A DNA stretch of 64,000 nucleotides, taken from Oceanotoga teriensis (GTDB lineage Bacteria; Thermotogota; Thermotogae; Petrotogales; Petrotogaceae). Location: assembly GCF_003148465.1 (NCBI RefSeq), contig NZ_QGGI01000003.1, positions 91,940 through 155,939 of the forward strand, in the 5' to 3' direction. The position numbers and the translations under genes are program-made. The notes below the pieces were generated by a model. The model was not told where the DNA came from and did not search any database. It saw only the letters and a list, made by a program, of their open reading frames with translations. Below, one piece after another: positions 1-64,000 of this stretch. How positions within the stretch are numbered: position 1 is the stretch's first letter; each line of letters begins with the position of its first letter.

Positions 1-305
1 ATAGTGCTTATGCAGACTTAAGAGTTAAAGATAATTATTCCAGTATAAATGAAATACATTTTGATACTGCGATAACAAGATTATATTATGAAAATCAAGG
101 AGATATGAAATATCTTAAATTAATATCAAATTCAGCAATTTTTAAGGCTGATATAGATGTTTTAGAAAATACAAGATATGATTATAATAAATCAACAGCA
201 ATATTTACAAGAAATATAAATGGAATGAACAGAGATAGAGATATGCCACAACTCTATTTAGATATAAACACTGCAATTTCGAATATTGATATATATTAAT
301 TAAAG

Positions 306-345
306 AATGATTTTCATTGTACTTTAATGAAAATCATTTTTTTTA
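306..345 (+). terminator. rho-independent terminator between convergent ORFs
   Basis: 13-bp stem AAUGAUUUUCAUU/AAUGAAAAUCAUU followed by a U-run. Confidence 0.6.
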
Positions 346-346
346 T

Positions 347-1018
347 TTATTTTTTGAATTCTATCACATTGCCTAATAATTTTATAGTATTATTATTTAT
401 TATAAGTCCGCCTTCATTAGTTAAAGCATATACTTTTTCAACTTTTTCTTTTAAAGCTCTTTTTATAGAATCATTTTGAGATTTAGTATCATTATAATGA
501 ACTTCTATCATGAAATTACTATTTATTAATTTTAATCCATCATAATAATTGAATTTATCATATCCGAAATTTTCATCTGGAGAAGCAAAATATTCATTAA
601 ATTGCATCAATGCTCCAGCACTTGCACCTATTACAACTTTTGATTTTTTAATAGAATTCACAAGATTTTTTTTAATAATTCTTTTTACAGCTTTTTTTGT
701 ATAACCTCCAGTTAAAAATACAATATCAGATTTTTCAATTATACTAATCATTTCATCATTATCCTGAGCATAGTAATTTAACCATTTTATATTATTTTCT
801 TTGATATTGAAATCTAAAAATTGTTTTATTATTATATTATAATAGCTTCCAGTTTCTTTTGAATAAGCTTTTTGCCATTCTGTATCATTAGAAATTTCAT
901 TTTCTGAGAATGAAAAAGGAATTATAACAACATTATAATCACTATTTAAATATTTAAAAACTTCATTCTTTATCCAATTTTCATTTAATCTATATTCACT
1001 CAACAGTATATTTACCAT
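347..1018 (-). CDS. peptidase S51 (dipeptidase E / cyanophycinase-like)
   Basis: FLTGG and GASAGA serine-hydrolase motifs; 223 aa. Confidence 0.55.
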   Translation of the reverse strand: MVNILLSEYRLNENWIKNEVFKYLNSDYNVVIIPFSFSENEISNDTEWQKAYSKETGSYYNIIIKQFLDFNIKENNIKWLNYYAQDNDEMISIIEKSDIVFLTGGYTKKAVKRIIKKNLVNSIKKSKVVIGASAGALMQFNEYFASPDENFGYDKFNYYDGLKLINSNFMIEVHYNDTKSQNDSIKRALKEKVEKVYALTNEGGLIINNNTIKLLGNVIEFKK

Positions 1019-1105
1019 TAAATCACCTTCTTATTTTTAAAATTAATATATATATGATAACATAACTTTATAATTTTAAAAAAATTATAAATGGAGAAGA
1101 TAATT

Positions 1106-1450
1106 ATGAATGTTATAAGGGGAGCTACATCGATAAAATTTAATGACTATGATTCTATAAAAAAAAGTATTTTAGAACTTTATAATGAAATATTAAATAA
1201 AAATAAAATAGAAAAAGTGTATAGTATAATAGCAACAGTTACACCGGATATAACAGCCTTTAATCCTGTAACTTTTTTGAGAAAAGAATTTAATTTAAAC
1301 GATGTAGCATTTATGTGTGTACAAGAAGCAATGTTTGAAAATTCACCAAAAAAAATTATAAGGCTTTTAATAAATTGTGAAAGTGAAACTTCTAATTTCA
1401 TTTATTTAAATGAAGCAAAAAAATTAAGACCAGATTTAATGGGAGAGTAA
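1106..1450 (+). CDS. aroH: monofunctional chorismate mutase, AroH class
   Basis: N-terminal MNVIRGATS resembles B. subtilis AroH MMIRGIRGATT; ends RPDL; GGAGAAG RBS before the ATG at 1106, so the track start at 1091 is probably too early. Confidence 0.7.
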
Positions 1451-1451
1451 A

Positions 1452-2279
1452 ATGTCTAAATTAATAGTTGAAAAAAAAGATAAATTTGAAAAAGGTATAG
1501 ATATAAAAATAGATACTACTATTATAAGTCAGAATAATATGACTTTTATAGCAGGTCCTTGTTCTGTTGAAGATAAAATAATCATGGATGAAATTGCTCA
1601 TTTTTTAAAAGAACAAAATGTTTTTTTTATAAGAGGAGGAGCTTATAAGCCAAGAACTTCACCATATTCATTTCAAGGTTATGGTGTAAAAGGTCTTGAG
1701 ATAATAAGAGAAGTTGCAAATAAATATAAATTAAAAGTTGTAACAGAAGCAAATAGCGAAAAAAATTTAGAAATGGTGAAAAAATATTCAGATATAATAC
1801 AAATTGGTTCAAGAAATTCACAAAATTTTGAATTATTGAAACAAGTTGCAAAAACTGACAAACCGATACTTTTAAAAAGAGGTTTTATGAATAATCTAGA
1901 AGAATTTATTTATTCAGCAGAATATATAGCAAAAGAAAATAATAAAAATATAATATTATGTGAAAGAGGAATAAGAACATTTGAAAATTCAACACGTAAT
2001 ACATTAGATATATCATCAATTCCTATTTTAAAACGAAGAACAATTCTTCCAATCATCTCTGATCCAAGTCATGCAGCTGGAAGAAGAGATATAATAGAAG
2101 AATTAACTTATGCTTCTATTGCTGCTGGAGCAAATGGAATAATGCTTGAAATACATCCAAAACCTGAAATTGCAATATCAGATTCAAATCAAACGATTGA
2201 TTTTAGAACATTTGAAAGAATATATAAAAACTCTCAAGCCTTATTTAAAATTATTCAAGAGGTTAATCATGAAAAGTGA
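1452..2279 (+). CDS. aroF: 3-deoxy-7-phosphoheptulonate (DAHP) synthase, type I-beta
   Basis: KDO8P/DAHP synthase fold motifs ([23 protein letters not shown]); first gene of the aro operon. Confidence 0.85.
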
Positions 2280-3525
2280 GAAAATACTTCCTTTAAAAAA
2301 AATAAAAAAAATTATATATATTCCTTATGATAAATCTATAACACACAGAGGTCTTATATTTTCAGTTATATCTAAAAATAAAAGTGTTATAATAAATCCT
2401 TTAAAAGCTTTAGATACATTGAGTACATTAAAAATTTTAACAAAACTTGATTGTAAAATAACAGAAAAAAATGACTACTTAGAAATAATTCCACCAAAAA
2501 AAATATTTTCTTTAGTACCACTTGATTGTGGGAATTCTGGAACGACTGCAAGACTTATGATTGGAATGTTATCTTCTTTAAAAGGTTCTTTTCAATTGAT
2601 AGGTGATGATTCTCTATCTAAAAGACCTATGAAAAGAATAATAGAACCAATATTAAAAAATGGTGGAGAAATAATATCTGATGATAATTTTTTGCCAATA
2701 ATTATAAAAGGTAAAAAAATAAAAAAAATAGAATATGATTTAAAAATTGCAAGTGCACAAGTTAAAAGTGGTCTGATACTATGTGGTTTGAATTGCAAAG
2801 AACAGTCTATTATACGTGGAAGAATAGATAGTAGAGATCATACAGAAAGAATATTGAGTGCTTTTAATTGTGATTTACAAATAAACTCAAAAAATATAAT
2901 AATAAATCCTTCGAGGCCAAAAGATATAGTACTAAAAATCCCTGGAGACTTCTCATCTGCTTCTTTTTTTATAACTCTTGGTGTTCTTCATAAAAATGCT
3001 GAAATAATATTAAAAAATATAGGATTAAATCCTTCAAGAACAGGATATTTAAATATTTTAAAAAAAATGGGTGCGGATATAGAAATAAATTTAAAAGATG
3101 ATATAGAACCTTATGGAGATATAAAAGTGAGAAGTTCAAAATTAAAAAATGTGAATATACCTAATGAAATTATTCCTAATATCATAGATGAAATACCTCT
3201 ATTATCACTTTGTGGAGCATTATCTCAGGGTGAATTTAAAATAAATGATATATCAGAATTAAGATTAAAAGAAAGTGATAGAATAAGATCTATAACAGAA
3301 AATTTTAAAAATATAGGTTTAAAAGTAATTGAGAAAAATGAAACTTTAATTATAAAAGGTGATCAAAAAATAAAGGGAGGAATTTTTAACTCTTTTAAAG
3401 ATCATAGAATAGCAATGCTCGGAGGAATTTGTGGTTTGCTGAGTGAAGAAGGAGTTGAAATAAAAGATTCTGAATGTGTAAATATATCTTTTCCAAATTT
3501 TTTTGATATAATAAAACAATTATGA
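2269..3525 (+). CDS. aroA: 3-phosphoshikimate 1-carboxyvinyltransferase (EPSP synthase)
   Basis: EPSPS-length core; ATG at 2269 overlaps the aroF stop, and the longer track ORF is an in-frame read-through of the aroF 3' end. Confidence 0.85.
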
Positions 3526-3532
3526 TCAGAGG

Positions 3533-4330
3533 GTGATTAAAATTAAAAATAAATATAAATATGCTCTTATTCAATACCCAAAAAAACAGTCAATATCTTA
3601 TAAAATTTTAAATGAATATTTTAAAATTATGAATTTCGATTGTGAATATTTTGATCTAAGCCTATCAAAAGATATATTTGAAAGGTATATAGCTAAGATA
3701 TTAAATAAATCAGAAGGTTTAAATATAACAGTTCCTTATAAAGAAAAAATAATAGATTATATAGATCCTGATCAAGATGTGAAAAATATAAAAGCTTGTA
3801 ATTTAGTATATAAAAATAAAGGTTATAACACAGATTGGATAGGTTTTTATGAAACAATAAAAGATTTTGACTTTAAAGATAAAAATATTTTGATTTTAGG
3901 TGCTGGAGGAGCTGCAAAAGCTATAATTTATGCTTTATATAAAAAAGGAATAAAAAATATAGATTTAATAAATAGGACTTATTCAAACTCTTGCATATTA
4001 AAAGAAGATATGAAACAATTTATAGATATAAACACATATAAAAAAGAAAAAATAAATGAAATAATTTTAAAAAATAATTTTTTAATAAACTGTACATCTG
4101 TTGGAATGTATGATCAAAGATTTGAATTTAATTATAATCTTTTAAGTAAATATAGTTTTATATATGACATAGTATATAAAGATACAGAACTTATAAAGTA
4201 TGCAAATAATAAAAAAATAAATAATAAAAATGGTTTTGACATGTGGAAAAATCAAGCAATAGAAAACTTAAAAATATGGAAAATATATGATAATAAATTT
4301 GAAGGAGTGATCAAATGTTTGAAAACATAA
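3533..4330 (+). CDS. aroE: shikimate 5-dehydrogenase
   Basis: ILGAGGAAKA NADP-binding motif; operon context. Confidence 0.8.
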   Translation: MIKIKNKYKYALIQYPKKQSISYKILNEYFKIMNFDCEYFDLSLSKDIFERYIAKILNKSEGLNITVPYKEKIIDYIDPDQDVKNIKACNLVYKNKGYNTDWIGFYETIKDFDFKDKNILILGAGGAAKAIIYALYKKGIKNIDLINRTYSNSCILKEDMKQFIDINTYKKEKINEIILKNNFLINCTSVGMYDQRFEFNYNLLSKYSFIYDIVYKDTELIKYANNKKINNKNGFDMWKNQAIENLKIWKIYDNKFEGVIKCLKT

Positions 4331-5001
4331 AAATGGTACTGTTTGATTTAGATCATACTTTGTGGGATTTTGATAAAAATCATGAAATCGCCTTAAAAAA
4401 TACATATGATAAATATATAAAGAAAGATATAAACTTCGATGAATTACATTTATATTATAATAAAATTAATCATAAACTTTGGGAAAAATATAGAAAAGAG
4501 CAAATAACTCAAGTTGAACTTAGAACTCAAAGATTTAAAATTGTTTTTGAACATTTTGATATAAAACTTGAAGATAAAATTAAAGAAATAGATGCTTTTT
4601 ATCTCAATTCATTATCACAACAAAAAGAAACGATAAATGGAAGCTTTGAGATAATAGATTATTTAAATAATAATTATGAAATAGGAATTTTGACGAATGG
4701 GTTCGAATCGACTCAACATAAAAAAATGAAAAGTTCAGGACTTGATAAACACTTTAATTTTATTATAACTTCTGATAAAGCAAATGCTTTAAAACCAAAC
4801 AAAAAAATATTTGAATATACTGCTTCAAAAGCAGGACATGATATAAAAGATATAGTATATATTGGAGACGATTTTGAAAATGATATACTCGGGGCTTTAA
4901 ATGCTAATATGAAAGCTATATGGTTTGATCTTTATAAAGAAGGTAAAAAAGATAATATAATAAGTGTTCAAAATTTAATAGAAATAAAAAATATACTTTA
5001 A
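4315..5001 (+). CDS. HAD-superfamily hydrolase (YjjG-like)
   Basis: DLDHTLWDF motif I and GDDFENDI motif IV. Confidence 0.6.
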   Translation: MFENIKMVLFDLDHTLWDFDKNHEIALKNTYDKYIKKDINFDELHLYYNKINHKLWEKYRKEQITQVELRTQRFKIVFEHFDIKLEDKIKEIDAFYLNSLSQQKETINGSFEIIDYLNNNYEIGILTNGFESTQHKKMKSSGLDKHFNFIITSDKANALKPNKKIFEYTASKAGHDIKDIVYIGDDFENDILGALNANMKAIWFDLYKEGKKDNIISVQNLIEIKNIL

Positions 5002-5071
5002 TACAGCTTTTGATTAAGCTGTATTTTTTTAAATAAATTTATTGTATAATAAATTTATGGTAGGTGATAAT

Positions 5072-6166
5072 ATGTTTAATATTGAAATAGCTGGAGATTC
5101 TCATGGAAAGTATATGATGGGTATTATAAAAGGAATACCAGCTGGTATCAAATTAGATTTAAATTATATAAAAAAAGATTTAAAACTCAGAAAAAATACT
5201 TATGGTAGAGGAAAAAGAATGAACCTTGAGGATGATAATATTTTAATCAATTCAGGAATTTATAATGATTTAACAACGGGAGCACCAATAAGTTTAATTA
5301 TAGAAAACAAAGGAAAAAACACTGAAAATAAAGAACGTTTTATACCAAGGCCTGGTCATGGTGATTATACGGGATATAAAAAATATGGAATTAAAGATTT
5401 AAATATTTATACTGAAAGAAACTCTGCAAGATGGACAGTTGTATTAACAGCAATAGGAAGTATATGTAGACAGATACTTGAACTTTTTGATATAAAAATA
5501 TCTGGATATACAAAGTCGATAGGTTATTTAGAAGATAAAAAAGAATATAGTTTTGAAGAAATAGAAGATTATTCAAAGAATAATCTTTATATATTAGATG
5601 AAGAATTTTATGAAAAAGCTATAAAATATATAGATGAGATAAAAGAAAAAAAAGATTCAATTGGTGGAAAAGTAAAAATAATATCAAAAAATGTAATTCC
5701 TGGACTTGGAAGTTATTCAGACTACTTCAATAAAATAGATTCTAAAATAGGAAAATATTTCATGTCGATTCCTTCAGTAAAAGGTGTTTTGATTGGAAAA
5801 GACAAATTTAAAGAACTTGGAAGCGATTATAATGATGAATTTATTTTTAAAAATCAAAAAATATCAAGAAAAAGTAATAATGTTGGTGGTATAGAAGCTG
5901 GATTAACAAATGGAGAAGAAATAGAAGTTGAACTATCTTTAAAACCTATTCCTACAATACTTAAAAATATGAATTCTGTAGATTTAAAAAGTTTAAAAAA
6001 TGAAAAAACTTCTTATATAAGATCTGATAATGTTGTTGTATCATCTATGGTTCCTATAGGAATATCAACTATGAGTATTATAATATTAGAAGAAATATTC
6101 AATAATTTTGGAGATGATAATATAGAATTTATTAAAAATAGATATTTTGAAAAGAAGGGATTTTAA
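5072..6166 (+). CDS. aroC: chorismate synthase
   Basis: N-terminal FNIEIAGDSHGK matches the AroC MRxxTxGESHG pattern; GGTAGGTGA RBS before the ATG at 5072. Confidence 0.85.
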   Translation: MFNIEIAGDSHGKYMMGIIKGIPAGIKLDLNYIKKDLKLRKNTYGRGKRMNLEDDNILINSGIYNDLTTGAPISLIIENKGKNTENKERFIPRPGHGDYTGYKKYGIKDLNIYTERNSARWTVVLTAIGSICRQILELFDIKISGYTKSIGYLEDKKEYSFEEIEDYSKNNLYILDEEFYEKAIKYIDEIKEKKDSIGGKVKIISKNVIPGLGSYSDYFNKIDSKIGKYFMSIPSVKGVLIGKDKFKELGSDYNDEFIFKNQKISRKSNNVGGIEAGLTNGEEIEVELSLKPIPTILKNMNSVDLKSLKNEKTSYIRSDNVVVSSMVPIGISTMSIIILEEIFNNFGDDNIEFIKNRYFEKKGF

Positions 6167-7650
6167 TGGCTTTTTTTATAGTAGGCATGATGGGTTCAGG
6201 AAAAACTACTATTGGTAAAAAAATATCTAAAATATTGAATATGAAGTTTATAGATATGGACTCTTATATAGAAGCACTTGAATCTAAGAGCATAAGAGAT
6301 ATTTTTAATGAAAAAGGAGAAATATATTTTAGAACACTTGAAACAAAAACCTTAAATCTTTTGAAAGATAAAGAAATAATAGTTTCATGTGGTGGTGGAG
6401 TCATTTTAAAAAAAGAAAATAGAGAAATATTGAAAAAATATAAAACAGTTTTTTTAGATACAGATCTCCAACTGATAAAAAATAGAATGAATTCTAAAGA
6501 AGAAATAGAAAAAAGACCTCTTTTAAAAAAAGAAAGTATAGAAAATATTTTTGAAAAAAGAAAAAACTATTATAATAAATTTAAAACTTTCAAATATGAT
6601 ATTAAAACTGAAGATAATTATATAATTTCAAGAATTATAAGGTATTTTTTAGATGAAAATCAAATTATTTCAGAAGATAACTCTATACAAAATTATAAAA
6701 TAATTCTCAATTATAAAGTCGAAGAACTTGAAGATACTTTTATAATGAGCGAAAAAGTTAATCAAATTTATGGCAAAAAAATATCAAAAAAAATAATATT
6801 AGAAAATGGTGAAAAATCTAAAAGTATAGAAAATTTTCAAAAGATAATGAATTATTTAGTGGAAAAATCTAAAAATAGATCACATACCCTTGTGGGATTT
6901 GGTGGAGGTACTATAACAGACATAACAGGTTATTCTGCATCTGTTTATAAAAGAGGCATGAAATTGAAATTAATTCCAACTACTTTATTGTCTCAAGTTG
7001 ATGCAGCAATAGGAGGTAAGAATGGTATAGATTATAAGGGTTATAAAAATATAATAGGTACATTCAAATATCCAGAAATTACAATCATTGATCCTCTTTT
7101 TATTTTAACTCTCGATGAATCAGATTATATACAAGGTTTAGTAGAAGCTTTTAAAATAAATCTTTTATCTGGAGAAGGATTTGAAATATTTGAAAAAGAA
7201 TATGAAAATATTTTAAATAGAAATATAAATTCTGTTTTAAAGATTATAAATAATAGTATAAAACAAAAAATAAATATTGTAAAAAAGGATTTTGAAGATA
7301 AAGGAATAAGGAATATTTTAAACTATGGACATACTCTTGGTCATGCTTTTGAGTCCATAACCGGGAAACCTCATGGTTTATCTGTTGCATGGGGTATTAG
7401 AAAAGAAAATGAAATTCTTAAAAAAAAGGGTATAATGGATGATCATACCTTTTATTATATAGATAGAATTCTAATAAAAATTGTTGGAGAAGAACTATTA
7501 AATATAAATATAGAAAGCAAAAATCTAAAAGATTTTATAATAAATGATAAAAAAATAAATAGAAATAAAATAAATTTAATTTCTATAATTAAACCTGGAA
7601 GTTATGAGCTATTAAATATAGATTTAAAAGATTTTTTGGAGATGATATGA
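6166..7650 (+). CDS. aroKB: bifunctional shikimate kinase / 3-dehydroquinate synthase
   Basis: N-terminal P-loop GMMGSGKTT (AroK) fused to a DHQ synthase core (GGGxxxD, HTLGHA); 494 aa. Confidence 0.8.
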   Translation: MAFFIVGMMGSGKTTIGKKISKILNMKFIDMDSYIEALESKSIRDIFNEKGEIYFRTLETKTLNLLKDKEIIVSCGGGVILKKENREILKKYKTVFLDTDLQLIKNRMNSKEEIEKRPLLKKESIENIFEKRKNYYNKFKTFKYDIKTEDNYIISRIIRYFLDENQIISEDNSIQNYKIILNYKVEELEDTFIMSEKVNQIYGKKISKKIILENGEKSKSIENFQKIMNYLVEKSKNRSHTLVGFGGGTITDITGYSASVYKRGMKLKLIPTTLLSQVDAAIGGKNGIDYKGYKNIIGTFKYPEITIIDPLFILTLDESDYIQGLVEAFKINLLSGEGFEIFEKEYENILNRNINSVLKIINNSIKQKINIVKKDFEDKGIRNILNYGHTLGHAFESITGKPHGLSVAWGIRKENEILKKKGIMDDHTFYYIDRILIKIVGEELLNINIESKNLKDFIINDKKINRNKINLISIIKPGSYELLNIDLKDFLEMI

Positions 7651-8081
7651 TGATTTTAATTATAAATGGACCAAATTTAAACATGCTTGGAAAGAGAAAT
7701 AAAAATATATATGGTATAAATACGTATGAAGAATTATTTGAAAGTTTAAAAATATGGGGATTAAAAAATGAAATCAAATTAGAAATATTTCAAACAAATC
7801 ATGAAGGAAAAATAATAGATAGAATTCAGAAAGATGATTTTCAAGCTCTTATAATAAATGCAGGAGCTTATTCTCATTATTCTTATGCCATATCTGATGC
7901 ATTAGAAATAATAAAGAAAATCAAAATAGAAGTACATATTTCGAATATATATGCCAGAGAAGAATTTAGACATAATTCTGTTATATCAAAAAATTGTAAT
8001 GGAGTTATATCTGGAATGGGTTTTGATGGCTATTTTATGGCTCTTGACCATATAAAAAAAGTTTTGAAAGGAGATTTTTAA
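7647..8081 (+). CDS. aroQ: type II 3-dehydroquinate dehydratase
   Basis: LIINGPNLNMLGKR N-terminus; 144 aa. Confidence 0.85.
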   Translation: MMILIINGPNLNMLGKRNKNIYGINTYEELFESLKIWGLKNEIKLEIFQTNHEGKIIDRIQKDDFQALIINAGAYSHYSYAISDALEIIKKIKIEVHISNIYAREEFRHNSVISKNCNGVISGMGFDGYFMALDHIKKVLKGDF

Positions 8082-9301
8082 TGAAAAAAATAGAACTTTT
8101 ATCACCAGCTGGAAATTATGAAAAACTTGAAATGGTTTATAATTACGGAGCAGATGCTGCATACATAGGAGGTAAGTTATTTAATTTGAGAGCTTTTGCT
8201 GATAATTTCAATGATGATGAACTTGAAAAAGCTGTAGATCTTGCACATAAATTAAATAAAAAAATATATATAACCTTAAATGTAATACCTCATAATGAAG
8301 ATCTCAAAATTATGCCAGATTACATAAAATATTTAGATTCTTTGAATATAGATGGAGTAATAGTTGCAGATATGGGAGTTTTTCAAATAGTAAAAGAGAA
8401 TTCTGATATTCCAATAAATATTAGTACACAGGCAAGTAATACAAATTGGGCAAGTGTCAAAATGTGGAAAGAACTTGGAGCAAAAAGAGTTATATTAGCC
8501 CGTGAAGTTTCAATAGATGAAATAAAACAAATAAAAGATAAAGTACCAGATATAGAATTAGAAGCTTTTGTCCATGGTGCAATGTGTATGTCAATATCAG
8601 GAAGATGCTTATTAAGCAATTATTTAACAGGAAGAGATGCTAATAGAGGTGCTTGTGCACAGCCATGTAGATGGAAATATTATTTAATGGAAGAAACAAG
8701 ACCTGGAGAATACATGCCTATAACTGAAGATGAAAATGGAACATATATAATGAATTCGAAAGATCTATGCACAATTGAGTTCTTAGATAAAATGATAGAA
8801 TCAGGACTTGACAGTTTAAAAATAGAAGGAAGAATGAAAGGTATATATTATGCAGCCACAACAACAAAAATTTATAGGCAAGCTATAGATAAATATTACT
8901 CAGGAAATTGGAATTTTGAACAAAAATGGTTAGATGATTTAATGACTATAAGTCATAGAAATTATACATCAGGTTTTTATTTTAAAAAACCTGGAACAAA
9001 AGATCATAACTATGATTCATCCAGTTATAAACATACACATAAATTAGTTGGTAAAGTGATAAAAGATCTTGGAAATGATCATTACTTAATAGAAATAAGA
9101 AATAAATTATCAGTGGGAGATCAAGTGGATATAATAAAACCATTAGGAGATCCTATACCTATTAAATTTCCTAAAATGCAAGATAATAAAAATGGTGAAA
9201 ATATAGATACAGCTAATCCAAATACCATTGCAAAAATAAAATCAGATATTAAATTATATGAAAAAGATATAATCAGAAAAAAAATAAAAAAGGTTCAATG
9301 A
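8081..9301 (+). CDS. peptidase U32 family protein
   Basis: U32 N-terminal LLSPAGN...GADAAYIGG; conserved Cys cluster. Confidence 0.7.
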   Translation: MKKIELLSPAGNYEKLEMVYNYGADAAYIGGKLFNLRAFADNFNDDELEKAVDLAHKLNKKIYITLNVIPHNEDLKIMPDYIKYLDSLNIDGVIVADMGVFQIVKENSDIPINISTQASNTNWASVKMWKELGAKRVILAREVSIDEIKQIKDKVPDIELEAFVHGAMCMSISGRCLLSNYLTGRDANRGACAQPCRWKYYLMEETRPGEYMPITEDENGTYIMNSKDLCTIEFLDKMIESGLDSLKIEGRMKGIYYAATTTKIYRQAIDKYYSGNWNFEQKWLDDLMTISHRNYTSGFYFKKPGTKDHNYDSSSYKHTHKLVGKVIKDLGNDHYLIEIRNKLSVGDQVDIIKPLGDPIPIKFPKMQDNKNGENIDTANPNTIAKIKSDIKLYEKDIIRKKIKKVQ

Positions 9302-9322
9302 GAAATCATTGAACCTTTTTTG
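9291..9322 (+). terminator. rho-independent terminator (hairpin spans the stop codon)
   Basis: AGGUUCAAUGAGAAAUCAUUGAACCUUUUUUG. Confidence 0.6.
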
Positions 9323-9853
9323 TCAATAATTTAAAGAAAATTTTAAAGCTCTATCTTGAAGAACTTTTGTTAACCAAGCATATAATGGAACATGTATAGC
9401 CTGTCCTACTATTCTTGGAATTACAGTTACTGTCATAGGTACATTGAATAAAATTTCTATGAATAAAGGAACTAAAATTATAGAAGTAGCGATTTGTCCT
9501 ATTGCTATCGAAAACATTAATGTGAAAAAATTTTTTTTGTTTTTAAAAATATGAACATAAAAAATTCCTGGAATTACTCCGGTTAGTATAGAAGTCATAA
9601 CAAATTGAGGCATAAATGGTCCCATAGGATTTATCAAATAACCCATTATATCTGCAACACCACCAACAATTCCTCCCATTACAGGACCGAATATTAACCC
9701 TGCAAATATTATAGGAAATCCTCCAAATCCAATTCTAACTCCTTCTATAGAACCAATAGCTATTCTTATACTCAAAATTCTTGTCAACACGATAGAAAGT
9801 GCTATTAGTATGGCAGCATAAACAACTTTTCTAGAAGATTTTAATTTTACCAT
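9323..9853 (-). CDS. folT: ECF transporter S component, folate-family
   Basis: 6-TM S-component of about 176 aa directly downstream of a THF riboswitch. Confidence 0.6.
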   Translation of the reverse strand: MVKLKSSRKVVYAAILIALSIVLTRILSIRIAIGSIEGVRIGFGGFPIIFAGLIFGPVMGGIVGGVADIMGYLINPMGPFMPQFVMTSILTGVIPGIFYVHIFKNKKNFFTLMFSIAIGQIATSIILVPLFIEILFNVPMTVTVIPRIVGQAIHVPLYAWLTKVLQDRALKFSLNY

Positions 9854-9859
9854 GTTTCA

Positions 9860-10030
9860 CCTCCTTTTCTCAGCTATTAGGCAGATTACTCTCACCAAAG
9901 CTAAAGAAAAGGATATCTCTACTTTGGTGACAGCGGACGCGATGTCGAACCGCAGCCATTTAAGGGCATTTCGTCACAGGGCAACGTCCCATCCCTGAGC
10001 ACTAAAACGCATGACATCTACTCTGCCACA
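9860..10030 (-). ncRNA. THF (tetrahydrofolate) riboswitch; aptamer about 9926-10030 plus an RBS-sequestering expression platform
   Basis: GC-rich island on the minus strand that matches the E. siraeum THF aptamer almost block for block (AGUAGAUG...GCGUUUUAGUG...GGGAUGGG...ACGAA...GCGG...CAUCGCGUCCGCU); downstream UCCUUUUCU can pair with GAGAAAAGGAGG at the folT RBS. Confidence 0.8.
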
Positions 10031-10096
10031 AATAAAATAATTCTATCATAAAATGAAAAAAATTTCATAAATTAAATTGTAAAGCTTATATTAATT

Positions 10097-11251
10097 TTAT
10101 AATGAAAAAACTTGTTTTCCTTCTATAAATACTTTTTCGGCTTTTGCTTTTAAATCGAATGGATGATTTGACCATAAAACTATATCTGCTTTTTTACCTT
10201 CCTTTAGTGAGCCCACTTCATCATCAATTTTGAGAATTTTTGCAGGATTTATGGTTAACATTTTTAAAACATCATCTTCTTTTGCACCATATCTCATAGC
10301 TAATCCAGCATTTATATTAGCATGTTCAAGATGAATAACTGGATGATCACACATCATGGCACAAAGTACATTATGATCATTAAGAATTCTTACAGAATCA
10401 TAAGTAGCATCTTTTAATTCTAATTTTGTTCTAAAGCCAAATATAGGGCCTAATATCAAAGGAACGTTTTTTTTGCTAATAAATTCTGGTATTTTATAAG
10501 CTTCAGTAGCATGTTCAATTATAAGGTCAAAATCAAATTCTTCTGATAATCTTATAGCTGTTACAATATCATCTTTTCTATGTGCATGAATTCTTGCTGG
10601 AATTTCTTTATTTAATACTTTTTCACCTATTTCAAATTTTATGTCTATATCAAAATCTTTATCTTCTTTTAAAGCTTTATTTTTATTTTTCATATAATTT
10701 TTTACTTTTATAAAATATTCTCTTATCAAAGCAGCATTTCCAAGTCTTGTAGAAGGCATTTTTCCTTTTGAATCATAAACTCTTTTTGGATTTTCTCCTA
10801 AAGCCATTTTTAAACCGGAAGGTTGCTTTATTATCATTTCATCTAATATATTTGATTTGAACTTTAAAATAGCCCCTTGGCCACCTATTAAATTGGCACT
10901 TCCTGGTACTACGTTTACAGTAGTTACTCCCCCAGCTAAGGCTCTTTTTATCGCGGCATCATCCGTTATAAAAGCATCGATAGTTCTAACTTGAGGTGTT
11001 ATAGGATCTGTCATTTCATTTCCATCTTGATGTGCTCCTTCTCCAACTCCTTCTTCAAAAACGCCAATATGAGAATGTGCGTCTATAAAACCTGGAAGTA
11101 AAAACTTATTTTCTGCATCTATTATTTCATCGGCAGAATCTTTTATTTCTTTTGAAATCTTTTTTATTATATCATTTTCAATGAGAAGATCTCCTTTAAA
11201 AGGCTCTTTTTCAATAGTTACAATTGTAGCATTTTTAAATAATATTTTCAT
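10097..11251 (-). CDS. metal-dependent amidohydrolase family protein
   Basis: FIDAHSHIG HxH motif; 384 aa. Confidence 0.55.
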   Translation of the reverse strand: MKILFKNATIVTIEKEPFKGDLLIENDIIKKISKEIKDSADEIIDAENKFLLPGFIDAHSHIGVFEEGVGEGAHQDGNEMTDPITPQVRTIDAFITDDAAIKRALAGGVTTVNVVPGSANLIGGQGAILKFKSNILDEMIIKQPSGLKMALGENPKRVYDSKGKMPSTRLGNAALIREYFIKVKNYMKNKNKALKEDKDFDIDIKFEIGEKVLNKEIPARIHAHRKDDIVTAIRLSEEFDFDLIIEHATEAYKIPEFISKKNVPLILGPIFGFRTKLELKDATYDSVRILNDHNVLCAMMCDHPVIHLEHANINAGLAMRYGAKEDDVLKMLTINPAKILKIDDEVGSLKEGKKADIVLWSNHPFDLKAKAEKVFIEGKQVFSL

Positions 11252-11309
11252 AATAATTCCCCCTTGAATAAAGTTAAAATAAATATAATGAAATTATATC
11301 AAATTAAAG

Positions 11310-12515
11310 TTAGTTTGACAAACTAATATTTTTAAAATTATCATAAGAAGGTAATTGATATATTTTCAATTCAAAAGCTTCAATTACAGAGTATATATAT
11401 TCAAAAAGTTCAGATTGCACACCTTCATATTCTACCCAAGATTTTTCTTTAGAAAAAACATAGATTTCTAAAGGTAACCCATGTTCAGTGTAATCAAGAT
11501 GTCTTACAATATATGTCATTTTAGTGTTGAATTTATTGTTATTTTCAATATAATAAACTAAGTATTTTCTAAATAGTGTCAAATTACTAATATGTTTTAT
11601 TTCCATACTTTTAAGAAAATTATTTAAGAAATCACTCAAATAATTTTTAGACTTCAAATTATCTATCTTATCTTTATCAAATAATTTTATACTCTCAAAA
11701 TCTATATAAATACAACGTTTAATTCTTCTTCCACCGGATTGTTCCATACCTTTCCAATTTTTAAAAGAACTGTTAATCAATGCCCAAGTAGGAATATAAA
11801 CAAGAGTTTTATCCCAATTTTGAACTTTAATAGTATTTAATGTCATTTCAATTACATTACCATCAGCACCATATTCGTTCATAGAGATCCAATCACCTTT
11901 TCTAATCATTTTATTAGCTGTTAATTGAACATGGGCAGATAGTGAAAGAAGTGTATCTTTAAAAATAACAAGTAAGACCGCTGTCAAAGCACCTATACCA
12001 CTTAATAAATAAGTAAAATTTTTATTTATAAGTATTCCAAGAACAAGTATTCCACCTAGAGAAAATAATACTATTTGAATTAATTGAATAAATCCTTTTA
12101 TAGGACGATACTTTTTAGAATCTGATTCATATATATCAGATATAGTTCTCAGTATTCCATTTATTGTAAATATTATACTTAAAACTATATAAGAAATTGC
12201 AAACCTTTTAAAACCTTCATTGAATACCGAAAAAGTAGATGAAAATGAAAGAATAACAATTGCAGGGGCAATATGTCCTAAAGAATGAAATACTTTTTTC
12301 CTAAATAAAATATCATCCCATTTGAACTTGGATTTTTGAATTATTTTTTCTAATATTTTCATAATATATTTATTAGTTATTAAATAAGCAATATATGAAA
12401 ATATTAGCATAATACCAAATACTATAATATTACTTAAAAATCCAGAAAGATTTTCAGATAATTTATAGCTCAATAAAAAATCATTTATCAAAGAAAACAT
12501 CTTATCAACCTCCAA
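11310..12515 (-). CDS. mechanosensitive ion channel (MscS family)
   Basis: N-terminal TM helices plus a MscS beta-domain (GDWISMNEYGADGNVIEMTLNTIKV). Confidence 0.75.
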   Translation of the reverse strand: MEVDKMFSLINDFLLSYKLSENLSGFLSNIIVFGIMLIFSYIAYLITNKYIMKILEKIIQKSKFKWDDILFRKKVFHSLGHIAPAIVILSFSSTFSVFNEGFKRFAISYIVLSIIFTINGILRTISDIYESDSKKYRPIKGFIQLIQIVLFSLGGILVLGILINKNFTYLLSGIGALTAVLLVIFKDTLLSLSAHVQLTANKMIRKGDWISMNEYGADGNVIEMTLNTIKVQNWDKTLVYIPTWALINSSFKNWKGMEQSGGRRIKRCIYIDFESIKLFDKDKIDNLKSKNYLSDFLNNFLKSMEIKHISNLTLFRKYLVYYIENNNKFNTKMTYIVRHLDYTEHGLPLEIYVFSKEKSWVEYEGVQSELFEYIYSVIEAFELKIYQLPSYDNFKNISLSN

Positions 12516-12967
12516 ATTAATTTTATCAAATATATAATATATAAATATTAAAGTTTTTTTAATGTATTTGATTTTAATTTTATATAAACTATTTTCAAAT
12601 AAAAATTTACGATTATAATTATTTTGCTTTATTATGGTAAAATAATATATGCTTTAAGTAAATATGAGAGTTGATTCATCACAAAAAGTAATTAAAATTT
12701 AATTTTTGTTTATTTTTAAAATGTATACATCTTAAAGTCAGAATTTAAGAGTAATATCAAAAAAATGTCATATTTTTTTACAAAATTTGACTTGAATTTA
12801 TTTTTATTTATGATAAAATTAGAAGTCCCTATAAAAGCTATGAGTTAGAATATATATTTGTTCTTTTTTTCTCTTTTTCAAAAAATATATACAATATATA
12901 TTTGTAAAAAAAACATTAATTTAATATAAAGAATAATATTAAAAAATAAAAAATAGGAGGTATTCTT

Positions 12968-14950
12968 ATGGGTGCTATTTTTCAACTGGCCGGAATAATT
13001 GCCGGAGCCTTAGGAATAATTTTTACAGTATTTTTAACTTTTAGAGTTTTGGAAAGAGATCCTGGAAATGAAAAAATGAAAAAAATATCTGAAGCTATAC
13101 AAATAGGTGCAAAAGCCTTTTTAATTTCTGAATATAAAATATTATACATAATTGTTATAGCATTTTCTTTATTTTTAGGTTTTTCAAATTCTTGGGAGAT
13201 GGCTGTAGCATTTATTTTTGGTGCAACATTATCGGTATTATCGGGTTTTTTTGGTATGAATATTGCTACAAAAGCTAATACAAGAACAGCTCAATCTGCA
13301 ACAAAATCTTTATCTAAAGCATTAAAAGTTGCATTTAATGGTGGAGCTGTTATGGGAATGACTGTAGCATCATTGGGACTTTTTGGTTTAGGCGTTGTTT
13401 TCTTTTTAACCAATGGAAATACTGTAGTTATGAGTGGATATGCTATGGGAGCATCTTTTGTTGCACTTTTTGCCAGAGTTGGCGGAGGTATTTTTACAAA
13501 AGCAGCAGATGTTGGTGCAGATTTGGTTGGTAAAACAGAGGCTAATATACCAGAAGATGATCCAAGAAATCCAGCTACAATTGCAGATAATGTTGGCGAT
13601 AATGTTGGAGACGTTGCTGGAATGGGTGCTGATCTATATGAATCTTATGTAGGTTCAATTTATTCAGCTTCTGCTTTGGGAGCTTTAACTTTCTCAGCTA
13701 AAGGTGCTGTTTTTCCATTTTTAATAGCATCTTTTGGAATTATTTCAGCAATAATCGGTATTCTTTTTGTTAATCTTAAAGTTAAAGAAAATGATTCTAT
13801 AGATCCTTCTAAAATGCTTCATGGAGGAACTTATATTGCTAATATAATGGAACTCATAGCTGTATTTATTTTATCCAAAGTTATTTTAGGATCTTATAAA
13901 GCGGCCATTGTAATAACATTAGGTATGGTGGTAGGAATCTTAATAGGTGGTATAACTGAATATTATACAGCTAAAAAACCTGTTATAAAACTTGCAAAAA
14001 CAGCGACATCAGGTTCTGCACCTTTGCTCATAAATGGGATGGCATTAGGTATGGAATCTACAGCTATTCCTGTGATATTAATATCTATTGCTACAATTGT
14101 ATCTTTTAATATATTAGGCCTTTTTGGAATAGCTCTTGCAGCTGTTGGTATGCTTGCTACTCTTGGAATAACTCTTGCAATAGATGCTTATGGACCTATT
14201 GCAGATAATGCTGGTGGTATAGCAGAAATGGCAGGATTGGATCCAGAAGTTAGAAAAAGAACAGATAAGCTTGATTCAGTTGGTAATACAACAGCTGCTA
14301 TAGGAAAAGGTTTTGCAATAGGTTCTGCAACATTAACCGCTTTAGCTTTATTTTCCACATATATCCAAGTGGCTAATGTATCAATAGTAGATTTAAATGA
14401 TTCGAATGTTTTTGTTGGTGCTTTAATAGGGGCAATGCTTCCATTTTTATTTTCATCTCTTGCTATGAAGGCAGTTGGAGACTCTGCTAATATAATGGTT
14501 ATAGAGGTTAGAAGACAATTCAAAGAAATTCCAGGTTTAATGGATGGAAAAGCTGAACCTGATTATGCAAAATGTGTTGAAATTGCAACTAAAGGGGCAT
14601 TAAAAAAGATGACATTGCCTTCATTACTTGCGGTGCTTTCTCCTGTAATAATTTATTTTCTTTTAGGAAAAGTAGCTGTTGCTGGAACATTAGCTGGTAC
14701 AACAGTAGCTGGAGTTATGCTCGCAATATTTATGTCAAATGCAGGTGGTGCTTGGGATAATGCAAAGAAATATATTGAAACTGGAGAATTTGGTGGAAAA
14801 GGCTCGATGTCTCATAAAGCTTCTGTCATAGGAGATACAGTGGGTGATCCATTTAAAGATACAGCCGGACCAGCTATAAATATACTTATAAAATTAATGT
14901 CAATCGTTTCTATAGTAATAATCCCAATTCTTATTAAGTTTTTTGAGTAA
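12968..14950 (+). CDS. hppA: membrane-bound pyrophosphate-energised cation pump (H+/Na+-PPase)
   Basis: GGG(I)FTKAADVGADLVGK and GNTTAAIGKGFAIGS motifs; 660 aa. Confidence 0.9.
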   Translation: MGAIFQLAGIIAGALGIIFTVFLTFRVLERDPGNEKMKKISEAIQIGAKAFLISEYKILYIIVIAFSLFLGFSNSWEMAVAFIFGATLSVLSGFFGMNIATKANTRTAQSATKSLSKALKVAFNGGAVMGMTVASLGLFGLGVVFFLTNGNTVVMSGYAMGASFVALFARVGGGIFTKAADVGADLVGKTEANIPEDDPRNPATIADNVGDNVGDVAGMGADLYESYVGSIYSASALGALTFSAKGAVFPFLIASFGIISAIIGILFVNLKVKENDSIDPSKMLHGGTYIANIMELIAVFILSKVILGSYKAAIVITLGMVVGILIGGITEYYTAKKPVIKLAKTATSGSAPLLINGMALGMESTAIPVILISIATIVSFNILGLFGIALAAVGMLATLGITLAIDAYGPIADNAGGIAEMAGLDPEVRKRTDKLDSVGNTTAAIGKGFAIGSATLTALALFSTYIQVANVSIVDLNDSNVFVGALIGAMLPFLFSSLAMKAVGDSANIMVIEVRRQFKEIPGLMDGKAEPDYAKCVEIATKGALKKMTLPSLLAVLSPVIIYFLLGKVAVAGTLAGTTVAGVMLAIFMSNAGGAWDNAKKYIETGEFGGKGSMSHKASVIGDTVGDPFKDTAGPAINILIKLMSIVSIVIIPILIKFFE

Positions 14951-14957
14951 AGCCATT

Positions 14958-14998
14958 TAAATGAGAAGTAAATAATTATATTTACTTCTCATTCTATT
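14958..14998 (+). terminator. terminator after hppA
   Basis: AAAUGAGAAGUAAAU...AUUUACUUCUCAUU hairpin. Confidence 0.5.
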
Positions 14999-15092
14999 TA
15001 ATGCTATATATTTTATTTTTGCTAATATTGATTTTTCGTGATAAAATGATAATATGAGATGCTTTTTAAAAAAGTTATAGGAGGGATTTAAT

Positions 15093-16109
15093 ATGAAAAG
15101 AGTAGCTGTCCTAAATGTTGGAGGCGATTGTCCCGGTCTTAATGCGGTAATAAGAGCGTTAATAGTAAAAGGTGCACATGAAAATATAGAAGTTATTGGA
15201 GTTTATGATGGTTTTAATGGTCTTGTTAATGATAAAATGTTTATTATGACCAAAGAACATGTTTCAGGTAGACTTCCAGAAGGTGGTATAATTTTAGGTT
15301 CTTCTAAGTTTGATCCTACAAATAATCCAGAAGATTTAAAAAAACTAAAAGAAAATGTAGAAAGATATCAAATAACATCTCTCATATTATTAACAGGTCA
15401 TACAGGATCAAGAATATCTTTAAAATTGAAAGATGAAGGTATACCTTGTTTAATAATTCCAGCAACTATAGATAATGACCTTGTTTGGAGTGATTTAAGT
15501 ATAGGTTTTTTAACGGCACTTCAAACTGTTACAGATTCTTTGGATTCACTTCACTCTACTGCAAGTGCTGGTCATAGAGTAATTGTTGTTGAAGTTGGTG
15601 GAGATGAATCTGGTTGGTTGGCAACTATAGGTGGAATGGCTGGAGGTGCTGACTATATAGTTACTCCAGAAATAACTCCAGAACCTGAGGATATTCTTTT
15701 AAATATTAAAAGAAGATATGAAGTCGGTAAAAAATTTTCTATAATAGTTGTTGAAGAAAGAAGTAAACTTACAGACGAAATTTTAAAAGTTGCAAGTAAT
15801 ATATCACCAAATATAATATCAAAAGCTGAAATAGTTGCTGAATATATAAAAGAAAAGATGGGTGATCAAATAGATGTAAGAACTGTAAATCTTGGTTATT
15901 TACAGAGAGGTGGATCTCCTGTATCATTTGATAGATTCTTAGCTTTTAAATTCGGATTTTCAGCTATAGAATGTATAAAAAAAGGAAAGTCTAACATAGC
16001 TTTAGGCTTAAAGGGATTTGAAATTTTAGAAGAACCTTTAAGTGAAAAAGTAACTCATAATAAAGCTGTTAAAGAAAATATATATGAAATGGCAAAACTA
16101 TTCTTTTAA
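15093..16109 (+). CDS. phosphofructokinase (PFK-A family) with a non-canonical phosphoryl-donor motif
   Basis: GGDCPGLNA, PATIDND and LQRGG conserved; TGHTGS in the position of the ATP-PFK GGDGS motif. Confidence 0.75.
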   Translation: MKRVAVLNVGGDCPGLNAVIRALIVKGAHENIEVIGVYDGFNGLVNDKMFIMTKEHVSGRLPEGGIILGSSKFDPTNNPEDLKKLKENVERYQITSLILLTGHTGSRISLKLKDEGIPCLIIPATIDNDLVWSDLSIGFLTALQTVTDSLDSLHSTASAGHRVIVVEVGGDESGWLATIGGMAGGADYIVTPEITPEPEDILLNIKRRYEVGKKFSIIVVEERSKLTDEILKVASNISPNIISKAEIVAEYIKEKMGDQIDVRTVNLGYLQRGGSPVSFDRFLAFKFGFSAIECIKKGKSNIALGLKGFEILEEPLSEKVTHNKAVKENIYEMAKLFF

Positions 16110-16142
16110 ATAAAAATGAGACTGTAAATAAAAATTACAGTC

Positions 16143-17123
16143 TCATTTTTTTATCATGAAAAATCTCCAAAAATTTCTTATATATATTATGGTTGGAATT
16201 GCTATAAAAATACCGGCAAGTTGAAACAGTTGTCCGAATAACAATATTGCAACTAATATTATATACCAATGTATTTTTAAAGAACTACTTTGAATTTTAG
16301 GCGCTATAAACCATATTTCAGCTTGGTTTACAACTACAAGAATAGCTATTACAATGATAATTCCTTTCACACCATGTGTTGCAAAACCCAACATTAACAT
16401 AGGAATTGCAGCTATGACAACACCAAGATAAGGTATAAAATTTGTAATCCAAGCTAAAACTCCAATAAAAAAAGCTCCAGGAATTTTAAATATATAAGCT
16501 CCTAAACCAACTAATAATCCAATAATTAAAGCATCTAAAGCTTGTCCTTTTATGAAAGTCTCAAAATCAGTTATAGTTTTTTTCATAAAATTTATACCAT
16601 TTAAAGTATCTACTGGATATAATTTCCAAAGATTATTATTTACTCTTCTTTTCAAAGTTCCCATAATAACGGTAGTGATTATTATTATTACAGATCCAGC
16701 TACTAATGAAGGTATAGAAGTTACTATATTATTTAATATATTCAAACTGAAAGATGTTATTGTAGATTTAAATTCATTTAAAAATTGAAAAAACTCATCT
16801 GGAATTTCTAATGTAGTTTCTTGTGAAGAAAAATCTACGCCAGAAAGATTTTCAAATATTATTTTTCCTTGATTTATTATCACTGGAAAAAAATTAGATA
16901 TAGCATATACTACGGCAGATATTACCAATGTATAGGATATTATTTTAGCTAAAACAGGGTTTATTTTTTTAGATAAAATTTTTTCTGGTTCTTCAATTAT
17001 GGTTGCAAAATATACTCCAAGTATCATTGCAAGCATTATCGTAGGTGCTAATTTGAATAAAATTAAAATTATACCAAAATAGATCAAACTTAATTTTCCA
17101 GCTCCAGATATCATAAATTTCAC
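16143..17123 (-). CDS. AI-2E family transporter (UPF0118 permease)
   Basis: 8-TM pattern typical of PF01594. Confidence 0.65.
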   Translation of the reverse strand: MKFMISGAGKLSLIYFGIILILFKLAPTIMLAMILGVYFATIIEEPEKILSKKINPVLAKIISYTLVISAVVYAISNFFPVIINQGKIIFENLSGVDFSSQETTLEIPDEFFQFLNEFKSTITSFSLNILNNIVTSIPSLVAGSVIIIITTVIMGTLKRRVNNNLWKLYPVDTLNGINFMKKTITDFETFIKGQALDALIIGLLVGLGAYIFKIPGAFFIGVLAWITNFIPYLGVVIAAIPMLMLGFATHGVKGIIIVIAILVVVNQAEIWFIAPKIQSSSLKIHWYIILVAILLFGQLFQLAGIFIAIPTIIYIRNFWRFFMIKK

Positions 17124-17127
17124 CCAC

Positions 17128-17676
17128 TCATAGTTTTTTTCTTTTTTTCATATATAAATCTCTTATAAGACTTAACTCAGCTTTATAAACAGGATCTTTA
17201 AAGTTAGCATAAGAAAATTCTAAATCTTTCCATTCTCCGTAATTGTACATTAAAGTTATTTCAGCATAAATACCTTTTCCAATATATAATCTATTTCCCC
17301 AATGTTTTGTACTTGCAAGTACAAACTGAGTGTGATGAACATAACCAATATCAATATTTACCTTTCTTCTGCCATCTATTGAATGTTTTGATTCAATTTT
17401 ATTAGATAATATTTTTGCATCTGCAAGAAATGAAGGTGAACCAAGATTTTTAAAACTTATCATTCTTCCTTCTATTTTTATATTTTCACCCATTTCCTTA
17501 TTATAGTATGTTGTGAATCTTTGAAAATCTATAGGTTTAGATATATAATCTATTTCGCCAAAAATGTCTTCAAGTTCTTTAATTATTCCATATTCGTATA
17601 ACCAAAAATCTGAATTTCCTGCAGTGAAAACATGCACTGTATAATTTACAAGATCAGCTTTTTTAATTTTTCCCAT
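17128..17676 (-). CDS. hypothetical protein
   Basis: ORF only; overlaps the start of the downstream gene. Confidence 0.4.
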   Translation of the reverse strand: MGKIKKADLVNYTVHVFTAGNSDFWLYEYGIIKELEDIFGEIDYISKPIDFQRFTTYYNKEMGENIKIEGRMISFKNLGSPSFLADAKILSNKIESKHSIDGRRKVNIDIGYVHHTQFVLASTKHWGNRLYIGKGIYAEITLMYNYGEWKDLEFSYANFKDPVYKAELSLIRDLYMKKRKKL

Positions 17677-18280
17677 CTGTTAACACCACCTCAAAATCAT
17701 CTAATTTAATATTGTATTCATCAAAAGGAGATTTTATTTTTACAGTTCCAGTGTTATTTAATATTTTTATTTTTTTATTTTTTTCAAGAATAATATTTTT
17801 ATATTCATTAGGTTTAAGTTCTATGTCTTCTACTACTATTGTATTTGAAGATAAATTTTGTATGTTTATACTTATATTATTTTTAGATATTATATTTTGA
17901 TAAAACATCATTTCACCATATATTTTGTATATATATATGCAAGTTATTAAAGAAAAAGTAATGAGAATTAGAATAAAAAAATTCTTTTTATTTTTAGAAA
18001 GAAATTTAATATCTTTTTTTTCTTTTTTTAGTTTTTCAGATTCTTCTGGAAAAAAAAGGATATTTTCATCCAGTATTATATTTAATCTACTGCATATATC
18101 ATCTATTTGAACCTTGCTATATCCATCTAATTTATTATTTATAAAATCTTGAAGCATATAAGCAGGCATTTTTAATTCTTTTGATAAACTTTCAAAAGAA
18201 AAATCTGAATTATCTATTAATTTTTTTAAGTCTTTATTGAATGTTCCTTTCATTATATCACCACCAATTAATTTTATCAT
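17663..18280 (-). CDS. HTH-domain membrane protein (RodZ-like architecture)
   Basis: N-terminal XRE-type HTH, one TM helix, C-terminal beta domain. Confidence 0.45.
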   Translation of the reverse strand: MIKLIGGDIMKGTFNKDLKKLIDNSDFSFESLSKELKMPAYMLQDFINNKLDGYSKVQIDDICSRLNIILDENILFFPEESEKLKKEKKDIKFLSKNKKNFFILILITFSLITCIYIYKIYGEMMFYQNIISKNNISINIQNLSSNTIVVEDIELKPNEYKNIILEKNKKIKILNNTGTVKIKSPFDEYNIKLDDFEVVLTDGKN

Positions 18281-18351
18281 ATTTAATAATATTTTCCATT
18301 ATTAATTGGTAAAACAAAAATTAAAAAAACATATTTAAATAAAATTAAAAT

Positions 18352-18383
18352 GCATGGTTTCTTTTTAAATGAGAAACCATGCA
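18352..18383 (-). terminator. terminator after secDF
   Basis: GAUGCAUGGUUUCUC...GAAACCAUGCAU followed by a U-run on the minus strand. Confidence 0.6.
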
Positions 18384-18413
18384 TCTTTGTTGATTAAATT
18401 TTAATTTTTAAAT

Positions 18414-20705
18414 TTATAACTTTTTACTTTTTTTAAGCATATTTATAACTATTGGACTTGCTATGTATAGAGAAGAGTATGTACCTATGACTATACCTAT
18501 TGTTAAACCAAAAGCAAAAGGGGCCATTGCTCTTCCACCAAGCATGAGCATCAAAAATACAACTATAAATGTTGTTATTGAAGTATGTAAAGATCTTATT
18601 ATAACATCATTTATACTCTTATTAACTATTACTTCTACAGGTCTACCTCTTAGATTTTTAAAGTTTTCTCTTATTCTGTCGTATACAACTATTGTATCAT
18701 TCAATGAATAACCAGCCAAAGTTAAAAATGCAGCTATTGCTGATACATTTATCTCTACACCAAATAAAGAATAAAAACCTAAAACTATGATAACATCATG
18801 AGCTAGGGCTAATAAAGCACCAATACCAAATGCAAATTTAAATCTTAAAGTTATATATGCGAGTAACATTACAAGAGAAATTATTATAGCATACCAAGCA
18901 AATGATTTAATTTCTTTTGATGCAAATCCTGAAACATCGTTGAATTGAAGAATTTCAATTTCTTGATTCAATTCTTTTGATAAAGAGTCTATAAAAGCAT
19001 CTTTTTGAACTGTATCTTCAAATGAATCTTTTATAGTAACAGAGAAGAAAAACTTATCTTCTTGTCCTTTTATTGGATCTAGTTTTACTATTTTTGCAGT
19101 TGCATAATCAGGGTCTATGTTTATCATATCATTTCTTATATCTTCTATAGATATTGAATCATCCATAGAGACTGTTATTTCTGTACCACCTGCAAAATCT
19201 ATACCATATTCAAAATTTTTAGTGAATGACAATATTAAAGCTACTGCAATTAAAACTGTAGAAAATAAGATAAATCCTTTTCTTTTTCCTACAAAATCCC
19301 AACCTTCTCTTTCACCTTTTTTTGTGAATTTTTCAGGTTTTATAAAATGTGAAGTTCCTTCGAGTATAGTTCTTGAAACAACAAGATTTGTAAACATAGA
19401 ACCAAGAACACCAATTATGAGAGTTATTGCAAAACCTCTAACTGCTCCTGTTGAAAAATAATATAAAATTATTCCAGCAATTACAGTTGTTAAGTTGGCA
19501 TCAAATAAAGTTGAAAAGGCTTTTTGAAATCCAAATTTAACAGAAGTTAAAGGAGGTCTCCCCATTCTGAGTTCTTCTTTAATTCTTTCATATATTATTA
19601 CATTTCCATCTACAGTTGTACCAAAAGTCAGAATTATACCGGCAATACCTGGTAGAGTTAAAATTGCATTTGTCCAACTCAATATACCTGTAAGAAGAAT
19701 TGTGTTATAAATCAATGCAATATCAGCTATTACTCCCATCCAACCATAGAATATGATCATATAAATCATAACGATTGCCAATCCAATTATTCCGGCTTTT
19801 ATAATTGTATCAACTATATCTCTTCCTAAAGTAGGTCCCAAAGTTCTTTCTTGGAATTTTACAAGATCTACAGGAAGGTTTCCAGATTTTATAAGAGCTG
19901 CAATATTTTTAGCTTCTTGTATTTCTTGAATTCCTTCTATTTCAGCTCCTCCTTGAGTTATTTTGGTGTTGACTACAGGAGCTATTATAACTTTATCATC
20001 AAGAATTATTGCGAGTTGTTTATTTATTAAGTTACCAGTGGCAAGTTCAAATTTTGTTGAACCTGCAGAACTAAAGTTCAAATGAACAACGGCACCAGAA
20101 CCTCTTGTATTAAGACCTGGTTTTGCATCTATTACATCTGAACCAGTTATTTCGAATGGTTCTCTTCCAAATTCAAAAACATTTTTTACTTTATACCATG
20201 TTGTATCATTTCTTTTTGATTGAATCCATGAGTACAATTCGATTGTTGAACCATTTATTTCAATTTCTCTGTTTCTCCTTAATTCAGGTTTTACATCAGT
20301 AGTTGAAGTTTCTAAAACTTCAGCAAAGTACAATTTTCCTTTACTTCCCAATAATTTTTCTGCTTCTTGAGTATCTCTTATACCAGGAATTTCTACTCTG
20401 ACTCTTAAGTTTCCACCACTATCAATCCTTGCAACTGTTGCTTCTGTATAACCTGCTGCATCAAGTCTGTTTCTCAATACTAGAATTACATTATCAATAA
20501 CATCTTGTGCTTTTACATCACCCTTTAGGTCAAGATTGTATTCAAAAAGACTTCCGCCCTGAATATCAAGTCCAAGCTTTAAGTTTGAAAATAGTTTTCC
20601 AAATCCTGAATATTCAGCTGCGTTTTTACCTGGTATAAGCATACCAAGCAATGCAACAACTATGACCGCTATTGTAAAAATTAAACGGACTTTGTTTGAT
20701 CTCAC
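18414..20705 (-). CDS. secDF: protein translocase subunit SecDF (fused)
   Basis: 763 aa; 12 TM helices with a large periplasmic loop. Confidence 0.9.
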   Translation of the reverse strand: MRSNKVRLIFTIAVIVVALLGMLIPGKNAAEYSGFGKLFSNLKLGLDIQGGSLFEYNLDLKGDVKAQDVIDNVILVLRNRLDAAGYTEATVARIDSGGNLRVRVEIPGIRDTQEAEKLLGSKGKLYFAEVLETSTTDVKPELRRNREIEINGSTIELYSWIQSKRNDTTWYKVKNVFEFGREPFEITGSDVIDAKPGLNTRGSGAVVHLNFSSAGSTKFELATGNLINKQLAIILDDKVIIAPVVNTKITQGGAEIEGIQEIQEAKNIAALIKSGNLPVDLVKFQERTLGPTLGRDIVDTIIKAGIIGLAIVMIYMIIFYGWMGVIADIALIYNTILLTGILSWTNAILTLPGIAGIILTFGTTVDGNVIIYERIKEELRMGRPPLTSVKFGFQKAFSTLFDANLTTVIAGIILYYFSTGAVRGFAITLIIGVLGSMFTNLVVSRTILEGTSHFIKPEKFTKKGEREGWDFVGKRKGFILFSTVLIAVALILSFTKNFEYGIDFAGGTEITVSMDDSISIEDIRNDMINIDPDYATAKIVKLDPIKGQEDKFFFSVTIKDSFEDTVQKDAFIDSLSKELNQEIEILQFNDVSGFASKEIKSFAWYAIIISLVMLLAYITLRFKFAFGIGALLALAHDVIIVLGFYSLFGVEINVSAIAAFLTLAGYSLNDTIVVYDRIRENFKNLRGRPVEVIVNKSINDVIIRSLHTSITTFIVVFLMLMLGGRAMAPFAFGLTIGIVIGTYSSLYIASPIVINMLKKSKKL

Positions 20706-20732
20706 CGAAGGTACCCCCTTATAATAAAAAAA

Positions 20733-21215
20733 TTATTTTTTATCTTCGTCTTTCTTTTCTTCTTCTTTTGGTGCAGATTTTTCAGGAGAAGAATCTTTGG
20801 ATAAAACGGCAGAAATTGCATTTTTTGTTATATCGATATCTGTTCTGTCGCCTGTGGTTATTCTTATTCTATCATTTTGAATAGAAAGTATTTTTCCTAT
20901 TATTCCAGAGGAAGTTAAAATTTTGTCTCCTTTTTTTAACTCAGAAATCATTTTTTTATGTTTCTTTTCTTGTCTTCTTTGAGGTAATATCAATAAAACA
21001 TACATTAAAACAAAGAAAATTAAAATAATCCATAGACTACCAAATGGTGAACCCGAAGGAACAGCAGCACCAGTTGTTGCGGCACCTCCTGTTGCAGGAG
21101 CAGCACCTGTACTACCAGCCGGTCCAAAGTTTATAAAATTAAGAACTCTTTCTAACAATTGTTCCACCTCCAAAAGCTTTAAAATATTAAAATATCTCAT
21201 TTTATTATAACACAT
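20733..21215 (-). CDS. yajC: preprotein translocase subunit YajC (N-terminal extension, start uncertain)
   Basis: TM helix followed by LPQRRQ...GDKILTSSGIIGKI YajC core. Confidence 0.7.
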   Translation of the reverse strand: MCYNKMRYFNILKLLEVEQLLERVLNFINFGPAGSTGAAPATGGAATTGAAVPSGSPFGSLWIILIFFVLMYVLLILPQRRQEKKHKKMISELKKGDKILTSSGIIGKILSIQNDRIRITTGDRTDIDITKNAISAVLSKDSSPEKSAPKEEEKKDEDKK

Positions 21216-21351
21216 AATATATTATAATTGCCAGAAAATAATTAGTTTTTTTATATATTTTTAAAGTTTTTTAAGGTCTATAAGGTATTATGTTCTGAAT
21301 GTTTTATATAAAATATGATAGAATATAATAAAAAAATGGGAGGTAGAAATA

Positions 21352-22628
21352 TGAAAAAATTTAGTATGTTTCTTTTGATTATTAGTTTTTTTGTGATATC
21401 TTTTTCTAGTGTGACTGATTTTATACCTAATGATTCCAAAGCTACTTTTTATATAAAGAATCTATCTAATACTTATGAAAGTTTGAAAACAGTTCCTACT
21501 GTGGGGAGTTTTTTATCTGATCCAATAAATGCAGAAATGTATGTATCAAATTTTGTTGAAAGTTTTTTAGCATCTATGGGTATAGAACCAAAGGATTTTT
21601 TTGAATCGTTAAAGACTGATATGGCTATTTTTATACAGGAACCAGAAGAAAATACTTATATTTTTGGGATTATTTTTGGTGAACTTAAAAATCCTAATAA
21701 ATTTTATGATTCTGTATCCAAAATAATAGAGCCTTTATCAGAATCCGGTATAAGTTTTAATCCAATATATAAAGAAATTTCAGGCAAAAAATATTTGATT
21801 ATGGTTCAAGATAAATCAATTTATGAAGACAGCAAGAAGGGAGATATTAAATTTTATGAACAATATGAAAATGGAATCTATTTTAATATAAATTCTTCAG
21901 ATTTGAAAAATACAGGTTTTGCTTATATAAAAGATAACTATTTAATTGGAACTTCTACAGGAAATTTAAATGAAGATTCTGTAAATCAAAAATATTTAAA
22001 AGATGTTTCGGATTATAATTTTCTTGGTACTGCTTTTCTCGCATCTGGTTTTTTACCTAAAGATATAAATTCGATAAAAGAAATTATAAGTATAGTAGCC
22101 GAACCATCTATTGTTGAAAATATATTGAAGTCTTCAAATGGATTTGAAGTTAATTCTAATATAGATATAAATATAGAAGAGAACATAAAAATTTCAAATA
22201 CCAGTTATGTAAAAATTGATACGAGCACACAATTAAAAAATATAGAACCTATAATGAAGGAAAATAAATTAAAATATAATTATTTGGATGAAAACCATAT
22301 GGAATTTGAAATAAAAATAGATGAAAATATATCAAATACTGAAATGAAAGCTTTAAAATATAATATGTGGAAAAAATCCGATAATATTTTTATTTCAGAA
22401 GATAATGAAGAAAATTTAAATAAAAAACTTCAAAATTCTATTAAACTTTCAGAAAACAAAACATATGAAGAATTATCAAAAAAAATAGGTACAGCAAACT
22501 TAGTATTAGCTTTTGTAGATTTTTCTAAATTCTTTGAAAAATTTGGAGCTTCAGAAAATTTTGGTTTTTTATTAAATGTGAATTATTTGGGAAATGGAGC
22601 TATGAAGGCTGATTTTGTGTTAAAATAA
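21352..22628 (+). CDS. hypothetical secreted protein
   Basis: GGGAGG RBS; signal peptide MKKFSMFLLIISFFVISFSS. Confidence 0.5.
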
Positions 22629-22688
22629 TTGATTAAACCAAAAAATCTTAACTTGACAAAATTAAAATAAAATTATAAAATCTATAAT

Positions 22689-22750
22689 GCACAATGAAGT
22701 GTTAAAAGCGATGAAGCTATGCGAATAATAATTCGCATAGCTTTTTTTTA
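22689..22750 (+). promoter_or_regulatory. ANTAR-type dual hairpin (P1 and P2) overlapping an intrinsic terminator, eutG leader
   Basis: P1 GCAC-AAUGAA-GUGU; P2 AGC-GAUGAA-GCU, whose 3' arm is the 5' arm of the terminator GCUAUGCGAAUAAUAAUUCGCAUAGC followed by U8. Confidence 0.65.
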
Positions 22751-22765
22751 TTTATGAGGAGGGAC

Positions 22766-23926
22766 ATGATGAATTATTTCGGTTTAAGAACAGAAATTTA
22801 TTCTGGAGAAAATAGTTTAAATAAATTAAATGAAATCAATTTAAAAAAAATATTTATAGTTACAGATCCTTTTATGGTAAAGTCTGGAATGATTGATAAA
22901 ATAACTGAAAGTTTAAAAAAAGATATTGAATATAAAATATTTTCACAAATAGTTCCTGACCCACCATTAGAAGTTATAATGAAAGGTGTAAATGAGCTTA
23001 ATGAATTTGAATCTGAAGGAATAATTGCACTCGGTGGAGGCTCTGCTATAGATGCTGCAAAAGCAATAAGTTGTTTTTTTAATAGAATAAATGAAAAAAA
23101 GAGTAATATAAAAAATAAAACACTTTATTTTATAGCAATACCTACTACTTCTGGAACTGGTTCTGAAGTTACAAGTTTTTCAGTTATAACTGATAAAGAA
23201 AAAAATATAAAATATCCACTCATATCAGATGAATTATTGCCTAATATGGCTATTTTAGATCCGGAATTAGTTAAATCTGTACCCGATTTTATAACAGCTG
23301 ATACTGGAATGGATGTTTTAACACATGCTATAGAAGCTTATGTTTCTACTGAAGCTAATGATTTTACAGATGCTCTTTCGGAAAAAGCAATAAAAATAGT
23401 ATTTGAATATTTAAAAAGAGCATATAAAAATGGAAATGATACTCAAGCAAGAATAAAAATGCATAATGCTTCATGTATTGCAGGTATTGCTTTTAACAAT
23501 GTTTCATTGGGATTGAATCATGGAATGGCACATATTCTTGGAGGGAAATTTCATATTCCACATGGTAGAGCAAATGCTATATTATTACCTTATGTTATAG
23601 AATATAATGCTGAATTAGGAAATTATTTGGATAAAAAAACATCAACAACTGCAAAAAGATATGCCAATATAGCAAAAATACTTGGATTATCTTGTTCAAA
23701 TACTAAAATAGGCGTAAAAAATTTAATTTTTGAGATAAATAAATTAAAAAAAGAATTGAATATACCAAATTCAATAAAAGAAGTTGGTATAAAAGAAAAT
23801 GATTTTGATCAAGCTTTAGACTTTTTATCACAAAAAGCAATTGAAGACAGATGTACTGAAACTAATCCAAGAAAGCCAAAGGTAGAAGAAATAAAAACTT
23901 TATTTAAAAAAGTATATAATGGATAA
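22766..23926 (+). CDS. eutG: iron-containing alcohol dehydrogenase (ethanolamine utilisation)
   Basis: Fe-ADH motifs (GGGSAID, HGxAH); location in the eut locus. Confidence 0.8.
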   Translation: MMNYFGLRTEIYSGENSLNKLNEINLKKIFIVTDPFMVKSGMIDKITESLKKDIEYKIFSQIVPDPPLEVIMKGVNELNEFESEGIIALGGGSAIDAAKAISCFFNRINEKKSNIKNKTLYFIAIPTTSGTGSEVTSFSVITDKEKNIKYPLISDELLPNMAILDPELVKSVPDFITADTGMDVLTHAIEAYVSTEANDFTDALSEKAIKIVFEYLKRAYKNGNDTQARIKMHNASCIAGIAFNNVSLGLNHGMAHILGGKFHIPHGRANAILLPYVIEYNAELGNYLDKKTSTTAKRYANIAKILGLSCSNTKIGVKNLIFEINKLKKELNIPNSIKEVGIKENDFDQALDFLSQKAIEDRCTETNPRKPKVEEIKTLFKKVYNG

Positions 23927-23988
23927 TAATATTAAAAATAAAGAATAATTTTTTTAAAAATTTAATAATCTGTAAACTTAATTTTAAG

Positions 23989-24018
23989 TTGACAAATTAC
24001 ATGATAATAATGTAAAAT
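23989..24018 (+). promoter_or_regulatory. sigma70-like promoter (TTGACA, 18-nt spacer, TGTAAAAT)
   Basis: consensus -35 and an extended -10 upstream of the eutS leader. Confidence 0.5.
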
Positions 24019-24033
24019 AAAAAGAGAAAAAAT

Positions 24034-24122
24034 GCACAATGGAGTGTGTTTATTAAAAATAAGCAAAGAAGCTTCTAAAAGAATACATTATTTCATATTC
24101 TTTAGAAGCTATTATTTTTTTA
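24034..24122 (+). promoter_or_regulatory. ANTAR-type dual hairpin overlapping a terminator, eutS leader
   Basis: P1 GCAC-AAUGGA-GUGU; P2 AGC-AAAGAA-GCU; P2 3' arm lies inside the terminator AGCUUCUAAAAGAAUA...UAUUCUUUAGAAGCU followed by a U-run. Confidence 0.7.
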
Positions 24123-24153
24123 TAAAATAAATTTAAGAATGGTGATAAATAAA

Positions 24154-24498
24154 ATGGAAGAAAAACAAAGAACTATACAAGAATATGTTCCTGGAAAACA
24201 AGTAACATTAGCTCATTTAATAGCAAATCCAGATACAGACTTATATAAAAAATTAGGATTAAATGTACAAACTAAAGAAGCTATAGGTATACTCACTATA
24301 ACTCCAAGTGAGGCGGCAATAATCGCAGCAGATGTTGCTACAAAAGCTGCGGGAGTTAAAATAGGTTTTGTTGATAGATTTAGCGGATCATTAGTTATAA
24401 CTGGAGATGTTGGAAGTGTAGAAGCTGCATTAAAAGATGTTGTTAAGATGCTTATAAATACATTGAAATTTTCTGGTACAAATATAACGAGGACTTGA
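24154..24498 (+). CDS. eutS: BMC shell protein EutS/PduU type (permuted BMC-H)
   Basis: [27 protein letters not shown]-terminus typical of EutS; RBS before the ATG at 24154. Confidence 0.8.
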
Positions 24499-24935
24499 AT
24501 ATGAAAAAAATAATGCTTATTGGTAAGACTGGAAGTGGTAAAACAACTTTTTGTCAAGCTTATAAAAATCAAGAATTAATATATAAAAAAACACAAGCCA
24601 TAGACTTTATGGATGAATTAATAGATACTCCGGGAGAATATATAGAAAATAGAGTCTATTACAAAGCCTTAATAGTGACTTCAAATGAGTGTGATATCAT
24701 TTGTTTCCTTAATGATCCTACTTCTGATGAAAGTTTTTTACCACCAGGATTTGCAAGTATGTTTAATAAAGAAACTATTGGACTTATAACAAAAATAGAA
24801 AAATCTTCAAATGAAAACATAAAGAAAGCTGAAGAAAATTTAAAATTATCTGGAGTAGAAAAAATTTTTAAGATAGATAACTTTTCGAAGAAAGGATTTG
24901 AAGAGTTGGAGAATTATATAAATAGTTTGTCATAA
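24495..24935 (+). CDS. eutP: EutP/PduV-family GTPase
   Basis: P-loop GKTGSGKTT; 146 aa. Confidence 0.8.
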
Positions 24936-24946
24936 TGAGGTGAATT

Positions 24947-25360
24947 ATGAAAGAAAAAATAGTAATAGCTGATGATGAGCCTATTACAAGGCAGGATTTA
25001 CGAGAAATCCTTGAAATAGCCGGATACAATGTTGTAGCGGATGCTTCTGATGGGTTTGATGCTGTAGAACTATGTAGAAAATTTAAACCTGATCTCGTTT
25101 TAATGGACATAAAAATGCCTTTGTTGGATGGCTTAAATGCTTCAAAAATAATAACTTCAGAAGGATTAGCAGGTGGGGTTATATTATTAACAGCCTATAG
25201 TGATGAAGATTTTATAGCAAAAGCCAAAAAATCAGGTGTTATAGGTTACTTAGTTAAGCCTATTGATGAAAGATCTTTAATACCATCCATAGAAATATCT
25301 TTAAGTAAATGTGTTGAAATAAATAGAATGAAAGAAGATATAAAAAAAGCCAATAAAAAA
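24947..25360 (+). pseudogene. eutV: eutV 5' fragment (receiver domain of the ANTAR response regulator), truncated by an IS insertion
   Basis: CheY-like receiver (DDEP...D54-like...K); the reading frame ends in a TGA supplied by the first bases of the IS. Confidence 0.8.
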
Positions 25361-25402
25361 TGAACTGACCCATGTCAAGTAGACACAAAAATTAATAAAA
25401 AA

Positions 25403-26221
25403 TTATATACAATTGGATGCTTGGTTTCTGAACTCAACAGGAGCCATGCATCCAAGTTTTTTCTGGAATCTACGATTGTTATAAAAATCAATGTATTTGT
25501 GAATAGCTTTCTCTAATTCTTCAAGAGAATTAAACTTCTTACCATAAAACATCTCAGATTTAAGAGTACCAAAAAATCCTTCCATAGGGCCATTATCTAT
25601 ACATTTACCAACACGAGACATACTTTGTGTCATTTCAGATTCTTCTAGTTTAGTTTTAAATACTCTACCAGTATATTGAAATCCCCTGTCACTATGAAAT
25701 ATTGGTTTAGCTTCTGGATATTTTTCTATTGCTTTATCGAACATTTTGAATACAAGTCTGTTGTCGTTTCTATATGATGTTTCATATACCACTATATCGT
25801 TACCATGTAGATCCATTACAGGACTTAAATAAAGTTTTCTTGTATCTGTTGGTATTGAAAACTCAGTTACATCTGTCAACCATTTTTCATTTGGGTTTTC
25901 TGTACTGAAATCTCTGGATAGTATGTTCTCTTTTGTGTATTCAGGTTTTGTCCTCTTACGATTAATTTTCTTTCTTCTTATCCTGGAAGATACTCCTAAA
26001 AGTTTCATCAGTCTGTGTATATAACCTTCAGAATATTCTTTTTGGTTTAATCTGTTTATGTACATGGTCATTCTTCTGTATCCAAGTATCCCGTCATATG
26101 TAGCATGGTATTCTTGAATTAGATTACATATAGTTTCATCTTGAATTTCTTTTTGTGGTTTTTCCCTTTTTTGATTTTTGTAGTATGAACTTCTGGATAT
26201 TTTCAACACATCACACAACAT
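25403..26221 (-). CDS. IS3-family transposase OrfB (rve integrase core; made as OrfAB by a -1 frameshift)
   Basis: LCDVLKISRSSYYK start typical of IS3/IS150 OrfB; DDE core (HSDRG...). Confidence 0.8.
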   Translation of the reverse strand: MLCDVLKISRSSYYKNQKREKPQKEIQDETICNLIQEYHATYDGILGYRRMTMYINRLNQKEYSEGYIHRLMKLLGVSSRIRRKKINRKRTKPEYTKENILSRDFSTENPNEKWLTDVTEFSIPTDTRKLYLSPVMDLHGNDIVVYETSYRNDNRLVFKMFDKAIEKYPEAKPIFHSDRGFQYTGRVFKTKLEESEMTQSMSRVGKCIDNGPMEGFFGTLKSEMFYGKKFNSLEELEKAIHKYIDFYNNRRFQKKLGCMAPVEFRNQASNCI

Positions 26222-26280
26222 TTTAACTGTGTATCCTTTGGTTTTGTAGTAATCTACCGTTTTGTATTCACCATATTGTT

Positions 26281-26985
26281 TTACTCTCGAGATTCTCTTT
26301 CTTTTTGGAATTCCTCTTTTTTTTTATGTACTTCTAACTCAAAAGCTAATCTTTTGTTTTTAGCTCTTTCTCTTTCCAATTCAAGTTTTAATTTCTGATT
26401 TTCTGTCAGTTCATCTTCTTTTATGTCAGTTTTAGATTTAGGACCACGTTTCCCATATTTGAGTGATTCAGGACCTTTGTTTAAATACATCTTTGTCCAT
26501 TTATATACTGAAGAATATTTTATTGCATGTTTATCTGCAGCTTCTTTGTAGTTCATATCGTTGTTTATTACCCATTTAACTATTTCTAATCTTTCTTTGT
26601 ATGTAGTTTTTCTTGACTCCATGGTATAGACATCTCCTTTCGGATCATAATCTTTCAATTCTATACCATTATAATACTTATTTATCCAATTTTTTATTAT
26701 TGAAACATGAATATCATATTTTACTGATAAATCCATGGCTGAAAATTTTCCATCTATGTATTTTTTAACTACAAATAGCTTGAATTCCTTACTGTATGAT
26801 TTATTTCTTTTTGTTATTTCAAATACTTTTTCTCCATGTTGTATATATCTGTGATACCAATCACTTAAAGATGATTTATCACATCCCACTGATTTTGATA
26901 TACTTTTGAAACTTCCTTTTCCTGCTATGTAATCTTTACATGCTTTTACCTTTGTTTCTTTACTATATTTCCCTTTTCTCGACAT
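26281..26985 (-). CDS. IS3-family transposase OrfA (HTH)
   Basis: DNA-binding HTH and leucine-zipper region; ends inside the A AAA AAA AAG frameshift window. Confidence 0.8.
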   Translation of the reverse strand: MSRKGKYSKETKVKACKDYIAGKGSFKSISKSVGCDKSSLSDWYHRYIQHGEKVFEITKRNKSYSKEFKLFVVKKYIDGKFSAMDLSVKYDIHVSIIKNWINKYYNGIELKDYDPKGDVYTMESRKTTYKERLEIVKWVINNDMNYKEAADKHAIKYSSVYKWTKMYLNKGPESLKYGKRGPKSKTDIKEDELTENQKLKLELERERAKNKRLAFELEVHKKKEEFQKERESRE

Positions 26986-27055
26986 AATAAATATACCTCC
27001 AAAGCAGCTTTGTAATTTTTATTAATTACGTGTCTACTTTGGAGGTATCATATCA

Positions 27056-27220
27056 AAACTTGAAGATAGAAAAATTATAGAAAAAGCAAAGGGTATACTA
27101 ATGGAAAAAGAAAATTTATCTGAAAAAACTGCTTTTGAAAGAATAAGAACATTAAGTATGAATAAAAGATGTTCTATGAAAGATATAGCAGAGGCTATTG
27201 TGATAAGTTATGAAGAGTAA
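27056..27220 (+). pseudogene. eutV: eutV 3' fragment (ANTAR domain)
   Basis: KLEDRKIIEKAKGILMEKENLSEKTAFERIRTLSMNKRCSMKDIAEAIV is a canonical ANTAR motif; it is in frame with the 5' fragment once the IS and one AAA copy are removed. Confidence 0.8.
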
Positions 27221-28616
27221 AATATGTGAATTATGTAAAAAATATACAGACCTTGATGAAGAAGATATAAAAATATTAGAAAACTATTCTTTATGTATGG
27301 ATGCAGTAGCTGATATTGAAAATGCTGATGTATTTATAGATAGTTTGACAAGAGATAATGATGAAGCTATAGTGATAGCCCAAGCTAAGCCTAAAAATAC
27401 AAAATCAATGTATAACAGATCTGTTATTGGTGAAATAGCTTATAGAAAAAATGAACCAGCAGTTTTAAGGACTTTACAACTTGGAATATCGACCAAAGAT
27501 ATAAAAGCACTAACTCAAGAAGAAGTTAGTGTAAGGCAAACAGTAGCCCCAATAAAAAATAAAGATAAAGTAATAGGAGTTTTAATCATAGAAAAAGATA
27601 TAACAGAGAAAATAAATAAAGATAAATATATGGAAGTATTGGAACAGAGTTATGAAAAGCTTACAGATACTTTGTTGTATATGACTGAAAATGATGGTAC
27701 TATAACAAATCATATTGATGAAATAATAATGATGTTTGATGAAGAGGGAATACTAAAATTTGCCAATTCAGTAGCTGAAGAATTATATTTAAAACTTGGG
27801 TACAGAGATAACCTTATAGGTATGAAATATGATAATGTTTCTCTTGATGATTCGAAGTTTAAAGATATAATAAATGAAGGTTGTATACAAGAAAGTGAGA
27901 TAAATTATGGGAAATATTTTTTTAATATAAAAAAAATAATATCCAGTAGAGAATCTTTCAAATTAATTCTAATGATTAAGGATATAACGGATATGAAAGA
28001 AAAAGAAAAAGAACTCATACTAAAATCTGTAGCAATAAAAGAAATACATCATAGAGTAAAAAATAATCTTCAAACTATTGCCAGTTTATTGAGACTTCAA
28101 TCAAGGAGATGTGTTAGCGAAGAAGCTAAAAATGCATTAAATGAAAGTATGAATAGAATTTTAAGCATATCTGCTACTCATGAAATACTTTCTCAAGAAG
28201 GTCTTGATGAACTTTATATATTTGAGGTTATAAAGAACATAAAAACAAGTATTATGCGGGCTTACAGAAATCCGAATGCAGAACTTATAATAAATTTAAT
28301 GGGTGATGATTTCAAAATAAGCTCTGATAAATCAACATCTATAGCTCTCATAATAAATGAATTACTTCAAAATTGTATAAAATATGCTTTTATAGGGAAA
28401 GAAAAAGGACAAATAGATATAAAAATTGAAAGAGGTGATTTATATTCTACAATATCAATTATAGATAATGGTATTGGTTTTGATATAAATCATATGAAAA
28501 AAAATAGTCTTGGTTTTACAATAGTAGAGAGTCTTGTCAAAGACAAACTTTATGGTAATATAAAAATAAATTCTGATAAAAATGGAACGAAAGTTTTGTT
28601 TGATTTTAAAAATTAA
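27210..28616 (+). CDS. eutW: sensor histidine kinase EutW
   Basis: HHRVKNNLQ H-box and an HATPase_c C-terminus; overlaps the eutV 3' end as in Firmicutes eut loci. Confidence 0.8.
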   Translation: MKSKICELCKKYTDLDEEDIKILENYSLCMDAVADIENADVFIDSLTRDNDEAIVIAQAKPKNTKSMYNRSVIGEIAYRKNEPAVLRTLQLGISTKDIKALTQEEVSVRQTVAPIKNKDKVIGVLIIEKDITEKINKDKYMEVLEQSYEKLTDTLLYMTENDGTITNHIDEIIMMFDEEGILKFANSVAEELYLKLGYRDNLIGMKYDNVSLDDSKFKDIINEGCIQESEINYGKYFFNIKKIISSRESFKLILMIKDITDMKEKEKELILKSVAIKEIHHRVKNNLQTIASLLRLQSRRCVSEEAKNALNESMNRILSISATHEILSQEGLDELYIFEVIKNIKTSIMRAYRNPNAELIINLMGDDFKISSDKSTSIALIINELLQNCIKYAFIGKEKGQIDIKIERGDLYSTISIIDNGIGFDINHMKKNSLGFTIVESLVKDKLYGNIKINSDKNGTKVLFDFKN

Positions 28617-28625
28617 ATAATAAAA

Positions 28626-28695
28626 TACAATGATGTATTAAAAAAAGCAATGAGGCTTAAAACTATTTTTTATAGTTTTAAGCCTTTTTATTTTT
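28626..28695 (+). promoter_or_regulatory. ANTAR-type dual hairpin overlapping a terminator, eutA leader
   Basis: P1 UAC-AAUGAU-GUA; P2 AGC-AAUGAG-GCU; terminator AGGCUUAAAACUAU-UUUUU-AUAGUUUUAAGCCU followed by a U-run. Confidence 0.7.
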
Positions 28696-28714
28696 CAAAA
28701 GAAGGTGTCGTTGA

Positions 28715-30145
28715 ATGAAAGAAAAGTTTTTAAGTGCAGGTATTGATATAGGAACTTCTACAACGCAACTTGTTTTTAGTGAAATAACTATAGAAAATAT
28801 GGCTTCTGATTTTACAGTTCCAAGAATAAAAATAGTAGATAAAGAAATAGTTTATAGAAGTAATATATACTTTACACCTTTGATAAATCAAAATGAAATT
28901 GATGGTGAAAAGGTAAGAGAAATAGTTGAAATTGAATATAAAAAAGCTGGATATGAATCAGAAAATATAAAAACTGGTGCAGTTATTATAACTGGAGAAA
29001 CAGCAAGGAAAAAAAATGCAAATGAAGTTTTACAAAATCTTAGTGGATTAGCAGGAGATTTTGTAGTTGCGACAGCTGGACCAGATTTAGAATCAATAAT
29101 TGCAGCTAAAGGTGCTGGAGCAGATATTTTATCAGAGAAAAAAAGAAATACAGTTGTAAATCTCGATATAGGTGGAGGAACTACAAATTTAGCTGCTTTT
29201 CATGATGGAATTCTTTTAGATACTGGATGTCTTGATATAGGTGGAAGATTGATTAAATATGATAATTATAAAAAAATTACATATATTTCACCTAAGTTAC
29301 AAAAAATAATAGAAAATGAAAATATAAATTTAAAAGTTGGACAAGAGATAGATTTAATAGAATTAAAAAAAATAATAAATATTATGGTTGATTTACTTTA
29401 TCAATCTATAAACAAAAAAGAAATGAGTTCGTACTATGACTTTATTTTAACTAATAAAGGAATAAAACAAGATATAAATGTTGATTGTATAACCTTTTCT
29501 GGAGGTGTTGCTGATTATGTATACAATCAAAACTATGAAGATCTTTTTAAATATGGAGATATTGGAATTATATTGGGGAAAGCTATAAAAGAATCTAATT
29601 TATTTAAAAATATAGATATTGGACAAGCAGTTGAAACGATAAGAGCAACTGTTGTAGGAGCTGGAACACATACAACTGATATATCTGGAAGTACAATAAC
29701 ATATTCTGAGCAACTTTTACCATTAAAAAATGTGCCTATATTAAAACTTGAAAAACATGAAGAAATTTTAGATAATAAAGAATTTATATCTGTTATAAAT
29801 AAGAAAATTTCTTGGTTTGAAAATGAAAATTCTCTTCAACAAATAGCTATAGCGATAAATGGAAAAGAATATACAAAATTTGTAGATATACAAAATCTTG
29901 CACAAAATCTAATAGATGGAAGTAAAAAATTATTAGATTTGGGCTATCCATTAATAGTAATAGTAGAAAATGATATAGCAAAAGTATTAGGTCAAACTCT
30001 AAATAGCAAATTAAATTATAAAAAAGAATTAATTTGTATAGATGGAATAAAGGTTGAAAACGGAGATTATATAGATATTGGTAAACCTTTGGCCGAAGGT
30101 AAAGTATTGCCTGTTGTTATAAAAACTTTAGTTTTTAATTCATAA
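28715..30145 (+). CDS. eutA: ethanolamine ammonia-lyase reactivase EutA
   Basis: 476 aa; ASKHA-fold start GIDIGTSTT. Confidence 0.85.
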
Positions 30146-30169
30146 AAAATGAATGAAGGAGTGACTATA

Positions 30170-31534
30170 GTGAAATTAAAAGCCAAATTATTTGGTCATA
30201 CGTATTCTTTTAAATCGATAATGGATGTTATGGCTAAAGCTAATGAAGAAAAATCTGGAGACAAGCTTGCAGGAATATCGGCTAATTCTTCAGAAGAAAG
30301 AGTTGCAGCAAAAGTAGTTTTATCTGAATTGACTTTAGAAGATTTGAGAAATAATCCAGCAGTTCCATATGAAGAAGATGAAGTTACAAGAATAATTCAG
30401 GATCAAGTAAATGAAAAAATATATGCTGAATTAAAAAATAAGACAGTCTCTGAATTTAGAGAATGGATACTTGATGAAAATACTACTGGAGAAATGATAA
30501 GAAGAGCTAGTAGAGGGATAACAAGTGAAATGGTTGCGGCTGTTGCAAAATTAATGTCAAATCTTGATTTAATATATGCTGCGAACAAGATAGAAATAAC
30601 TGCTCATTGTAATACAACTATAGGATATAAAGGCAGATTATCTGCAAGATTACAACCAAATCATCCTACAGATAATCCAGATGGAATATTAGTATCATTG
30701 ATGGAAGGATTAAGCTATGGAGTTGGAGATGCTGTTATAGGTTTAAATCCAGTTGATGATTCTGTTGAAAGTGTTACAAGAGTACTCAAAAAATTTGAAG
30801 AATTTAAACAAAAATGGGAAATTCCAACACAAAATTGTGTTTTAGCTCATGTAACAACACAAATGGAAGCTATAAAAAAAGGTGCACCATCAGATCTTAT
30901 ATTTCAGAGTATTGCTGGATCTCAAAAAGGGAATGAAGCTTTTGGGATAACTGGAGAAATGATAGAAGAAGCAAGACAACTTGCATTAAAAGAGGGTACT
31001 GGAGCAGGACCTAATGTTATGTATTTTGAAACAGGTCAAGGTTCAGAGTTATCAGCAGATGCTCACAATGGAGTAGATCAGGTTACTATGGAAGCGAGAT
31101 GTTATGGATTTGCAAAAAAATATGATCCTTTTCTTGTTAACACAGTTGTTGGATTTATAGGTCCTGAATATTTATATGATAGTAAACAGGTTATAAGAGC
31201 TGGACTTGAAGATCATTTTATGGGAAAACTCACAGGTATATCTATGGGCTGTGATGCTTGTTATACAAATCATATGAAAGCTGATCAAAATGATATAGAA
31301 AATCTTGCTGTACTTTTATCTAATGCAGGCTGTAATTATTTTATGGGTATTCCCCATGGAGATGATGTAATGCTTAACTATCAATGTACAGGTTATCATG
31401 AAACTGCAGCATTAAGACAATTATTGGGATTAAAACCTATTAAAGAATTTGAAATTTGGTTAGAAAAAATGGGTATTATGAATAATGGAAAATTAACTGA
31501 AATTGCCGGAGATGCTTCAATATTTCTTAAATAA
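30170..31534 (+). CDS. eutB: ethanolamine ammonia-lyase large subunit
   Basis: VKLKAKLFGHTYSFKS N-terminus typical of EutB; GTG start after a GAAGGAG RBS, so the track ATG at 30149 is unlikely. Confidence 0.9.
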   Translation: MKLKAKLFGHTYSFKSIMDVMAKANEEKSGDKLAGISANSSEERVAAKVVLSELTLEDLRNNPAVPYEEDEVTRIIQDQVNEKIYAELKNKTVSEFREWILDENTTGEMIRRASRGITSEMVAAVAKLMSNLDLIYAANKIEITAHCNTTIGYKGRLSARLQPNHPTDNPDGILVSLMEGLSYGVGDAVIGLNPVDDSVESVTRVLKKFEEFKQKWEIPTQNCVLAHVTTQMEAIKKGAPSDLIFQSIAGSQKGNEAFGITGEMIEEARQLALKEGTGAGPNVMYFETGQGSELSADAHNGVDQVTMEARCYGFAKKYDPFLVNTVVGFIGPEYLYDSKQVIRAGLEDHFMGKLTGISMGCDACYTNHMKADQNDIENLAVLLSNAGCNYFMGIPHGDDVMLNYQCTGYHETAALRQLLGLKPIKEFEIWLEKMGIMNNGKLTEIAGDASIFLK

Positions 31535-31546
31535 AGAGGTGGGAAA

Positions 31547-32455
31547 ATGCAACTTGAAAGCAGTGAATTAAAAAAATTAGTTGAACAAGTTTTAAATGAA
31601 ATGACTTCAGGTAACACAGAAAAAGTAAAAGAAGAAGTTATTAATAAAGTACAACAAACTAATAATATAACATCTGATTCTAATATAGAAGAAGGTTGTA
31701 TTGAAGATATAACAGAAACAGATTTAAAAACTCAGTTATTAGTTGAAAATCCAGCTGATAGAGAAGGATATTTAAAAATGAAACAAAATACTCCAGCAAG
31801 AATAGGAGTTGGAAGAGCAGGAGTTAGATATAAGACATTATCTTCTTTAAGATTTAGAGCAGATCATGCCGCAGCTCAAGATGCTGTTTTTTCTTATGTA
31901 TCTGATGAGTTTTTAAATGAAATGGGACTTTTCACAGTTCAAAGTAAGTGTAAAACAAAAGATGAATATATAACTAGACCTGATTTAGGAAGGAAAATAA
32001 ATGAAGAAGGTATTGATCTGATAAAAGAAAAATGTAAAATAAATCCAACAGTACAGATATTAATTGCAGATGGATTAAGTTCTTCAGCTATAGAAGCAAA
32101 TTTAAAAGATATACTTCCATCAATTGTACAGGGGCTAAAAGGTTTTAATATAGATATTGGAACTACATTTTTTGTAAAACTTGGTAGAGTTGGAGTTATG
32201 GATCATGTTTCAGAAATAACGAATGCAGAAGTTACTTGTTTATTAGTTGGAGAAAGGCCAGGGCTTGTTACTGCTGAAAGTATGAGTGCTTATATTGCAT
32301 ACAAAGCTAAAGTTAACATGCCAGAAGCAAGAAGAACAGTTATATCTAACATACATAAAGGTGGTACTTCTGCTGTAGAAGCAGGTGCTCATATTGCTGA
32401 GCTTATAAAAACTATGTTAGAGAAAAAAGCAAGTGGAATTGAATTAAAAGCTTAG
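31547..32455 (+). CDS. eutC: ethanolamine ammonia-lyase small subunit
   Basis: conserved EutC core plus an amphipathic N-terminal extension ([13 protein letters not shown]) typical of encapsulation peptides. Confidence 0.85.
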
Positions 32456-32466
32456 GAGGTAAACTT

Positions 32467-33120
32467 ATGAAAAATGATGCTTTATATGCAAAAGTATTGA
32501 GTACAAAAATAATATCAAATGTAAGTCCTGATCTTGCAAATGAGTTAAAATTAAAATCTCATCATAAAAGTTTAGGTTTGATAAGTGCTGATATAGATGA
32601 TGTTACATACACTGCTTTAGATGAAGCAACAAAAGCAGCAGATGTTGAGGTTGTTTATGCTAAATCTATGTATGGTGGTTCTGCGAATGCAAATACTAAA
32701 CTTGCTGGTGAAGTTATAGGTATTATAGCAGGACCAAATCCAGCAGAAGTAAGAAGTGGATTGAATGCTGCGATAGATTTTATTGAAAGTGGAGCACATT
32801 TTATATCAGCAAATGAAGATGATTCAATTACATATTATGCTCATTGCGTATCGAGAAGTGGATCATTTTTATCAGAGACAGCTGGAATACAAGAAGGAGA
32901 ACCTATAGCTTATTTAATAGCACCACCTCTTGAAGCAATGTATGCATTAGATGCTGCATTAAAAGCGGCAGATGTTAAAATGGCTACATTATATGGACCT
33001 CCTTCAGAAACAAATTTTGGTGGAGCATTATTAACAGGAAGTCAATCGGCATGTAAGGCAGCATGTGATGCATTTGCACAAGCAGTTCAACAAGTAGCAG
33101 AAAATCCTACAAATTATTAA
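32467..33120 (+). CDS. eutL: BMC-T shell protein EutL (tandem permuted BMC domains)
   Basis: 217 aa; MKNDALYAKVLSTKIISNVSPDLA start matches EutL. Confidence 0.85.
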   Translation: MKNDALYAKVLSTKIISNVSPDLANELKLKSHHKSLGLISADIDDVTYTALDEATKAADVEVVYAKSMYGGSANANTKLAGEVIGIIAGPNPAEVRSGLNAAIDFIESGAHFISANEDDSITYYAHCVSRSGSFLSETAGIQEGEPIAYLIAPPLEAMYALDAALKAADVKMATLYGPPSETNFGGALLTGSQSACKAACDAFAQAVQQVAENPTNY

Positions 33121-33132
33121 GGCTAAATAATA

Positions 33133-33642
33133 ATGAATGCTTTGGGTTTAATAGAAGTATATGGATATTTGGGTGCTATTGAAGCTGCCGATTCAGCACT
33201 TAAAGCTGCAAATGTTAAATTGATTGACTGTGAGAAGGTAAGAGGTGGTTTAGTATGTGTGAAATTAACAGGTGATGTAGGAGCTATAAAAGCTGCTGTA
33301 GATGTTGCAGAAGAAAAAACTAAAAATTTGAATGTATATGTATCAAGCCATGTTATCGCTAAACCAGATGATTCATTAAAAAAAATATTAGAAATAAATA
33401 AAAAAATAAATACTGAATCAAAAAAAGAAATAATAAAAGAAGAAAAAAGTGAAGTTTCAAAAATAGAAACAGATAATAAAATTATATTTACAAAAGAAGA
33501 ACTTGAATCAAAAACTGTGGAAGAACTTAGAAGAATGGTAAGAAATATAAAAAGTTCAATGTCAAATAAACAAATAAAGTATGCAAGAAAAGACAAATTA
33601 ATAGAAGAATTATCCCGTTATTATAAAAGGGGGAATAAATGA
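33133..33642 (+). CDS. BMC-H shell protein with a roughly 75-aa lysine-rich C-terminal extension (EutK-like position)
   Basis: N-terminal BMC domain (LGLIEVYGYLGAIEAADSALKAANV) followed by a K/E-rich tail. Confidence 0.7.
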   Translation: MNALGLIEVYGYLGAIEAADSALKAANVKLIDCEKVRGGLVCVKLTGDVGAIKAAVDVAEEKTKNLNVYVSSHVIAKPDDSLKKILEINKKINTESKKEIIKEEKSEVSKIETDNKIIFTKEELESKTVEELRRMVRNIKSSMSNKQIKYARKDKLIEELSRYYKRGNK

Positions 33643-35108
33643 TGTTGCAGGATAAAGACTTATTATCAATACAAGAAGTAAGAGATTTAGTAAAAAAAGC
33701 AAAAGAAGCTCAAAAAATTCTTGCTAATATGAATCAAGAACAGATAAATAAAATAGTAAAAGCAATTTCAGAAGCTGGTTATACAAATAGAGAAAAATTG
33801 GCTAAAATGGCTCATGAAGAAACTGGATTTGGAAAATATCAGGATAAAATAGTAAAAAATACATTTGCCAGTAAAGTGGTTTATGAAAATATAAAAGATT
33901 TAAAAACTGTAGGTATTTTAAATGAAGATAAAGAAAATAAAATATTAGAAATTGCTGTACCAGTAGGAGTTGTAGCTGGATTAATTCCATCAACAAATCC
34001 AACTTCAACTGCAATTTATAAAGCAATGATAGCTTTAAAAGCAGGAAATTCAATAGTTTTTTCACCACATCCAAATGCTAAAAAATGTATATTAGAAACT
34101 GTAAAAGTTATAAAAGAAGCTGCTTTAAAAGCAGGAATGCCTGAAGATGCTATTTCTTGTATAAGTATTCCAAGTATGCAAGGAACTACAGAATTGATGA
34201 AACATGATGATGTTTCTCTTATACTTGCAACAGGTGGTTCGGCTATGGTAAAAGCTGCCTATAGTTCGGGTACTCCTGCAATAGGTGTTGGACCGGGAAA
34301 TGGACCAGCTTTTATTGAAAAATCTGCAAATATAAAATTAGCTGTAAAAAGAATAATAGATAGTAAAACATTTGATAATGGTACTATTTGTGCTTCTGAA
34401 CAATCCATTGTTGTAGAAAAAGAAACTGAAGAAAAAGTTGTAAAAGAATTAAAAGCTCAAGGTGCATATTTTATGACAAAAGAAGAAGCAGACAAATTGT
34501 CTAAATTTATCTTGAGATCAAATGGAACTATGAATCCTCAAATAGTTGGTAAAAGTCCACAAGTTATAGCTGATCTTGCTGGAATAAAGATTCCTGAAAA
34601 TACAAAGGTATTGATAGCCTACGAAGAAAATGTTGGTCCTAAATATCCATATTCAAGAGAAAAATTAGCTCCAATACTTGCTTTCTATGTTGAAAAAGAT
34701 TGGAAATCGGCATGTGACAGATGTATTCAAGTTTTATACAATGAAGGTGCTGGCCATACAATGATAATTCATAGTGAAAATGAAAAAATAATAAAAGAAT
34801 TTGCATTGAAAAAACCAGTATCAAGAATTTTAATAAATACTCCAGGTTCATTGGGTGGAATAGGAGGAACAACAAATTTAGTTCCTGCATTAACACTTGG
34901 ATGTGGTGCTGTTGGAGGAAGTGCTACATCAGATAATATAGGACCTATGAACTTAATAAATATAAGAAGAGCAGTATATGGAATACGTGAACTTGAAGAT
35001 TTAAAAGAAAATAAAGATTCAAATGAAAACAATAATACAATTTCTGAAGATTATGTAAATTTAATAGTTGAAAAAATAGTACAAAAATTAAAAGAAAAAA
35101 TAAATTAA
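33639..35108 (+). CDS. eutE: CoA-acylating acetaldehyde dehydrogenase
   Basis: ALDH fold with catalytic Cys (GTICASEQS); N-terminal amphipathic helix typical of an encapsulation peptide. Confidence 0.85.
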   Translation: MMLQDKDLLSIQEVRDLVKKAKEAQKILANMNQEQINKIVKAISEAGYTNREKLAKMAHEETGFGKYQDKIVKNTFASKVVYENIKDLKTVGILNEDKENKILEIAVPVGVVAGLIPSTNPTSTAIYKAMIALKAGNSIVFSPHPNAKKCILETVKVIKEAALKAGMPEDAISCISIPSMQGTTELMKHDDVSLILATGGSAMVKAAYSSGTPAIGVGPGNGPAFIEKSANIKLAVKRIIDSKTFDNGTICASEQSIVVEKETEEKVVKELKAQGAYFMTKEEADKLSKFILRSNGTMNPQIVGKSPQVIADLAGIKIPENTKVLIAYEENVGPKYPYSREKLAPILAFYVEKDWKSACDRCIQVLYNEGAGHTMIIHSENEKIIKEFALKKPVSRILINTPGSLGGIGGTTNLVPALTLGCGAVGGSATSDNIGPMNLINIRRAVYGIRELEDLKENKDSNENNNTISEDYVNLIVEKIVQKLKEKIN

Positions 35109-35140
35109 ATTAATTATTCATCTCAAAGGAGGTTTTACAA

Positions 35141-35425
35141 ATGCCAAGTTCAAATGCATTAGGTATGGTAGAAACAAGAGGATTGGTAGGTTCAATAGAG
35201 GCAGCAGATGCAATGGTAAAAGCTGCTAATGTAACATTAGTAGGTAAAGAACATGTTGGTGGTGGATTAGTAACTGTAATGGTAAGAGGTGATGTAGGAG
35301 CCGTTAAAGCAGCAACTGATGCAGGAGCAGCAGCAGCAGAAAGAGTTGGGGAATTAGTATCTGTACATGTAATTCCAAGGCCACATTCTGAAGTAGACGC
35401 AATATTACCTAAAGTACAAGGTTAA
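35141..35425 (+). CDS. eutM: BMC-H shell protein EutM/PduA type
   Basis: 94 aa canonical BMC domain ([26 protein letters not shown]). Confidence 0.85.
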
Positions 35426-35485
35426 TAATTATAAGGCTGTCTCAAACAAAAAATTGAGACAGCCATTTTATAAGGATGTGAAATA

Positions 35486-36223
35486 ATGAGTTTATTAACC
35501 GAAAATGAAGTGAAAAAAATTATAAAAGAAAACAAAGATAAAATAATAATAGATGATAAAACTATAATAACTCCTTCAGCTAAAGAGTTAATAGATGGTA
35601 AGAAAATAAAACTCATTAGAGAAAAGGAATTGAATAAAGTATTTAAAGATGAAAAAGAAAATAAAAAAAATACACCAAAGTTTAAATATATATATGGTGG
35701 TTATTATGATGAAAAACCTGAACATCTTACTCAATTATTTGGTAATAATCTTGTCCCAAAAAATCATAAAAGAATAATTTTTAGAGGTAAAATAGATAGT
35801 TTAGAATCTAAAATATTAGAAGTTCAAGTATATTGTAAAAATAATAAAAAAGAAAAACTATTAAAAGATTTAGAAGATGTTCTTATTTTTGTAAGAAAAA
35901 TTTTAAGAGCAGAAGTATTAGATGAAGAATTAAAAGATTTTAACCTTATAGGTTTAAATGAAGAAGAAATACATGAAATGTCACATTATCCTAAAAAATA
36001 TTTTGGTATAGGGCATATTTTTCCTGAATATACCATGGGAGATTATGTAATATATTTAAACTCTATTAGAAGTCTTGTAAGAGAAACTGAAATAAGTGCG
36101 TACAATGCTTTTTCTAATTCAGAAAATGAAATAAGTAGACTTGATATAATAAAATATTTAAATAGATTAAGTAGTTGCTTATATGTAATGATGTTTAAAT
36201 ATTTATCTGGAAAATATAATTAA
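35486..36223 (+). CDS. ATP:cob(I)alamin adenosyltransferase (PduO-type; EutT-equivalent) with an N-terminal 45-aa module
   Basis: LFGNNLVPKNHKRIIFRGKIDSLESKILE resembles the PduO/MMAB N-terminal motif; position as in Firmicutes eut loci. Confidence 0.5.
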   Translation: MSLLTENEVKKIIKENKDKIIIDDKTIITPSAKELIDGKKIKLIREKELNKVFKDEKENKKNTPKFKYIYGGYYDEKPEHLTQLFGNNLVPKNHKRIIFRGKIDSLESKILEVQVYCKNNKKEKLLKDLEDVLIFVRKILRAEVLDEELKDFNLIGLNEEEIHEMSHYPKKYFGIGHIFPEYTMGDYVIYLNSIRSLVRETEISAYNAFSNSENEISRLDIIKYLNRLSSCLYVMMFKYLSGKYN

Positions 36224-36243
36224 ATTTAAGAGGTGTACTTTAA

Positions 36244-36855
36244 ATGGAAAAAATTATAGAAAAAATAACTGATAAGGTTATAAATGAATTATTTATAAAA
36301 GTAGAAGCTTCTGGAAGACATGTACATCTATCTCAGGAACATTTAGAGTTATTATTTGGAAAAAATTATAAATTAACAAAAACTAAAGATCTTTCACAGC
36401 CTGGTCAATATGCTTGTGAAGAAAGAGTGACCTTAATAGGTCCAAAAGGAAAAATAGAAAATGTTGTTATTTTAGGACCTGTTAGAAAAAATACTCAAGT
36501 AGAAGTTTCTAAAACAGATCTTAGACCATTGGGATTAAATGCTCCAATTAGAGAATCTGGAGATATAAAAGGTTCTGGTTCAATAAAGATAAAAACAGAA
36601 AAAACTGAATTAGAAATAAAAGAAGGACTAATAATAGCTAAAAGACATATTCATATGACTCCAGAAGATGCTAAAAAACATGGAGTTAAAGATAAAGAAA
36701 TAGTAAATGTAAAAATTTTTTCAAATAGACCTTTAATATTTGAGGATGTAGTTATAAGAGTTAGTGATAATTATAAAACTTTTATGCATATAGATTATGA
36801 TGAAGCAAATGCATGTGGATTCAAGAAAGACACTTTAGCAATTATAAAAAAGTAG
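36244..36855 (+). CDS. pduL: phosphate acyltransferase PduL type (EutD functional equivalent)
   Basis: two PduL repeats with GRHVHLS and RHIHM motifs; N-terminal amphipathic helix. Confidence 0.8.
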   Translation: MEKIIEKITDKVINELFIKVEASGRHVHLSQEHLELLFGKNYKLTKTKDLSQPGQYACEERVTLIGPKGKIENVVILGPVRKNTQVEVSKTDLRPLGLNAPIRESGDIKGSGSIKIKTEKTELEIKEGLIIAKRHIHMTPEDAKKHGVKDKEIVNVKIFSNRPLIFEDVVIRVSDNYKTFMHIDYDEANACGFKKDTLAIIKK

Positions 36856-36862
36856 CTATAAG

Positions 36863-37522
36863 GTGGGGAAAAACTTGAATACTAAAGAATTAGTTGAATT
36901 AATAACTGTTGAGGTAATTAAAAGATTAAAATTAAAAAATAAAAAGAAATTATTGGTTTTAAATGAAGGATTTAAAAGTTTAGATGATTTATTAACAGAT
37001 TATGAAATAATTCATTATTCTGAAGATCTTGAATTAAAAGATTTTGATGAAATTTATTTAGGAAAAATGGATTTAAAGATGATTTCACATTTGGCCAATG
37101 GAATAATAATAAATGAAATAGAAGATTTAATTTTAAAATCTCTTCTGAAGGATAAAAAAATATTTTTATTTTCTGAAGATATAGAATTAAAAAAATTCAA
37201 TAATACTAAAAACACAAATTTATATAAAATTTTTAATCAAAATATTGAAAATATAAAAAATATCGGAATAATAATATTAGATGAAAAAATAGATATAAAA
37301 GAAAATATAAACATTAATACAAAATATAAAAATGAAGTTAAAGAAGAAGATTCAATAATTTTAAAAAATAAATTAATAACAGAAAATGAGTTAAAAAAAT
37401 TAGGATTAAAAAATGGATCGAAAATAAATATTGGAAATAAATCCATAATAACTCCTCTTGCAAAAGATTATATAAGAATACATAAAATAAGACTGACTAA
37501 AAGTCAGGAGGAAAAAATATGA
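36863..37522 (+). CDS. hypothetical eut-locus protein
   Basis: K/N/I-rich; its C-terminal 45 aa are homologous to the N-terminus of the adjacent adenosyltransferase. Confidence 0.4.
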   Translation: MGKNLNTKELVELITVEVIKRLKLKNKKKLLVLNEGFKSLDDLLTDYEIIHYSEDLELKDFDEIYLGKMDLKMISHLANGIIINEIEDLILKSLLKDKKIFLFSEDIELKKFNNTKNTNLYKIFNQNIENIKNIGIIILDEKIDIKENININTKYKNEVKEEDSIILKNKLITENELKKLGLKNGSKINIGNKSIITPLAKDYIRIHKIRLTKSQEEKI

Positions 37523-37791
37523 TTATTGCAAAGGTAATCGGAAATATATGGGCTACGAGAAAAGATGAAAAATTAAATGGATTTAAATTTTTAGTTGTTA
37601 AACAATGTAACACTCAAACAGATAATCAATTTGTTGCAGCAGATATGATTGGTGCTGGAATAGGGGATACTGTACTAATAACAAAAGGAAGTTCGGCAAG
37701 GAATTCTCTTGAAAATACAAATATACCAATTGATGCAGTAATTGTTGGGATAATAGATAGCCTTGAAGTGGATGAAGGATTATTAAAATAA
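37519..37791 (+). CDS. eutN: BMC vertex protein EutN/PduN/CcmL family
   Basis: MIIAKVIGNIWATRKDEKL; 90 aa. Confidence 0.8.
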   Translation: MIIAKVIGNIWATRKDEKLNGFKFLVVKQCNTQTDNQFVAADMIGAGIGDTVLITKGSSARNSLENTNIPIDAVIVGIIDSLEVDEGLLK

Positions 37792-37804
37792 AGGTGATTA
37801 TATT

Positions 37805-38329
37805 ATGTTTAAATCAATTGGAATAATAGAAACGAGATCAATAGCTTTTGGTTATGAAATAGCGGACAAATTATTAAAAGATTATGATGTTGAACTATTA
37901 CAATGTAAAACAAAATGTCCAGGGAAATTTATTATAATAATATGTTCAGATACTCAAAATGTAAACGATGCAATTATTAGTATAAAAAGACATAAAAATT
38001 TAATAGGGAATTTGTTGATTTCAGATGCTCATCAAAAATTAATAGATGGCTTAAAAAATAAATTTGATACATATAAAAATGGTGCAATAGGTATAGTAGA
38101 ATCTTTAGATATAGTTACAGGTATTAATAGTCTTAATAAAATTTTAAAAAATAATAATGTAAATTTACTAAAATTAAATCCATCGATTATGATAGGTGGA
38201 AAATGCTATTTCATAATAAATGGAGATCTTAGTTCTGTAGAACAGGCAATATTTGGGGGCATAGATAAAAAAAGATTACAAACAAGTGTAATAGCAAATC
38301 CTGATACAGAATTAATAAGTAAATTATAA
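37805..38329 (+). CDS. PduT-like BMC-T shell protein (candidate Fe-S cluster site)
   Basis: two tandem BMC domains; CPGKF and GIGGKCY motifs aligning with the PduT 4Fe-4S cysteine. Confidence 0.7.
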   Translation: MFKSIGIIETRSIAFGYEIADKLLKDYDVELLQCKTKCPGKFIIIICSDTQNVNDAIISIKRHKNLIGNLLISDAHQKLIDGLKNKFDTYKNGAIGIVESLDIVTGINSLNKILKNNNVNLLKLNPSIMIGGKCYFIINGDLSSVEQAIFGGIDKKRLQTSVIANPDTELISKL

Positions 38330-38346
38330 AATGGGGAGGAAAACAA

Positions 38347-39438
38347 ATGGAAATAATAAATACTATTATAATAGATATAATGGTTGTATTTATGGCTTTA
38401 GGAGCTATTGATAAATGTTTGGGAAACAAATTTGGTTTGGGTGAAAAGTTTGAAGAAGGTTTCATGGCTATGGGAGCTTTGACAGTTGCTATGGTTGGAG
38501 TTATTTCATTGGCACCGGTATTAAAAAATATATTAGAACCAGTTATAGTACCAGTTTATAAATTTTTAGGAGCAGATCCTTCAATGTTTGCAACAACATT
38601 GCTTGCTTGTGATATGGGTGGGTATCCATTAGCTATGGAACTTGCTTTAACAGAAGAAGCAGGAAAGTTTGCTGGAATAATTCTTGGATCTATGATGGGA
38701 CCAACTATTGTTTTTACAATACCTGTTGCATTGGGAATAATAAAAAAAGAAGATCATAAATATCTTGCTACTGGAGTTTTAGCAGGTATAATAACTATAC
38801 CAATTGGAACTTTAGTTGGTGGACTCGTTGCTGGATACAGTATAATAATGATTTTAAGAAATTTAGTACCTATAATAATATTTGCTGTTTTAATAGCAAT
38901 TGGATTAAAATTAATCCCTGAAAAAATGATAAAAGGTTTCAATGTTTTTGGAAAAATAGTAGTTATAATAATAACTCTTGGTCTTGCTGCTATAATTATA
39001 GAAACATTAACAGGTCTTGTTATAATACCTGGAATGAAACCAATATCTGAAGGTATAAAAGTAGTGGGAGATATAGCAATAGTACTTGCTGGAGCATTTC
39101 CTATGGTATATGTTATAACTAAAGTATTTAAAAAACCTTTAATGAAATTAGGAAAAACTTTGGGAATGAATGAAATAGCTGCTGCTGGTATGGTTGCAAC
39201 GCTTGCTAATAACATTCCTATGTTCGGTATGATGAAAGATATGAATGCAAGAGGAAAAGTAATAAATGTAGCTTTTGCGGTTAGTGCATCTTTTGTGTTT
39301 GGAGACCATTTAGGTTTTACAGCCGGTGTAGAGAAGGGTATGATATTTCCTATGATTGTTGGAAAACTTGTTGGTGGAATTACTGCAGTTGTTTTAGCTT
39401 GTTTTATAGCTTCAAGAAGTTCTCTTGTAAAAGAATAA
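38347..39438 (+). CDS. eutH: ethanolamine permease EutH
   Basis: 363 aa polytopic membrane protein in the conserved eut position. Confidence 0.8.
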   Translation: MEIINTIIIDIMVVFMALGAIDKCLGNKFGLGEKFEEGFMAMGALTVAMVGVISLAPVLKNILEPVIVPVYKFLGADPSMFATTLLACDMGGYPLAMELALTEEAGKFAGIILGSMMGPTIVFTIPVALGIIKKEDHKYLATGVLAGIITIPIGTLVGGLVAGYSIIMILRNLVPIIIFAVLIAIGLKLIPEKMIKGFNVFGKIVVIIITLGLAAIIIETLTGLVIIPGMKPISEGIKVVGDIAIVLAGAFPMVYVITKVFKKPLMKLGKTLGMNEIAAAGMVATLANNIPMFGMMKDMNARGKVINVAFAVSASFVFGDHLGFTAGVEKGMIFPMIVGKLVGGITAVVLACFIASRSSLVKE

Positions 39439-39450
39439 GGAGTTGTTAAA

Positions 39451-39900
39451 ATGGAAATAAATAAAGAAATTATAGAAAATATAGTTAGAGAAATTTTAAC
39501 AGAAGGATTAAAAAATAATTCAGAAATAAAGAAAAATATAGAACCTTTGTCAGGAATTCTTTCTGTTGATATGAATACAGTTAAACCAGAAAAATTTGAT
39601 ACTGGAAAAGAAGGAGATCAAGTTTATTTAAAAGACATATTAACATTAGAAGAAAGTCCAAGACTTGGAGCAGGTTTAATGGAAATGAAAGAGACAACAT
39701 TCGATTGGACTTTAGAATATGATGAGGTTGATTATATAATAGAAGGTACACTTGAAATCAATATAAACGGCAAAAAAGTTAAGGCCAGTGCCGGAAATGT
39801 AATATTTATACCTAAAGGATCATCAATACAATTTTGTGTGCCAGATTACGCCAAATTTCTATATGTTACCTATCCAGCAGATTGGGCATCTCAAAAGTAA
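39451..39900 (+). CDS. eutQ: EutQ (cupin-fold ethanolamine utilisation protein)
   Basis: 149 aa; cupin C-terminus; last gene of the island. Confidence 0.7.
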   Translation: MEINKEIIENIVREILTEGLKNNSEIKKNIEPLSGILSVDMNTVKPEKFDTGKEGDQVYLKDILTLEESPRLGAGLMEMKETTFDWTLEYDEVDYIIEGTLEININGKKVKASAGNVIFIPKGSSIQFCVPDYAKFLYVTYPADWASQK

Positions 39901-39918
39901 TATTAATTGACCTAAAAA

Positions 39919-39949
39919 AATAGGAGACATTTTATAAATGTCTCCTATT
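39919..39949. terminator. bidirectional terminator hairpin bounding the eut island
   Basis: AAUAGGAGACAUUUUAUAAAUGUCUCCUAUU flanked by an A-run 5' and, on the other strand, a U-run. Confidence 0.65.
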
Positions 39950-39957
39950 CGAACATA

Positions 39958-41457
39958 TTAATTTTTTACAATAATTCTTTTTTCAATATTAGAATTTTCT
40001 ATAGTTCCTAAATGCATTATATATTCTTTTAAAACATCTGCAGCTACAAAACCTGTATCATAACCATTTAAACCCTTTAACATTTTATAGCCATCTCCAC
40101 CAGATGCTAAATAATTATTTGTTGCTACATTATATACTTTGTTGATATCGAGAGGTTCTCCATTTATCATTATATTATTAGCTTTTCCATCTACTATTTC
40201 AAAGGTTACACCTGAAACATGTAATTTTGCACCTTGACCATCTGGTATTGTTGCTGCAAAATCTAATACTTCTTTTACTGTATTTCCATTTAATTTCATA
40301 ACATAAACTGTATTTCCAAAAGGAAGAACTGTTAATATATCCCTATAAGAAATATCACCTTTATCAATGGAAGCTCTTATACCTCCACCATTCATAAAAC
40401 CAAAATCTGAATCTGTTTTCCATACCATAGAATCAACAATTAAATGACCTAAATTGGTTTCTCCACTTCTAACATGATTTCTTTCACCATCAAGATATAC
40501 ATTAGTTACTCCAACTTTTTCATTCAATTTTTCAGCACCCATATTATAATACATATCTGCTATCATCTTTATAAAAGGATCTTCTTTTATCTGTGAATTT
40601 ACAGGTATCTGCTGAGCTTTCCAATCGATTACTCTTCCATCTTCTATCCACATATCAACTCTTCCAACATATTTTCCCCATTCTCCTGACTGAGTTAATA
40701 TGGTATTGTTTATCATTTCAGGATTTTCCAATAAAGTATGAGAATGACCATCAACTATCAAAGCTATATCATTTCTATTCAATGCAATTTCATTTGATGT
40801 TGTATAGCCAACTGGAAGATTAGGTTTATTACCACTATAATAACCTAAATGGCTCAAAACTATTTGAATATCTGATTTTTCTTTAAGAACAGGCATATAA
40901 TCATTTAAAGCTTCATAAGCACTTGAAAACATATTATTTTCAAGATAAAGAGATTCTAATACAGTTGTTTGTTCTGTTGTTAAGCCGATAATACCAACTT
41001 TTAAATCTCCAAAATCTTTAACTATATAAGGATCAAAAATAGGATATAAATTTTTATCTACAAAATTAGCACTTAAAAAAGGAAATCCTGCATATCTCTG
41101 TTGCATTTTTAAAGTGTTAAGAGGAATGTCAAATTCATGATTACCAAGAACCATTGCATCTGCACCCATATAATGTAAAGCTACAAAATCTGGTATAGCA
41201 TCTAATTGATCTGATTCTGGTACACCTGTGTTAACATCACCAGCATGTAAAAATAAAACATGGCCACCCTTTTTCTCCACTTCAGCTTTTACATCATTAA
41301 CAATAGTTGCAATTCTTGCAAATCCTCCGATATCTTTATCAAAAGACCATACATGTCCATGTGTATCATTTACATGGAGAACAGTCAACTGAACAGGTTC
41401 AGCAAATAAAGATAATGCGATTAATAAAATGATAAATAGTCCTACTACTTTCTTCAC
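39958..41457 (-). CDS. bifunctional metallophosphatase / 5'-nucleotidase (UshA-like), secreted
   Basis: signal peptide; [10 protein letters not shown] and GNHEFD metallophosphoesterase motifs; 5'-nucleotidase C-terminal domain. Confidence 0.8.
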
Positions 41458-41479
41458 CTATATCCCCTCCCGGTTAGAT

Positions 41480-42388
41480 TTAAAGGTTTTTTAATACTAT
41501 TTCACCAACATTAACACCAAGAACATCTGCTATAGTTTTGCATTTTGCCATTAATATATAAAAAATATTTCCATTTTCAAATTCAAGTCCTTCAAAATTA
41601 CCTTGTCCTTTTGAAATTATAACATCTGAATTATCAAAAATATTTTTAAAAGCAGTATTTACATTAGATAAAATAGTTCCAGGATATATAGAACCACTTT
41701 CAATTGGAATTGAAACTTCTTTCAAATTTATCTCTTCTGTATCTTTTAAAGTAGCATCATTTATTATTGGAGTACTTCTGACTGCTGAATGAATCATTAA
41801 ATCTGGGTACTTATCTTTTATCACCTTTATTAGTATCTTGTCAAGTACAATTTCGCCAGCATTATCATGAATAAATAGCAATGAATTTGCATTTTTTAAT
41901 TTTTCATCTAAAATATCAAAATCATTAATACTAAATTCTCTGTTTTTTGTTAAATTTTCTATTTCCCACTCTAGTTCTCCAAAAGAATTTTTTATGCCAT
42001 AATCTATAAGATTTCCCACTGCAGATAATTTTGTGGCAAGTTTTATAGGATTTTTACTATTTCTACAAAATTCTAATAAATCATCATACATTTCAAGAAA
42101 AATTTGATTAGAATTAGTTTTTTCATTTTCATAATAATCCCTTTTCCCAAATAACTCATAAAATTTATCATACATATTTAAAGATATTTCAATGGGTTTT
42201 AAACCATAAAAAGAATTATCTACAACACTTTTTAAAATATCTTTATAAGCATTAAATAGCTCTTCTTCAGTATAATCATTTATTTTTTTTACTTTATTGA
42301 TTAAATTAAGTCCATTTTTGGCGACACAGTTTAAACACTCATAACTTGCTTTCATAAAAAACACGCTCCTAATATTATTATATAACAT
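41480..42388 (-). CDS. DUF89-family protein (ARMT1-like; tentative)
   Basis: DNAGE-containing core; N-terminal CxxC. Confidence 0.4.
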   Translation of the reverse strand: MLYNNIRSVFFMKASYECLNCVAKNGLNLINKVKKINDYTEEELFNAYKDILKSVVDNSFYGLKPIEISLNMYDKFYELFGKRDYYENEKTNSNQIFLEMYDDLLEFCRNSKNPIKLATKLSAVGNLIDYGIKNSFGELEWEIENLTKNREFSINDFDILDEKLKNANSLLFIHDNAGEIVLDKILIKVIKDKYPDLMIHSAVRSTPIINDATLKDTEEINLKEVSIPIESGSIYPGTILSNVNTAFKNIFDNSDVIISKGQGNFEGLEFENGNIFYILMAKCKTIADVLGVNVGEIVLKNL

Positions 42389-42593
42389 TATTATATAATA
42401 TATAAATTAAATTAAGTTTTGTTATTATTATTGTTATTAAATCTTTATGTTAAAAATATCTTTCTATTGAGACGCTTTTCATACATACTTTTAACAGAAA
42501 AACAATAAATTTTTTCTATACTTTTTACGGTATAATGTGATATAATAATTTGGTTTGATGTTTATTTCAAATCATTATTGTTACTTATATTTA

Positions 42594-42623
42594 TTGACAT
42601 TAAAACATTTTTATGTTTATAAT
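42594..42623 (+). promoter_or_regulatory. sigma70 consensus promoter (TTGACA, 17-nt spacer, TATAAT) for rpmH
   Basis: exact hexamers with a 17-nt spacer about 55 nt upstream of rpmH. Confidence 0.55.
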
Positions 42624-42677
42624 TAATGTTGAGAAAAATCTAAATTTTGTAGAATATATAAAGGGAGGTAAGTACAT

Positions 42678-42812
42678 TGAAAAGAACATATCAGCCATCA
42701 AGAATAAAAAGAAAGAGAACACACGGTTTCTTAGTTAGAAAAAGAACAAAAGCTGGTAGTAGTGTATTGAGAAGAAGAAGAGCTAAAGGAAGAAAAAGAT
42801 TAGCAGTTTAAG
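42678..42812 (+). CDS. rpmH: 50S ribosomal protein L34
   Basis: [21 protein letters not shown]; TTG start after an AAGGGAGG RBS. Confidence 0.85.
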
Positions 42813-42813
42813 G

Positions 42814-43167
42814 ATGAACACTCAAAGATTATACAAAAATGAACGTCTGAGACTAAGAAGAGATTTCAAGAATCTTTTTAACGATAAGGGAAGAGCAGTT
42901 TCTTCATATTTTGTTCTCGTTTACAAAGAGAATGGACTTGATCATTGTAGAATTGGAATATCAGTCAAAAAAAAATTTGGGAAAGCTCATCTCAGAAATA
43001 AAGTTAGAAGATATATAAAGGAAGTTTACAGAAAAAACAAAGAAGATTTTCCATTTGGCTATGATATTTTATTTATACCAAGAAAAGGATTATCTGATTG
43101 TTTTAAAAATGTAAATTATCATGATATTGAAAATATGATTTTTAATGTTGTGGGTAAGATAAAATGA
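42814..43167 (+). CDS. rnpA: RNase P protein component
   Basis: 117 aa basic protein with the RNR motif region ([14 protein letters not shown]). Confidence 0.85.
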
Positions 43168-43433
43168 AATTTATAGTACTCGCGCTCATAGATTTTTATA
43201 GAAAAATCATATCCCCTTTAAAACCTCCAACCTGTAGGTTTACACCAACATGTTCCACTTACACATATACTGCTGTGGAAAGGTTTGGTGTTTTTAAAGG
43301 GTTATATCTCGGTCTCAGACGTATTTTAAGATGTCATCCTTTTAATCCTGGTGGTGAAGATCCAGTGCCAGTAAAATTTTCGTTCTTTTTAAGCAAAGTA
43401 AATGATAACAATAAGACCAGAAGGGGTGCTTGA
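43164..43433 (+). CDS. yidD: membrane protein insertion efficiency factor YidD
   Basis: [23 protein letters not shown] signature. Confidence 0.85.
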
Positions 43434-43434
43434 A

Positions 43435-44796
43435 TTGAAAAAGTATTTATTAATAATAGGACTTTTGGTCCTAAGTATTTTTGCATTTGCTTTACCATCT
43501 ATAGATGTTACTGAGAATGCGACCGATAATTCTTTGAAGATTGATATGAAACTTATGAATATTGAACTTGACAAATTAGGGCATATGAAAAATGTTTCCG
43601 TTGTAGAATTTAAAATAAAAAAATTCAATACTATTTATGAATATTTAAATGATTCATTCGATATTATTGATCCGGAAACTCAAGAAGAAATTTTGCCAGA
43701 TAATTATAGTTACAGAATCGATGCAGATGAAAAATTTATAGAAGTATCTTATTTTTATGGAAATACAGGAGTTAAAACTTATAGATTTTATAATGATCCA
43801 AACTTTCATTTTGATTTAGAACTAAATAATTTAGAGGGATATGTAAAAATTCCTACAATTTCTTATCAACCTGGAATAAGAATTATGGATTCAAGAATGA
43901 TTTCTTATATAGAAAAATTACCAGATACTGGTAAGAAGTTTAAAGCTTTATTTGCAATTGATGCACCATCTAAAATTGAAAATAATTTAAGTTTTTATAC
44001 ACAGGGGAAAACAAATGCAAAAATTTATATGGGACCATTTAAAAGGACTTTTGTAAAAGAAACCTTTTCTGAAAATACTTATAACGACATAAAAACCATG
44101 TTAAAAGAAGTTGGAGCATTAGGTTGGTTATCATCTATTTTTTATTGGTTTGTTGAATTTTTATGGTGGCTTTATAATATAACTGGAAATTTTGGTTGGG
44201 CTATAATAATATTTACAGTTATAATAAGATTAGTATTGTATCCTTTATATCATAAACAAACAAAGTCTATGGTTCAAATGAGAGAAATTCAACCAGAAGT
44301 AGATAAATTGAAAAAGAAATATTCCAATCCTCAAAAACAACAAGAAGAAATGATGAAACTTTATAGAGAAAAAGGAATTAATCCAGCTGGAGGATGTTTG
44401 CCAGCATTGATACAATTGCCAGTCTTTTTAATACTTTGGCAGACTATACAATATTTTGGAGAAAGTTTTGCATATAATCCAAAATTCTTAATTTGGAATG
44501 ATCTTTCAGAAGGTGGTTTTGTAACAAACTTACTATTAATAGTTATATCATTAATAGCATATATTTTAAACGCACTTTTAAGTTCTCAAAATTCAAAGAT
44601 GGCTTGGCAATCTATAGGTATGTCAGTTATATTCCCTATATTCCTTGCTAATTTGCCAGCAGGTGTATTCCTTTACTATGCTACAAATGCTTCTATTCAA
44701 GTTCTTATGACTTTCTATAATAATAAGAGACATGGTATAAAAGGAATATCTGTTAGAGAACTATTTGGACTCGGCCCTAAACCTGTTAGGAGGTGA
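43435..44796 (+). CDS. yidC: membrane protein insertase YidC (long periplasmic domain, diderm type)
   Basis: TTG start after GGGGTG; N-terminal signal anchor, roughly 230-aa periplasmic domain, 5-TM core. Confidence 0.85.
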   Translation: MKKYLLIIGLLVLSIFAFALPSIDVTENATDNSLKIDMKLMNIELDKLGHMKNVSVVEFKIKKFNTIYEYLNDSFDIIDPETQEEILPDNYSYRIDADEKFIEVSYFYGNTGVKTYRFYNDPNFHFDLELNNLEGYVKIPTISYQPGIRIMDSRMISYIEKLPDTGKKFKALFAIDAPSKIENNLSFYTQGKTNAKIYMGPFKRTFVKETFSENTYNDIKTMLKEVGALGWLSSIFYWFVEFLWWLYNITGNFGWAIIIFTVIIRLVLYPLYHKQTKSMVQMREIQPEVDKLKKKYSNPQKQQEEMMKLYREKGINPAGGCLPALIQLPVFLILWQTIQYFGESFAYNPKFLIWNDLSEGGFVTNLLLIVISLIAYILNALLSSQNSKMAWQSIGMSVIFPIFLANLPAGVFLYYATNASIQVLMTFYNNKRHGIKGISVRELFGLGPKPVRR

Positions 44797-45434
44797 ATTT
44801 AATGATTAAAATAAAGTCACAGCAATTTACATCTAAAAACCTAGAAGAAGCTTTAGAAAAAGCGCAATTAGAATTTGGGGTTGAAAAGAATGAAATATCC
44901 TATAAAGTTATACAAGAATCAAGTAAAGGTTTTTTATTTGGAATAGGAAGTAAACCTATAATTATAGACGCTTTTATAAATGAAAACTTTTTAGTCAATA
45001 AAATAAAAGAATTTTTATCAGAAGTATTAATTCATTTTGATGAAGATATAAAGACCAATATAAAAGTATTTGGAAAAACTATTGTTATATATTTAGATGG
45101 TGATGGACTTGGTAAACTCATAGGAAAACATGGTAGAACATTAGGCGCATTACAACATTTAATAATGATATATATAAATAGAATGACAGATACTAAAGTA
45201 GATATAAAACTCGATATTGGTGAATATAGAAAAAAGAGAAGAAGGAAAATAGAAGAAATAGCAGAACAAGCTGCATTAAAAGTAAAAAAACAAAAAAATG
45301 AAGTAGAGCTTGCTCCAATGTTTTCATTTGAGAGAAAGACTGTACATGAATATATAAGAAAAAACCATCCAGAAATAAAAACTAAATCTGTTGGGTTAGA
45401 ACCTTACAGAAAAGTTGTTCTCATATCACAATAA
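44793..45434 (+). CDS. jag: Jag/KhpB RNA-binding protein (KH and R3H domains)
   Basis: GKHGRTLGALQHL KH motif; follows yidC. Confidence 0.75.
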   Translation: MNLMIKIKSQQFTSKNLEEALEKAQLEFGVEKNEISYKVIQESSKGFLFGIGSKPIIIDAFINENFLVNKIKEFLSEVLIHFDEDIKTNIKVFGKTIVIYLDGDGLGKLIGKHGRTLGALQHLIMIYINRMTDTKVDIKLDIGEYRKKRRRKIEEIAEQAALKVKKQKNEVELAPMFSFERKTVHEYIRKNHPEIKTKSVGLEPYRKVVLISQ

Positions 45435-45456
45435 CATTTTAAAGGGGTGAAAAATT

Positions 45457-45816
45457 ATGAAAAAAGTTATTACAGATAATGCAAAAAATGTTGCCCCAAT
45501 ACTAATAAACAATGAAACCGTTAAAAATGTTGAAAAAAGAATACTCATAGGAAGTAAACAAGAAGCACCGAATTTTGTTATGAGACTTTTTACTGTTAAA
45601 CCTGGTGGACATTCACCTAAACATAGTCATAATTGGGAACATGAGGTTTTTATAGTAAAAGGAAAAGCAGAAGTATTTAATGGTGAAGAGTATATTGTTG
45701 TGGAAGAAGGAAGTTATGTTTTTGTTCCACCAGAAATAGAGCATCAATTTAAAAATGTTGGAAAAACAGATTTAGAATTTATATGTGTAATACCAAATAC
45801 AGCAGATGAAGAATAA
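45457..45816 (+). CDS. cupin-domain protein
   Basis: two-His cupin motifs (HSHNWEHE; PPEIEHQF). Confidence 0.5.
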   Translation: MKKVITDNAKNVAPILINNETVKNVEKRILIGSKQEAPNFVMRLFTVKPGGHSPKHSHNWEHEVFIVKGKAEVFNGEEYIVVEEGSYVFVPPEIEHQFKNVGKTDLEFICVIPNTADEE

Positions 45817-45830
45817 AAACATGAAATATA

Positions 45831-45863
45831 AAAATCCGCATAGTATTAAACTATGCGGATTTT
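45831..45863. terminator. bidirectional terminator between the cupin gene and cutC
   Basis: AAAAUCCGCAUAG-UAUUAAA-CUAUGCGGAUUUU. Confidence 0.65.
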
Positions 45864-46576
45864 ATAATATTTTTTATATTTTTAATTTTGTTTAAATCAG
45901 TTTTAAAAATTTTATCATCATCCATGTATCCAATTAAAGCTTCTTTTTTAAATATCATATTTGATTCAAATATTTTTTTTGCTGACATATGAATATCATC
46001 AACACCAGTGTTTAATATAGAAAGTATATTTTCTTCTGAAATACCACTTCCAGCCATAATTTTAATTTTATTATTAGCTCTTTTAACTATTTGTTCCATC
46101 ATTTTTAAATCATCATAAGCTTTATCTTTCCCAGCGGAAGTAAGAACTCTATCTACTCCAACATCTATTAAATCATCTATAGATTTTAAAATATCTTTAG
46201 ATCTATCTATTGCTCTATGAAAAGTTACTTTTAATGGATAAGCCAATTCTAAAATTTGTTTAGTTTTAAGCTTATCTATATTACCAAATTTATCTAAAAA
46301 TCCAATCACTACACCATCCATTTCAAGATCTTTTGCTAAGATAACATCTTCTTTAATAGTATCAAATTCAAATTTATTATAAAGAAAATCTCCAGCACGA
46401 GGTCTTATTATTGGATATAGTTCTATATCTATCAATTTTCTGGCTTTTTTCATCAGACCATATGATGGAGTAGTTCCACCAAGACTTAAATCCGAACATA
46501 ATTCTATTCTATCAACTCCAGCATTATTAGCAATTATTGCCGATTCTAAAAGATCAACAGATATTTCTAAAGTCAT
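45851..46576 (-). CDS. cutC: copper homeostasis protein CutC family
   Basis: TIM-barrel CutC motifs (VDRIELCSDL, HRAID). Confidence 0.7.
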   Translation of the reverse strand: MTLEISVDLLESAIIANNAGVDRIELCSDLSLGGTTPSYGLMKKARKLIDIELYPIIRPRAGDFLYNKFEFDTIKEDVILAKDLEMDGVVIGFLDKFGNIDKLKTKQILELAYPLKVTFHRAIDRSKDILKSIDDLIDVGVDRVLTSAGKDKAYDDLKMMEQIVKRANNKIKIMAGSGISEENILSILNTGVDDIHMSAKKIFESNMIFKKEALIGYMDDDKIFKTDLNKIKNIKNIIKSA

Positions 46577-46588
46577 AAAATCCCTCCA

Positions 46589-47815
46589 TTAAAAATAATT
46601 AAAATTTAAATATTTCTTTAAAGGTTCTGGTACTAATATTCTACCATCTTCAGTTTGATTTTGTTCAATTATAGCTAATAAAGTTCTATCAGTTACAAGA
46701 GTACAATTTAATGTATGTGGATAAATAAATAAATCATTTTTTAAGTATTTGATATTAAGTCTTCTACTTTGAAAATCTAATATATTAGAACCAGAGTGAG
46801 TTTCTCTATATGCTTTAAAACCTGGAAACCAAGATTCTATATCATATTTTTTAAAAGCAGGAGCTCCTAAATCTCCACTACAAACATTTACAACTCTAAA
46901 ATGTAAATCAAGACTTTTCATAAAATCAATTGAATTTTTGATTAAGAAATCAAAATATTTTTCTGAATCTTCTGGTTTACAAAAACAAATTTGTTCTACT
47001 TTATTAAATTGATGTACTCTAAATATACCTCTACTTTCTTTTCCATAAGAACCTGATTCAGTTCTAAAACATGGAGTATAAGCTGTATATAAAATAGGTA
47101 AATCTTTTTCTTTTAATAATTTATCCATATTATAAGAAATGAGCGTTTGTTCAGAAGTTCCAATCAAATTTAAATCTTCATCTTCTATTTTATAATTTTC
47201 ATCAGAAATGAAAGGTATAAATCCTGTACCATAAAGACTTTTTTTTCTTGTTAATATTGGAGTAAACATCAATTCAAAATTTTTTTCTAATAAAAAATCT
47301 ATGGCATAATTAATTAATGCCCTTAAAACGATTGCTCCTTTATTTTTCCAATAATAAAAACCATTACCAGAAACTTTTGAACCTTGTTTAATATCAAGAA
47401 TATCTTTTTTTACACATAATTCATCATGTATTAAAGGTATAAAATTAAAAATTTTTTTTTCATTATATTTATAAATTTCTATATTATCTTTTTCATCTAA
47501 ACCAATGGGGACATCATCTGAAAGAATATTAGGGATTCTATCTAAATAATAATTCCTTTTATTTGTTATAGATTTAAATTTTAATTCTAATTTTTTTAAA
47601 TCCTCTTTTAAAACTTTTATTTTTTGTGAATTTTTGGGACCATTTAAACTATTTTTTAATTGTCTCAAATCATCAATTCTTTTTTTTATATTTCTGAATT
47701 CATTATCTAAAGATATCAATTCATCAATATTGAGATTTATATTTCTTTTATTACAAATTTCTTTTACCTCTTTCGGGTTCTCTCGTATAAATTTTATGTC
47801 TAACACTGTTACCAT
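46589..47815 (-). CDS. serS: seryl-tRNA synthetase (true start possibly the GTG at 47806)
   Basis: class II motifs; N-terminal coiled coil; AGGAG RBS abuts the annotated ATG, whereas GTG 9 nt downstream gives MLDIKFIRENP. Confidence 0.9.
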   Translation of the reverse strand: MVTVLDIKFIRENPKEVKEICNKRNINLNIDELISLDNEFRNIKKRIDDLRQLKNSLNGPKNSQKIKVLKEDLKKLELKFKSITNKRNYYLDRIPNILSDDVPIGLDEKDNIEIYKYNEKKIFNFIPLIHDELCVKKDILDIKQGSKVSGNGFYYWKNKGAIVLRALINYAIDFLLEKNFELMFTPILTRKKSLYGTGFIPFISDENYKIEDEDLNLIGTSEQTLISYNMDKLLKEKDLPILYTAYTPCFRTESGSYGKESRGIFRVHQFNKVEQICFCKPEDSEKYFDFLIKNSIDFMKSLDLHFRVVNVCSGDLGAPAFKKYDIESWFPGFKAYRETHSGSNILDFQSRRLNIKYLKNDLFIYPHTLNCTLVTDRTLLAIIEQNQTEDGRILVPEPLKKYLNFNYF

Positions 47816-47821
47816 CTCCTT

Positions 47822-47860
47822 TTATAAAAAAAAATGATGCTATAAAAATAGCATCATTTT
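47822..47860 (-). terminator. intrinsic terminator-like hairpin with U9 immediately 5' of the serS RBS (candidate attenuator)
   Basis: on the minus strand AAAAUGAUGCUAUUUUUAUAGCAUCAUUUUUUUUU, then AUAAAAGGAG. Confidence 0.5.
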
Positions 47861-48022
47861 AGATATTTGAAATTTGTTAAAATAAATTAACAAACTCACA
47901 GCTATCAAAACGATGCTGTAAGTTGGAGGATAAAACGATATTAAAATTTTTAATATTATTAATCATATAGATCACCTTATATATTTTTTATTAAATTATT
48001 ATATCATAATTAATTTATATAG

Positions 48023-48751
48023 TCAAACAATAATACCTTTACTAATAAAAATATCTTTGACTTTTCTTAATTTATTATTATCTGGTGGTAAAACATCTGA
48101 CAATTCGTATTTTAATCCTAAATTTTGCCATTTATATTCTCCCATTTTATGAAAAGGAAGTATTTCTACTTTTTCAACATTTTTAAGTTCTTTTATGAAA
48201 TCAGCAAGATCATTTAATAATGATTCTTTATCATTCAAAGTTGGAACTAAAACATGTCTTATCCAAGTAGGTTTATTTATTTCTGATAAATATTTTGCAA
48301 ATTCTAAAGTAGGTTTTAATTCAACTCCTGTTATATTTTTATATATTTTTTCATCTATAGCTTTAATATCAAGAAGTACTAAATCTACATATTTTAAAAC
48401 ATCTTTAACCTTATCATTGAATATATATCCTGAAGTATCTACAGCAGTATGCAATCCTTCTTGTTTAAATCTTTTTAAAATTTCTTTTAAAAAATCTATT
48501 TGCATAAAAGGTTCTCCGCCTGTTATTGTAACTCCTCCATTTTTTATAAAGCTTTTGTACTTTAAAACATGATTTACCACAAATTCTGGTGATCTATGAT
48601 ATTTAGCTTCTTTTATATTCCAAGTATCTGGATTATGACAAAATTTACATCTCAAAGGACAACCTTGCATGAAAATTACAAATCTTAACCCAGGTCCGTC
48701 TACAGTTCCACAAGATTCAAAAGAATGTAATTCTCCAATTAGTCTATTCAA
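48023..48751 (-). CDS. pflA: pyruvate formate-lyase activating enzyme (radical SAM)
   Basis: CPLRCKFCHNPDTW radical-SAM cluster motif. Confidence 0.85.
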   Translation of the reverse strand: MNRLIGELHSFESCGTVDGPGLRFVIFMQGCPLRCKFCHNPDTWNIKEAKYHRSPEFVVNHVLKYKSFIKNGGVTITGGEPFMQIDFLKEILKRFKQEGLHTAVDTSGYIFNDKVKDVLKYVDLVLLDIKAIDEKIYKNITGVELKPTLEFAKYLSEINKPTWIRHVLVPTLNDKESLLNDLADFIKELKNVEKVEILPFHKMGEYKWQNLGLKYELSDVLPPDNNKLRKVKDIFISKGIIV

Positions 48752-48813
48752 AGTAAATCACCTTCTAACAAAAAACTGCCGTAATTATTTTTTATATTAC
48801 GACAGTTATTATT

Positions 48814-51048
48814 TTAAATTCTTTCTGCTATTGTTCTGTTTATAACATCTAGTTGTTGTTCTTTAGTAAGTTTTACAAAATTAACGGCATAACCTGAAAC
48901 TCTAATAGTTAATTGAGGATAATTTTCTGGATGTTCCATAGCATCTATTAAAAGATTTCTATTAAAAACATTTACATTTAAATGCTGACCACCATTAGGT
49001 GTGAAATATCCATCTAATAATGAAATTAAGTTTTTTTGTCTTTCTTCATCTGTTTTTCCCAAAGTTGATGGAGTAATTGCAAAAGTATATGAAATTCCAT
49101 CATTTGCATGTTCAAACGGAAGTTTTGCAACAGAAGATAATGAAGCAATAGCTCCTCTTTTATCTCTACCATGCATAGGATTTGCGCCTGGTGCAAAAGG
49201 TTCACCAGCTTTTCTTCCATCAGGAGTACTTCCAGTTTTTTTACCATAAACTACATTTGAAGTTATTGTTAAAATTGATTGAGTAGGTACTGCGTTTCTA
49301 TACATCTTATGTTTTCTAAGTTCATTCATAAAATATTCTACAGTTTCAACTGCAATATTATCAGTTTCATCTTCATTATTTCCAAAAGCTACATATTCAC
49401 CTTCTATTTTATAATCGATAGCAAGACCAACATCATTTCTTATTACTTTTACCTTAGCATTTTTAATTGCAGCAAGAGAATCAGCTATTATAGATAATCC
49501 TGCAATACCGAATGCTTCTGTTCTTATAACTTCAGCATCATGTAAAGCCATTTGTACTGCTTCATAGGAATATTTATCATGCATAAAATGAATTATATTT
49601 AATGCTTTAACATAAACTCCAGCTAACCATTTCAACATATTTTGAAGTTTTTCTTTTACTTCTTCATAATTTAAGTATTCGGAATTTATAGGTTCATACT
49701 TTGGAGCAACTTGCACACCTGTTTTTTCATCTTTTCCTCCATTTATTGCATATAATAAAGCTTTTGGAAGATTTACTCTTGCACCAAAAAATTGCATTTG
49801 TTTACCTATTTTCATTGGAGAAACACAACAAGCTATACCATAATCATCTCCAAATTCGGGTCTCATTAAATCATCATTTTCATATTGTAAAGCTGAAGTA
49901 TCTATTGAAACTTTTGTACAATACTTTTTCCAATTTTCTGGAAGACGTTCAGACCATAAAATTGTCATATTAGGCTCTGGTGCAGAACCTAAATTATATA
50001 AAGTATTTAAAAATCTAAAAGAAGTTTTTGTTACAAGACTTCTACCATCTACACCCATTCCACCAATTGATTCTGTAACCCAAGTTGGATCACCTGAGAA
50101 TAATTCATTATAAGAAGGGGTCCTTAAAAATCTAACAATTCTCAATTTCATTACAAAATGATCTATATATTCTTGAGCTGTTTTTTCATCTATTATTCCA
50201 TCATCAAGATCTCTCTTTATATAAATATCTAAAAAAGTAGAAACTCTACCTAAAGACATTGCGGCTCCATTTTGTTCTTTAACAGCTGCAAGATATCCAA
50301 AATAAGTCCATTGAATAGCTTCTTTTGAATTATTAGCTGGTTTTGAAATATCAAAACCATAAGATAAAGCCATATTTTTTAAAGCATTCAAAGCTTTTAT
50401 TTGTTCTGAAAATTCTTCTCTTTTTAATATTAATTCTTCATCCATATCATATTTATTATATTTCTCTGAAAGTAAAAATTTCTTTTCTTCTATTAATTTG
50501 TCTACACCATATAAAGCAACTCTTCTATAGTCACCAATAATTCTACCTCTACCATATGCATCTGGTAATCCTGTAACAATACCAGATCTTCTACAAGCTC
50601 TTATTTCATCTGTATAAGCAGAAAATACACCATCATTATGTGATTTTCTGTACTTAGTATATATTTTTTCAGTGGTTTCATCGAGAGTATAACCATATGC
50701 TTCAAGTGATTGTTTTACCATTCTAAGTCCACCATTTGGGAAAATTGCTCTTTTTAATGGTTTATCTGTTTGAACACCAACTATTTTTTCGATTTCTTTT
50801 TCAATATAACCTGGATCATAATTGTCTATTTGTGATGGTTCTGATGTTTCTGCATCATATATACCTTTTTCATTCTCAACTTTAAACATTTCAGATAATT
50901 TATTCCAAAGTTTCTTTGAATTTTCTGTTGCTTCTGCAAGAAATTTTTCATCCCCGGTATATTCAGTATAATTATTCTGAATAAAATCTCTCACATTAAT
51001 TTCTTTTTTCCATAAATCGCCTTTAAAACCTTTCCATTCTTCAAACAT
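48814..51048 (-). CDS. pflB: pyruvate formate-lyase (glycyl radical enzyme)
   Basis: ACCVS catalytic Cys pair and RVSGYAVNF glycyl-radical motif; 744 aa. Confidence 0.9.
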
Positions 51049-51258
51049 ACTTTACCCTCCCACTATATGATTTGAGAAAAAATTGTACAATATATAGTAC
51101 AATCATATGATATAATAATTCTATTTCTGACATATAAAGTCAAGTTTAAGTTTTATGTTTTAAATTTATATTGATATTAAAATATATTAAATTTTTTGAT
51201 GATATAAATTGCTAATATTTAATAAAATGAAAAAAATATTATTATTTAATTAAAAAAG

Positions 51259-51279
51259 AGACGCTTATGGCGTCTCTAT
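51259..51279 (-). terminator. terminator after the GyrI-like gene
   Basis: AGAGACGCCAUAAGCGUCUCU followed by U6 on the minus strand. Confidence 0.6.
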
Positions 51280-51321
51280 AAACAGATATATATTAACTTC
51301 TAATTTATGATAAAATATTTT

Positions 51322-51642
51322 TTATAACTCTACTTTAATAACAGGATCACATAGATAAGTTATTAATAGTTCAGGTTGAACTTGTGTAAAACTATTTTGA
51401 TACCATTCAAAAGAAGGTCTATTTGAATCAAACTTCCATCCACTATTTGGAAGCCATTCTTTTCTCCATTTATCCCAGATATTTCCAATTTCTTCATAAG
51501 AACCTTGATGGGTTAAAATAGCATACATTCCACCAGGAGTTTCATAATATTTCAATCCAAAATCTTCTTTAATTTTTTTAGGAATACTCATACATACACC
51601 CCATCTTTTTTTATTCCAATCTATTTGAGTACTCTTTTTCAC
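51322..51642 (-). CDS. GyrI-like small-molecule-binding domain protein
   Basis: 106 aa matching the effector-binding domain of AraC/GyrI-type regulators. Confidence 0.45.
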   Translation of the reverse strand: MKKSTQIDWNKKRWGVCMSIPKKIKEDFGLKYYETPGGMYAILTHQGSYEEIGNIWDKWRKEWLPNSGWKFDSNRPSFEWYQNSFTQVQPELLITYLCDPVIKVEL

Positions 51643-51770
51643 AAGATCATCTCCATTATATATTAGTTTTAAATTAAAAATCTGTCCAAACTTGTCATTT
51701 TTATATTAAAAATATTATAAATTATTTTGATATAATAAATAAGAAATAAATTTATAATTGGGAGGCAAAT

Positions 51771-52421
51771 ATGTTTGATTTTGATAATTATGAAAAATTT
51801 ACCAAAGGCGAAGAAATAGCAAATTCAATAATTCATGGAATTGGAATTTTATTTTCATTGGCAGCTTTAGTTTTAATGATTGTTTTTTCATCCATTAAAG
51901 GAGATCCTTGGAAAATTGTTAGTACAACTATTTTTGGGTCTACATTACTAATTATGTATACTTCTTCTACTTTATATCATGCTCTCACTAATAGAAAAGC
52001 AAAACATATTTTTGAAATTTTTGATCATATATCAATATATTTATTAATTGCAGGAACTTATACACCTTATACATTAGTTACATTAAGAGGACCTTTAGGT
52101 TGGACAATATTTGGGATAGTATGGGGTATGGCAGTATTAGGAATACTTTTTAAAATCTTTTTTTTAAAAAAACATGTAATGCTTAGTACATTCATTTATA
52201 TATTAATGGGCTGGATCATAATTATAGGAATAAAACAAATCTTTTTAAACTTACCATTTTGGGGTTTTATTTGGTTAGTAATTGGAGGAATATTGTATAC
52301 TATCGGAACTATATTCTATATTTGGAGAAAATTTAAATATCATCATGCAGTATGGCATATTTTTGTATTATTTGGAAGTTTTTCACATTTTATATCTATA
52401 TTTTTTTATATTATTTTTTAA
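51771..52421 (+). CDS. hemolysin III family (PAQR) membrane protein
   Basis: 7-TM protein with HxxxH and S...HAVWH motifs. Confidence 0.75.
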   Translation: MFDFDNYEKFTKGEEIANSIIHGIGILFSLAALVLMIVFSSIKGDPWKIVSTTIFGSTLLIMYTSSTLYHALTNRKAKHIFEIFDHISIYLLIAGTYTPYTLVTLRGPLGWTIFGIVWGMAVLGILFKIFFLKKHVMLSTFIYILMGWIIIIGIKQIFLNLPFWGFIWLVIGGILYTIGTIFYIWRKFKYHHAVWHIFVLFGSFSHFISIFFYIIF

Positions 52422-52670
52422 TATTTAAGATTATATCGAATATATTATATATTATTATATCTTGAATTAATATTTCAAATGATGTATAATATCTTTTGTT
52501 AAAAAGATATTATATAAAAAATAAACTGATGAGCAAAATACACCAGAATACTGATAAATCTATCAGTATTGACTGGTGTACTTTATTTTTTTTGAGAGAT
52601 ATAATATTAACTTTTTAGGCAAAATATTAAAACATCTTGGTGGATGTAAAAAACATTAGGAGGGATTTTT

Positions 52671-53318
52671 ATGGGATTTTTTAAATCATTAGCTACTATG
52701 CAGGGATTAATATCTTTGATAATAGTTGTTTTGATTTGTTTGGGAGTTTATATTTTTGCAAAAAGTAAAGGAAAAAAAGCTTCTATAAGTACAAAAGATG
52801 TTGTTGCTATTGGGATAGGAGCGGCTTTATTTGCAGCTGTGTCTTTTTTATCAATACCAATAGGACCTAATACATCTTTTAGAATTGCTATAGCATTATT
52901 AGTTATATTTGGTGCAATATATGGACCAATAGTTGGTTTTCTTGTAGGATTTATAGGTCATGCTTTAAATGATGCACTTATGTATGGTTCGGTTTGGTGG
53001 AGTTGGGTTTTTATGTCAGCAATGATAGGATTATTTGCAGGATTTATATTCTTAAATAAATCTTTTAGTGTTAAAACAGGCCAAATTAATAAATCACATA
53101 TAATTAAAATGTATTTATATTCAATTTTTGGAATATTAGCTGGAAGTGTAGTTTCTTATTTGGGAGATGTTTTCTTGTATGGTGAACCAGCTGATAAAGT
53201 ATGGCTTCAAATAATTTTAGCAAATATTTCTAACTTTGTTGTTATCGCAGTGGTTGGAATTCCTGCTATAATTGCTTTGGCAAAAAGAAATTCAAAAGGA
53301 AGTTTGGAAAAAGAATAA
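52671..53318 (+). CDS. ECF transporter S component (substrate unknown)
   Basis: 215 aa, 6 TM; immediately upstream of a dedicated fused EcfAA' and EcfT. Confidence 0.6.
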   Translation: MGFFKSLATMQGLISLIIVVLICLGVYIFAKSKGKKASISTKDVVAIGIGAALFAAVSFLSIPIGPNTSFRIAIALLVIFGAIYGPIVGFLVGFIGHALNDALMYGSVWWSWVFMSAMIGLFAGFIFLNKSFSVKTGQINKSHIIKMYLYSIFGILAGSVVSYLGDVFLYGEPADKVWLQIILANISNFVVIAVVGIPAIIALAKRNSKGSLEKE

Positions 53319-53333
53319 TCGGAGGTTTTTTAA

Positions 53334-55034
53334 TTGGAAATTATAAAATTTGAAAATTTTTATTTCCAGTATCTGGGAGTTAAAGAAAATACTTTAAAAA
53401 ATATAAATTTAATTATAGAAAAAGGTGAAAAAGTTTTAATTGCCGGACCTAGCGGATCCGGCAAATCCACTTTAGCACATTGTATAAATGGCTTAATTCC
53501 TTTTTCTTATAAAGGAAATATCAAAGGTAATTTAAAGATAAAAGATATAATTCCTCATAAAGAAAGTATATTCAAAATAAGTGAATATGTTGGAACCATA
53601 TTACAAGATCAAGATGCACAATTTGTTGGTTTAAGTGTTGGAGAAGATGTAGCTTTTACTTATGAAAACAATAAAGTTGAACAAAATGAAATGCTTGAAT
53701 CTGTTAAAAAAGCTCTTTTATCTGTAGATATGATAAATTTTATAAATGAAACTCCTCATAATTTAAGCGGAGGTCAAAAACAAAGAGTATCAATGGCAGG
53801 AATACTTGCATCTGATTCAGAGATTTTATTATTTGATGAACCTCTTGCAAATTTAGATCCAGCCAGTGGCAAAAGAGCCATGGAAATAATAAATGAAATA
53901 CATGAAAAAACTTCAAAAACTATAATTATAATAGAACATAGAATAGAAGATGTTTTGGAATATAATATTGATAGAATGATTGTTATGAATAATGGTGAGA
54001 TAGTTGCAAATGATACACCAGATAATCTATTATCTGGAGATTTTATTATATCTAATGGTTTAAGAGAACCATTGTATGTTGAAGCTATAAAAAAATTAGG
54101 AATAAATATAAAAAAAGAAGATCAAATAAGTGATATCAAAAATACTATTAAGTATAAAGAAATTTTAAATAATATTAAATATAATGAAAAAAATATTGAT
54201 AATATAAATGAATCAGAAACTTTAATAAAATTTAAAAATGTATATTTTAAATATTTTGATGATTCTCCTTATACAATAAAAAATATAAATTTTGAATTAA
54301 AAAAAGGTGAAATACTATCTGTTTTGGGCAATAATGGATCTGGAAAATCTACAATGATGAAAGTTTTAACAGGAATATTAAAACATCAAAAAGGAGATAT
54401 ATATTATAAAGAAGAAAATATAAATAAATGGACTATTAGAGAAAGAGCAATGAAAATAGGATATGTTATGCAAAATCCAAATCATATGATAACTCAAACT
54501 CAAATATTCGATGAAATAGCATTCGGTCTTAGAAATTTTAAAGAAAATGAAAAAAATATAAAAGAAAAGGTATATGATATTTTAAAAGTATGTGGTTTAC
54601 ATGAATATAGAAATTGGCCTGTATCTGCTTTAAGTTATGGACAGAAGAAAAGATTAACGATAGCTTCTATATTAGTTATGAATCCTGAAATTATTATATT
54701 AGATGAACCAACCGCTGGTCAAGATTATAAAAATTATCGTGATTTTATGAGTTTTATTAATGAATTGAAAATGTCAGAAAAAAGCATAATAATAATAACA
54801 CATGATATGCACCTCGCCCTTGAATATTCTGATAGATCTCTTGTTTTATGTGAAGGTGAAATTTTAAAAGAAGATACGGTATATAATATATTATCAAATG
54901 AAGAAATAATTGAAAAATCAAATTTAAAAGAAACATCTTTAACTAAACTTGCAAAAATATGTGGTATAAAAAATTCGAAAAACTTTATAAATTCTTTTAT
55001 ATCAAGAGATTTAAGTGGTGATTTAAATGAATAG
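53334..55034 (+). CDS. ECF transporter fused duplicated ATPase (EcfA-EcfA', YkoD-like)
   Basis: two complete ABC cassettes (Walker A GPSGSGKST and GNNGSGKST; LSGGQ and LSYGQ signatures). Confidence 0.8.
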   Translation: MEIIKFENFYFQYLGVKENTLKNINLIIEKGEKVLIAGPSGSGKSTLAHCINGLIPFSYKGNIKGNLKIKDIIPHKESIFKISEYVGTILQDQDAQFVGLSVGEDVAFTYENNKVEQNEMLESVKKALLSVDMINFINETPHNLSGGQKQRVSMAGILASDSEILLFDEPLANLDPASGKRAMEIINEIHEKTSKTIIIIEHRIEDVLEYNIDRMIVMNNGEIVANDTPDNLLSGDFIISNGLREPLYVEAIKKLGINIKKEDQISDIKNTIKYKEILNNIKYNEKNIDNINESETLIKFKNVYFKYFDDSPYTIKNINFELKKGEILSVLGNNGSGKSTMMKVLTGILKHQKGDIYYKEENINKWTIRERAMKIGYVMQNPNHMITQTQIFDEIAFGLRNFKENEKNIKEKVYDILKVCGLHEYRNWPVSALSYGQKKRLTIASILVMNPEIIILDEPTAGQDYKNYRDFMSFINELKMSEKSIIIITHDMHLALEYSDRSLVLCEGEILKEDTVYNILSNEEIIEKSNLKETSLTKLAKICGIKNSKNFINSFISRDLSGDLNE

Positions 55035-55854
55035 AACCGGATCTTTATATATAGAAAAAACTTCTTTTATACATAATTTAAATGGTGCTGTAAAACTTTT
55101 GCTCTTAATATGTTGGACTGTTTTTATATTTTTATTTATGGACTTAAGAGTCTTTTTGAGTATGATAATTATAGGGTTTATATTATTAAAAATGGCACAA
55201 ATACCTTTTAAAAAGATAAAAACTTTAATTTGGTTTGTTGTTATTTTTACTATATTTAATTCTATATTTCTCTTACTTATAACTCCAGAGTACGGGTCTG
55301 AACTTGCTGGTACTTATAGTACTTTTTTTGAAATTGGAAATTTAAATATAACTTATGAAACTCTATTTTTTTCTTTAACTTTATCTTTAAAATATTTGTC
55401 TATATTACCAATTACATTACTTTTTCTTTTTACAACTCATCCAAGCGAATTTGCAAGTAGCTTAAATAAAATAGGAATACCATATAAAGTAGCTTATGCA
55501 GTTAATATAGCTTTAAGATATATACCGGATGTAACAGATGAAATGAAAAATATAATAAATGCTCAAGAAGCAAGAGGTGTTTGTTTTAATAAAAAAGATG
55601 CGGGGATATTCAAAAGATTAAAAAATTATGTCACTATTTTAATACCTCTTTTAATATCTTCATTAAACAGAGTTGAAATTGTTTCGAATGCTATGGATTT
55701 AAGGGGGTTTGGAAGATATAAAAAAAGAACTTGGTATCATCAAAAAACTTTTTCGATCATAGACTTTTTATTTTTAATGATATCTTTTGGCATGATAATA
55801 GTTGGAATATACTTGAAAAATACATTATTAAAAAATTTTTGGTATCCTTTTTGA
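55027..55854 (+). CDS. ECF transporter T component (EcfT/CbiQ family)
   Basis: two ARG coupling motifs (AQEARGV, AMDLRGF). Confidence 0.75.
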   Translation: MNRTGSLYIEKTSFIHNLNGAVKLLLLICWTVFIFLFMDLRVFLSMIIIGFILLKMAQIPFKKIKTLIWFVVIFTIFNSIFLLLITPEYGSELAGTYSTFFEIGNLNITYETLFFSLTLSLKYLSILPITLLFLFTTHPSEFASSLNKIGIPYKVAYAVNIALRYIPDVTDEMKNIINAQEARGVCFNKKDAGIFKRLKNYVTILIPLLISSLNRVEIVSNAMDLRGFGRYKKRTWYHQKTFSIIDFLFLMISFGMIIVGIYLKNTLLKNFWYPF

Positions 55855-55981
55855 TTTTAAGGTTATTTTAAATTAAATTTTATTAAAATCTAAGCTTTAT
55901 TTTAGAATAATTTAAGCCTTCGTAAATAAAATATAATTATGTTTTTAACTTATATTTTATTATTTTATGGAGGTGTTTACT

Positions 55982-56410
55982 ATGAAAAAAACAGTTACAA
56001 CTTTTTTATGCCTTATGTCTTTAGGAATGTTGATTTTTGCAGGTACTTTTAGTACTAAAAATGATCCATTAGAAGAATCACCAAAAGATTTTGAGTTTGA
56101 TTATCAAATGAACTCAGAATTGCAAGCAACAAAAAATGAGAATGGAGAGTTTGAATTTGAAGGGAAAATCTTGAGTATTTCTGAAAAACCAAATGAATTG
56201 GGTTATTATGAATTAGTTTTAGAATATATAGTATCGACTAATGAAGAAAATAACCCTACAGAAAAAATAGCTGTAGTTTTGAATGATTTTGGGAATAATA
56301 TAAAAGATTTAGTTTCAGAACAGAGAATACATGTGATTGCTTATGAAAAAGAGCAAGATGAGAAAAAAATTTTAATTTTAAAAGAAATAAGTATAATTGA
56401 AGAAGAATAA
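55982..56410 (+). CDS. hypothetical secreted or lipoprotein
   Basis: signal peptide MKKTVTTFLCLMSLGMLIFAG; acidic mature part. Confidence 0.35.
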   Translation: MKKTVTTFLCLMSLGMLIFAGTFSTKNDPLEESPKDFEFDYQMNSELQATKNENGEFEFEGKILSISEKPNELGYYELVLEYIVSTNEENNPTEKIAVVLNDFGNNIKDLVSEQRIHVIAYEKEQDEKKILILKEISIIEEE

Positions 56411-56422
56411 ATAAAAAAATGG

Positions 56423-56448
56423 AGCGGGTAATAATATACTCGCTCCAA
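56423..56448. terminator. bidirectional hairpin; on the minus strand it is followed by a U-run and terminates tRNA-Glu
   Basis: GGAGCGGGUAAUAAUAUACUCGCUCC. Confidence 0.6.
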
Positions 56449-56471
56449 ACAAACACTTATTTGTATGTTTT

Positions 56472-56546
56472 ATGGCAGCCCCACGGGGAATCGAACCCCG
56501 ACTCTCGGACTGAGAATCCGATGGACTGGCCGTTATCCTATGGGGC
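56472..56546 (-). tRNA. tRNA-Glu (anticodon CUC), CCA encoded
   Basis: manual cloverleaf: acceptor GGCCCCA/UGGGGCU, anticodon stem UCGGA/UCCGA, loop UUCUCAG, T-arm CGGGG-UUCGAUU-CCCCG, discriminator G, CCA. Confidence 0.8.
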
Positions 56547-56622
56547 CATAACAAGAGATATTATACCATTCTTTTTTAGTTTTGTAAATACTTTTTTTGA
56601 AAACTTTATGCAAAAATAATAT

Positions 56623-56651
56623 TTGACATATAAATTTTATTTTGATATAAT
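56623..56651 (+). promoter_or_regulatory. perfect sigma70 consensus promoter (TTGACA, 17-nt spacer, TATAAT)
   Basis: exact hexamers with a 17-nt spacer, about 45 nt upstream of the leader-peptide start. Confidence 0.6.
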
Positions 56652-56698
56652 GGTTTTAATTCAAAAAAGTCAATTATTCTTAATTAAAGGTGATTAAT

Positions 56699-56794
56699 AT
56701 GAAAAAACTTTCAATTTCAATAAATAACTTTTTAATTCAACAATTAAATAATAATAATAATAATAATATGAACAGCGTCGGGATTTTACGCTGA
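56699..56794 (+). CDS. candidate leader peptide MKKLSISINNFLIQQLNNNNNNNMNSVGILR (10 Asn of 31 residues, 7 consecutive AAU codons)
   Basis: AAAGGTGA RBS 7 nt before the ATG; ORF ends 19 nt before a strong terminator and 72 nt before asnA. Confidence 0.55.
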   Translation: MKKLSISINNFLIQQLNNNNNNNMNSVGILR

Positions 56795-56812
56795 TTTTTT
56801 GCGTATAAAAAT

Positions 56813-56843
56813 TAACCGACGCTTATTAGCGTCGGTTTTTTTT
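56813..56843 (+). terminator. attenuator terminator upstream of asnA
   Basis: AACCGACGC-UUAUUA-GCGUCGGUU followed by U7; the 5' arm is also complementary to AGCGUCGG (56773-56780) inside the leader ORF. Confidence 0.65.
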
Positions 56844-56865
56844 TATTAAATTAGGAGGGAAAATT

Positions 56866-57819
56866 ATGAAAAGATTAGAAGAGAGAGTTGTAGATACTAT
56901 TGATTTGGTTGATACTTATATCAGTGATGAATTTTATTCTGATTTATTAACTATTCAATCTGTAATATTGAGGAAAACAAGAGATGTAATGTATTCTAAA
57001 GGATTTACAGAAATTCTTCCTGTAATAATATCCCCAATAACAGATCCATTAAATCATGAAATTTTTGATGCGAGTATAGAATATTATGATCAAAAATATT
57101 CTATAACGAAATCTATGATTCTTCATAAGCAAGTTAGTACACTTGTACATAAAAAGATATTCTGTATGTCTCCAAATATAAGACTTGAAATTGAAGATAA
57201 ATATGAAAGTGGAAGGCATCTTTATGAATTTGTACAACTTGATATGGAAGTTAGAGAAGCTAAGAGAGAAGATATTATGGATATAATGGAGGATTTGATA
57301 ATTGAAACAATAGATTATATAAAATGTAACTATTCAAATCTTATCAAGAAGTATAATGAAACTTTAGAAGTACCAAAAAAGAATTTTAAAAAAATAAAAG
57401 TAAAAGAAGCTTTAAAAAAATATGGTAAAGATTATGAAAAAATTCTTTCAGAAAAAGAAGGAGCTCCTTTTTGGCTTATAGATTTACCTTTATTAGATAG
57501 AGAATTTTATGATAAACAAAACAAAAAAGATCCAGAATATCTTTTAGATTTTGATTTAATATATCCAAAAGGATTTGGTGAAGCAATCTCTGGAGGAGAG
57601 AGAGAACATGAATATAAACAAATATTAAGTAGAATGAGATTAAAAGGTAATTCAGAAAAAAGTTTTGAAGAATATTTAAAAATCGCAAAAAAAGGACTTC
57701 TAAAAGAATCTGCTGGATGTGGTCTTGGCATAGAGAGATTTACAAGGTATATTTTAGGACTAAAACATGTTGAAAAAGCAAGAATGTTTGCCAAGGCACC
57801 GGGGAAAATATCTATATAA
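56866..57819 (+). CDS. asnA: aspartate--ammonia ligase, archaeal-type asparagine synthetase A (AsnRS-core paralog)
   Basis: close motif-by-motif match to the Pyrococcus AsnA pattern (LSPITDPL, SMILHKQ, SPNIRLE, GRHxYEFxQLD, PFWLIDxPxxxREFYD, SGGEREHEY, SAGxGLGIERF). Confidence 0.8.
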   Translation: MKRLEERVVDTIDLVDTYISDEFYSDLLTIQSVILRKTRDVMYSKGFTEILPVIISPITDPLNHEIFDASIEYYDQKYSITKSMILHKQVSTLVHKKIFCMSPNIRLEIEDKYESGRHLYEFVQLDMEVREAKREDIMDIMEDLIIETIDYIKCNYSNLIKKYNETLEVPKKNFKKIKVKEALKKYGKDYEKILSEKEGAPFWLIDLPLLDREFYDKQNKKDPEYLLDFDLIYPKGFGEAISGGEREHEYKQILSRMRLKGNSEKSFEEYLKIAKKGLLKESAGCGLGIERFTRYILGLKHVEKARMFAKAPGKISI

Positions 57820-57832
57820 AGGATGGTGAAGC

Positions 57833-59158
57833 ATGGAGAAAGAACAACTTTTAGAATATGTTAAAAGTCAAGGTATAAAATTTATAAGACTTCAGGTTAC
57901 AGATATTAATGGAATGCTAAAAAACGTTGAAGTTCCTTCTTCAAGACTTGAACAAGTTATAAAAGATGGAACTATGTTTGATGGTTCTTCTATAGAGGGA
58001 TTAGCAAGGATAGATGAATCTGATATGATATTAAAACCTGATTTAAATACTTTTACTATTTTACCTTGGACAGTTGAAAGGGGAAAAGTTGGAAGACTTA
58101 TATGTGATGTTTATACTACTACTGGTAAACCTTTTGAAGGGGATTCAAGATATATATTGAAAAAAGTTGTCAAAAAACTTGAAGAAAAAGGTTATACAGG
58201 ATATTGTGGGCCTGAACCCGAATTTTTTCTTTTACCAAAAGACGAAAAAAACAAGCAAATTAAACTTGAATTTTTGGATGAAGGAGGATATTTTGATCTT
58301 TTACCAGTAGATCTTGGTGAAGAAACAAGAAAATCAATAGTGAATGCTTTACAAGTTATGGGATTAAAAGTAGAAGCTTCTCATCATGAAGTAGCACCAT
58401 CACAACATGAGATTGATTTTCAATATGATGATCTTATAAGTACAGCAGATAACATACAAACTTTTAAACTTGTTGTTAAAACGATGGCTCTTATAAGAGG
58501 GTTACACGCTACATTTATGCCTAAACCATTTCCTATGGTGAATGGTTCTGGAATGCATGCAAATACAAGTTTATTTAAAGAAGATAAAAATATTTTCTTC
58601 AATAAAGATGGAGATTATCAACTTTCACAGGAATTGAGGTATTTTGTTGGAGGTGTAATAAAACATATACCAGCTATTACCGCAATTGCAAATCCTACTA
58701 TAAATTCTTATAAGAGATTAATACCAGGATATGAAGCACCTGTTAATGTAGCATGGTCTGTTTCGAATAGAAGTGCTTTAATAAGAGTTCCCGCAGCAAG
58801 AGGTAAAGGAACAAGAGCAGAATTAAGAAGTCCAGATCCAACTTCTAACCCATATCTTTTACTTGCTGTAATATTTGGATGTGGATTAAAAGGAATAGAA
58901 GAAAAAATAACTCCTCCAGATCCTGTTATTGAAGATATATACTCAATGGATAATAACAGAAAGATAGACCTGGGAATCGGCAAATTGCCAGGTTCTTTGA
59001 AGGAGTCATTAAATGAATTAAAAAGAGATAATTTTGTAAGAGAAATTATTGGTGAACATATATATAAGACTTTCATAAGTATTAAAGAAAAAGAAATCGA
59101 GTGTTTTAAAGTTCATGTTACCGATTGGGAAATAGACCAGTATTTGAAATTATATTAA
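57833..59158 (+). CDS. glnA: glutamine synthetase type I
   Basis: 441 aa; GS catalytic motifs (GPEPEFF, HHEVAPSQHE, NPYL). Confidence 0.9.
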   Translation: MEKEQLLEYVKSQGIKFIRLQVTDINGMLKNVEVPSSRLEQVIKDGTMFDGSSIEGLARIDESDMILKPDLNTFTILPWTVERGKVGRLICDVYTTTGKPFEGDSRYILKKVVKKLEEKGYTGYCGPEPEFFLLPKDEKNKQIKLEFLDEGGYFDLLPVDLGEETRKSIVNALQVMGLKVEASHHEVAPSQHEIDFQYDDLISTADNIQTFKLVVKTMALIRGLHATFMPKPFPMVNGSGMHANTSLFKEDKNIFFNKDGDYQLSQELRYFVGGVIKHIPAITAIANPTINSYKRLIPGYEAPVNVAWSVSNRSALIRVPAARGKGTRAELRSPDPTSNPYLLLAVIFGCGLKGIEEKITPPDPVIEDIYSMDNNRKIDLGIGKLPGSLKESLNELKRDNFVREIIGEHIYKTFISIKEKEIECFKVHVTDWEIDQYLKLY

Positions 59159-59162
59159 AAAT

Positions 59163-59197
59163 AAAGACATTTTGCAAATGCAAAATGTCTTTATTTT
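59163..59197 (+). terminator. terminator after glnA
   Basis: AAAGACAUUUUGCAAAUGCAAAAUGUCUUU followed by AUUUUUUU. Confidence 0.7.
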
Positions 59198-59514
59198 TTT
59201 AACTTATTTAAAGGGGAAGAGGTTTCTTTTGGTTCTTCTGCTATCAATTCTGGATTAAATAGTATATATATAAAAAAATCAAAATTCTTAATTATTTTTT
59301 TCATATTATTACCTCCTTTTAATGTTCATTTATATTTTAACAATTTTAATGTATTTTAGAAATTTAAAGTTATTACATTTAGAAATTAAAACTTACATGT
59401 ATGTAAGTTAAGGTAATTTATTATGTATTAATTCTAACAATATTTTTCTGTAATGAATATTAACAAATAGAGTGGTAAAATAATATTATAAGAATTATAT
59501 TTGGGAGGATTTTT

Positions 59515-60981
59515 ATGAATATAAAAAGAGCTATAATTTCAGTATATGATAAAACTGGATTAGAAAAACTTGCAAAATTTCTTAAAGCAAACGATGTTGA
59601 AATAATATCTACTGGTGGAACTGCTGAATATTTAAATAGTATAGGAATTTCTGTGACTAAAATGTCTGAATATACTGACTTTCCAGAAATATTGGGAGGC
59701 AGAGTTAAAAGTTTACATCCTAAATTATTTGGAGGAATTCTTGGAGAAGTTGGAAATAAAGAACATGAAGAACAATGTGATAATTTAGGTATAAAAAGAG
59801 TAGACCTTGTTGTAGTTAATTTATATCCATTTGATGAAATCGCTAAAAATACAACTATAGAAAAAGAACTTTTAAATTATATTGATATAGGTGGACTTGC
59901 AATGATAAGAGCTGCAGCAAAAAATTATAGAGATGTTGTACCTCTTGTTGATCCAGAAGATTATGAAGATATAATAGAATCTATTGAAGAATGTGGAGAT
60001 GTACCTTTACATAATAGAAGAAAATTATCTTTAAAAGCATTTTATACCACATCTAAATATGACTCAAATATTCATAAAGTGTTTAGTGAACTTTTTGCTT
60101 CTGAAAAATTTGATCATGAATTTTTTGAAATAGGTGGAATGTTGAGATATGGTTCTAATCCACTTCAAGAAGCTACACTCATGAAATTTTCAGGTGGAGA
60201 AAGTATTTTTGATCATATGGAAAATATGACAAAATTTAAATCTCCAACCCTTAGGATAATAAAAGATATAAAAAAATTATTCAAATTAGTTAGCAAAACG
60301 AATAGAGAAATAATAGCTTTTTCAAAGAAAGGAATTATTGTATTTGCTTATATAGATCCATCAGAAAAAGACTTGGAAGAATTTTTTAAACATATAAATA
60401 AATTGAGGGGTGGAGTATTATATACCGATAGTTTAGATATAATAAAAAAATTAAAAAACAATATGATAGATTGTATTTTAACTACGGCAGATATAAATCA
60501 AGAAGATCTTTTATCATACAAATCTATGGTATTCAAAATGGATAGATTTGATATGTCCTTTGATCAAGAATATATTATAGACGAAGATATAGTTATAAAA
60601 CAAGAATATAAAAATTTAATAATTGATTCAGACGATTATTCGAAATTAGCTTTTGAAATTGCTAAAATGCATAAATCAGATTCAATCGTATATTTAAAAG
60701 GAAATAGAATTTATTCTGGAAATCAAAGTTCATTAAATAGAATGATAGCTTTAAACACCTTAGAATACGTGTTAAATGCTTTTGATGAAAATTTAAATAC
60801 TGGAACTATGATTTTTGATTCACCAATTAATGATGAAAGAATAATAAAAAAATTAGAAGACTGGAATATTAATGAATTGATAGTTCCACCGCCATTACCT
60901 AAAGATAAACAATATTTAGAAACTTTAAAACAAAAAGGTTTTAAGATAATTGTAACGCCTAATAGATATCATAAGTATTGA
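59515..60981 (+). CDS. purH: bifunctional AICAR transformylase / IMP cyclohydrolase (short form)
   Basis: N-terminal MGS-like IMPCH domain (ISVYDKTGL, STGGTA, HPKLFGGIL); the LRYGSNPLQ motif corresponds to AICARFT LRYGENPHQ; the C-terminal part is divergent. Confidence 0.6.
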   Translation: MNIKRAIISVYDKTGLEKLAKFLKANDVEIISTGGTAEYLNSIGISVTKMSEYTDFPEILGGRVKSLHPKLFGGILGEVGNKEHEEQCDNLGIKRVDLVVVNLYPFDEIAKNTTIEKELLNYIDIGGLAMIRAAAKNYRDVVPLVDPEDYEDIIESIEECGDVPLHNRRKLSLKAFYTTSKYDSNIHKVFSELFASEKFDHEFFEIGGMLRYGSNPLQEATLMKFSGGESIFDHMENMTKFKSPTLRIIKDIKKLFKLVSKTNREIIAFSKKGIIVFAYIDPSEKDLEEFFKHINKLRGGVLYTDSLDIIKKLKNNMIDCILTTADINQEDLLSYKSMVFKMDRFDMSFDQEYIIDEDIVIKQEYKNLIIDSDDYSKLAFEIAKMHKSDSIVYLKGNRIYSGNQSSLNRMIALNTLEYVLNAFDENLNTGTMIFDSPINDERIIKKLEDWNINELIVPPPLPKDKQYLETLKQKGFKIIVTPNRYHKY

Positions 60982-61002
60982 TTTTTTTGATTTTTATGGT
61001 AT

Positions 61003-61114
61003 AATTCTTTTTGGGACTACACGTGGCTGGGTCCTGCGCAACGAAAACTAGTGAAACTGGTCAGGCCCGGAAGGGAGCAGCCATAAGCTTTGTCTTTTGT
61101 GTGCCGCAGGGAAG
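61003..61114 (+). ncRNA. ffs: signal recognition particle RNA (small bacterial SRP RNA / 4.5S)
   Basis: GC-rich island; conserved domain IV sequence GUCAGGCCCGGAAGGGAGCAGCC; terminal helix GUGGCUG/CAGCCAC; ends in a U-run. Confidence 0.75.
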
Positions 61115-61158
61115 CTCAGCCACCTTTTTTTATATATTTTATTATGAGGGGGAATAAA

Positions 61159-61818
61159 ATGAAAAAGAACTTAATGGTTTTATTAATTCTTACTATGACT
61201 ATTTTATCTTTTTCTAAAGTTTTTGGAGTTATAAATACTCCATTTTCTATAGGTGCGGGGTATGAAGATGAGAATAATTATTTGAAATTAACAAATAAAG
61301 ATTTTTCTTTTTCATATAAATATACTTTTTTTGATCAAATAAGACCTTTTTTAAGTTTGAATTTCGATTTTAATAATCCAGTTTTTAATAATAATTTAAA
61401 CGCTGGTGTAGATCTTATATATGAAGATTTTGATTTTGGAATAGGCTTATGGAATTCTTTTACAGAAGATGCCTCTGAAACTGGAAATAATAAATCAGGT
61501 TTTGCAGGTGCAAATGTCTTTTTTAATGGAGGCTTGGGAAACATAATATTTGGAGCTAATCTTACATATAGACTTATAGATATAATAAGAACTGATGAAG
61601 GACTTAATTATAATTTTCAAGCTTTTCCGGAAGATCTTGCACAATTAAGAGGCTTTAGTGGTTATATTGGATATGAAATATTTGAAACAAAAGAAGCGAT
61701 GATGAGATTTTATGTCAATTTTGCTGGAAAATATTCTATAGTTCCTGGTGGATTTGTTTTTTATAAATTTGATCAAGATTATAGTTTTAATTTAGAATTG
61801 TATTTAAATGCTTTTTGA
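61159..61818 (+). CDS. hypothetical secreted or outer-membrane protein
   Basis: signal peptide MKKNLMVLLILTMTILSFSKVFG; aromatic-rich, ends in F; the track ORF start at 61090 would overlap the SRP RNA. Confidence 0.4.
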   Translation: MKKNLMVLLILTMTILSFSKVFGVINTPFSIGAGYEDENNYLKLTNKDFSFSYKYTFFDQIRPFLSLNFDFNNPVFNNNLNAGVDLIYEDFDFGIGLWNSFTEDASETGNNKSGFAGANVFFNGGLGNIIFGANLTYRLIDIIRTDEGLNYNFQAFPEDLAQLRGFSGYIGYEIFETKEAMMRFYVNFAGKYSIVPGGFVFYKFDQDYSFNLELYLNAF

Positions 61819-61831
61819 TGGAGGTATTTCA

Positions 61832-62590
61832 ATGAATCAAAGGAACAAAAAAAACAAAAAAGATAAAAAAGAAAATGTTAAAATATTAGGTCCAGAAGAT
61901 TTAATGCATTTAGATGTAGCAAGTGTTGTTGATATAGTTAATCAAAAAATAAAAGGAAACAAAAAAGAAGTAAAAAAAATAAAACCAGAAGGATTTGAAC
62001 ATTATTATACAGAGAATCCAACATCTGAAATGAGATCTAAAAAATTAAAATTAAAATTAAAAAATGATCATGAATATATATTTAAATCTGTAACTGGAGT
62101 TTATGGAAAGAAAAAAATAGACAAAGCTACAAGACTTTTAATAGAAAATGCAGAAATTTATGGAGAAAATATTTTAGACATAGGATGCGGATATGGTCCT
62201 ATTGGTATAACTTTAAAAAAAGAGAATCCAAATTTAAAAATGTATATGAGTGATATAAATAATAGAGCATGTGATTATGCCGGTGTAAATGCTAAAGATA
62301 ACAATGCTGATATTGAAATAAGACAAGGTTATCTTTATGAACCATGGGAAGATATGATGTTTGATACAATAATTTCAAATCCTCCAATAGTAGCAGGTAA
62401 AAAAGTTTGGCAATCTTTGATAGAAGGTTCTTATAAACATTTAAATAAAGATGGAGTATTACTTTTAGTAGCTTATCACAATAAAGGTGGTAAAAGAATA
62501 CAAGAATATATGGAAAATATATTTAAAAATGTAGACACTTTACAAAAAAGTGGTGGAATAAGAGTATATAAATCTATAAAGGAAGAATAA
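61832..62590 (+). CDS. class I SAM-dependent methyltransferase (RsmC/RlmG-like small-domain MTase)
   Basis: VLDIGCGYGPIG motif I and ISNPPI catalytic motif; GGAGG RBS before the ATG at 61832. Confidence 0.6.
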   Translation: MNQRNKKNKKDKKENVKILGPEDLMHLDVASVVDIVNQKIKGNKKEVKKIKPEGFEHYYTENPTSEMRSKKLKLKLKNDHEYIFKSVTGVYGKKKIDKATRLLIENAEIYGENILDIGCGYGPIGITLKKENPNLKMYMSDINNRACDYAGVNAKDNNADIEIRQGYLYEPWEDMMFDTIISNPPIVAGKKVWQSLIEGSYKHLNKDGVLLLVAYHNKGGKRIQEYMENIFKNVDTLQKSGGIRVYKSIKEE

Positions 62591-62591
62591 A

Positions 62592-63344
62592 ATGTTTTTT
62601 GAATGTAAAAATATAGAATTTGATTATAATGAAAATAAAATATTGAAAAATATCTCCCTAGAATTTAAAAAGGGAGAATTTGTTGGTTTAGTTGGAGATA
62701 ATGGTTCTGGAAAATCAACATTAATGAAAATTTTAAGCGGTATATATGAACCTAAAAATGGGAAAATAATATATGAAAATGAAGAATTGAATATAAAAAA
62801 TAGAACAAAAATTGGTTATGTTTTTCAAAATCCAGAAAATCAAATAGTTGGAGTTACTGTTGATGAGGATATAGCTTTTGGACTTGAAAATACAGGTGTT
62901 CCAAGAGAAGAAATGATAAAAAAAATAAAATGGGCACTCGATGTAGTTGGATTAAATGAAAAAGAAAAAGCTGATCCAAACACTTTATCTGGGGGTCAAA
63001 AACAAAGACTCGCAATTGCTTCAATAGTTGCAATGGATCCTTCCATAATATTTATGGATGAACCTACAACTATGTTAGATCCAAAGGGAAGACTTGAAGT
63101 TTATAAAGTAATAAAAAAACTTGTGAATATGGGAAAAACTATAATTATTGCATCGCATCATGCACCAGATTTAAATGAAGTTGATAGAATTATAGGACTT
63201 AAAAATGGTAAAGTTATTTATGATGGAAATAGAGATAAATTTTATATGAATACAAAAATGGCTATAGAAATACCTTTTGATATAAAATTAAAAAAATTTT
63301 TAAATAAATCTTATGATGAGTTGGTGGAAGAAATATGTCAATAA
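62592..63344 (+). CDS. ecfA1: energy-coupling factor transporter ATPase EcfA1
   Basis: single ABC cassette (GDNGSGKST, LSGGQKQR); 250 aa. Confidence 0.8.
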   Translation: MFFECKNIEFDYNENKILKNISLEFKKGEFVGLVGDNGSGKSTLMKILSGIYEPKNGKIIYENEELNIKNRTKIGYVFQNPENQIVGVTVDEDIAFGLENTGVPREEMIKKIKWALDVVGLNEKEKADPNTLSGGQKQRLAIASIVAMDPSIIFMDEPTTMLDPKGRLEVYKVIKKLVNMGKTIIIASHHAPDLNEVDRIIGLKNGKVIYDGNRDKFYMNTKMAIEIPFDIKLKKFLNKSYDELVEEICQ

Positions 63345-64000
63345 AAGTAAAAAATCTTACATATACATATTCTAAAAATACACCATTTGAAAAGATAGCT
63401 TTAAACAATATAAATTTAGAAATAAAATCTGGAGAATTATGGCTATTTGTTGGTCATACGGGGTCTGGTAAAAGTACATTAATAAATACGTTTAATGGCC
63501 TTTTAATTCCTCAACAAGGTGAAGTATATATAGATGAAGAGTCTACAAAATCTAAAGAAATAAAAATAAAGGATATAAGAAGAAAAGTAGGTATAATATT
63601 TCAATATCCAGAAACTCAGTTTTTTTTACCTACCATAAAAGAAGAAATATTATATGCACCCAAAAATTTTAATGTAAACATAGACAAAAAAGAAATATCA
63701 TTTTATATGCAACTTTTATCTTTACCTTATGAATATCTTGAAAGATCTCCTTTTAACTTATCTGGTGGAGAAATGAGAAAAGTAGCTATAATTTCAGTAT
63801 TATCTTATAAACCAGAGTATATAATTTTTGATGAACCAACTGTTGGTTTAGATTATTCTACCAGAGAATCTGTTTTTAATACAATAAAACAACTCAATAA
63901 AATGGGAAAGACAATAATATTATCTACACATTGGATAAGTGAATTTCTTGAATTAAAACCGAATGTATTAATGTTAAAAGATTCAAAAGAAGCTTTTATA
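63335..64000 (+). CDS. ecfA2: energy-coupling factor transporter ATPase EcfA2 (3'-truncated by the window end)
   Basis: MSIKVKNLTYTY...GHTGSGKST...LSGGEMRK; overlaps the ecfA1 stop. Confidence 0.7.
   Translation, partial: MSIKVKNLTYTYSKNTPFEKIALNNINLEIKSGELWLFVGHTGSGKSTLINTFNGLLIPQQGEVYIDEESTKSKEIKIKDIRRKVGIIFQYPETQFFLPTIKEEILYAPKNFNVNIDKKEISFYMQLLSLPYEYLERSPFNLSGGEMRKVAIISVLSYKPEYIIFDEPTVGLDYSTRESVFNTIKQLNKMGKTIILSTHWISEFLELKPNVLMLKDSKEAFI

Follow-up and report, generated by a model that had tools for sequence, protein, structure and literature searches.

The closest described relative of the locus reported here is the THF-I riboswitch class (RF01831), represented by the folT leaders of Eubacterium siraeum and Streptococcus mutans. 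Its known architecture consists of helix P1 and an inverted P2-P3-P4 three-way junction held by a pseudoknot between L3 and J2/1, and pterins are contacted at the pseudoknot by U7, U35 and U42 and at the junction by U25 and C53 (PMC9881143). Published accounts place the class in Gram-positive bacteria or mostly in Firmicutes (PMC3766115, PMC6800512, PMC9881143); the survey that took in 11 Thermotogales genomes found it mostly limited to Firmicutes (PMC3766115), and our literature search retrieved no paper tying a THF riboswitch to Thermotogae or Thermotogota. The second class, THF-II (the folE motif of Rhizobiales), resembles the switch proposed below in sensing reduced folates and in controlling translation by hiding the ribosome-binding site (RBS); however, its aptamer is small, has two helices and contains the RBS within P1, and it is located upstream of folE in Gram-negative bacteria (PMC6800512, PMC9881143). 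With regard to the mode of control, the nearest parallel is found in translational OFF switches of the E. coli thiM TPP type, in which the P1 3'/switching strand, the anti-Shine-Dalgarno (anti-SD) strand and the Shine-Dalgarno (SD) sequence are mutually exclusive (PMC5049679). On the protein side, the FolT proteins of group II ECF transporters have been solved from Enterococcus faecalis (4z7f) and, as ECF-FolT, from Lactobacillus delbrueckii (5d3m).

We analyzed a 64,000-nucleotide stretch of the Oceanotoga teriensis genome (contig NZ_QGGI01000003.1, positions 91,940 to 155,939), hereafter the window. Its minus strand carries a leader which shares with THF-I the full-length model match, the P1, three-way junction and pseudoknot architecture, the invariant U/U/U and U/C contact positions and the place upstream of folT, and which differs from it in the host phylum, Thermotogota, and in an expression platform with a 6-nt insertion. 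No THF-II match was present in the Rfam scan of the window. The folT gene belongs to the same family as the two solved proteins and, as in group II ECF transporters, encodes an S component on its own; candidate ecfA/ecfA' genes lie in another part of the window. The mutual exclusion known from the thiM-type scheme recurs in the leader, to which the window adds UCUGCC, a second copy of the P1 3' strand located downstream and able to capture the P1 5' strand. As modelled, four strands of the platform would exchange partners reciprocally; a strand-swap platform of this kind (alt-P1 plus anti-sequestor) was not found for THF-I in the accessible literature, the original class papers excepted. Our main reading, to which we assign a probability of roughly 0.85, is that the locus is a functional THF-I translational OFF switch on folT, in a cassette shared with Geotoga and probably derived from a single Halanaerobiales-like acquisition.

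The aptamer and the elements assigned to it are as follows:

10027-9929, minus strand: THF-I riboswitch aptamer, full-length match to RF01831
10027-10023 with 9933-9929, minus strand: helix P1, from the Rfam-derived pair list
10018-10007 with 9953-9941, minus strand: helix P2, from the same list
10002-9993 with 9981-9973, minus strand: helix P3, from the same list
9968-9965 with 9957-9954, minus strand: helix P4, from the same list
9989-9985 (L3, GGACG) with 9939-9935 (J2/1, CGUCC), minus strand: pseudoknot, from the same list
10068-10040, minus strand: candidate sigma-70-type promoter, with -35 ATGAAA at 10068-10063 and extended -10 TG-n-TAGAAT at 10048-10040

A first-pass annotation had proposed a THF aptamer on the minus strand of this region, and all the motifs quoted in it are present within 10027-9929. 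When RF01831 was searched against the 64-kb window, this segment scored 61.0 bits (gathering score 36; E 2.5e-11) over model positions 1-99 of 99. By class membership, it is a genuine and intact THF-I riboswitch. G+C makes up 56% of the block and 27% of the window as a whole, and no open reading frame of at least 60 amino acids overlaps 9860-10030 on either strand. Among relatives, RF01831 scores range from 48 to 83 bits, which places the window in the lower part, and three positions in its P2 and P3 are non-canonical. The pairing of THF-I with folT is canonical, and the host phylum is its only unusual point; any Rfam-based annotation pipeline would detect the riboswitch.

The helices were evaluated on an alignment (A4) of 90 distinct related aptamers, with slid registers and 500 shuffles as the null. 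P1 to P4 together with the L3-J2/1 pseudoknot were 93.9% paired, compared with 38-49% in slid registers, and cells changed on both sides numbered 472 versus 143 +/- 16 after shuffling, a value reached in 0 of the 500 shuffles. Compensatory changes occurred at 8 of the 12 pairs of P2 and at 7 of the 9 pairs of P3. The pseudoknot was 100% paired in the 90 sequences, with both-side changes at two of its five pairs, and P4 was only 71% paired because MAFFT aligns this helix of variable length poorly. Five residues, U10020, U9991, U9984, U10001 and C9973, which we take to be the equivalents of the pterin contacts from their motif positions and from the E. siraeum numbering, are invariant in 90/90 aptamers. 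Between Oceanotoga and Geotoga, identity amounts to 82-84% in the aptamer, 65% in folT nucleotides and 45% at third codon positions, a contrast that we count as support for selection on the aptamer.

Upstream, the promoter candidate matches 9 of 12 consensus positions plus the TG, although the total number of sites in the scan was no higher than chance, so that it is not evidence by itself. In the Geotoga loci, as in two loci labelled Thermotogaceae (L015 and L098), the motif TATGnTAnAAT also lies 9-10 nt 5' of the aptamer. Transcription from the candidate promoter is predicted to start a few nucleotides 5' of the aptamer.

Downstream, the following genes and signals are relevant to the proposed target:

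9853-9323, minus strand: folT (ATG at 9853-9851), folate-family ECF S component of 176 amino acids, TIGR04518
9321-9286, minus strand: intrinsic terminator 3' of folT, with a 16-pair stem and a U-run, from the terminator scan
62592-63344 and 63335 to the window end (incomplete), plus strand: tandem ecfA/ecfA'-like ABC ATPase genes, TIGR04520/TIGR04521 and PF00005

The ATG of folT lies on the same strand, 75 nt beyond the 3' end of the aptamer and without an intervening open reading frame or terminator; the first-pass annotation was right about the upstream position, its spacing of about 70 nt being slightly short. Its assignment of the product to FolT-type ECF S components was also borne out, with 113.6 bits against NCBIfam TIGR04518 (cut-off 60), further matches to PF07155 and PF12822, and PDB 4z7f (FolT; E 1.3e-11) as the best solved relative, followed by 5d3m (E 1.1e-4); the protein is 100% identical to an Oceanotoga protein. 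The gene product is a FolT-family ECF S component by sequence, for which folate binding and transport are predicted. The terminator at 9321-9286 could double for the convergent U32 gene, and in our main reading the folT mRNA is monocistronic. With respect to an energizing module, the ATPase encoded at 62592-63344 has TIGR04520 (ECF_ATPase_1) as its best family, with 268.9 bits and below the equivalog cut-off of 315, and the one starting at 63335, cut by the window end, has TIGR04521 (ECF_ATPase_2), with 257.9 bits and below the cut-off of 330. The tandem ATPases at 62592-64000 are likely ecfA/ecfA' and plausible candidates for shared energizing subunits of the solitary FolT. No ecfT gene was seen in the 64-kb window; it would sit past the window end.

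Three elements between the aptamer and folT form the predicted sequestor:

9867-9860, minus strand: Shine-Dalgarno sequence AAAGGAGG, with GGAGG at 9864-9860
9876-9862, minus strand: SD-side arm of the sequestor, AGCUGAGAAAAGGA, from complementarity and from folding with the aptamer enforced
9913-9899, minus strand: anti-SD strand UCCUUUUCUUUAGCU, from the sequestor hairpin obtained in folding

The stretch UCCUUUUCU (9913-9905) is complementary at all of its 9 nt to AGAAAAGGA (9870-9862), which lies directly 5' of GGAGG (9864-9860) and overlaps it. The helix extends to UCCUUUUCUU.AGCU paired with AGCUGAGAAAAGGA, that is, 9913-9899 with 9876-9862, and with the aptamer enforced the unpaired probability of 9870-9862 was about 0 in folding. 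In the window, the duplex between the mid-leader and the SD reached -16.9 kcal/mol versus -7.7 for shuffles (z -4.5), and for the middle segment paired with the SD, the median across 89 leaders was -11.5 versus -7.5 kcal/mol for shuffled sequences. Columns of the anti-SD:SD helix were 78% paired, but slides by +1 or +2 gave 76-78%; the register is not discriminated by columns because the helix is polypyrimidine:polypurine. The window platform is atypical in sequence owing to a 6-nt insertion, AGCUUU (9902-9897; columns 43-48 of alignment A3), which the Oceanotoga leader alone has among 91 platforms. This insertion partly repeats CUUU(A/G)G and spreads the nucleotides of the two competing helices wider than in other leaders.

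The helix competing with the sequestor, and an additional element downstream of it, were assigned as follows:

9934-9916, minus strand: 5' arm of the anti-sequestor, consisting of the P1 3' strand GCUGUC and the linker ACCAAAGUAGAGA, from the minimum free energy (MFE) hairpin, duplex energy and covariation
9907-9888, minus strand: 3' arm of the anti-sequestor, UCUUUAGCUUUGGUGAGAGU, which overlaps the anti-SD strand, from the MFE hairpin and duplex energy
9885-9880, minus strand: UCUGCC, a mimic of the P1 3' strand (alt-P1), from the MFE of the anti-sequestor state and covariation

In the window, the anti-sequestor duplex has -23.8 kcal/mol (z -7.0) and shares 11 nt with the anti-SD:SD helix. 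Across 89 leaders, its median was -17.7 versus -7.5 kcal/mol for shuffled sequences, with z < -2 in 97% of them; P1 3' nucleotides were included in 89/89, and both helices drew on the same nucleotides in 99%. Related leaders have homologous linkers and the same three segments, ACCAAAGAG followed by CCUUCUCUUUGGUG and AAAGAGAAGGAGG, and a second linker flavour, ACAUC...GAUGUGGCAG, occurs in Tissierellia and Atribacterota. The anti-sequestor pairing is kept across both flavours: on alignment A3, it was 73% paired versus 49-67% in slid registers, with 41 cells changed on both sides, a number equalled in 0 of 500 shuffles.

As for alt-P1, the P1 5' strand GGCAGA (10027-10022) pairs with UCUGCC (9885-9880) in the MFE of the anti-sequestor state. 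Among 78 leaders, the two strands covary as GGCAG/CUGCC, GAUAG/CUAUC and GACAG/CUGUC, although the change from C-G to U-A may represent a single event in Halanaerobium. The pairing was 88.5% complete versus 31-57% in slid registers, with 0 of 1000 shuffles as high, and in GAUAG leaders the downstream element complements the P1 5' strand better than the true P1 3' strand does.

The two arrangements were compared in 80 leaders with a two-state model, in which either P1 or the anti-sequestor was enforced. For a transcript ending just past the middle segment, the anti-sequestor was favoured in 80/80 leaders, by a mean of -5.0 kcal/mol and by -8.1 kcal/mol in the window; a bias of about this size is comparable to the free energy of binding a ligand. 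In the full-length leader, the two folds were close in energy (median +3.0 kcal/mol; 46 of 80 leaders within +/-5; window -2.0 to -2.5). On average, SD accessibility rose from 0.13 with P1 enforced to 0.50 with the anti-sequestor enforced (80 leaders; p = 2e-14), a gain that is partly circular in that the enforced anti-sequestor takes away the anti-SD by construction. It exceeded 0.2 in 63 of the 80 leaders, a loss of that size being seen in none, and in the window accessibility rose from 0.20 to 0.58-0.79. Unconstrained equilibrium folding placed the sequestor in the MFE structure whether P1 was allowed or forbidden; the hard ban on P1 pairs merely left those bases single, which makes that run uninformative. 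When 7 nt of the P1 3' strand were added to the isolated platform, the SD was not opened (0.27 vs 0.22, equal to scrambled controls); this assay, with an ill-chosen 4-nt SD window and the P1 5' strand omitted, was replaced by the two-state model. Since equilibrium folds keep the sequestor, an ON state needs either kinetic trapping or alt-P1.

From the comparative and folding data, we infer that the RNA binds its ligand, in which direction it regulates and that control is kinetic; most likely, it is an OFF switch of translation that is bistable, probably set by kinetics, and operates by reciprocal strand exchange. Upon binding of a reduced folate, the pseudoknotted three-way-junction aptamer would lock P1 (10027-10023 with 9933-9929); the pyrimidine-rich anti-SD (9913-9899) would then be free to pair with 9876-9862, burying the SD and turning FolT off. 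In the ligand-free state, the P1 3' strand and the adjacent ACCAAAG... (9934-9916) would pair with 9907-9888 and so take the lower half of the anti-SD, and the released P1 5' strand GGCAGA would be captured by its mimic UCUGCC (9885-9880). The SD would thereby be exposed and FolT translated, to dock on a shared EcfAA'T module for folate import. The model predicts that these bacteria salvage folates and set their uptake by the cofactor level, and the conserved anti-sequestor and alt-P1 offer a mutationally testable account of how THF-I couples to translation. A wider claim can be put forward only tentatively, as a possibility that we do not favour: that this four-strand exchange platform, undescribed for THF-I, covaries in more than 75 folT leaders (labelled Halanaerobiales, Tissierellia, Atribacterota and Thermotogota), and that the complete aptamer-platform-gene cassette crossed phyla into the ancestor of Geotoga and Oceanotoga and stayed selected.

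Three other accounts of the leader were weighed against this OFF switch. A simple two-element device, in which the ligand favours anti-SD:SD pairing and the extra complementarities are incidental, would agree with the presence of the sequestor in the MFE under all equilibrium conditions and with the promiscuous pairing of poly-U/poly-A-rich segments. We regard it as improbable, since the anti-sequestor is stronger than z -2 in nearly all leaders and always includes the P1 3' strand, its pairing is kept across two flavours with changes on both sides, the downstream UCUGCC element covaries with the P1 5' strand and an ON state could not arise if nothing competed for the anti-SD. The proposal of translational control by SD sequestration made in the first-pass annotation therefore stands as regards the pairing of UCCUUUUCU with the SD, but not in its two-element form, which missed the anti-sequestor and alt-P1. 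Transcription attenuation at an intrinsic or Rho-dependent terminator, instead of a block of translation initiation, would draw on Tissierellia-type relatives, in which a U-run (GGAGGCUUUUUU) follows the sequestor hairpin and the homologous hairpin may terminate, and Rho-dependent effects would be compatible with the sequence. In the window, however, the hairpin is followed by GUGAAACAUGG and is not a terminator because it has no U-tract, the terminator scan returned no terminator-like site between the aptamer and the ATG (9929-9853), and the 3' arm of the hairpin is the SD itself; attenuation is accordingly given little credence. The last account, a decaying relic aptamer above a constitutive folT, could appeal to the low score of the window within the range of its relatives, to the three non-canonical positions in P2 and P3 and to the lineage-specific platform insertion. 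It is hardly credible in view of the intact pseudoknot and five contact positions, of an aptamer far better conserved than folT between genera and with compensatory changes, and of the eight public Oceanotoga contigs with FolT, which preserve the gene order of the window and, across the entire locus, match it at 99.3-99.98% identity.

The distribution of the aptamer was followed in loci with FolT relatives, 80 from species-representative genomes and 80 from metagenomes. A THF match at the Rfam gathering level lay directly 5' of folT in 68/80 genome loci, and a nhmmer profile built from the genome hits detected THF upstream of folT in 64/80 metagenome loci, several of the misses being loci cut off upstream. 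In Geotoga petraea (GCA_004768445.1) and Geotoga-like metagenome contigs, THF-folT adjoins the same U32-aroQ-aroKB genes as in the window, with THF scores of 61-67 bits, and the FolT proteins of Oceanotoga and Geotoga are about 55% identical. The U32 protein of one of these Geotoga loci (L089) shares 97% identity with its counterpart in Geotoga petraea, 83% with O. teriensis, 73% with Tepiditoga, 66% with Marinitoga and about 63% with Petrotoga, which confirms the host lineage (Thermotogota, Petrotogaceae). At this U32 locus, THF-folT was absent from Tepiditoga, Marinitoga and Petrotoga; Tepiditoga has an unrelated S component without aptamer there, and in Marinitoga and Petrotoga both S component and aptamer are missing. 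Outside Oceanotoga, the nearest FolTs have only 56-62% identity, the named ones being from Halanaerobiales, Thermoanaerobacterales and similar groups, and among 71 homologs there was no named Thermotogota FolT other than that of Oceanotoga. The platform flavour of the window (ACCAAAGAG...CUCUUUGGUG) is that of Halanaerobiales. In a neighbour-joining (NJ) tree, the window FolT and that of a low-GC 'Thermotogaceae' metagenome-assembled genome (L015) fell within a Halanaerobiales-type clade with weak bootstrap, 210/500 for the clade including the window and 119/500 for the window with L015.

The host is indeed outside Firmicutes, as the first-pass annotation had presumed. Its suggestion of horizontal transfer of the riboswitch-folT module is in part sustained, a Firmicutes origin being plausible with weak tree support, but the analogy to an island is not: a recent island was rejected, as the GC3 of folT (0.141, at a GC of 0.298) equals that of its neighbours (0.10-0.15) and the placement is syntenic in Oceanotoga and Geotoga. 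Because of this GC3, any transfer would be old and not recent. On the parsimonious reading of the sequence data, the ancestor shared by Geotoga and Oceanotoga acquired the module once, with a Halanaerobiales-like Firmicute as the probable donor, and both genera then inherited it vertically. Alternatively, the module could be ancestral in Thermotogota, or have moved the opposite way, and have been lost in most lineages with no transfer from Firmicutes. The lack of a compositional anomaly, the syntenic position in two genera, a third low-GC lineage labelled Thermotogaceae that also carries the module (L015, L096 and L098) and the weak bootstrap for nesting inside Halanaerobiales would all suit such a history. 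We nevertheless consider it unlikely in the face of the solitary named Thermotogota FolT among the 71 homologs, the absence of the module from the U32 locus in three other genera, the Halanaerobiales-type platform flavour and a class that is widespread in Firmicutes and that the survey with 11 Thermotogales genomes reported as mostly limited to that group (PMC3766115). The flanking genes of L015, L096 and L098 had nothing in common with the window except FolT. Under the single-acquisition reading, the locus would be a datable case of a whole regulatory cassette persisting after a probable cross-phylum transfer. The THF-I class, held to be Gram-positive or mostly Firmicutes, extends to cultured Thermotogota (Oceanotoga teriensis and Geotoga petraea) and to loci labelled Atribacterota.

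Several further observations were made among the relatives. THF-folT is present in seven loci labelled Atribacterota (L070, L073, L083, L084 and L086-L088) and in one 'Saccharibacteria' bin (L075); most of these aptamers reach 118-121 nt through an insertion of some 20 nt, and the corresponding FolTs group in one clade (bootstrap 500/500). A marine sediment contig of 69% G+C (L164, 2327-2426) has a THF aptamer together with a FolT relative (nhmmer E 1.3e-13). Tissierellia-type leaders with the U-run after the sequestor hairpin (L066, L067, L076-L080 and similar) may both terminate and sequester the SD. Two FolT relatives of Thermovenabulum (L057 and L065) have no THF aptamer and lie about 1.5 kb downstream of purine and ZMP/ZTP riboswitches (L057, 547-900; L065, 625-976), and matches to the 'pan' motif were found near folT in two Halanaerobiales loci (L010, 3098-3230; L040, 38-123).

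The U32-adjacent ECF S component of Tepiditoga was considered as a FolT orthologue and rejected, with 29.5% identity over 105 amino acids and no aptamer. This gene (L175, 7230-7988; Tepiditoga spiralis AP018712) encodes an S component of 252 amino acids and of another family right after U32, in the place that folT occupies in Oceanotoga, and has a 72%-identical amidohydrolase nearby; the U32-adjacent site seems to recruit S-component genes repeatedly. In the window, the U32 'peptidase' gene (8081-9301, plus strand) has TrhP, a prephenate-dependent tRNA U34 hydroxylase, as its best match, with 406 bits and below the cut-off of 534. It directly follows the shikimate-pathway genes aroC, an aroK-aroB fusion and aroQ (block 4315-9301, plus strand), as it does in Geotoga, and from this gene order a functional link between chorismate/prephenate supply and tRNA modification is possible at the U32 block. 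Elsewhere in the window, the Rfam scan also identified a tRNA at 56547-56476 on the minus strand (58.5 bits) and a bacterial small SRP RNA at 61025-61124 on the plus strand (72.9 bits).

Follow-up and report, generated by a model that had tools for sequence, protein, structure and literature searches.

A Clostridium-like eut microcompartment locus in Oceanotoga teriensis: probable acquisition as one block, and interruption of the eutV regulator gene by an IS3-family element

Oceanotoga teriensis, a member of the Petrotogaceae, carries a eut locus of the Clostridium type, which raises the questions how this locus came to reside in a Thermotogota chromosome and whether it can still be induced there. 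In Sutter et al. 2021 (Nat Commun 12:3809), the sections on this locus assign it to subtype EUT2I, present it as the only BMC locus in the Thermotogae, infer its horizontal transfer from a Firmicute, termed 'possibly recent', and give the Clostridium scatologenes locus as the closest. Locus and organism are the same as those analyzed here, and the case of horizontal gene transfer itself, as well as the rarity of microcompartments in Thermotogota that the first-pass annotation had suspected, was therefore already published in 2021. The main-text passages of that paper on the locus do not mention where it was inserted, the corresponding empty site of Geotoga, the ANTAR leaders, or the IS3 element in eutV. 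The present analysis mainly adds the disruption of the eutV regulator gene by a mobile element in this assembly; further additions are the exact insertion site, three ANTAR leaders conserved with Clostridium, and the missing B12 riboswitch.

The window, i.e., the whole stretch of 64,000 nucleotides that was analyzed, harbors a complete EUT2-type eut island at 22,629-39,957 on the plus strand, in the order eutG-S-P-V-W-A-B-C-L-(BMC-H)-E-M-T-pduL-hyp-N-pduT-H-Q. NCBIfam and Pfam searches of the window recovered every named eut gene where the first-pass annotation had placed it, and the extent proposed there (22629-39950) agrees with the stop codons of the flanking genes, hyp437 (22628) and the 5'-nucleotidase gene (39958). 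The structural genes and boundary features are:

22754-23926, plus strand: eutG-like iron-containing alcohol dehydrogenase (Fe-ADH family matches; 61-64% identity to the orthologue at the same position of Clostridium-type loci)
24139-24498, plus strand: eutS, BMC shell protein (NF012012 EutS, 125 bits, cutoff 123)
24495-24935, plus strand: eutP, EutP/PduV GTPase-like (TIGR02528, 176.8 bits)
28715-32455, plus strand: eutA (reactivase), eutB and eutC (ethanolamine ammonia-lyase subunits) (NF007992, 726 bits; NF011649, 708 bits; NF003971, 326 bits; each over its cutoff)
32467-33642, plus strand: eutL (BMC-T) and the 'M/K' gene, which encodes a BMC-H protein extended at its C terminus (NF011934 EutL, 379 bits, cutoff 198; Pfam BMC domain spanning residues 3-78 of the 169)
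33639-35425, plus strand: eutE-type acetylating aldehyde dehydrogenase and eutM, major shell protein (TIGR02518, 831 bits, cutoff 620; NF012018 EutM, 133.1 bits, cutoff 133)
35435-35464, strand unassigned: strong, GC-rich 11-bp hairpin between eutM and eutT (terminator scan)
35486-39900, plus strand: eutT, pduL-type eutD, TIGR02536 eut_hyp, eutN (BMC-P), pduT-like tandem BMC, eutH permease, and eutQ (NCBIfam/Pfam)
39918-39950, minus strand: terminator hairpin at the right boundary, a canonical intrinsic terminator for the convergent 5'-nucleotidase gene

The signature enzymes of the EUT2 type, EutBC and EutA, are thus present above curated cutoffs, together with a shell set of BMC-H (EutM), BMC-T (EutL), BMC-P (EutN), and EutS, an acetylating aldehyde dehydrogenase, and a PduL-type phosphotransacylase. 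The latter matches NF040837 BMC_EutD_Gpos (327 bits, cutoff 315) and stands in place of Pta, as had been claimed. The scores of eutT, eut_hyp, eutN, and pduT lie under the NCBIfam equivalog cutoffs; their order and positions are those of Clostridium-type loci (for pduT, of the Logan contig L004 only), and EutN, which matched EutN/CcmL models under these cutoffs, is also covered by Pfam EutN_CcmL on its 100%-identical orthologue in strain T3B. The hairpin between eutM and eutT may serve as an internal attenuator or transcript stabilizer. The right-hand hairpin had been called a bidirectional terminator, which is supported for the minus strand and only partly overall, because no T-run directly follows it on the plus strand.

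Judging from gene families, EutH would import ethanolamine, and EutBC would cleave it to acetaldehyde and ammonia within a shell formed by EutS, EutL, EutM, the extended BMC-H protein, PduT, and EutN. EutBC would be reactivated by EutA with AdoCbl supplied by EutT, acetaldehyde would be converted to acetyl-CoA by EutE, and CoA and NAD+ would be recycled by PduL and EutG. We infer this function, the formation of a BMC, and the regulatory effect of the insertion sequence discussed below from sequence.

The host is a member of the Thermotogota, as shown by its taxonomy and by exact protein matches to the Oceanotoga teriensis PWJ959xx series. The first-pass annotation had suspected this from flanking genes, among which a SecDF fusion (763 aa), an aroKB fusion, and YidC with a long N-terminal region were confirmed. 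Best-hit taxonomy differs between flank and island. For flanking SecD, the best matches are Petrotogaceae (60-76%), followed by other Thermotogota (~50%). For EutB, the best 119 non-Oceanotoga matches are at 81-88% identity, and the named ones are all Clostridium except for two Bacilli, with the nearest Clostridium relatives at 82-87%; in a neighbor-joining tree rooted on Bacilli, the Oceanotoga EutB nests among Clostridium. Moreover, collinearity with Clostridium-type loci extends over all 19 genes of the island, with amino acid identities of 30-92% (median ~65%).

The insertion target is a short spacer between convergent genes, encoding a secreted hypothetical protein (beside yajC-secDF) and the 5'-nucleotidase. 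An empty site in a relative, proposed earlier as a check, was found in a Geotoga-type contig, where 15 flanking orthologues are collinear and the orthologues of hyp437 and the 5'-nucleotidase gene are separated by a 48-bp spacer in which no eut remnants were detected. No integrase gene, tRNA gene, or direct repeats were found at the island borders. Taken together, it is very likely that a Clostridium-like Firmicute was the source from which an ancestor of Oceanotoga gained the EUT2-type BMC locus as one block, EutVW/ANTAR regulation included; with eutV split by an insertion sequence, loss of inducibility is predicted here. The point of entry would have been the short spacer that separates the hyp437 and 5'-nucleotidase genes, and the EutVW regulation would have arrived with the island. 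The placement of this event after the Oceanotoga/Geotoga split rests on one syntenic Geotoga-type contig and on the published statement that other Thermotogae have no BMC, because the Oceanotoga assemblies are all near-identical to one another.

Composition does not set the island apart. The expected difference in codon usage between island and flanks was not encountered (GC3 0.111 versus 0.123, p=0.11; RSCU r=0.99), and comparison of GC, GC3, and RSCU with the flanks gave no foreign signal; the GC3 of the Clostridium eut orthologues is 0.154. Codon usage is uninformative on origin, because AT-richness is almost as pronounced in the eut genes of Clostridium, and no foreign signal is therefore expected. 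This host-like codon usage and GC, and the lack of mobility genes at the borders, would also fit a eut locus that was ancestral in the Petrotogaceae or Thermotogota and was lost outside Oceanotoga. Such vertical inheritance is nevertheless very improbable in view of the clean empty site in the sister genus, the lack of eut genes beside yajC-secD in Tepiditoga (where synteny is kept on the SecD side only), the nesting of EutB within Clostridium, and the standing of the locus as the only one in the phylum in the literature consulted. In addition, the similarity of the island to Clostridium is as high as that of the flanks to the sister genus, for which the 15 flanking genes display 28-85% identity (median ~62%) and the published Oceanotoga-Geotoga AAI is ~59%.

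A mis-joining of Clostridium DNA into a Thermotogota contig was considered as well, since the source assembly (GCA_003148465) has been suppressed with a contamination flag, and the best matches of the island are Clostridium. However, the independently sequenced, closed chromosome of strain T3B (CP107547) contains the same island with the same flanking genes and junctions at 99.3-99.5% nucleotide identity, and in the accession series of two further assemblies (MDO79768xx and MDN53411xx), SecD and the 5'-nucleotidase are likewise its neighbors. Furthermore, island codon usage is nearer to the host than to the Clostridium orthologues (RSCU rms 0.157 versus 0.258), and the island proteins are only ~65% identical (median) to known Clostridium. 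The chance of such a chimera is negligible, the island and junctions of T3B having effectively refuted it.

Acquisition from a Clostridium-like Firmicute thus remains the preferred reading; its recency is not supported by the median ~65% amino acid identity to the closest loci and the host-like codon usage. A metagenome scan with EutW returned a nearest match of 52%. With the nearest known relatives at a median of ~65%, and EutW at no more than 52% in metagenomes, the donor appears to be unsampled, and nothing demonstrates that the transfer was recent.

Concerning inducibility, the control elements and the sensor kinase gene of the island are:

22653-22681, plus strand: sigma-70-like promoter before eutG, TTGACA-17-TAAAAT (11/12 consensus match; one of the region's top three matches on the plus strand)
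22689-22750, plus strand: eutG leader, dual hairpin of the ANTAR type that overlaps an intrinsic terminator (P1 GCAC-AATGAA-GTGT; P2 AGC-GATGAA-GCT at 22707-22718; terminator 22713-22744 plus T8; fold z = -4.25)
23989-24018, plus strand: sigma-70-like promoter before eutS, TTGACA-18-TAAAAT (11/12 match)
24034-24121, plus strand: eutS leader, ANTAR dual hairpin and overlapping terminator (P1 GCAC-AATGGA-GTGT; P2 AGC-AAAGAA-GCT at 24062-24073; fold z = -3.5)
27210-28616, plus strand: eutW, sensor histidine kinase, 468 aa (histidine-kinase matches; GAF_PdtaS, HisKA_2/HWE_HK, and HATPase_c on the 100%-identical T3B orthologue)
28624-28696, plus strand: eutA leader, ANTAR dual hairpin (P1 AATAC-AATGAT-GTATT; P2 AGC-AATGAG-GCT at 28646-28657; overlaps terminator 28652-28686; fold z = -5.3)

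Promoter-like matches overall were not more numerous than expected by chance in this AT-rich region. The P2 motif search yielded 4 matches versus 0.63 expected, and five of the six hexaloops in the three leaders read AnnGnn, the sixth being GATGAA. Each leader contains a predicted ANTAR RNA target, consisting of two hexaloop stem-loops of which the second overlaps the 5' arm of a terminator; the terminators before eutG, eutS, and eutA have 13-15-bp stems, each with a T-run behind it (scan and folding). The left boundary, described earlier as a sigma70 promoter plus ANTAR leader, was thereby corroborated by promoter match, motif search, terminator scan, and folding. The cognate kinase gene eutW lies directly downstream of eutV, and EutW would phosphorylate EutV, the ANTAR domain of which would bind both hexaloop hairpins of each leader (eutG, eutS, and eutA) and prevent the overlapping terminators from forming.

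Of the EutVW/ANTAR regulation put forward by the first-pass annotation, eutW and the three leaders hold, but eutV is split by an IS3-family element that had gone unreported:

24947-25363, plus strand: eutV 5' fragment, 138 aa, receiver domain only (Pfam Response_reg only; TGA stop from the IS end; 100% identical to residues 1-138 of the 191-aa EutV of T3B)
25361-27055, minus strand: IS3-family insertion sequence, 1,695 bp (orfA 26281-26985, orfB 25403-26221; NF033516 IS3 transposase, 273.6 bits, cutoff 160)
27056-27220, plus strand: eutV 3' fragment, ANTAR domain, 54 aa (Pfam ANTAR positions 6-54/54; no usable start; 11-nt overlap with the eutW start)

The element carries a DDE (rve) transposase as orfA/orfB, with an HTH-rich orfA; an A9 run at IS nucleotides 731-739, within the 3' end of orfA, is a putative slippery site for -1 frameshifting, and a fused 525-aa transposase form occurs in the same protein cluster. 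Its ends have the TG...CA form (TGATATGATACC...GGGTCAGTTCA) with imperfect terminal inverted repeats of ~40 bp, matching at 24 of 40 positions, and are flanked by a 3-bp AAA target duplication, the exact length of which is ambiguous inside an A-run. These ends were confirmed by alignment to the empty site of T3B and by seven other copies that end at identical bases, and the junction in eutV is also found in an independent Logan assembly. The element is not present in eutV of the closed T3B genome, and its excision in silico restores a 191-aa eutV ORF.

In this assembly, eutV is split four residues into its ANTAR domain, and an intact REC+ANTAR response regulator (191 aa) is found in T3B and not in the window. 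Because eutV is split, the antiterminator cannot be made, and the prediction for this assembly is a locus that cannot be induced; in strain T3B, with eutV intact, it should be inducible. It is unlikely, though conceivable, that the insertion is silent or even activating, with expression arising via read-through, an outward IS promoter, leaky terminators, another ANTAR regulator encoded elsewhere in the genome, or the truncated ANTAR peptide. In line with this, eutW and the downstream genes are intact (99-100% protein identity to T3B), promoter-like sites occur within eutW, ahead of the eutA leader, and the sole ORF with an ATG, GTG, or TTG start in the eutV 3' fragment, 39 aa from an internal Met, spans two-thirds of the ANTAR domain. 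However, three strong terminators still stand before eutG, eutS, and eutA, and read-through would need to traverse 1.7 kb of foreign sequence, because the element is antisense to the operon. Moreover, the ANTAR fragment is devoid of its first helix and the entire receiver/linker region, which in Enterococcus faecalis EutV is needed for the phosphorylation-dependent dimerization that enables two-hairpin binding. Loss of induction through the split eutV is therefore retained as the prediction for this assembly.

The closest known systems are the EUT2-type loci of Clostridium (L005 and L006, including CP009933.1, which we take to be C. scatologenes; EutB WP_029159296) and the Logan contig L004, which have the gene order of the island from eutG to eutQ, as the first-pass annotation had indicated for Clostridium; pduT is lacking in L005 and L006 and present in L004, as in the island. 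These loci share with the island EutVW, the PduL-type EutD, and the ANTAR dual hairpins with terminators before eutG, eutS, and eutA (e.g., in L006), and differ from it in the 30-92% amino acid identity, their intact eutV, and other flanking genes. Neither the window nor loci L003-L006 yielded a cobalamin riboswitch with an Rfam gathering score, so that a B12-sensing sRNA layer appears to be absent. In the eut loci of E. faecalis and Listeria monocytogenes, which have the same EUT2 enzyme and shell set, a sensor kinase and a REC-ANTAR antiterminator likewise act with two hexaloop hairpins (A1, G4) overlapping terminators; the sequestration of EutV by the AdoCbl-riboswitch sRNA EutX/Rli55 is an Enterococcus/Listeria feature, not a family-wide one, and no riboswitch of this type reached the Rfam gathering threshold in the window. 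Finally, the EUT1 loci of Salmonella and E. coli encode the same pathway and shell families (EutS, EutM, EutN, EutL, and EutK) in another gene order, with regulation by the AraC-type EutR and a Pta-type EutD, whereas the Oceanotoga island has EutVW/ANTAR regulation and the PduL-type enzyme.

Open reading frame listing and NCBIfam and Pfam scans delineated a block of plus-strand genes at positions 22,754-39,900, within which the following order was found.

Gene order of the eut island (NCBIfam and Pfam assignments)
Left part, plus strand: eutG-like Fe-ADH, eutS, eutP, eutV, eutW, eutA, eutB, eutC, eutL
Middle, plus strand: BMC-H with a C-terminal extension, eutE-type aldehyde dehydrogenase, eutM, eutT
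Right part, plus strand: PduL-type eutD, TIGR02536 'eut_hyp', eutN, PduT-like tandem-BMC, eutH, eutQ

Core enzymes and shell proteins exceeded the curated cutoffs (for example, EutB 708 bits, EutA 726, EutL 379, EutE 831, and EutH 611). Since both the listing and the scans confirm the block, the gene list and coordinates of the first-pass annotation are correct, and the eut island is a real feature that was rightly read and rightly interpreted, and that is already known. The placement of eutV in this order also held, but the gene is not intact, as it is interrupted by an IS3-family element that had been missed. The 60 bp that separate eutM from eutT contain a strong, GC-rich 11-bp hairpin at 35435-35464 (GGCTGTCTCAA...TTGAGACAGCC), for which internal attenuation, or mRNA stabilisation that sets shell-protein stoichiometry, is a possible role.

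The horizontal acquisition of the whole metabolosome locus, as proposed in the first-pass annotation, is borne out by a Clostridium-like EutB, collinear Clostridium loci, and an empty site in a Geotoga-type contig (L007). Best-match taxonomy separated island from flank: the best 119 EutB matches beyond Oceanotoga were all 81-88% identical, those with a name belonged to Clostridium except for two Bacilli, and none came from another member of the Thermotogota. In a neighbor-joining tree rooted on Bacilli, the Oceanotoga EutB was nested among Clostridium sequences. SecD, encoded 2 kb left of the island, had its best matches in Geotoga-type (76%), Tepiditoga (73%), and Petrotoga, Marinitoga, and Defluviitoga proteins (65-69%), followed by other Thermotogota at approximately 50%; Oceanotoga itself is classified in the Petrotogaceae (Thermotogota). 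The eutG-to-eutQ gene order is common to the window, two chromosomal Clostridium loci, and a Logan contig with a eut locus (L004), which is the closest contig outside Oceanotoga. All 19 island genes have a match in the Clostridium-type loci, at 30-92% amino acid identity (median ~65%). This level is on a par with that of the flanking genes compared with the sister genus (28-85%, median ~62%), and it exceeds the published Oceanotoga-Geotoga AAI of ~59%. The EutB homologue nearest to that of Oceanotoga by distance (P0049) is a TRINITY contig that EukProt lists under a eukaryote transcriptome assembly; presumably it stems from bacteria contaminating this dataset, and it might derive from the unsampled donor lineage. 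A metagenome scan with EutW for a closer donor yielded nothing above 52% identity.

Codon usage and GC3, which had been suggested as a further check, provided no usable signal of transfer. The whole window is evenly AT-rich, at ~22-34% GC per 2-kb window, and the island (~24-32%) is not set apart. GC3 was 0.111 in the island versus 0.123 in the flanks (p = 0.11), and RSCU values of island and flanks were strongly correlated (r = 0.99; gene-label permutation p = 0.04). The rms difference in RSCU of the island was 0.157 to the host flanks versus 0.258 to the Clostridium orthologues (GC3 0.154). Such host-like codon usage is consistent with amelioration, but carries little weight in either direction, given the strong AT-richness of donor and host alike.

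The insertion site could be located by searching for SecD homologues and then examining the contigs that encode them, which led to L007, the SecD and PFK of which cluster with Geotoga petraea proteins at at least 90% identity. This contig is collinear with the window flanks on the left (PPase-PFK-AI-2E-DUF4416-HTH-SecF-SecD-YajC-hyp428) as well as on the right (5'-nucleotidase-ARMT1-RnpA-YidD-YidC-Jag-cupin), and thereby supplies the unoccupied counterpart that the first-pass annotation had suggested looking for in relatives. Its hyp428-5'-nucleotidase gap consists of only 48 bp with a single terminator hairpin and holds no eut genes; the island therefore occupies the spacer between two convergent genes. 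The 5'-nucleotidase orthologue of L007 (7091-8029) was called as 312 aa only, comprising the C-terminal domain, with tblastn covering 369 of 499 residues, so that a truncation or frameshift in this contig is possible. Tepiditoga spiralis is uninformative for the insertion site because synteny is kept on the SecD side only, and a SecDF search of genome contigs retrieved one distant Thermotogota MAG only, without synteny past yajC.

Among the flanking genes, the earlier remarks on an aroKB fusion and on YidC agree with an NF010556 match (478 bits, below the cutoff of 560) and with an insertase domain that begins only at approximately residue 260. The SecD-SecF fusion is present in all Oceanotoga assemblies; in Geotoga-type and Tepiditoga genomes, the same position is taken by individual genes for SecD (~470 aa) and SecF (~298 aa). 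The flanks contain:

6166-7650, plus strand: AroK/AroB bifunctional fusion
9929-10027, minus strand: THF (tetrahydrofolate) riboswitch, 61 bits, directly 5' of a 176-aa ORF (9323-9853, minus strand)
18414-20705, minus strand: SecD-SecF fusion, 763 aa
43402-44796, plus strand: YidC, 464 aa
56476-56547, minus strand: tRNA gene
61025-61124, plus strand: small bacterial SRP RNA, 72.9 bits

Exact-sequence look-up assigned the window proteins to Oceanotoga teriensis (PWJ959xx series), and near-identical copies are encoded by Oceanotoga sp. DSM 15011/T3B, by a second assembly of O. teriensis, and by a MAG of the genus. These exact matches ruled out a Fusobacteria host, which the 26% GC and the diderm context had first brought to mind. 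According to the T3B genome paper, the assembly from which the window derives (GCA_003148465, PWJ protein series) was flagged as contaminated and suppressed. Contamination fails to explain the island, which is found in the closed chromosome of T3B as well, flanked by the same genes and with a nucleotide identity of 99.3-99.5%. The same paper voices the suspicion that T3B itself was the source of the suppressed 'DSM 24906' assembly. Between window positions 18472 and 41527, ~0.5-0.7% of bases over 21 kb differ from T3B, in addition to the IS polymorphism, suggesting that the two are separate, closely related strains and not one culture.

The ORF at the eutV position encodes a 138-aa receiver domain only and is followed by two minus-strand IS3-family transposase ORFs (NF033516, 273.6 bits), past which the reading frame continues into ANTAR sequence that covers positions 6-54 of the 54 in the Pfam model. 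The only standard-start ORF in this frame 3' of the element encodes 39 aa and lacks the first helix. Alignment with T3B by blastn was continuous except for the 1,695-bp element, and excision of 25,361-27,055 together with one copy of an AAA duplication restored a 191-aa REC-ANTAR protein, which shares 100% identity with the uninterrupted EutV of T3B. The boundaries were fixed from this alignment and from other copies of the element, of which seven, at unrelated sites in metagenome contigs, have identical end bases (TGATATGATACC...GGGTCAGTTCA); the element is delimited by TG...CA, its terminal repeats are imperfect, and the end of orfA contains an A9 slippery run. Its junction with the 3' part of eutV was the same in an independent Logan assembly. 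The SecD-to-EutW accession spacing is 10 in the PWJ series versus 7 in the other three Oceanotoga series, which is consistent with an insertion specific to the window's assembly. Taken together, the balance tips towards this assembly representing a natural eutV knockout that forms a near-isogenic pair with the ~99.4%-identical T3B, in which eutV is intact.

With respect to the element itself, metagenome contigs (L010-L016) carry identical copies at several further sites, some of which are flanked by mutually inverted repeats (aaaccctcatat...atatgagggttt), suggesting insertion into palindromic targets. The at least 90%-identity cluster of its transposase (25403-26221, minus strand) includes a protein of Petrotoga sp. 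9PW.55.5.1, and the UFV_LIMV02 genome paper lists IS3-family transposases on its genomic islands only.

The two strongest plus-strand promoter matches in intergenic DNA (11/12) lie 5' of eutG and eutS. The leaders of eutG, eutS, and eutA each contain two short hexaloop stem-loops, with AnnGnn loops in 5 of 6 cases. The first hairpin, P1, reads (G)CAC-AATGnA-GTG(T) or AATAC-AATGAT-GTATT, and the second, P2, AGC-RAnGAn-GCT; the 3' half of P2 doubles as the beginning of a terminator stem of 13-15 bp that leads into a T-run (z-scores of the folds between -3.5 and -5.3). These paired hairpins are taken to be the ANTAR antitermination target, as is established for E. faecalis EutV. The P2 motif occurs four times in the 64-kb window versus 0.63 expected, and three occurrences are the eut leaders; the fourth (28116) was taken as chance, as it lies inside the eutW coding sequence without a P1 hairpin or terminator. 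The Clostridium locus has matching paired hairpins and terminators at all three of these positions, and L004 has them before eutG and eutA. With eutV broken, all three leader terminators would be expected to stay closed. No cobalamin riboswitch or EutX-like sRNA was detected at the Rfam threshold in the window and related loci, and for lack of such a riboswitch a B12 layer of the EutX/Rli55 type seems absent.

Ethanolamine, the eut locus, and microcompartments are unmentioned in two Oceanotoga genome papers, and a search of the accessible library for further Thermotogota microcompartments found nothing relevant after 2021. The central claim of horizontal transfer is already in the literature: in its treatment of this locus, the 2021 survey of Sutter et al. 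(Nat Commun 12:3809) describes it as the sole microcompartment locus of the Thermotogae, deduces transfer from a Firmicute, and gives EUT2I from Clostridium scatologenes as the closest relative. The 'possibly recent' transfer put forward in that treatment is tempered by the present comparisons, because proteins of the nearest known loci differ by ~35% and the metagenome scan gave none closer. New here are the base-level insertion site with its unoccupied counterpart in the sister genus, the ANTAR leaders transferred along with the genes they precede, and the IS3 knockout of the antiterminator in one strain's assembly; these additions provide a tighter case and a testable regulatory prediction, and leave the overall picture unchanged. 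If the reading as a strain pair is true, the window strain and T3B could show whether a moderately thermophilic host from the Thermotogota uses and regulates a microcompartment locus acquired from another phylum, or whether such a locus is starting to decay. The module that moved comprises enzymes, shell, transporter, two-component sensor, and cis-acting RNA switches, and the locus is a clean case of a whole metabolic organelle crossing phyla as one module, as the literature already cites it.

Follow-up and report, generated by a model that had tools for sequence, protein, structure and literature searches.

Two small hairpins that run into a terminator can be read in front of eutG, in the eut locus of Oceanotoga teriensis, and this raises the question of whether eutG is controlled by transcription antitermination. 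We analyzed this question in a 64,000-nucleotide stretch of DNA that carries the locus, referred to here as the window. In the NasR/nasF and AmiR/amiE leaders, a hexaloop hairpin and a terminator compete, and the hairpin is stabilised by an ANTAR protein. The ANTAR dual-hexaloop antitermination elements of Enterococcus faecalis have reportedly been described by Fox and colleagues in 2009, among others. The eut leaders of this species (eutP, eutG, eutS and eutA) are bound by EutV (Ramesh et al. 2012, PMC3369931; Walshe et al. 2022, PMC8934654), and an ANTAR target is defined as two tandem hairpins with 6-nt terminal loops and stems of at least 3 bp (PMC3369931). The original prediction, made from the DNA letters and their open reading frames, placed an element of this type before eutG, and we asked what the locus itself, its relatives and its regulator say about it.

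A dual-hexaloop element overlaps a terminator in front of eutG

Both short hexaloop hairpins of the original prediction, P1 and P2, can be read directly from the DNA (Table 1). P1 may gain a fourth pair, G-U, between G22689 and U22702; its hexaloop, AAUGAA, carries A1 and G4 and is closed by A-U and C-G pairs. The stem of P2 is exactly 3 bp, the next position being an A-A mismatch, and the distance from loop to loop is 11 nt. With 3-4 bp in P1, 3 bp in P2 and hexaloops in both, the leader fits the dual-hexaloop definition.

As also predicted, the 3' arm of P2 opens a strong terminator followed by a U8 tract (22742-22749). The core of this terminator, GCUAUGCGAAU-AAUA-AUUCGCAUAGC, spans 22716-22741 and can be extended to 14 bp (22713-22744). 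Its 5' arm holds the last three loop bases of P2 together with the P2 3' arm, and GCU 22716-22718 is shared by the P2 3' arm and the first 3 nt of the terminator core. The leader is about 60 nt long, and all of it is accounted for by P1, P2 and the terminator. When we folded 22670-22775 with RNAfold, the minimum-energy structure consisted of P1 and the 14-bp terminator (-25.3 kcal/mol), and the fold energy of the leader gave z = -3.4 against dinucleotide shuffles; a terminator scan independently listed the same 14-pair stem. Forcing P2 cost about 8 kcal/mol (from -22.3 to -14.4) and stripped six basal pairs from the terminator, P2 and the terminator being mutually exclusive. What was left under forced P2 was an 8-bp hairpin, parted from the U tract by an unpaired AGC.

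The terminator was expected to lie within the transcribed leader, and it does fall inside the predicted one, given a promoter homologous to those of Clostridium loci about 8 nt upstream of P1. This sigma-70-type promoter fits the consensus at 11 of 12 positions in a consensus scan; the TTGACA...AAAATTATAAAAT block is kept 5' of eutG in two Clostridium loci (L089 and L090) and is similar in two others (L082 and L083). Transcription is predicted to start at about 22687-22689, which would make P1 the first element of the RNA, 0-2 nt after the start. If transcription began only a few bases later, P1 would be cut short. A perfect TATAAT is also present at 22683-22688, without a usable -35 element, and would imply a start further downstream.

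Two details of the original prediction need correction. The terminator had been placed 12 nt before the ribosome-binding site of eutG, but 6-8 nt separate the end of its U tract from the Shine-Dalgarno sequence GAGGAGGG. The first in-frame ATG, at 22754, had been taken as the start of eutG; it is probably too early because sibling assemblies call a product of 385 aa, and the start is likely ATG 22766 or 22769. The site does precede eutG, in the sense that an iron-containing alcohol dehydrogenase gene occupies the eutG position of a eut locus. The product matches NCBIfam iron-alcohol dehydrogenase families, the EutG family among them with E = 1e-66, under its curated cut-off, and the gene name rests on locus position. 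An exact-protein look-up returned no record of the exact EutG protein.

Table 1 Features of the eut locus discussed in the text (positions in the window).
Feature	Position	Strand	Details
Promoter of eutG leader (predicted, sigma-70-type)	22653..22681	+	TTGACA, 17 nt, TAAAAT
P1 hairpin, eutG leader	22689..22702	+	(G)CAC-AAUGAA-GUG(U); 3-bp core 22690-22701
Linker between P1 and P2	22702..22706	+	UUAAA, 5 nt (with 3-bp stems)
P2 hairpin (antiterminator), eutG leader	22707..22718	+	AGC-GAUGAA-GCU; hexaloop, G1 (variant) and G4
Intrinsic terminator, eutG leader	22713..22749	+	14-bp stem, AAUA loop, U8 tract
eutG	22756..23926	+	Shine-Dalgarno GAGGAGGG 22756-22763; iron-containing alcohol dehydrogenase
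Promoter of eutS leader (own)	23989..24018	+	TTGACA starts 23989, TAAAAT ends 24018
Second site (eutS leader)	24031..24121	+	P1 CAC-AAUGGA-GUG 24035-24046; 15-nt linker
P2, eutS leader	24062-24073	+	AGC-AAAGAA-GCU; terminator 24070-24110 and U tract
eutV, 5' part	24947..25363	+	Receiver domain and coiled-coil linker, 138 codons
IS3-family insertion sequence	25361..27054	-	1694 bp; interrupts eutV; NCBIfam transpos_IS3, E = 3e-81
IS3 orfB	25403-26221	-	
IS3 orfA	26281-26985	-	
eutV, 3' part (ANTAR domain)	27056..27222	+	KLEDRKIIEKAKGIL...ISYEE-stop
eutW	27210..28616	+	Sensor histidine kinase, EutV partner; GAF_PdtaS, HisKA_2, HATPase_c domains
Third site (eutW-eutA intercistronic)	28622..28698	+	P1 UAC-AAUGAU-GUA 28626-28637
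P2, eutA leader	28646-28657	+	AGC-AAUGAG-GCU; terminator 28652-28686 and U tract

Three sites of the same kind stand out in the window

The genes of the locus are ordered eutG-eutS-eutP-eutV-eutW-eutA-eutB, with an IS3-family transposase pair on the opposite strand after the receiver part of eutV. Two other sites had been foreseen, and like-built elements were indeed found before eutS and eutA; each of the three P2 hairpins runs into a terminator.

We then considered how often such structures arise by chance. A loose motif, in which two hexaloop hairpins of 3 bp each carry R..G.. in the loop and lie 2-16 nt apart, gave 24 matches on both strands; being so frequent in a window of 27% G+C, it is not significant alone. 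A specific motif, in which YAC-RA.G..-GUR is followed after 3 to 20 nt by RGC-R..G..-GCY, matched three times in the window, always in the + strand eut leaders, and in 0 of 300 Markov-1 simulations, the pattern having been composed after the sites had been seen. A simple scanner based on regular expressions and terminators proved noisy, as AT-rich DNA yielded many false pairs, and covariance models were used instead. Model R1, built from 18 leader sites, drew 26 sites out of 13 non-window loci, and model R2, made from 26 non-window sites only, was run unfiltered on both window strands (128 kb). The three eut leaders took ranks 1 to 3: eutS with 46.4 bits (E = 1.4e-08), eutA with 43.5 bits (E = 6.2e-08) and eutG, clearly the weakest, with 21.3 bits (E ~0.007), followed by the next match at 17.8 bits (E = 0.041). 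The eutG site was thus recovered independently by a model free of window sequences. A weak extra model match inside eutE (33675-33714) and a P2-like 12-mer inside eutW (28116-28127) were judged to be chance.

An Rfam scan, suggested as a check, gave no match to the leader, and since Rfam 15 returned no ANTAR-target family, this result is uninformative and speaks neither for nor against the element. Over the whole window at gathering thresholds, Rfam returned nothing relevant and no cobalamin riboswitch. At E up to 10 over 22500-22900, no family came near its gathering score, the best matches being spurious (lowest E 0.63, for mir-965; top score 18.8 bits).

The leader structure is conserved and covaries in orthologous loci

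Comparison loci were the closest EutW homologues, obtained by exact-protein look-up, together with EutW-type loci from a scan of a genome collection with a EutW alignment. In that scan, the HHRVKNNL pattern drew mostly PdtaS kinases of Actinomycetota, and about 12 of 80 loci were EutW-type. The P1-linker-P2 unit was present in all 18 leaders before eutG, eutS and eutA of the window, L081-L084, L089 and L090.

The orthologous eutG leaders keep the predicted structure. P1, P2 and a terminator were found in 6 of 6 of them, from four Clostridium loci (L082, L083, L089 and L090), C. tunisiense (L001) and Paraclostridium (L022), and in all seven eutG leaders, the window included, the 5' arm of the terminator starts with the P2 3' arm. 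The fold extract of L001 stopped short of the terminator, which was read separately; in the five other eutG leaders with a complete extract, forcing P2 cost 4-8 kcal/mol and left a shortened hairpin off the U tract. P1 and its flanks in L082 and L083 (UAUGCACAAUGAAGUGU) are near-identical to the window. As the genes upstream of the eutG leaders are mutually unrelated, the unit belongs to eutG and not to the preceding gene.

Covariation of the P1 and P2 stems across the other sites and homologous loci had been proposed as a further check, and compensatory changes were found. When the 18 sites were aligned with MAFFT, 94% of cells were paired, compared with 27-48% in slid controls, and 5 of 10 pairs showed double-sided changes. 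The 26 non-window sites, in an alignment fitted to the model and therefore favouring the structure, likewise had 94% of cells paired (slid controls, 25-48%), with double-sided changes in 7 of 10 pairs and a covariation score that 0 of 500 shuffles reached. The covariation support comes from the outer stem pairs, while the inner ones are invariant. Among the 26 homologous sites, the AC..GU closing pairs of P1 are near-invariant (C-G in 26/26, A-U in 25/26) and the GC..GC closing pairs of P2 are invariant (26/26), and the eutG leader has these same pairs in P1 and P2. The window terminator differs in sequence and length and is therefore out of register in the whole-leader MAFFT alignment, so column-wise covariation of the terminator was not counted and terminators were compared by per-sequence folds. 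The eutG leader is identical in all Oceanotoga contigs, which thus hold no within-genus comparative information. Taken together, the hexaloop hairpins, closing pairs, terminator overlap and orthologous leaders agree with the E. faecalis-type eut antitermination architecture that had been proposed.

Minimal features of the eutG site

Of the three sites, the one before eutG is the most minimal: P2 has 3 bp, the linker is 5 nt, loop 2 carries G1 and P1 stands at the predicted 5' extreme of the transcript. The P1 loop begins with A and the P2 loop with G. The latter had been called a minor variant, and it is one that recurs naturally: G at loop position 1 is found in 2 of 52 homologous loops, those of L089 eutS (P1, 1/26) and L083 eutA (P2, 1/26), and in the L. 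monocytogenes eutA site of the published seed alignment, AAGC-GAUGAA-GCUU (Ramesh et al. 2012, Fig. S1). G4 is present in both eutG-leader loops and is invariant in the 52 homologous loops bar one misaligned row. In the EutV-RNA crystal structure, G4 stacks on Tyr164 and A1 has no direct protein contact, and the authors suggest that A1 is kept for loop folding (PMC8934654). In E. faecalis, changing A1 in either loop lowered induction and binding, and mutagenesis showed the loop-closing pairs to be sequence-specific (eutP P1 A27 C28/G35 U36) (PMC3369931), in agreement with the near-invariance of these pairs among the homologous sites. Another register of P2, which would give an A1 loop, was rejected, as one flanking pair is left. 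A fourth P2 pair is absent in 4 of 26 homologues as well.

The 5-nt linker and the 11-nt loop-to-loop distance are the shortest of 29 sites, the linkers of the other eutG leaders being 8-11 nt. If P1 is counted with 4 bp and P2 with 3 bp, the single-stranded linker is 4-5 nt, about equal to that of L082. Natural linkers in E. faecalis range from 5 to 12 nt, and linkers of 3 nt or 14 nt impaired induction (PMC3369931); the eutG linker lies at the lower limit of this working range. In addition, the stretch of 27-50 nt by which Clostridium leaders separate the -10 element from P1 is absent, and hence P1 comes right after the predicted start. The site is thus a natural example of G1 combined with very tight hairpin spacing, useful for refining ANTAR-target search models.

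A separate observation concerns the 'short linker' eutP mutant of E. faecalis, which lost induction (PMC3369931): the loop-to-loop distance of the eutG leader is close to that of this mutant.

An insertion sequence splits eutV in this genome

The host is an Oceanotoga (Thermotogota) carrying a Firmicute-derived eut locus. Sutter et al. (2021) reported the EUT2I locus of O. teriensis as the only microcompartment locus in Thermotogae, one that was probably gained recently from a Firmicute (PMC8217296). EutW has a 100% identical counterpart in Oceanotoga sp. DSM 15011, and its nearest other relatives are from Clostridium, at 61-64% identity. The three switches arrived together with this Clostridium-type EUT microcompartment locus, which Oceanotoga acquired horizontally.

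The regulator gene did not remain whole. The 5' part of eutV matches Pfam Response_reg (E = 6e-28) and gave no Pfam match to an ANTAR domain; its reading frame is split after Lys138, just before the ANTAR domain, and ends at a stop codon inside an IS3-family element. This element is bounded by imperfect terminal inverted repeats and flanked on each side by AAAA, and no second IS3 copy was found in the 64-kb window. The 3' part aligns to residues 140-190 of E. faecalis EutV (PDB 6WSH), and the first canonical start codon in its frame is that of an internal Met. An ANTAR-only protein expressed from the end of the IS is therefore unlikely, since translation from this Met would delete the first helix. 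Four other contigs encode the identical EutW, match the window at 99.3-99.6% identity over the locus, lack the IS3 element and have an intact eutV. The intact protein (191 aa, in L085-L088) aligns from end to end with E. faecalis EutV (PDB 6WSH/6WW6; E = 8e-62), with Phe at the position of Tyr164 and Met172 conserved. The truncated allele is also present in an assembly from a separate read set, on a contig that ends at the IS.

Consequently, the eutG switch is currently not operable by its cognate EutV in this genome. With eutV split by the IS3 element, the three terminators have probably lost their antiterminator here; the prediction is that they remain closed and that the locus cannot be induced, unless another ANTAR protein takes over. 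If so, three ANTAR-gated terminators would be orphaned, their only locus-encoded antiterminator lacking its ANTAR domain, in a cryptic microcompartment locus reversible only by excision of the IS or rescued by cross-talk from another ANTAR protein. If the eutG site works in strains with intact eutV, it would be a target with 11 nt from loop to loop, a 3-bp P2, G1, and a P1 made of the first transcript nucleotides. These two readings, an IS3-made regulator knock-out leaving a cryptic locus and a eutG site that would be the smallest working ANTAR target tested so far, are tentative proposals that we regard as rather doubtful. The strain pair, with eutV intact or split by the IS, offers a ready-made test of whether the terminators depend on EutV, and the split eutV is the only feature of the locus that a specialist may want to follow up.

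A model for the eutG leader and its alternatives

From its anatomy and predicted folds, the conservation and covariation of the leaders and the homology of the regulator, we consider it very probable that the eutG leader is a EutV (ANTAR)-responsive transcription attenuator controlling eutG. Our model proposes that transcription would start from the conserved promoter about 8 nt upstream of P1, and that the RNA would by default fold into P1 and the strong terminator, stopping at about 22749, ahead of the ribosome-binding site of eutG. When the kinase EutW senses ethanolamine, phosphorylated, dimeric EutV would bind the two hexaloops and hold the weak 3-bp P2, keeping GCU 22716-22718 and the preceding loop bases away from the base of the terminator. 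The 8-bp hairpin then remaining would lie off the U tract, and RNA polymerase would read through into eutG. In the sequenced strain, the split eutV would leave this switch silent.

The alternative that deserves most attention, although we think it improbable, is that the eutG leader is a decayed or non-responsive copy, acting as a constitutive attenuator or insulator that keeps eutG at a low, fixed level. It would account for the eutG leader scoring below both other sites (21.3 bits, E ~0.007), and it draws on the deviations described above, in that loop 2 carries G1, P2 has 3 bp and both the linker and the loop-to-loop distance are the shortest found, in view of the defects of short-linker and A1 mutants in E. 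faecalis (PMC3369931). Fusobacterium nucleatum has a similar locus, for which the 2012 covariance search reported only one site (PMC3369931), and ethanolamine does not raise its eutG, eutS and eutV transcripts, while the role of its ANTAR domain is still untested (PMC11796344); because of this non-induction of eutG, a small probability stays on the idea of a non-responsive copy. Every feature considered essential has nevertheless been kept in Oceanotoga: both loops carry G4, the closing pairs are the invariant ones and P2 overlaps the terminator. Both G1 and 3-bp P2 stems also recur at other natural sites. Moreover, A1 makes no protein contact in the crystal structure (PMC8934654), and the single-stranded linker, at 4-5 nt, is about as in L082. 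The leader is also perfectly kept in Oceanotoga strains that differ by about 0.5% elsewhere, a weak argument given that it concerns only 132 nt.

Far less credible is an ordinary terminator of the upstream gene, which encodes 437 aa, joined by two chance mini-hairpins in AT-rich DNA. The terminator does lie 85 nt past the stop codon of that gene, the terminator scan found no other between this stop and the eutG terminator, and the 24 loose matches show how common such hairpin pairs are at 27% G+C. However, a promoter sits between the upstream gene and P1, the P1-P2-terminator unit stands before eutG in six loci whose upstream genes are unrelated, matches to the specific motif are confined to the three eut leaders and absent from all 300 simulations, and the window-free covariance model finds the eutG site, so that this explanation is already contradicted by the comparative sequence data. 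A metabolite-binding riboswitch, or some other known leader RNA in place of a protein-dependent antiterminator, appears more remote still. The E. faecalis eut locus also uses an AdoCbl riboswitch, in the EutX/Rli55 system, which lends the idea its appeal, but in the window no cobalamin riboswitch was detected and no Rfam family reached its threshold over 22500-22900, and the leader of about 60 nt is filled by P1, P2 and the terminator.

Comparison with known systems

Read as a EutV-responsive attenuator, the eutG leader resembles the eut leaders of E. faecalis in its pair of short hexaloop hairpins, with G4 in both and A1 in P1, in the closing pairs AC..GU (P1) and GC..GC (P2), and in a terminator opened by the P2 3' arm; both loci carry several sites and encode an EutV/EutW pair, EutV being homologous over its full length. 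In contrast to E. faecalis, the P2 loop of the Oceanotoga eutG leader starts with G, the stems are 3-4 bp instead of 4-7 bp, the loops are 11 nt apart instead of about 16-20 nt, and P1 is predicted to stand at the very start of the RNA. Oceanotoga also has no site before a leading eutP gene, no EutX-type AdoCbl riboswitch sRNA was found within the window, EutV has Phe for Tyr164, and the host belongs to the Thermotogota. The eutA leader of L. monocytogenes shares the GAUGAA loop of P2 and its closing pairs, but it belongs to another gene in another organism and has a 4-bp P2 stem. With NasR/nasF and AmiR/amiE, only the general principle is shared, whereas the sensor domains, operons and sequence details differ and the leaders are not homologous.

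The direct relatives of the Oceanotoga element are the sites of the Clostridium EUT2-type loci (L082, L083, L089 and L090), which have the order eutG-eutS-eutP-eutV-eutW-eutA-B-C, three site positions and a homologous promoter; for C. difficile 630, too, three sites have been reported (Ramesh et al. 2012, Table S1). Compared with these Clostridium leaders, Oceanotoga has lost the 27-50 nt that separate the -10 element from P1, has a shorter linker and G1 in loop 2, and its terminator stem reads AUGCGAAU instead of CCAUGGGAA. The regulatory RNA parts, that is, promoters, dual hairpins and terminators, came along whole when the EUT locus moved from a Clostridium-like donor into a Thermotogota genome. 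Mechanistically the element carries little weight of its own: it is a textbook EutV/ANTAR attenuator in a new host, of the kind described for Enterococcus, Listeria and Clostridium.

The eutV region and neighboring features

The truncated eutV allele, which carries an IS3-family element, is also present in one other read-set assembly; the element is absent from the eutV of four contigs that are 99.3-99.6% identical to the window. In the intact Oceanotoga EutV (sibling contig L087, 5436-6008), a Phe occupies the position aligned with E. faecalis EutV Tyr164, the residue that stacks on loop G4 (PMC8934654), and the alignment shows that Met172 of the E. faecalis protein is kept. Upstream of the eut genes, the 437-aa ORF, which has a hydrophobic signal-like segment at its N-terminus and is also kept by the sibling Oceanotoga contigs, gave no match in Pfam or NCBIfam.

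Features annotated in the window
Feature	Position	Strand	Details
THF (tetrahydrofolate) riboswitch	9929-10027	-	Rfam RF01831, 61 bits, E = 2.5e-11
437-aa ORF	21315-22628	+	between yajC and eut locus
IS3-family element	25361-27054		1694 bp; inside eutV, between receiver domain and ANTAR domain
IS3 element orfB	25403-26221	-	
IS3 element orfA	26281-26985	-	
tRNA gene	56476-56547	-	58.5 bits
Small bacterial SRP RNA	61025-61124	+	72.9 bits

Other ANTAR-like matches

Two further matches in the window were rejected as ANTAR targets: a perfect P2-like 12-mer, AGCGAAGAAGCT, within eutW (28116-28127), and a weak model match of 12-14 bits at the start of an aldehyde dehydrogenase gene (33675-33714). Because neither combines a P1 hairpin partner with a terminator, we judged them to be chance occurrences.

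Separately, the minus strand of the Paraclostridium eutA leader (L022, 7484-7523) can be read as a full ANTAR-like dual hairpin with a high score of 38.6 bits, which mirrors the plus-strand site at 7398-7439 and consists of the opposite strand of the terminator 3' arm and of the next hairpin. This structure either acts as an antisense element or merely reflects the presence of a terminator that is a long palindrome.

Comparison with known eut systems

In E. faecalis and Listeria, AdoCbl-sensing sRNAs, EutX and Rli55 respectively, form an additional layer. No cobalamin riboswitch was found anywhere in the 64-kb window, and therefore a layer of this type seems to be missing from the Oceanotoga locus, at least within these 64 kb.

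The P1-P2 linker is long in every eutS leader, with a conserved length of 14-15 nt in the window (24031-24077) and in the comparison eut loci L082, L083, L084, L089 and L090. Despite this linker, the top covariance model scores belong to the eutS sites. Their linkers match in length that of the E. faecalis eutP 'long linker' mutant, in which induction is lost (PMC3369931), and the linker limits derived from the eutP measurements may not hold at every site.

Follow-up and report, generated by a model that had tools for sequence, protein, structure and literature searches.

The EutV/ANTAR dual-hairpin antiterminator has been described in Enterococcus faecalis (Fox 2009; Ramesh 2012, PMC3369931), and a pattern of three ANTAR sites was published for Clostridium difficile in 2012 (PMC3369931). 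In E. faecalis, an eutS-lacZ fusion is induced by ethanolamine and AdoCbl in an EutVW-dependent manner, and deletion of the terminator makes its expression constitutive (PMC3369931). Fusobacterium nucleatum behaves differently: ethanolamine does not induce its eutS-P-V-W unit, and an eutV mutant shows higher expression of eutS and eutW (PMC11796344).

The eut locus of Oceanotoga, a genus of the Thermotogota, was acquired from clostridia, and has been reported as the sole microcompartment locus in its phylum. Its origin by transfer from Firmicutes had been noted before, and the O. teriensis locus was catalogued as EUT2I (PMC8217296). Here, we characterize the leader of the eutS-eutP-eutV-eutW unit within a window of 64,000 nucleotides from O. 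teriensis, this being the whole stretch of DNA that was analysed, and compare it with the systems described so far.

Two hairpins and an overlapping terminator precede eutS

The element in front of eutS-eutP-eutV-eutW is a known RNA switch, consisting of two small hairpins and an overlapping terminator (Table 1). With a probability of roughly 0.88, we assign positions 24030-24121 of the forward strand to the EutV/ANTAR class of cis-acting transcription-attenuation leaders. The original prediction had proposed an ANTAR dual-hairpin/terminator element at this place, downstream of a TTGACA promoter with an 18-nt spacer, and each testable feature that defines the EutV substrate (PMC3369931) is found here, in support of that identity. 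Sequence inspection and folding located the hairpins P1 (CAC-AAUGGA-GUG) and P2 (AGC-AAAGAA-GCU) where they had been placed, each with the expected A at position 1 (A1) and G at position 4 (G4) of its loop, and the 3' arm of P2 does lie inside the 5' arm of the terminator, as had been claimed.

Table 1. Features of the eut leaders and of the eutS-eutP-eutV-eutW unit, in window coordinates. R2, covariance model built from other genomes.
Feature	Position	Strand	Description	Basis or match
eutG leader (sibling site 1)	22653-22749	+	promoter TTGACA-17-TAAAAT at 22653-22681	R2, 25 bits, E = 4e-4
eutG leader, P1	22689-22702	+	loop AAUGAA	
eutG leader, P2	22707-22718	+	loop GAUGAA	
eutG leader, terminator	22713-22744	+	followed by U-tract	
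eutS leader, sigma-70-type promoter	23989-24018	+	-35 TTGACA 23989-23994, 18-nt spacer, -10 TAAAAT 24013-24018	11/12 consensus match
eutS leader, P1 hairpin	24030-24051	+	core GCAC/GUGU, 24034-24037 with 24044-24047 (G24034-U24047, C24035-G24046, A24036-U24045, C24037-G24044); hexaloop AAUGGA 24038-24043	sequence and nascent-RNA fold
eutS leader, P1-P2 linker	24052-24060	+	A/U-rich; 13 nt between the 4-bp cores	
eutS leader, P2 hairpin	24061-24074	+	AAGC-AAAGAA-GCUU (A24061-U24074, A24062-U24073, G24063-C24072, C24064-G24071); loop AAAGAA 24065-24070	
eutS leader, intrinsic terminator	24070-24121	+	stem 24070-24085 with 24096-24110, then AUUAUUUUUUU at 24111-24121	
eutS	24139 or 24154 to 24498	+	first gene downstream	EutS NCBIfam model, above cutoff
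eutP	24495-24935	+		EutP/PduV NCBIfam model, above cutoff
eutV, 5' part	24947-25360	+	receiver domain	Response_reg, E = 6e-28; junction defined against L001
IS3-family insertion sequence	25361-27055	-	1695 bp, TG...CA ends, 3-bp AAA target duplication; interrupts eutV	
IS orfB	25403-26221			
IS orfA	26281-26985			
eutV, 3' part	27056-27220	+	ANTAR domain	ANTAR PF03861, E = 7e-22
eutW	27210-28616	+	sensor histidine kinase; last gene of the unit	PdtaS-type GAF, HisKA_2 and HATPase domains
eutA leader (sibling site 3)	28625-28695	+	without a promoter of its own	R2, 48.3 bits, E = 5e-10
eutA leader, P1	28625-28638	+	loop AAUGAU	
eutA leader, P2	28645-28658	+	loop AAUGAG	
eutA leader, terminator	28652-28686	+	followed by U-tract	

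The promoter lies 15 nt upstream of the element and would place the transcript start at about 24024-24026. Its assignment rests on comparison rather than on the consensus match alone, because it is conserved in the eutS leaders of other genomes: of 42 such leaders, 81% have a promoter that matches at least 10 of 12 consensus positions in the 75 nt preceding P1, compared with about 6% of shuffled sequences. By class, near-consensus promoters were found in 81% of eutS leaders, 64% of eutG leaders and 4% of eutA leaders. The dinucleotide TG at 24011-24012 was not counted as an extended -10 by the scan because it directly abuts the -10 hexamer. A further promoter-like site (24101-24128, 9/12 match) lies downstream of the hairpins and was not adopted, such a score being typical of AT-rich background.

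According to the fold prediction, P1 extends to 8 bp in the nascent RNA (24030-24037 with 24044-24051), and P2 on its own is weak, at about -2.5 kcal/mol. The terminator has a stem of 15 bp with a 1-nt bulge (A24080), a 10-nt loop and an interrupted U-tract, and its predicted energy is -14.2 kcal/mol at 37 C, compared with about -19 kcal/mol for the two other eut terminators in the window. Since its 5' arm (24070-24085) includes the 3' arm of P2 (GCUU, 24071-24074), P2 and the terminator are mutually exclusive. The leader as a whole folds with z = -3.6 relative to shuffled sequences. A generic terminator scan missed this terminator because its loop exceeds the limit of the scan and because the T-run begins 4 nt past the stem.

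The sequence AGCAAAGAAGCUU at 24062-24074 agrees at every position with the published 13-nt motif AGCAANGRRGCUY (definition in PMC3369931). When the P2 motif was searched alone in a relaxed 12-nt form, AGCRANGRRGCT, the window yielded four matches compared with 0.07 expected, an approximately 60-fold enrichment, and three of them lie in eut leaders. The fourth, at 28116 inside eutW, was set aside as a chance occurrence, having no P1, no terminator and no R2 match. The R2 model was built from 100 sites, all in other genomes, and its top match in the window is 24028-24078 (54.2 bits, E = 1.6e-11); apart from this, only the eutA and eutG leaders match below E = 0.1. A search of Rfam 15 gave no family at gathering thresholds, and a relaxed search (E <= 10) over 22600-28750 returned only noise (snoRNA, CRISPR-DR and sRNA matches, all with E > 1). 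Rfam 15 gave no match to an ANTAR target, so that membership in the class could not be supported by a curated model, and the result does not speak against it either. Neither a cobalamin riboswitch nor an EutX equivalent was found in the window with Rfam 15 or R2.

Gene identification agrees with the predicted downstream order eutS-eutP-eutV-eutW; the start codon of eutS is more probably ATG 24154 than 24139. The locus has the gene content and order of the EUT2 type, that is, eutG, then eutS-eutP-eutV-eutW, then eutA-eutB-eutC and further genes, and eutG, eutS and eutA are each preceded by an ANTAR site. On its 3' side, the eutS-eutW unit is bounded by the eutA leader, and the window scan predicted no forward-strand terminator between eutS and that leader. 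The eutG gene is followed by a single terminator, that of the eutS leader, 145 nt past its stop codon. Because no terminator comes between eutG and the leader, the eutS-leader hairpins would also be present in transcripts that started at the eutG promoter and read through.

The leader is conserved and covaries across eut loci

The covariation and covariance-model analysis that the original prediction had suggested as a check came out in its favour, both in the covariation of P1 and in the R2 score given above. Across 71 eutS loci, all 100 matches have the orientation of the eut genes and occupy three positions, the eutG, eutS and eutA leaders, and the element keeps its position, conserved and covarying, across dozens of genera. 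The same sites are also present in a metagenome-assembled genome of the Spirochaetaceae. The P1 pair 7-20 occurs as GC (34), AU (32), UA (15) and CG (8), the P1 pair 8-19 as CG (66) and UA (22), and the outer pair of P2 as AU (50) and GC (20). Overall, 98.4% of the cells are paired, compared with 87% after shuffling and no more than 56% on sliding the partners, and the observed covariation score was reached by none of 500 shuffles; as the sites in the model and alignment were pre-selected or model-fitted for hexaloop hairpins, the three loop-proximal pairs are guaranteed in these figures and the covarying fourth pair is not. RNAalifold, applied to 25 orthologues, independently predicted the same two helices. 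The leader of the sibling contig L001 is identical to that of the window and uninformative for covariation; it was used only to define the insertion in eutV.

The loop columns A1 and G4 are invariant or nearly so in both homologue alignments. Among 95 distinct sites, the P1 loop is closed by a C-G pair in all, and the A-U pair next to it is present in 91; the window has C-A-C / G-U-G. The P1 closing pairs 5'-AC...GU-3' are conserved and sequence-specific in E. faecalis (PMC3369931). A terminator overlapping P2 was counted by script in 33 of 40 eutS leaders of other genomes. The median terminator energies were -17.7 (eutG), -16.1 (eutS) and -20.6 kcal/mol (eutA), computed with a crude script that failed on several loci, and they give only a hint that eutS-leader terminators are slightly weaker than those of the two other classes. 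Of the three classes, the eutS leaders have the best conserved dual hairpin and the highest model scores.

The eutV gene is interrupted by an insertion sequence

The insertion in eutV that had been noted before is real: an IS3-family element separates the receiver domain from the ANTAR domain, so that the truncated open reading frame stops at 25363, just within the insertion sequence. The sibling contig L001, which is 99% identical, encodes an intact EutV of 191 amino acids, and at least 16 contigs carry an identical transposase in other surroundings. The insertion allele is also present in SRR7081813. The genes eutV and eutW are both present in the locus. The Oceanotoga strain that carries the insertion has probably lost the inducibility of its eut genes through an active insertion sequence. 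Because eutV is broken, the element in this genome may at present do nothing except terminate. The orphan ANTAR fragment was considered as a constitutive antiterminator and rejected, as its sole in-frame open reading frame (ATG 27101) encodes only the last 39 amino acids, less than the domain.

Proposed mechanism and alternative readings

By analogy with the work on E. faecalis (PMC3369931, PMC5821096), we propose the following course for EutV binding, antitermination, the ethanolamine signal and autoregulation. Transcription would start at the conserved promoter at about 24025, and read-through transcripts from eutG would enter the leader as well. By default, the RNA would fold into the terminator (24070-24110 followed by the U-tract), and most transcripts would stop near 24121. 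In the presence of ethanolamine, the EutW kinase would become active and phosphorylated EutV would dimerize, each ANTAR domain binding one hexaloop hairpin through its A1 and G4. With P2 held closed, GCUU at the base of the terminator 5' arm would be sequestered, the terminator would be blocked, and RNA polymerase would proceed into eutS-eutP-eutV-eutW. The sibling sites would control eutG and the genes from eutA onward in the same way. Basal expression of EutVW would come from leakage through the eutS-leader terminator, the weakest of the three.

In an intact genome, the circuit would be positively autoregulated, because eutV and eutW themselves lie behind the site. This proposal draws on the operon layout and on the eutS-lacZ data from E. 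faecalis (PMC3369931); an explicit statement of EutVW positive autoregulation was not found in the literature that we looked through. Positive autoregulation is not universal, because eutS-P-V-W of F. nucleatum behaves otherwise (PMC11796344). The splitting of eutV would leave the circuit without its cognate antiterminator, with all three terminators constitutively closed and the locus uninducible.

Another reading is also favoured by the F. nucleatum unit, whose genes eutS, eutP, eutV and eutW show no change or a decrease with ethanolamine, and in which eutS and eutW are raised by an eutV mutation (PMC11796344). According to this reading, the site is a true ANTAR site with a terminator that leaks, above all at the temperatures at which the host grows, eutS-P-V-W is effectively constitutive or negatively regulated, and EutV acts mainly at the eutG and eutA leaders. 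The low stability of the eutS-leader terminator within the window, its interrupted U-tract and 10-nt loop, and the slightly weaker median energy of its class across genomes are consistent with this. However, the strong induction of the E. faecalis eutS-lacZ fusion depends on both EutVW and the terminator (PMC3369931), the superior conservation of the eutS-leader hairpins argues for selection as a regulated site, and the difference between terminator classes is small and comes from the crude script. We therefore consider a largely constitutive unit unlikely.

Inducibility despite the broken eutV would be retained if another ANTAR regulator, encoded elsewhere, served the element by cross-talk. 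The substrates of EutV, NasR and AmiR share a generic dual-hexaloop architecture (PMC3369931), and in E. faecalis EutV regulates a site beyond the eut locus as well, so one-to-many wiring exists. Among the window proteins scanned, however, the sole ANTAR match is the eutV fragment, and a native partner is not expected for a locus recently imported into the Thermotogota (PMC8217296), which makes such cross-talk very improbable.

Hardly any weight is given to the idea of an EutV sponge, in which the leader transcript terminated after about 96 nt (24025-24121) would work in trans. An ANTAR site is indeed present in the sRNAs EutX and Rli55, which titrate EutV (PMC5821096), and the role is unfilled in the window, where no riboswitch or EutX equivalent was found; but formation of the terminator in the terminated transcript would disrupt P2 and remove the dual-hairpin ligand, the EutX site is defined by having no terminator overlap, and the eutS leader has no riboswitch aptamer. 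That the element is simply the intrinsic terminator of eutG, with small hairpins arisen by chance, would suit its place behind eutG and the frequency of short hairpins at 27% G+C, but this reading is contradicted by the comparative data and is extremely improbable in view of the R2 match, the exact 13-nt motif and its enrichment, the covarying conservation at one position across dozens of genera, and the conserved promoter between eutG and the hairpins.

A putative EutV-controlled leader in a thermophilic host

The growth optimum of O. teriensis is reported to be 55-58 C (PMC7795431). At 55 C, the predicted stability of the eutS-leader terminator falls to about -8 kcal/mol, compared with about -13 kcal/mol for the two others in the window, and that of P2 to about 0. 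The behaviour of the leader in its host is uncertain because the predicted stabilities drop at this optimum. One may speculate that an ANTAR circuit of Firmicutes and its cis-acting RNA sites still work in a moderately thermophilic member of the Thermotogota, that the eutS site provides a temperature-dependent leak setting basal EutVW while the two other terminators remain tight, and that the IS3 insertion is a natural regulator-null allele. We regard this combination as doubtful; if it were true, the null allele may reflect the loss of a costly acquired pathway.

The site adds no new mechanism, nor does it make a long-standing question testable. It indicates that an eut module of the EutVW type that crosses phyla, here from Firmicutes to Thermotogota, brings its RNA operators and promoters along intact. 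The genomes with intact and with disrupted eutV form a clean natural pair for testing ANTAR control and autoregulation in a thermophile. For annotation, we suggest that the leaders at 22689-22749, 24030-24121 and 28625-28695 be labelled as EutV/ANTAR antiterminator sites and that eutV of the window genome be labelled as IS-disrupted.

Comparison with known systems

The eutS leader of E. faecalis is the closest counterpart, with the order GCAC-AACGGC-GUGC, a 12-nt linker, GAGC-AAAGAA-GCUC and a terminator; the window has almost the same sequence with a linker of 13 nt, a length that is not constant among homologues. Both leaders have their own promoter and the same 13-nt motif, and in both cases eutS is followed downstream by eutV and eutW. 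In E. faecalis, promoters are present at three out of four leaders (PMC5821096), in agreement with the pattern of promoters at eutS and eutG but not at eutA. In contrast, eutP of E. faecalis has its own leader upstream of eutG, whereas in Oceanotoga it lies between eutS and eutV. E. faecalis is a Firmicute; in the Oceanotoga window, no AdoCbl riboswitch or EutX was found, and eutV is disrupted.

C. difficile 630 and Clostridium tetani resemble Oceanotoga in having three ANTAR sites per locus (Ramesh 2012, Table S1), in the order eutG, eutS-eutP-eutV-eutW and eutA onward with an ANTAR/terminator site before each, and in the lack of an associated riboswitch (PMC5821096). In C. difficile 630, about 1 kb separates eutV from the top ANTAR match upstream of it (48.8 bits; PMC3369931, Table S1), and in C. 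difficile HC132 the R2 model finds the same three positions. The clostridia differ from Oceanotoga in that EutS is 73% identical, the leaders diverge in the lower stem of P1 and in the linker, and the host belongs to another phylum.

More distant are NasR/nasF of Klebsiella oxytoca and AmiR/amiE of Pseudomonas aeruginosa, which share two A1/G4 hexaloop hairpins, the second overlapping a terminator, and antitermination by an ANTAR protein (PMC3369931), but whose sensor modules are NIT and the partner AmiC rather than a receiver domain, and which serve nitrate and amidase pathways with one site per system instead of three. The sRNAs EutX (E. faecalis) and Rli55 (Listeria monocytogenes) likewise contain an EutV-binding dual hairpin and belong to the same regulon (PMC5821096). 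Their site, however, has no terminator overlap and functions as a trans-acting sponge coupled to an AdoCbl riboswitch, whereas the Oceanotoga element is cis-acting, overlaps its terminator and has no riboswitch.

Anatomy of the eutS leader and its transcription unit

Sequence reading of positions 23700-24500 showed that all the elements that the original prediction had placed in front of eutS, namely a promoter, the two small hairpins P1 and P2, and a terminator, are present. When the nascent RNA (24026-24092) was folded, P1 lengthened to 8 bp (24030-24037 with 24044-24051), and in the full leader the terminator stem is directly followed by AUUAUUUUUUU, which ends at 24121. Predicted energies at 37 °C are -14.2 kcal/mol for the terminator, -2.5 for P2 and -3.2 for the P1 core, and the leader is more stable than 200 of 200 shuffles (z = -3.6). 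Coordinates and folds bear out the claim that the 3' arm of P2 lies inside the 5' arm of the terminator, and the two structures are therefore mutually exclusive. For eutS itself, the ATG at 24154 (114 aa, GGTGA 8 nt upstream) is a likelier start than that at 24139 (119 aa): homologues mostly have 114-117 aa, and the gene caller chose 114 aa on the SRR7081813 contig.

Features of the eut region. Genes were mapped with NCBIfam and Pfam scans and the called genes of the sibling contig L001.
Feature	Position	Strand	Basis
yajC	20733-21215	-	
437-aa ORF without family	21315-22628	+	
AGCRANGRRGCT, eutG leader	22707	+	relaxed P2 pattern
eutG	22754-23926		
Promoter -35, TTGACA	23989-23994	+	sequence reading of 23700-24500
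Promoter -10, TAAAAT (after 18-nt spacer)	24013-24018	+	sequence reading
P1 core, GCAC / loop AAUGGA / GUGU	24034-24037 with 24044-24047	+	sequence reading
P2, AAGC / loop AAAGAA / GCUU	24061-24064 with 24071-24074	+	sequence reading
AGCRANGRRGCT, eutS leader	24062	+	relaxed P2 pattern
Terminator, 15-bp stem, one bulged A, 10-nt loop	24070-24085 with 24096-24110	+	full-leader fold
eutS	24139 or 24154 to 24498		
eutP	24495-24935		
eutV receiver domain	24947-25360		
IS3-family element	25361-27055	-	
eutV ANTAR domain	27056-27220		
eutW	27210-28616		
AGCRANGRRGCT, eutA leader	28646	+	relaxed P2 pattern
eutA	28715-30145		

The family scans and the genes of L001, a 99% identical Oceanotoga contig, confirmed the predicted order eutS-eutP-eutV-eutW behind the element; eutA is followed by eutB, eutC, and shell and enzyme genes. 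Since the four genes overlap or nearly abut, and the only predicted plus-strand terminators in the eut stretch are those of the three leaders before eutG, eutS and eutA, we read them as one unit, from the eutS-leader to the eutA-leader terminator. The 437-aa ORF that separates yajC from the eutG leader matched no NCBIfam family and, in Pfam, only PNGaseA below threshold (E = 0.009). L001 conserves the ORF, which has no ANTAR site upstream.

Motif and covariance evidence for an ANTAR target

The published P2 motif AGCAANGRRGCUY (PMC3369931) has an exact match at 24062-24074. In the 64 kb, the relaxed pattern AGCRANGRRGCT has four matches, with 0.07 expected, and three of these lie in the intergenic leaders. 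The fourth, AGCGAAGAAGCT at 28116-28127 (+), falls within the eutW coding sequence, has no P1, terminator or covariance-model match, and is probably due to chance. Rfam 15 gave no match to the leader at gathering score, nor at E <= 10, and returned no ANTAR-target match, and our own models were therefore built. At gathering score, Rfam found a THF riboswitch (9929-10027 (-), 61 bits), a bacterial small SRP RNA (61025-61124 (+), 72.9 bits) and a tRNA (56476-56547 (-), 58.5 bits).

An alignment of EutS homologues was used to obtain 80 eutS loci, one genome per species, and a simple hairpin scan searched these, at 90-180 nt upstream of eutS, for the dual hexaloop motif with a T-run after it. Many were positive, among them loci of Clostridium, Clostridioides, Hathewaya, Paraclostridium, Romboutsia, Paenibacillus and Brevibacillus, and one Spirochaetaceae metagenome-assembled genome, whose eutS-leader site lies at 2880-2921 of its locus (L067). 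Twenty-four distinct leaders and the window aligned cleanly (alignment A3), and unguided RNAalifold on 25 orthologues predicted exactly P1 and P2. In A3, 99% of pair cells are paired, against 88% after shuffling and at most 52% with the partners slid; as the selection script had demanded three loop-adjacent pairs, only the outer pairs give an unbiased test. The fourth P1 pair is GC in 10 sequences, AU in 7, UA in 7 and GU in 1.

The covariance model built from A3 (R1) found 100 sites across 71 loci, every one on the eut strand and in one of three places: the eutG leader (about 1.4 kb upstream of eutS), directly before eutS, or the eutA leader (about 2.8 kb downstream). Covariation, proposed as a check by the original prediction, was found among these sites (95 distinct) as compensatory changes in the outer P1 pair 7-20 (GC 34, AU 32, UA 15, CG 8, GU 5); pair 8-19 is CG in 66 and UA in 22. 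A second model, R2, was built from the 100 sites only, with no contribution from the window, and searched against the whole window with filters off. This covariance search, likewise proposed, gave 54.2 bits (E = 1.6e-11) at 24028-24078, 48.3 bits at 28619-28662 (eutA leader) and 25.0 bits at 22683-22721 (eutG leader), and no match with E < 0.1 beyond these leaders; the eutS leader is therefore the top-scoring ANTAR site of the window.

In the eutG leader, P2 (22707-22718 (+)) has the loop GAUGAA, whose first position is G instead of A, and the P1-P2 linker is just 4 nt. In the eutG leaders of other genomes (alignment A4), such a G recurs and linkers can likewise be short, so that this departure looks like natural variation within its class. 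The gammaproteobacterial eutS loci recovered (L056-L058 and L079-L080; Endozoicomonas/Kistimonas) gave no ANTAR match. Together with the Spirochaetaceae site, this suggests that the RNA sites accompany the EutVW-type module and not other eut locus types.

Promoters of the three leaders

The promoter predicted upstream of the hairpins matches the consensus at 11 of 12 positions; the scan does not score the neighbouring TG as an extended -10. A consensus match by itself is weak evidence: promoter-like sites are fewer in the 9.5-kb region than in its shuffles, and one 11/12 match falls within eutW. Much stronger is the comparative test, in which a match of at least 10/12 was sought no more than 75 nt upstream of P1. 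It was present in 81% of eutS leaders (n = 42; many 12/12), 64% of eutG leaders (n = 33) and 4% of eutA leaders (n = 25), against about 6% of shuffled controls, and the predicted promoter is thus conserved in its class. The window shows the same pattern: its eutG and eutS leaders each have an 11/12 match, and its eutA leader has no promoter.

An IS element splits eutV

The predicted IS insertion in eutV was corroborated by domain scans and by comparison with L001 (from GCA_030445905.1, metagenome-assembled and labelled 'Oceanotoga sp.'). By BLAST, L001 1-7222 corresponds to window 18139-25360 (99.3% identity, 48 mismatches in 7.2 kb) and L001 7219-12164 to window 27055-32000 (99.9%, 4 mismatches in 4.9 kb). 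The junctions delimit a 1695-bp IS3-family element that ends in TG...CA, has imperfect inverted repeats at its termini and is flanked by a 3-bp target duplication (AAA); it encodes orfA (234 aa) and orfB (272 aa) and is single-copy within the window. EutV of L001 is intact (191 aa, receiver and ANTAR domains). In the window, a 138-aa ORF keeps the receiver domain only, and the ANTAR domain (Pfam positions 6-54) lies past the IS, where the sole in-frame ORF starts at ATG 27101 and encodes only the final 39 aa. The identical transposase was found in other contexts as well, on at least 16 contigs, and an assembly of SRR7081813 also has the disrupted allele. We conclude that the IS is active and that its disruption of eutV is specific to the strain.

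Autoregulation, host and origin

As eutV and eutW sit behind the eutS leader, positive feedback of EutVW through this leader is the natural reading, and it agrees with what eutS-lacZ showed in E. faecalis; an explicit statement of EutVW positive autoregulation was not found in the literature searched. In F. nucleatum, ethanolamine does not induce eutS-P-V-W, and mutation of eutV raises eutS and eutW (PMC11796344). Of the three leader terminators in the window, that of the eutS leader is predicted to be weakest (-14.2 versus about -19 kcal/mol, 37 °C), which would fit a leaky gate for basal EutVW; a cross-genome comparison of terminator strength is only suggestive.

The growth range of O. teriensis is 25-70 °C, and it grows best at 55-58 °C (PMC7795431). 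At 55 °C, predicted stabilities drop to -8 kcal/mol for the eutS-leader terminator and about -0.2 for P2, which may bear on the tightness of the switch in this host. Window G+C is 26.8%. The flanking SecDF protein is nearest to Petrotogaceae (Tepiditoga, Petrotoga, Marinitoga, Defluviitoga; 64-76% identity), and EutS, the Oceanotoga self-match aside, to Clostridia (73-80%). SecD and SecF are apparently fused in a single 763-aa ORF (18414-20705 (-)); of the Petrotogaceae relatives listed, the closest have SecD alone, at about 470 aa (about 61% query coverage). According to Sutter et al. (2021; PMC8217296), the EUT2I locus of O. teriensis was probably transferred from a Firmicute and is the sole microcompartment locus in Thermotogae. 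The regulatory RNA to which the element is orthologous is well characterised, and the horizontal origin of the locus had been documented before. Only two points go beyond routine annotation: the IS knock-out of the regulator, which is strain-specific, and the fact that the host is a thermophile.

Comparison with known systems

Neither a cobalamin riboswitch nor an EutX/Rli55 analogue, meaning an orphan ANTAR site that lacks a terminator, was detectable in the 64-kb window, the same situation as reported for Clostridium eut loci. The three-site layout has already been published, since Table S1 of PMC3369931 lists three matches for the eut locus of C. difficile 630, of which the highest-scoring, about 1 kb upstream of eutV, is the eutS leader. 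Promoters at most but not all leaders also mirror E. faecalis, where three of four leader regions have constitutive promoters (PMC5821096).

In E. faecalis, dual hexaloop hairpins are recognised via A1, G4 and the closing pairs, P2 overlaps the terminator, and phosphorylation drives EutV dimerisation, matching two hairpins; eutS-lacZ induction requires ethanolamine, AdoCbl and EutVW, and terminator deletion makes expression constitutive (PMC3369931; PMC5821096). The window anatomy matches this system in its hairpins and the P2/terminator overlap, and would fit an EutV dimer and eutS induction. Together with the exact P2 motif, covariation and the R2 score, this anatomy supports the ANTAR dual-hairpin/terminator reading of the original prediction, and by analogy we infer that the element is an EutV-dependent antiterminator, at which EutV would bind and antiterminate in Oceanotoga. 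The E. faecalis eutS leader (GCAC-AACGGC-GUGC, 12 nt, GAGC-AAAGAA-GCUC; Fig. S1 of PMC3369931) is nearly superimposable on that of the window.
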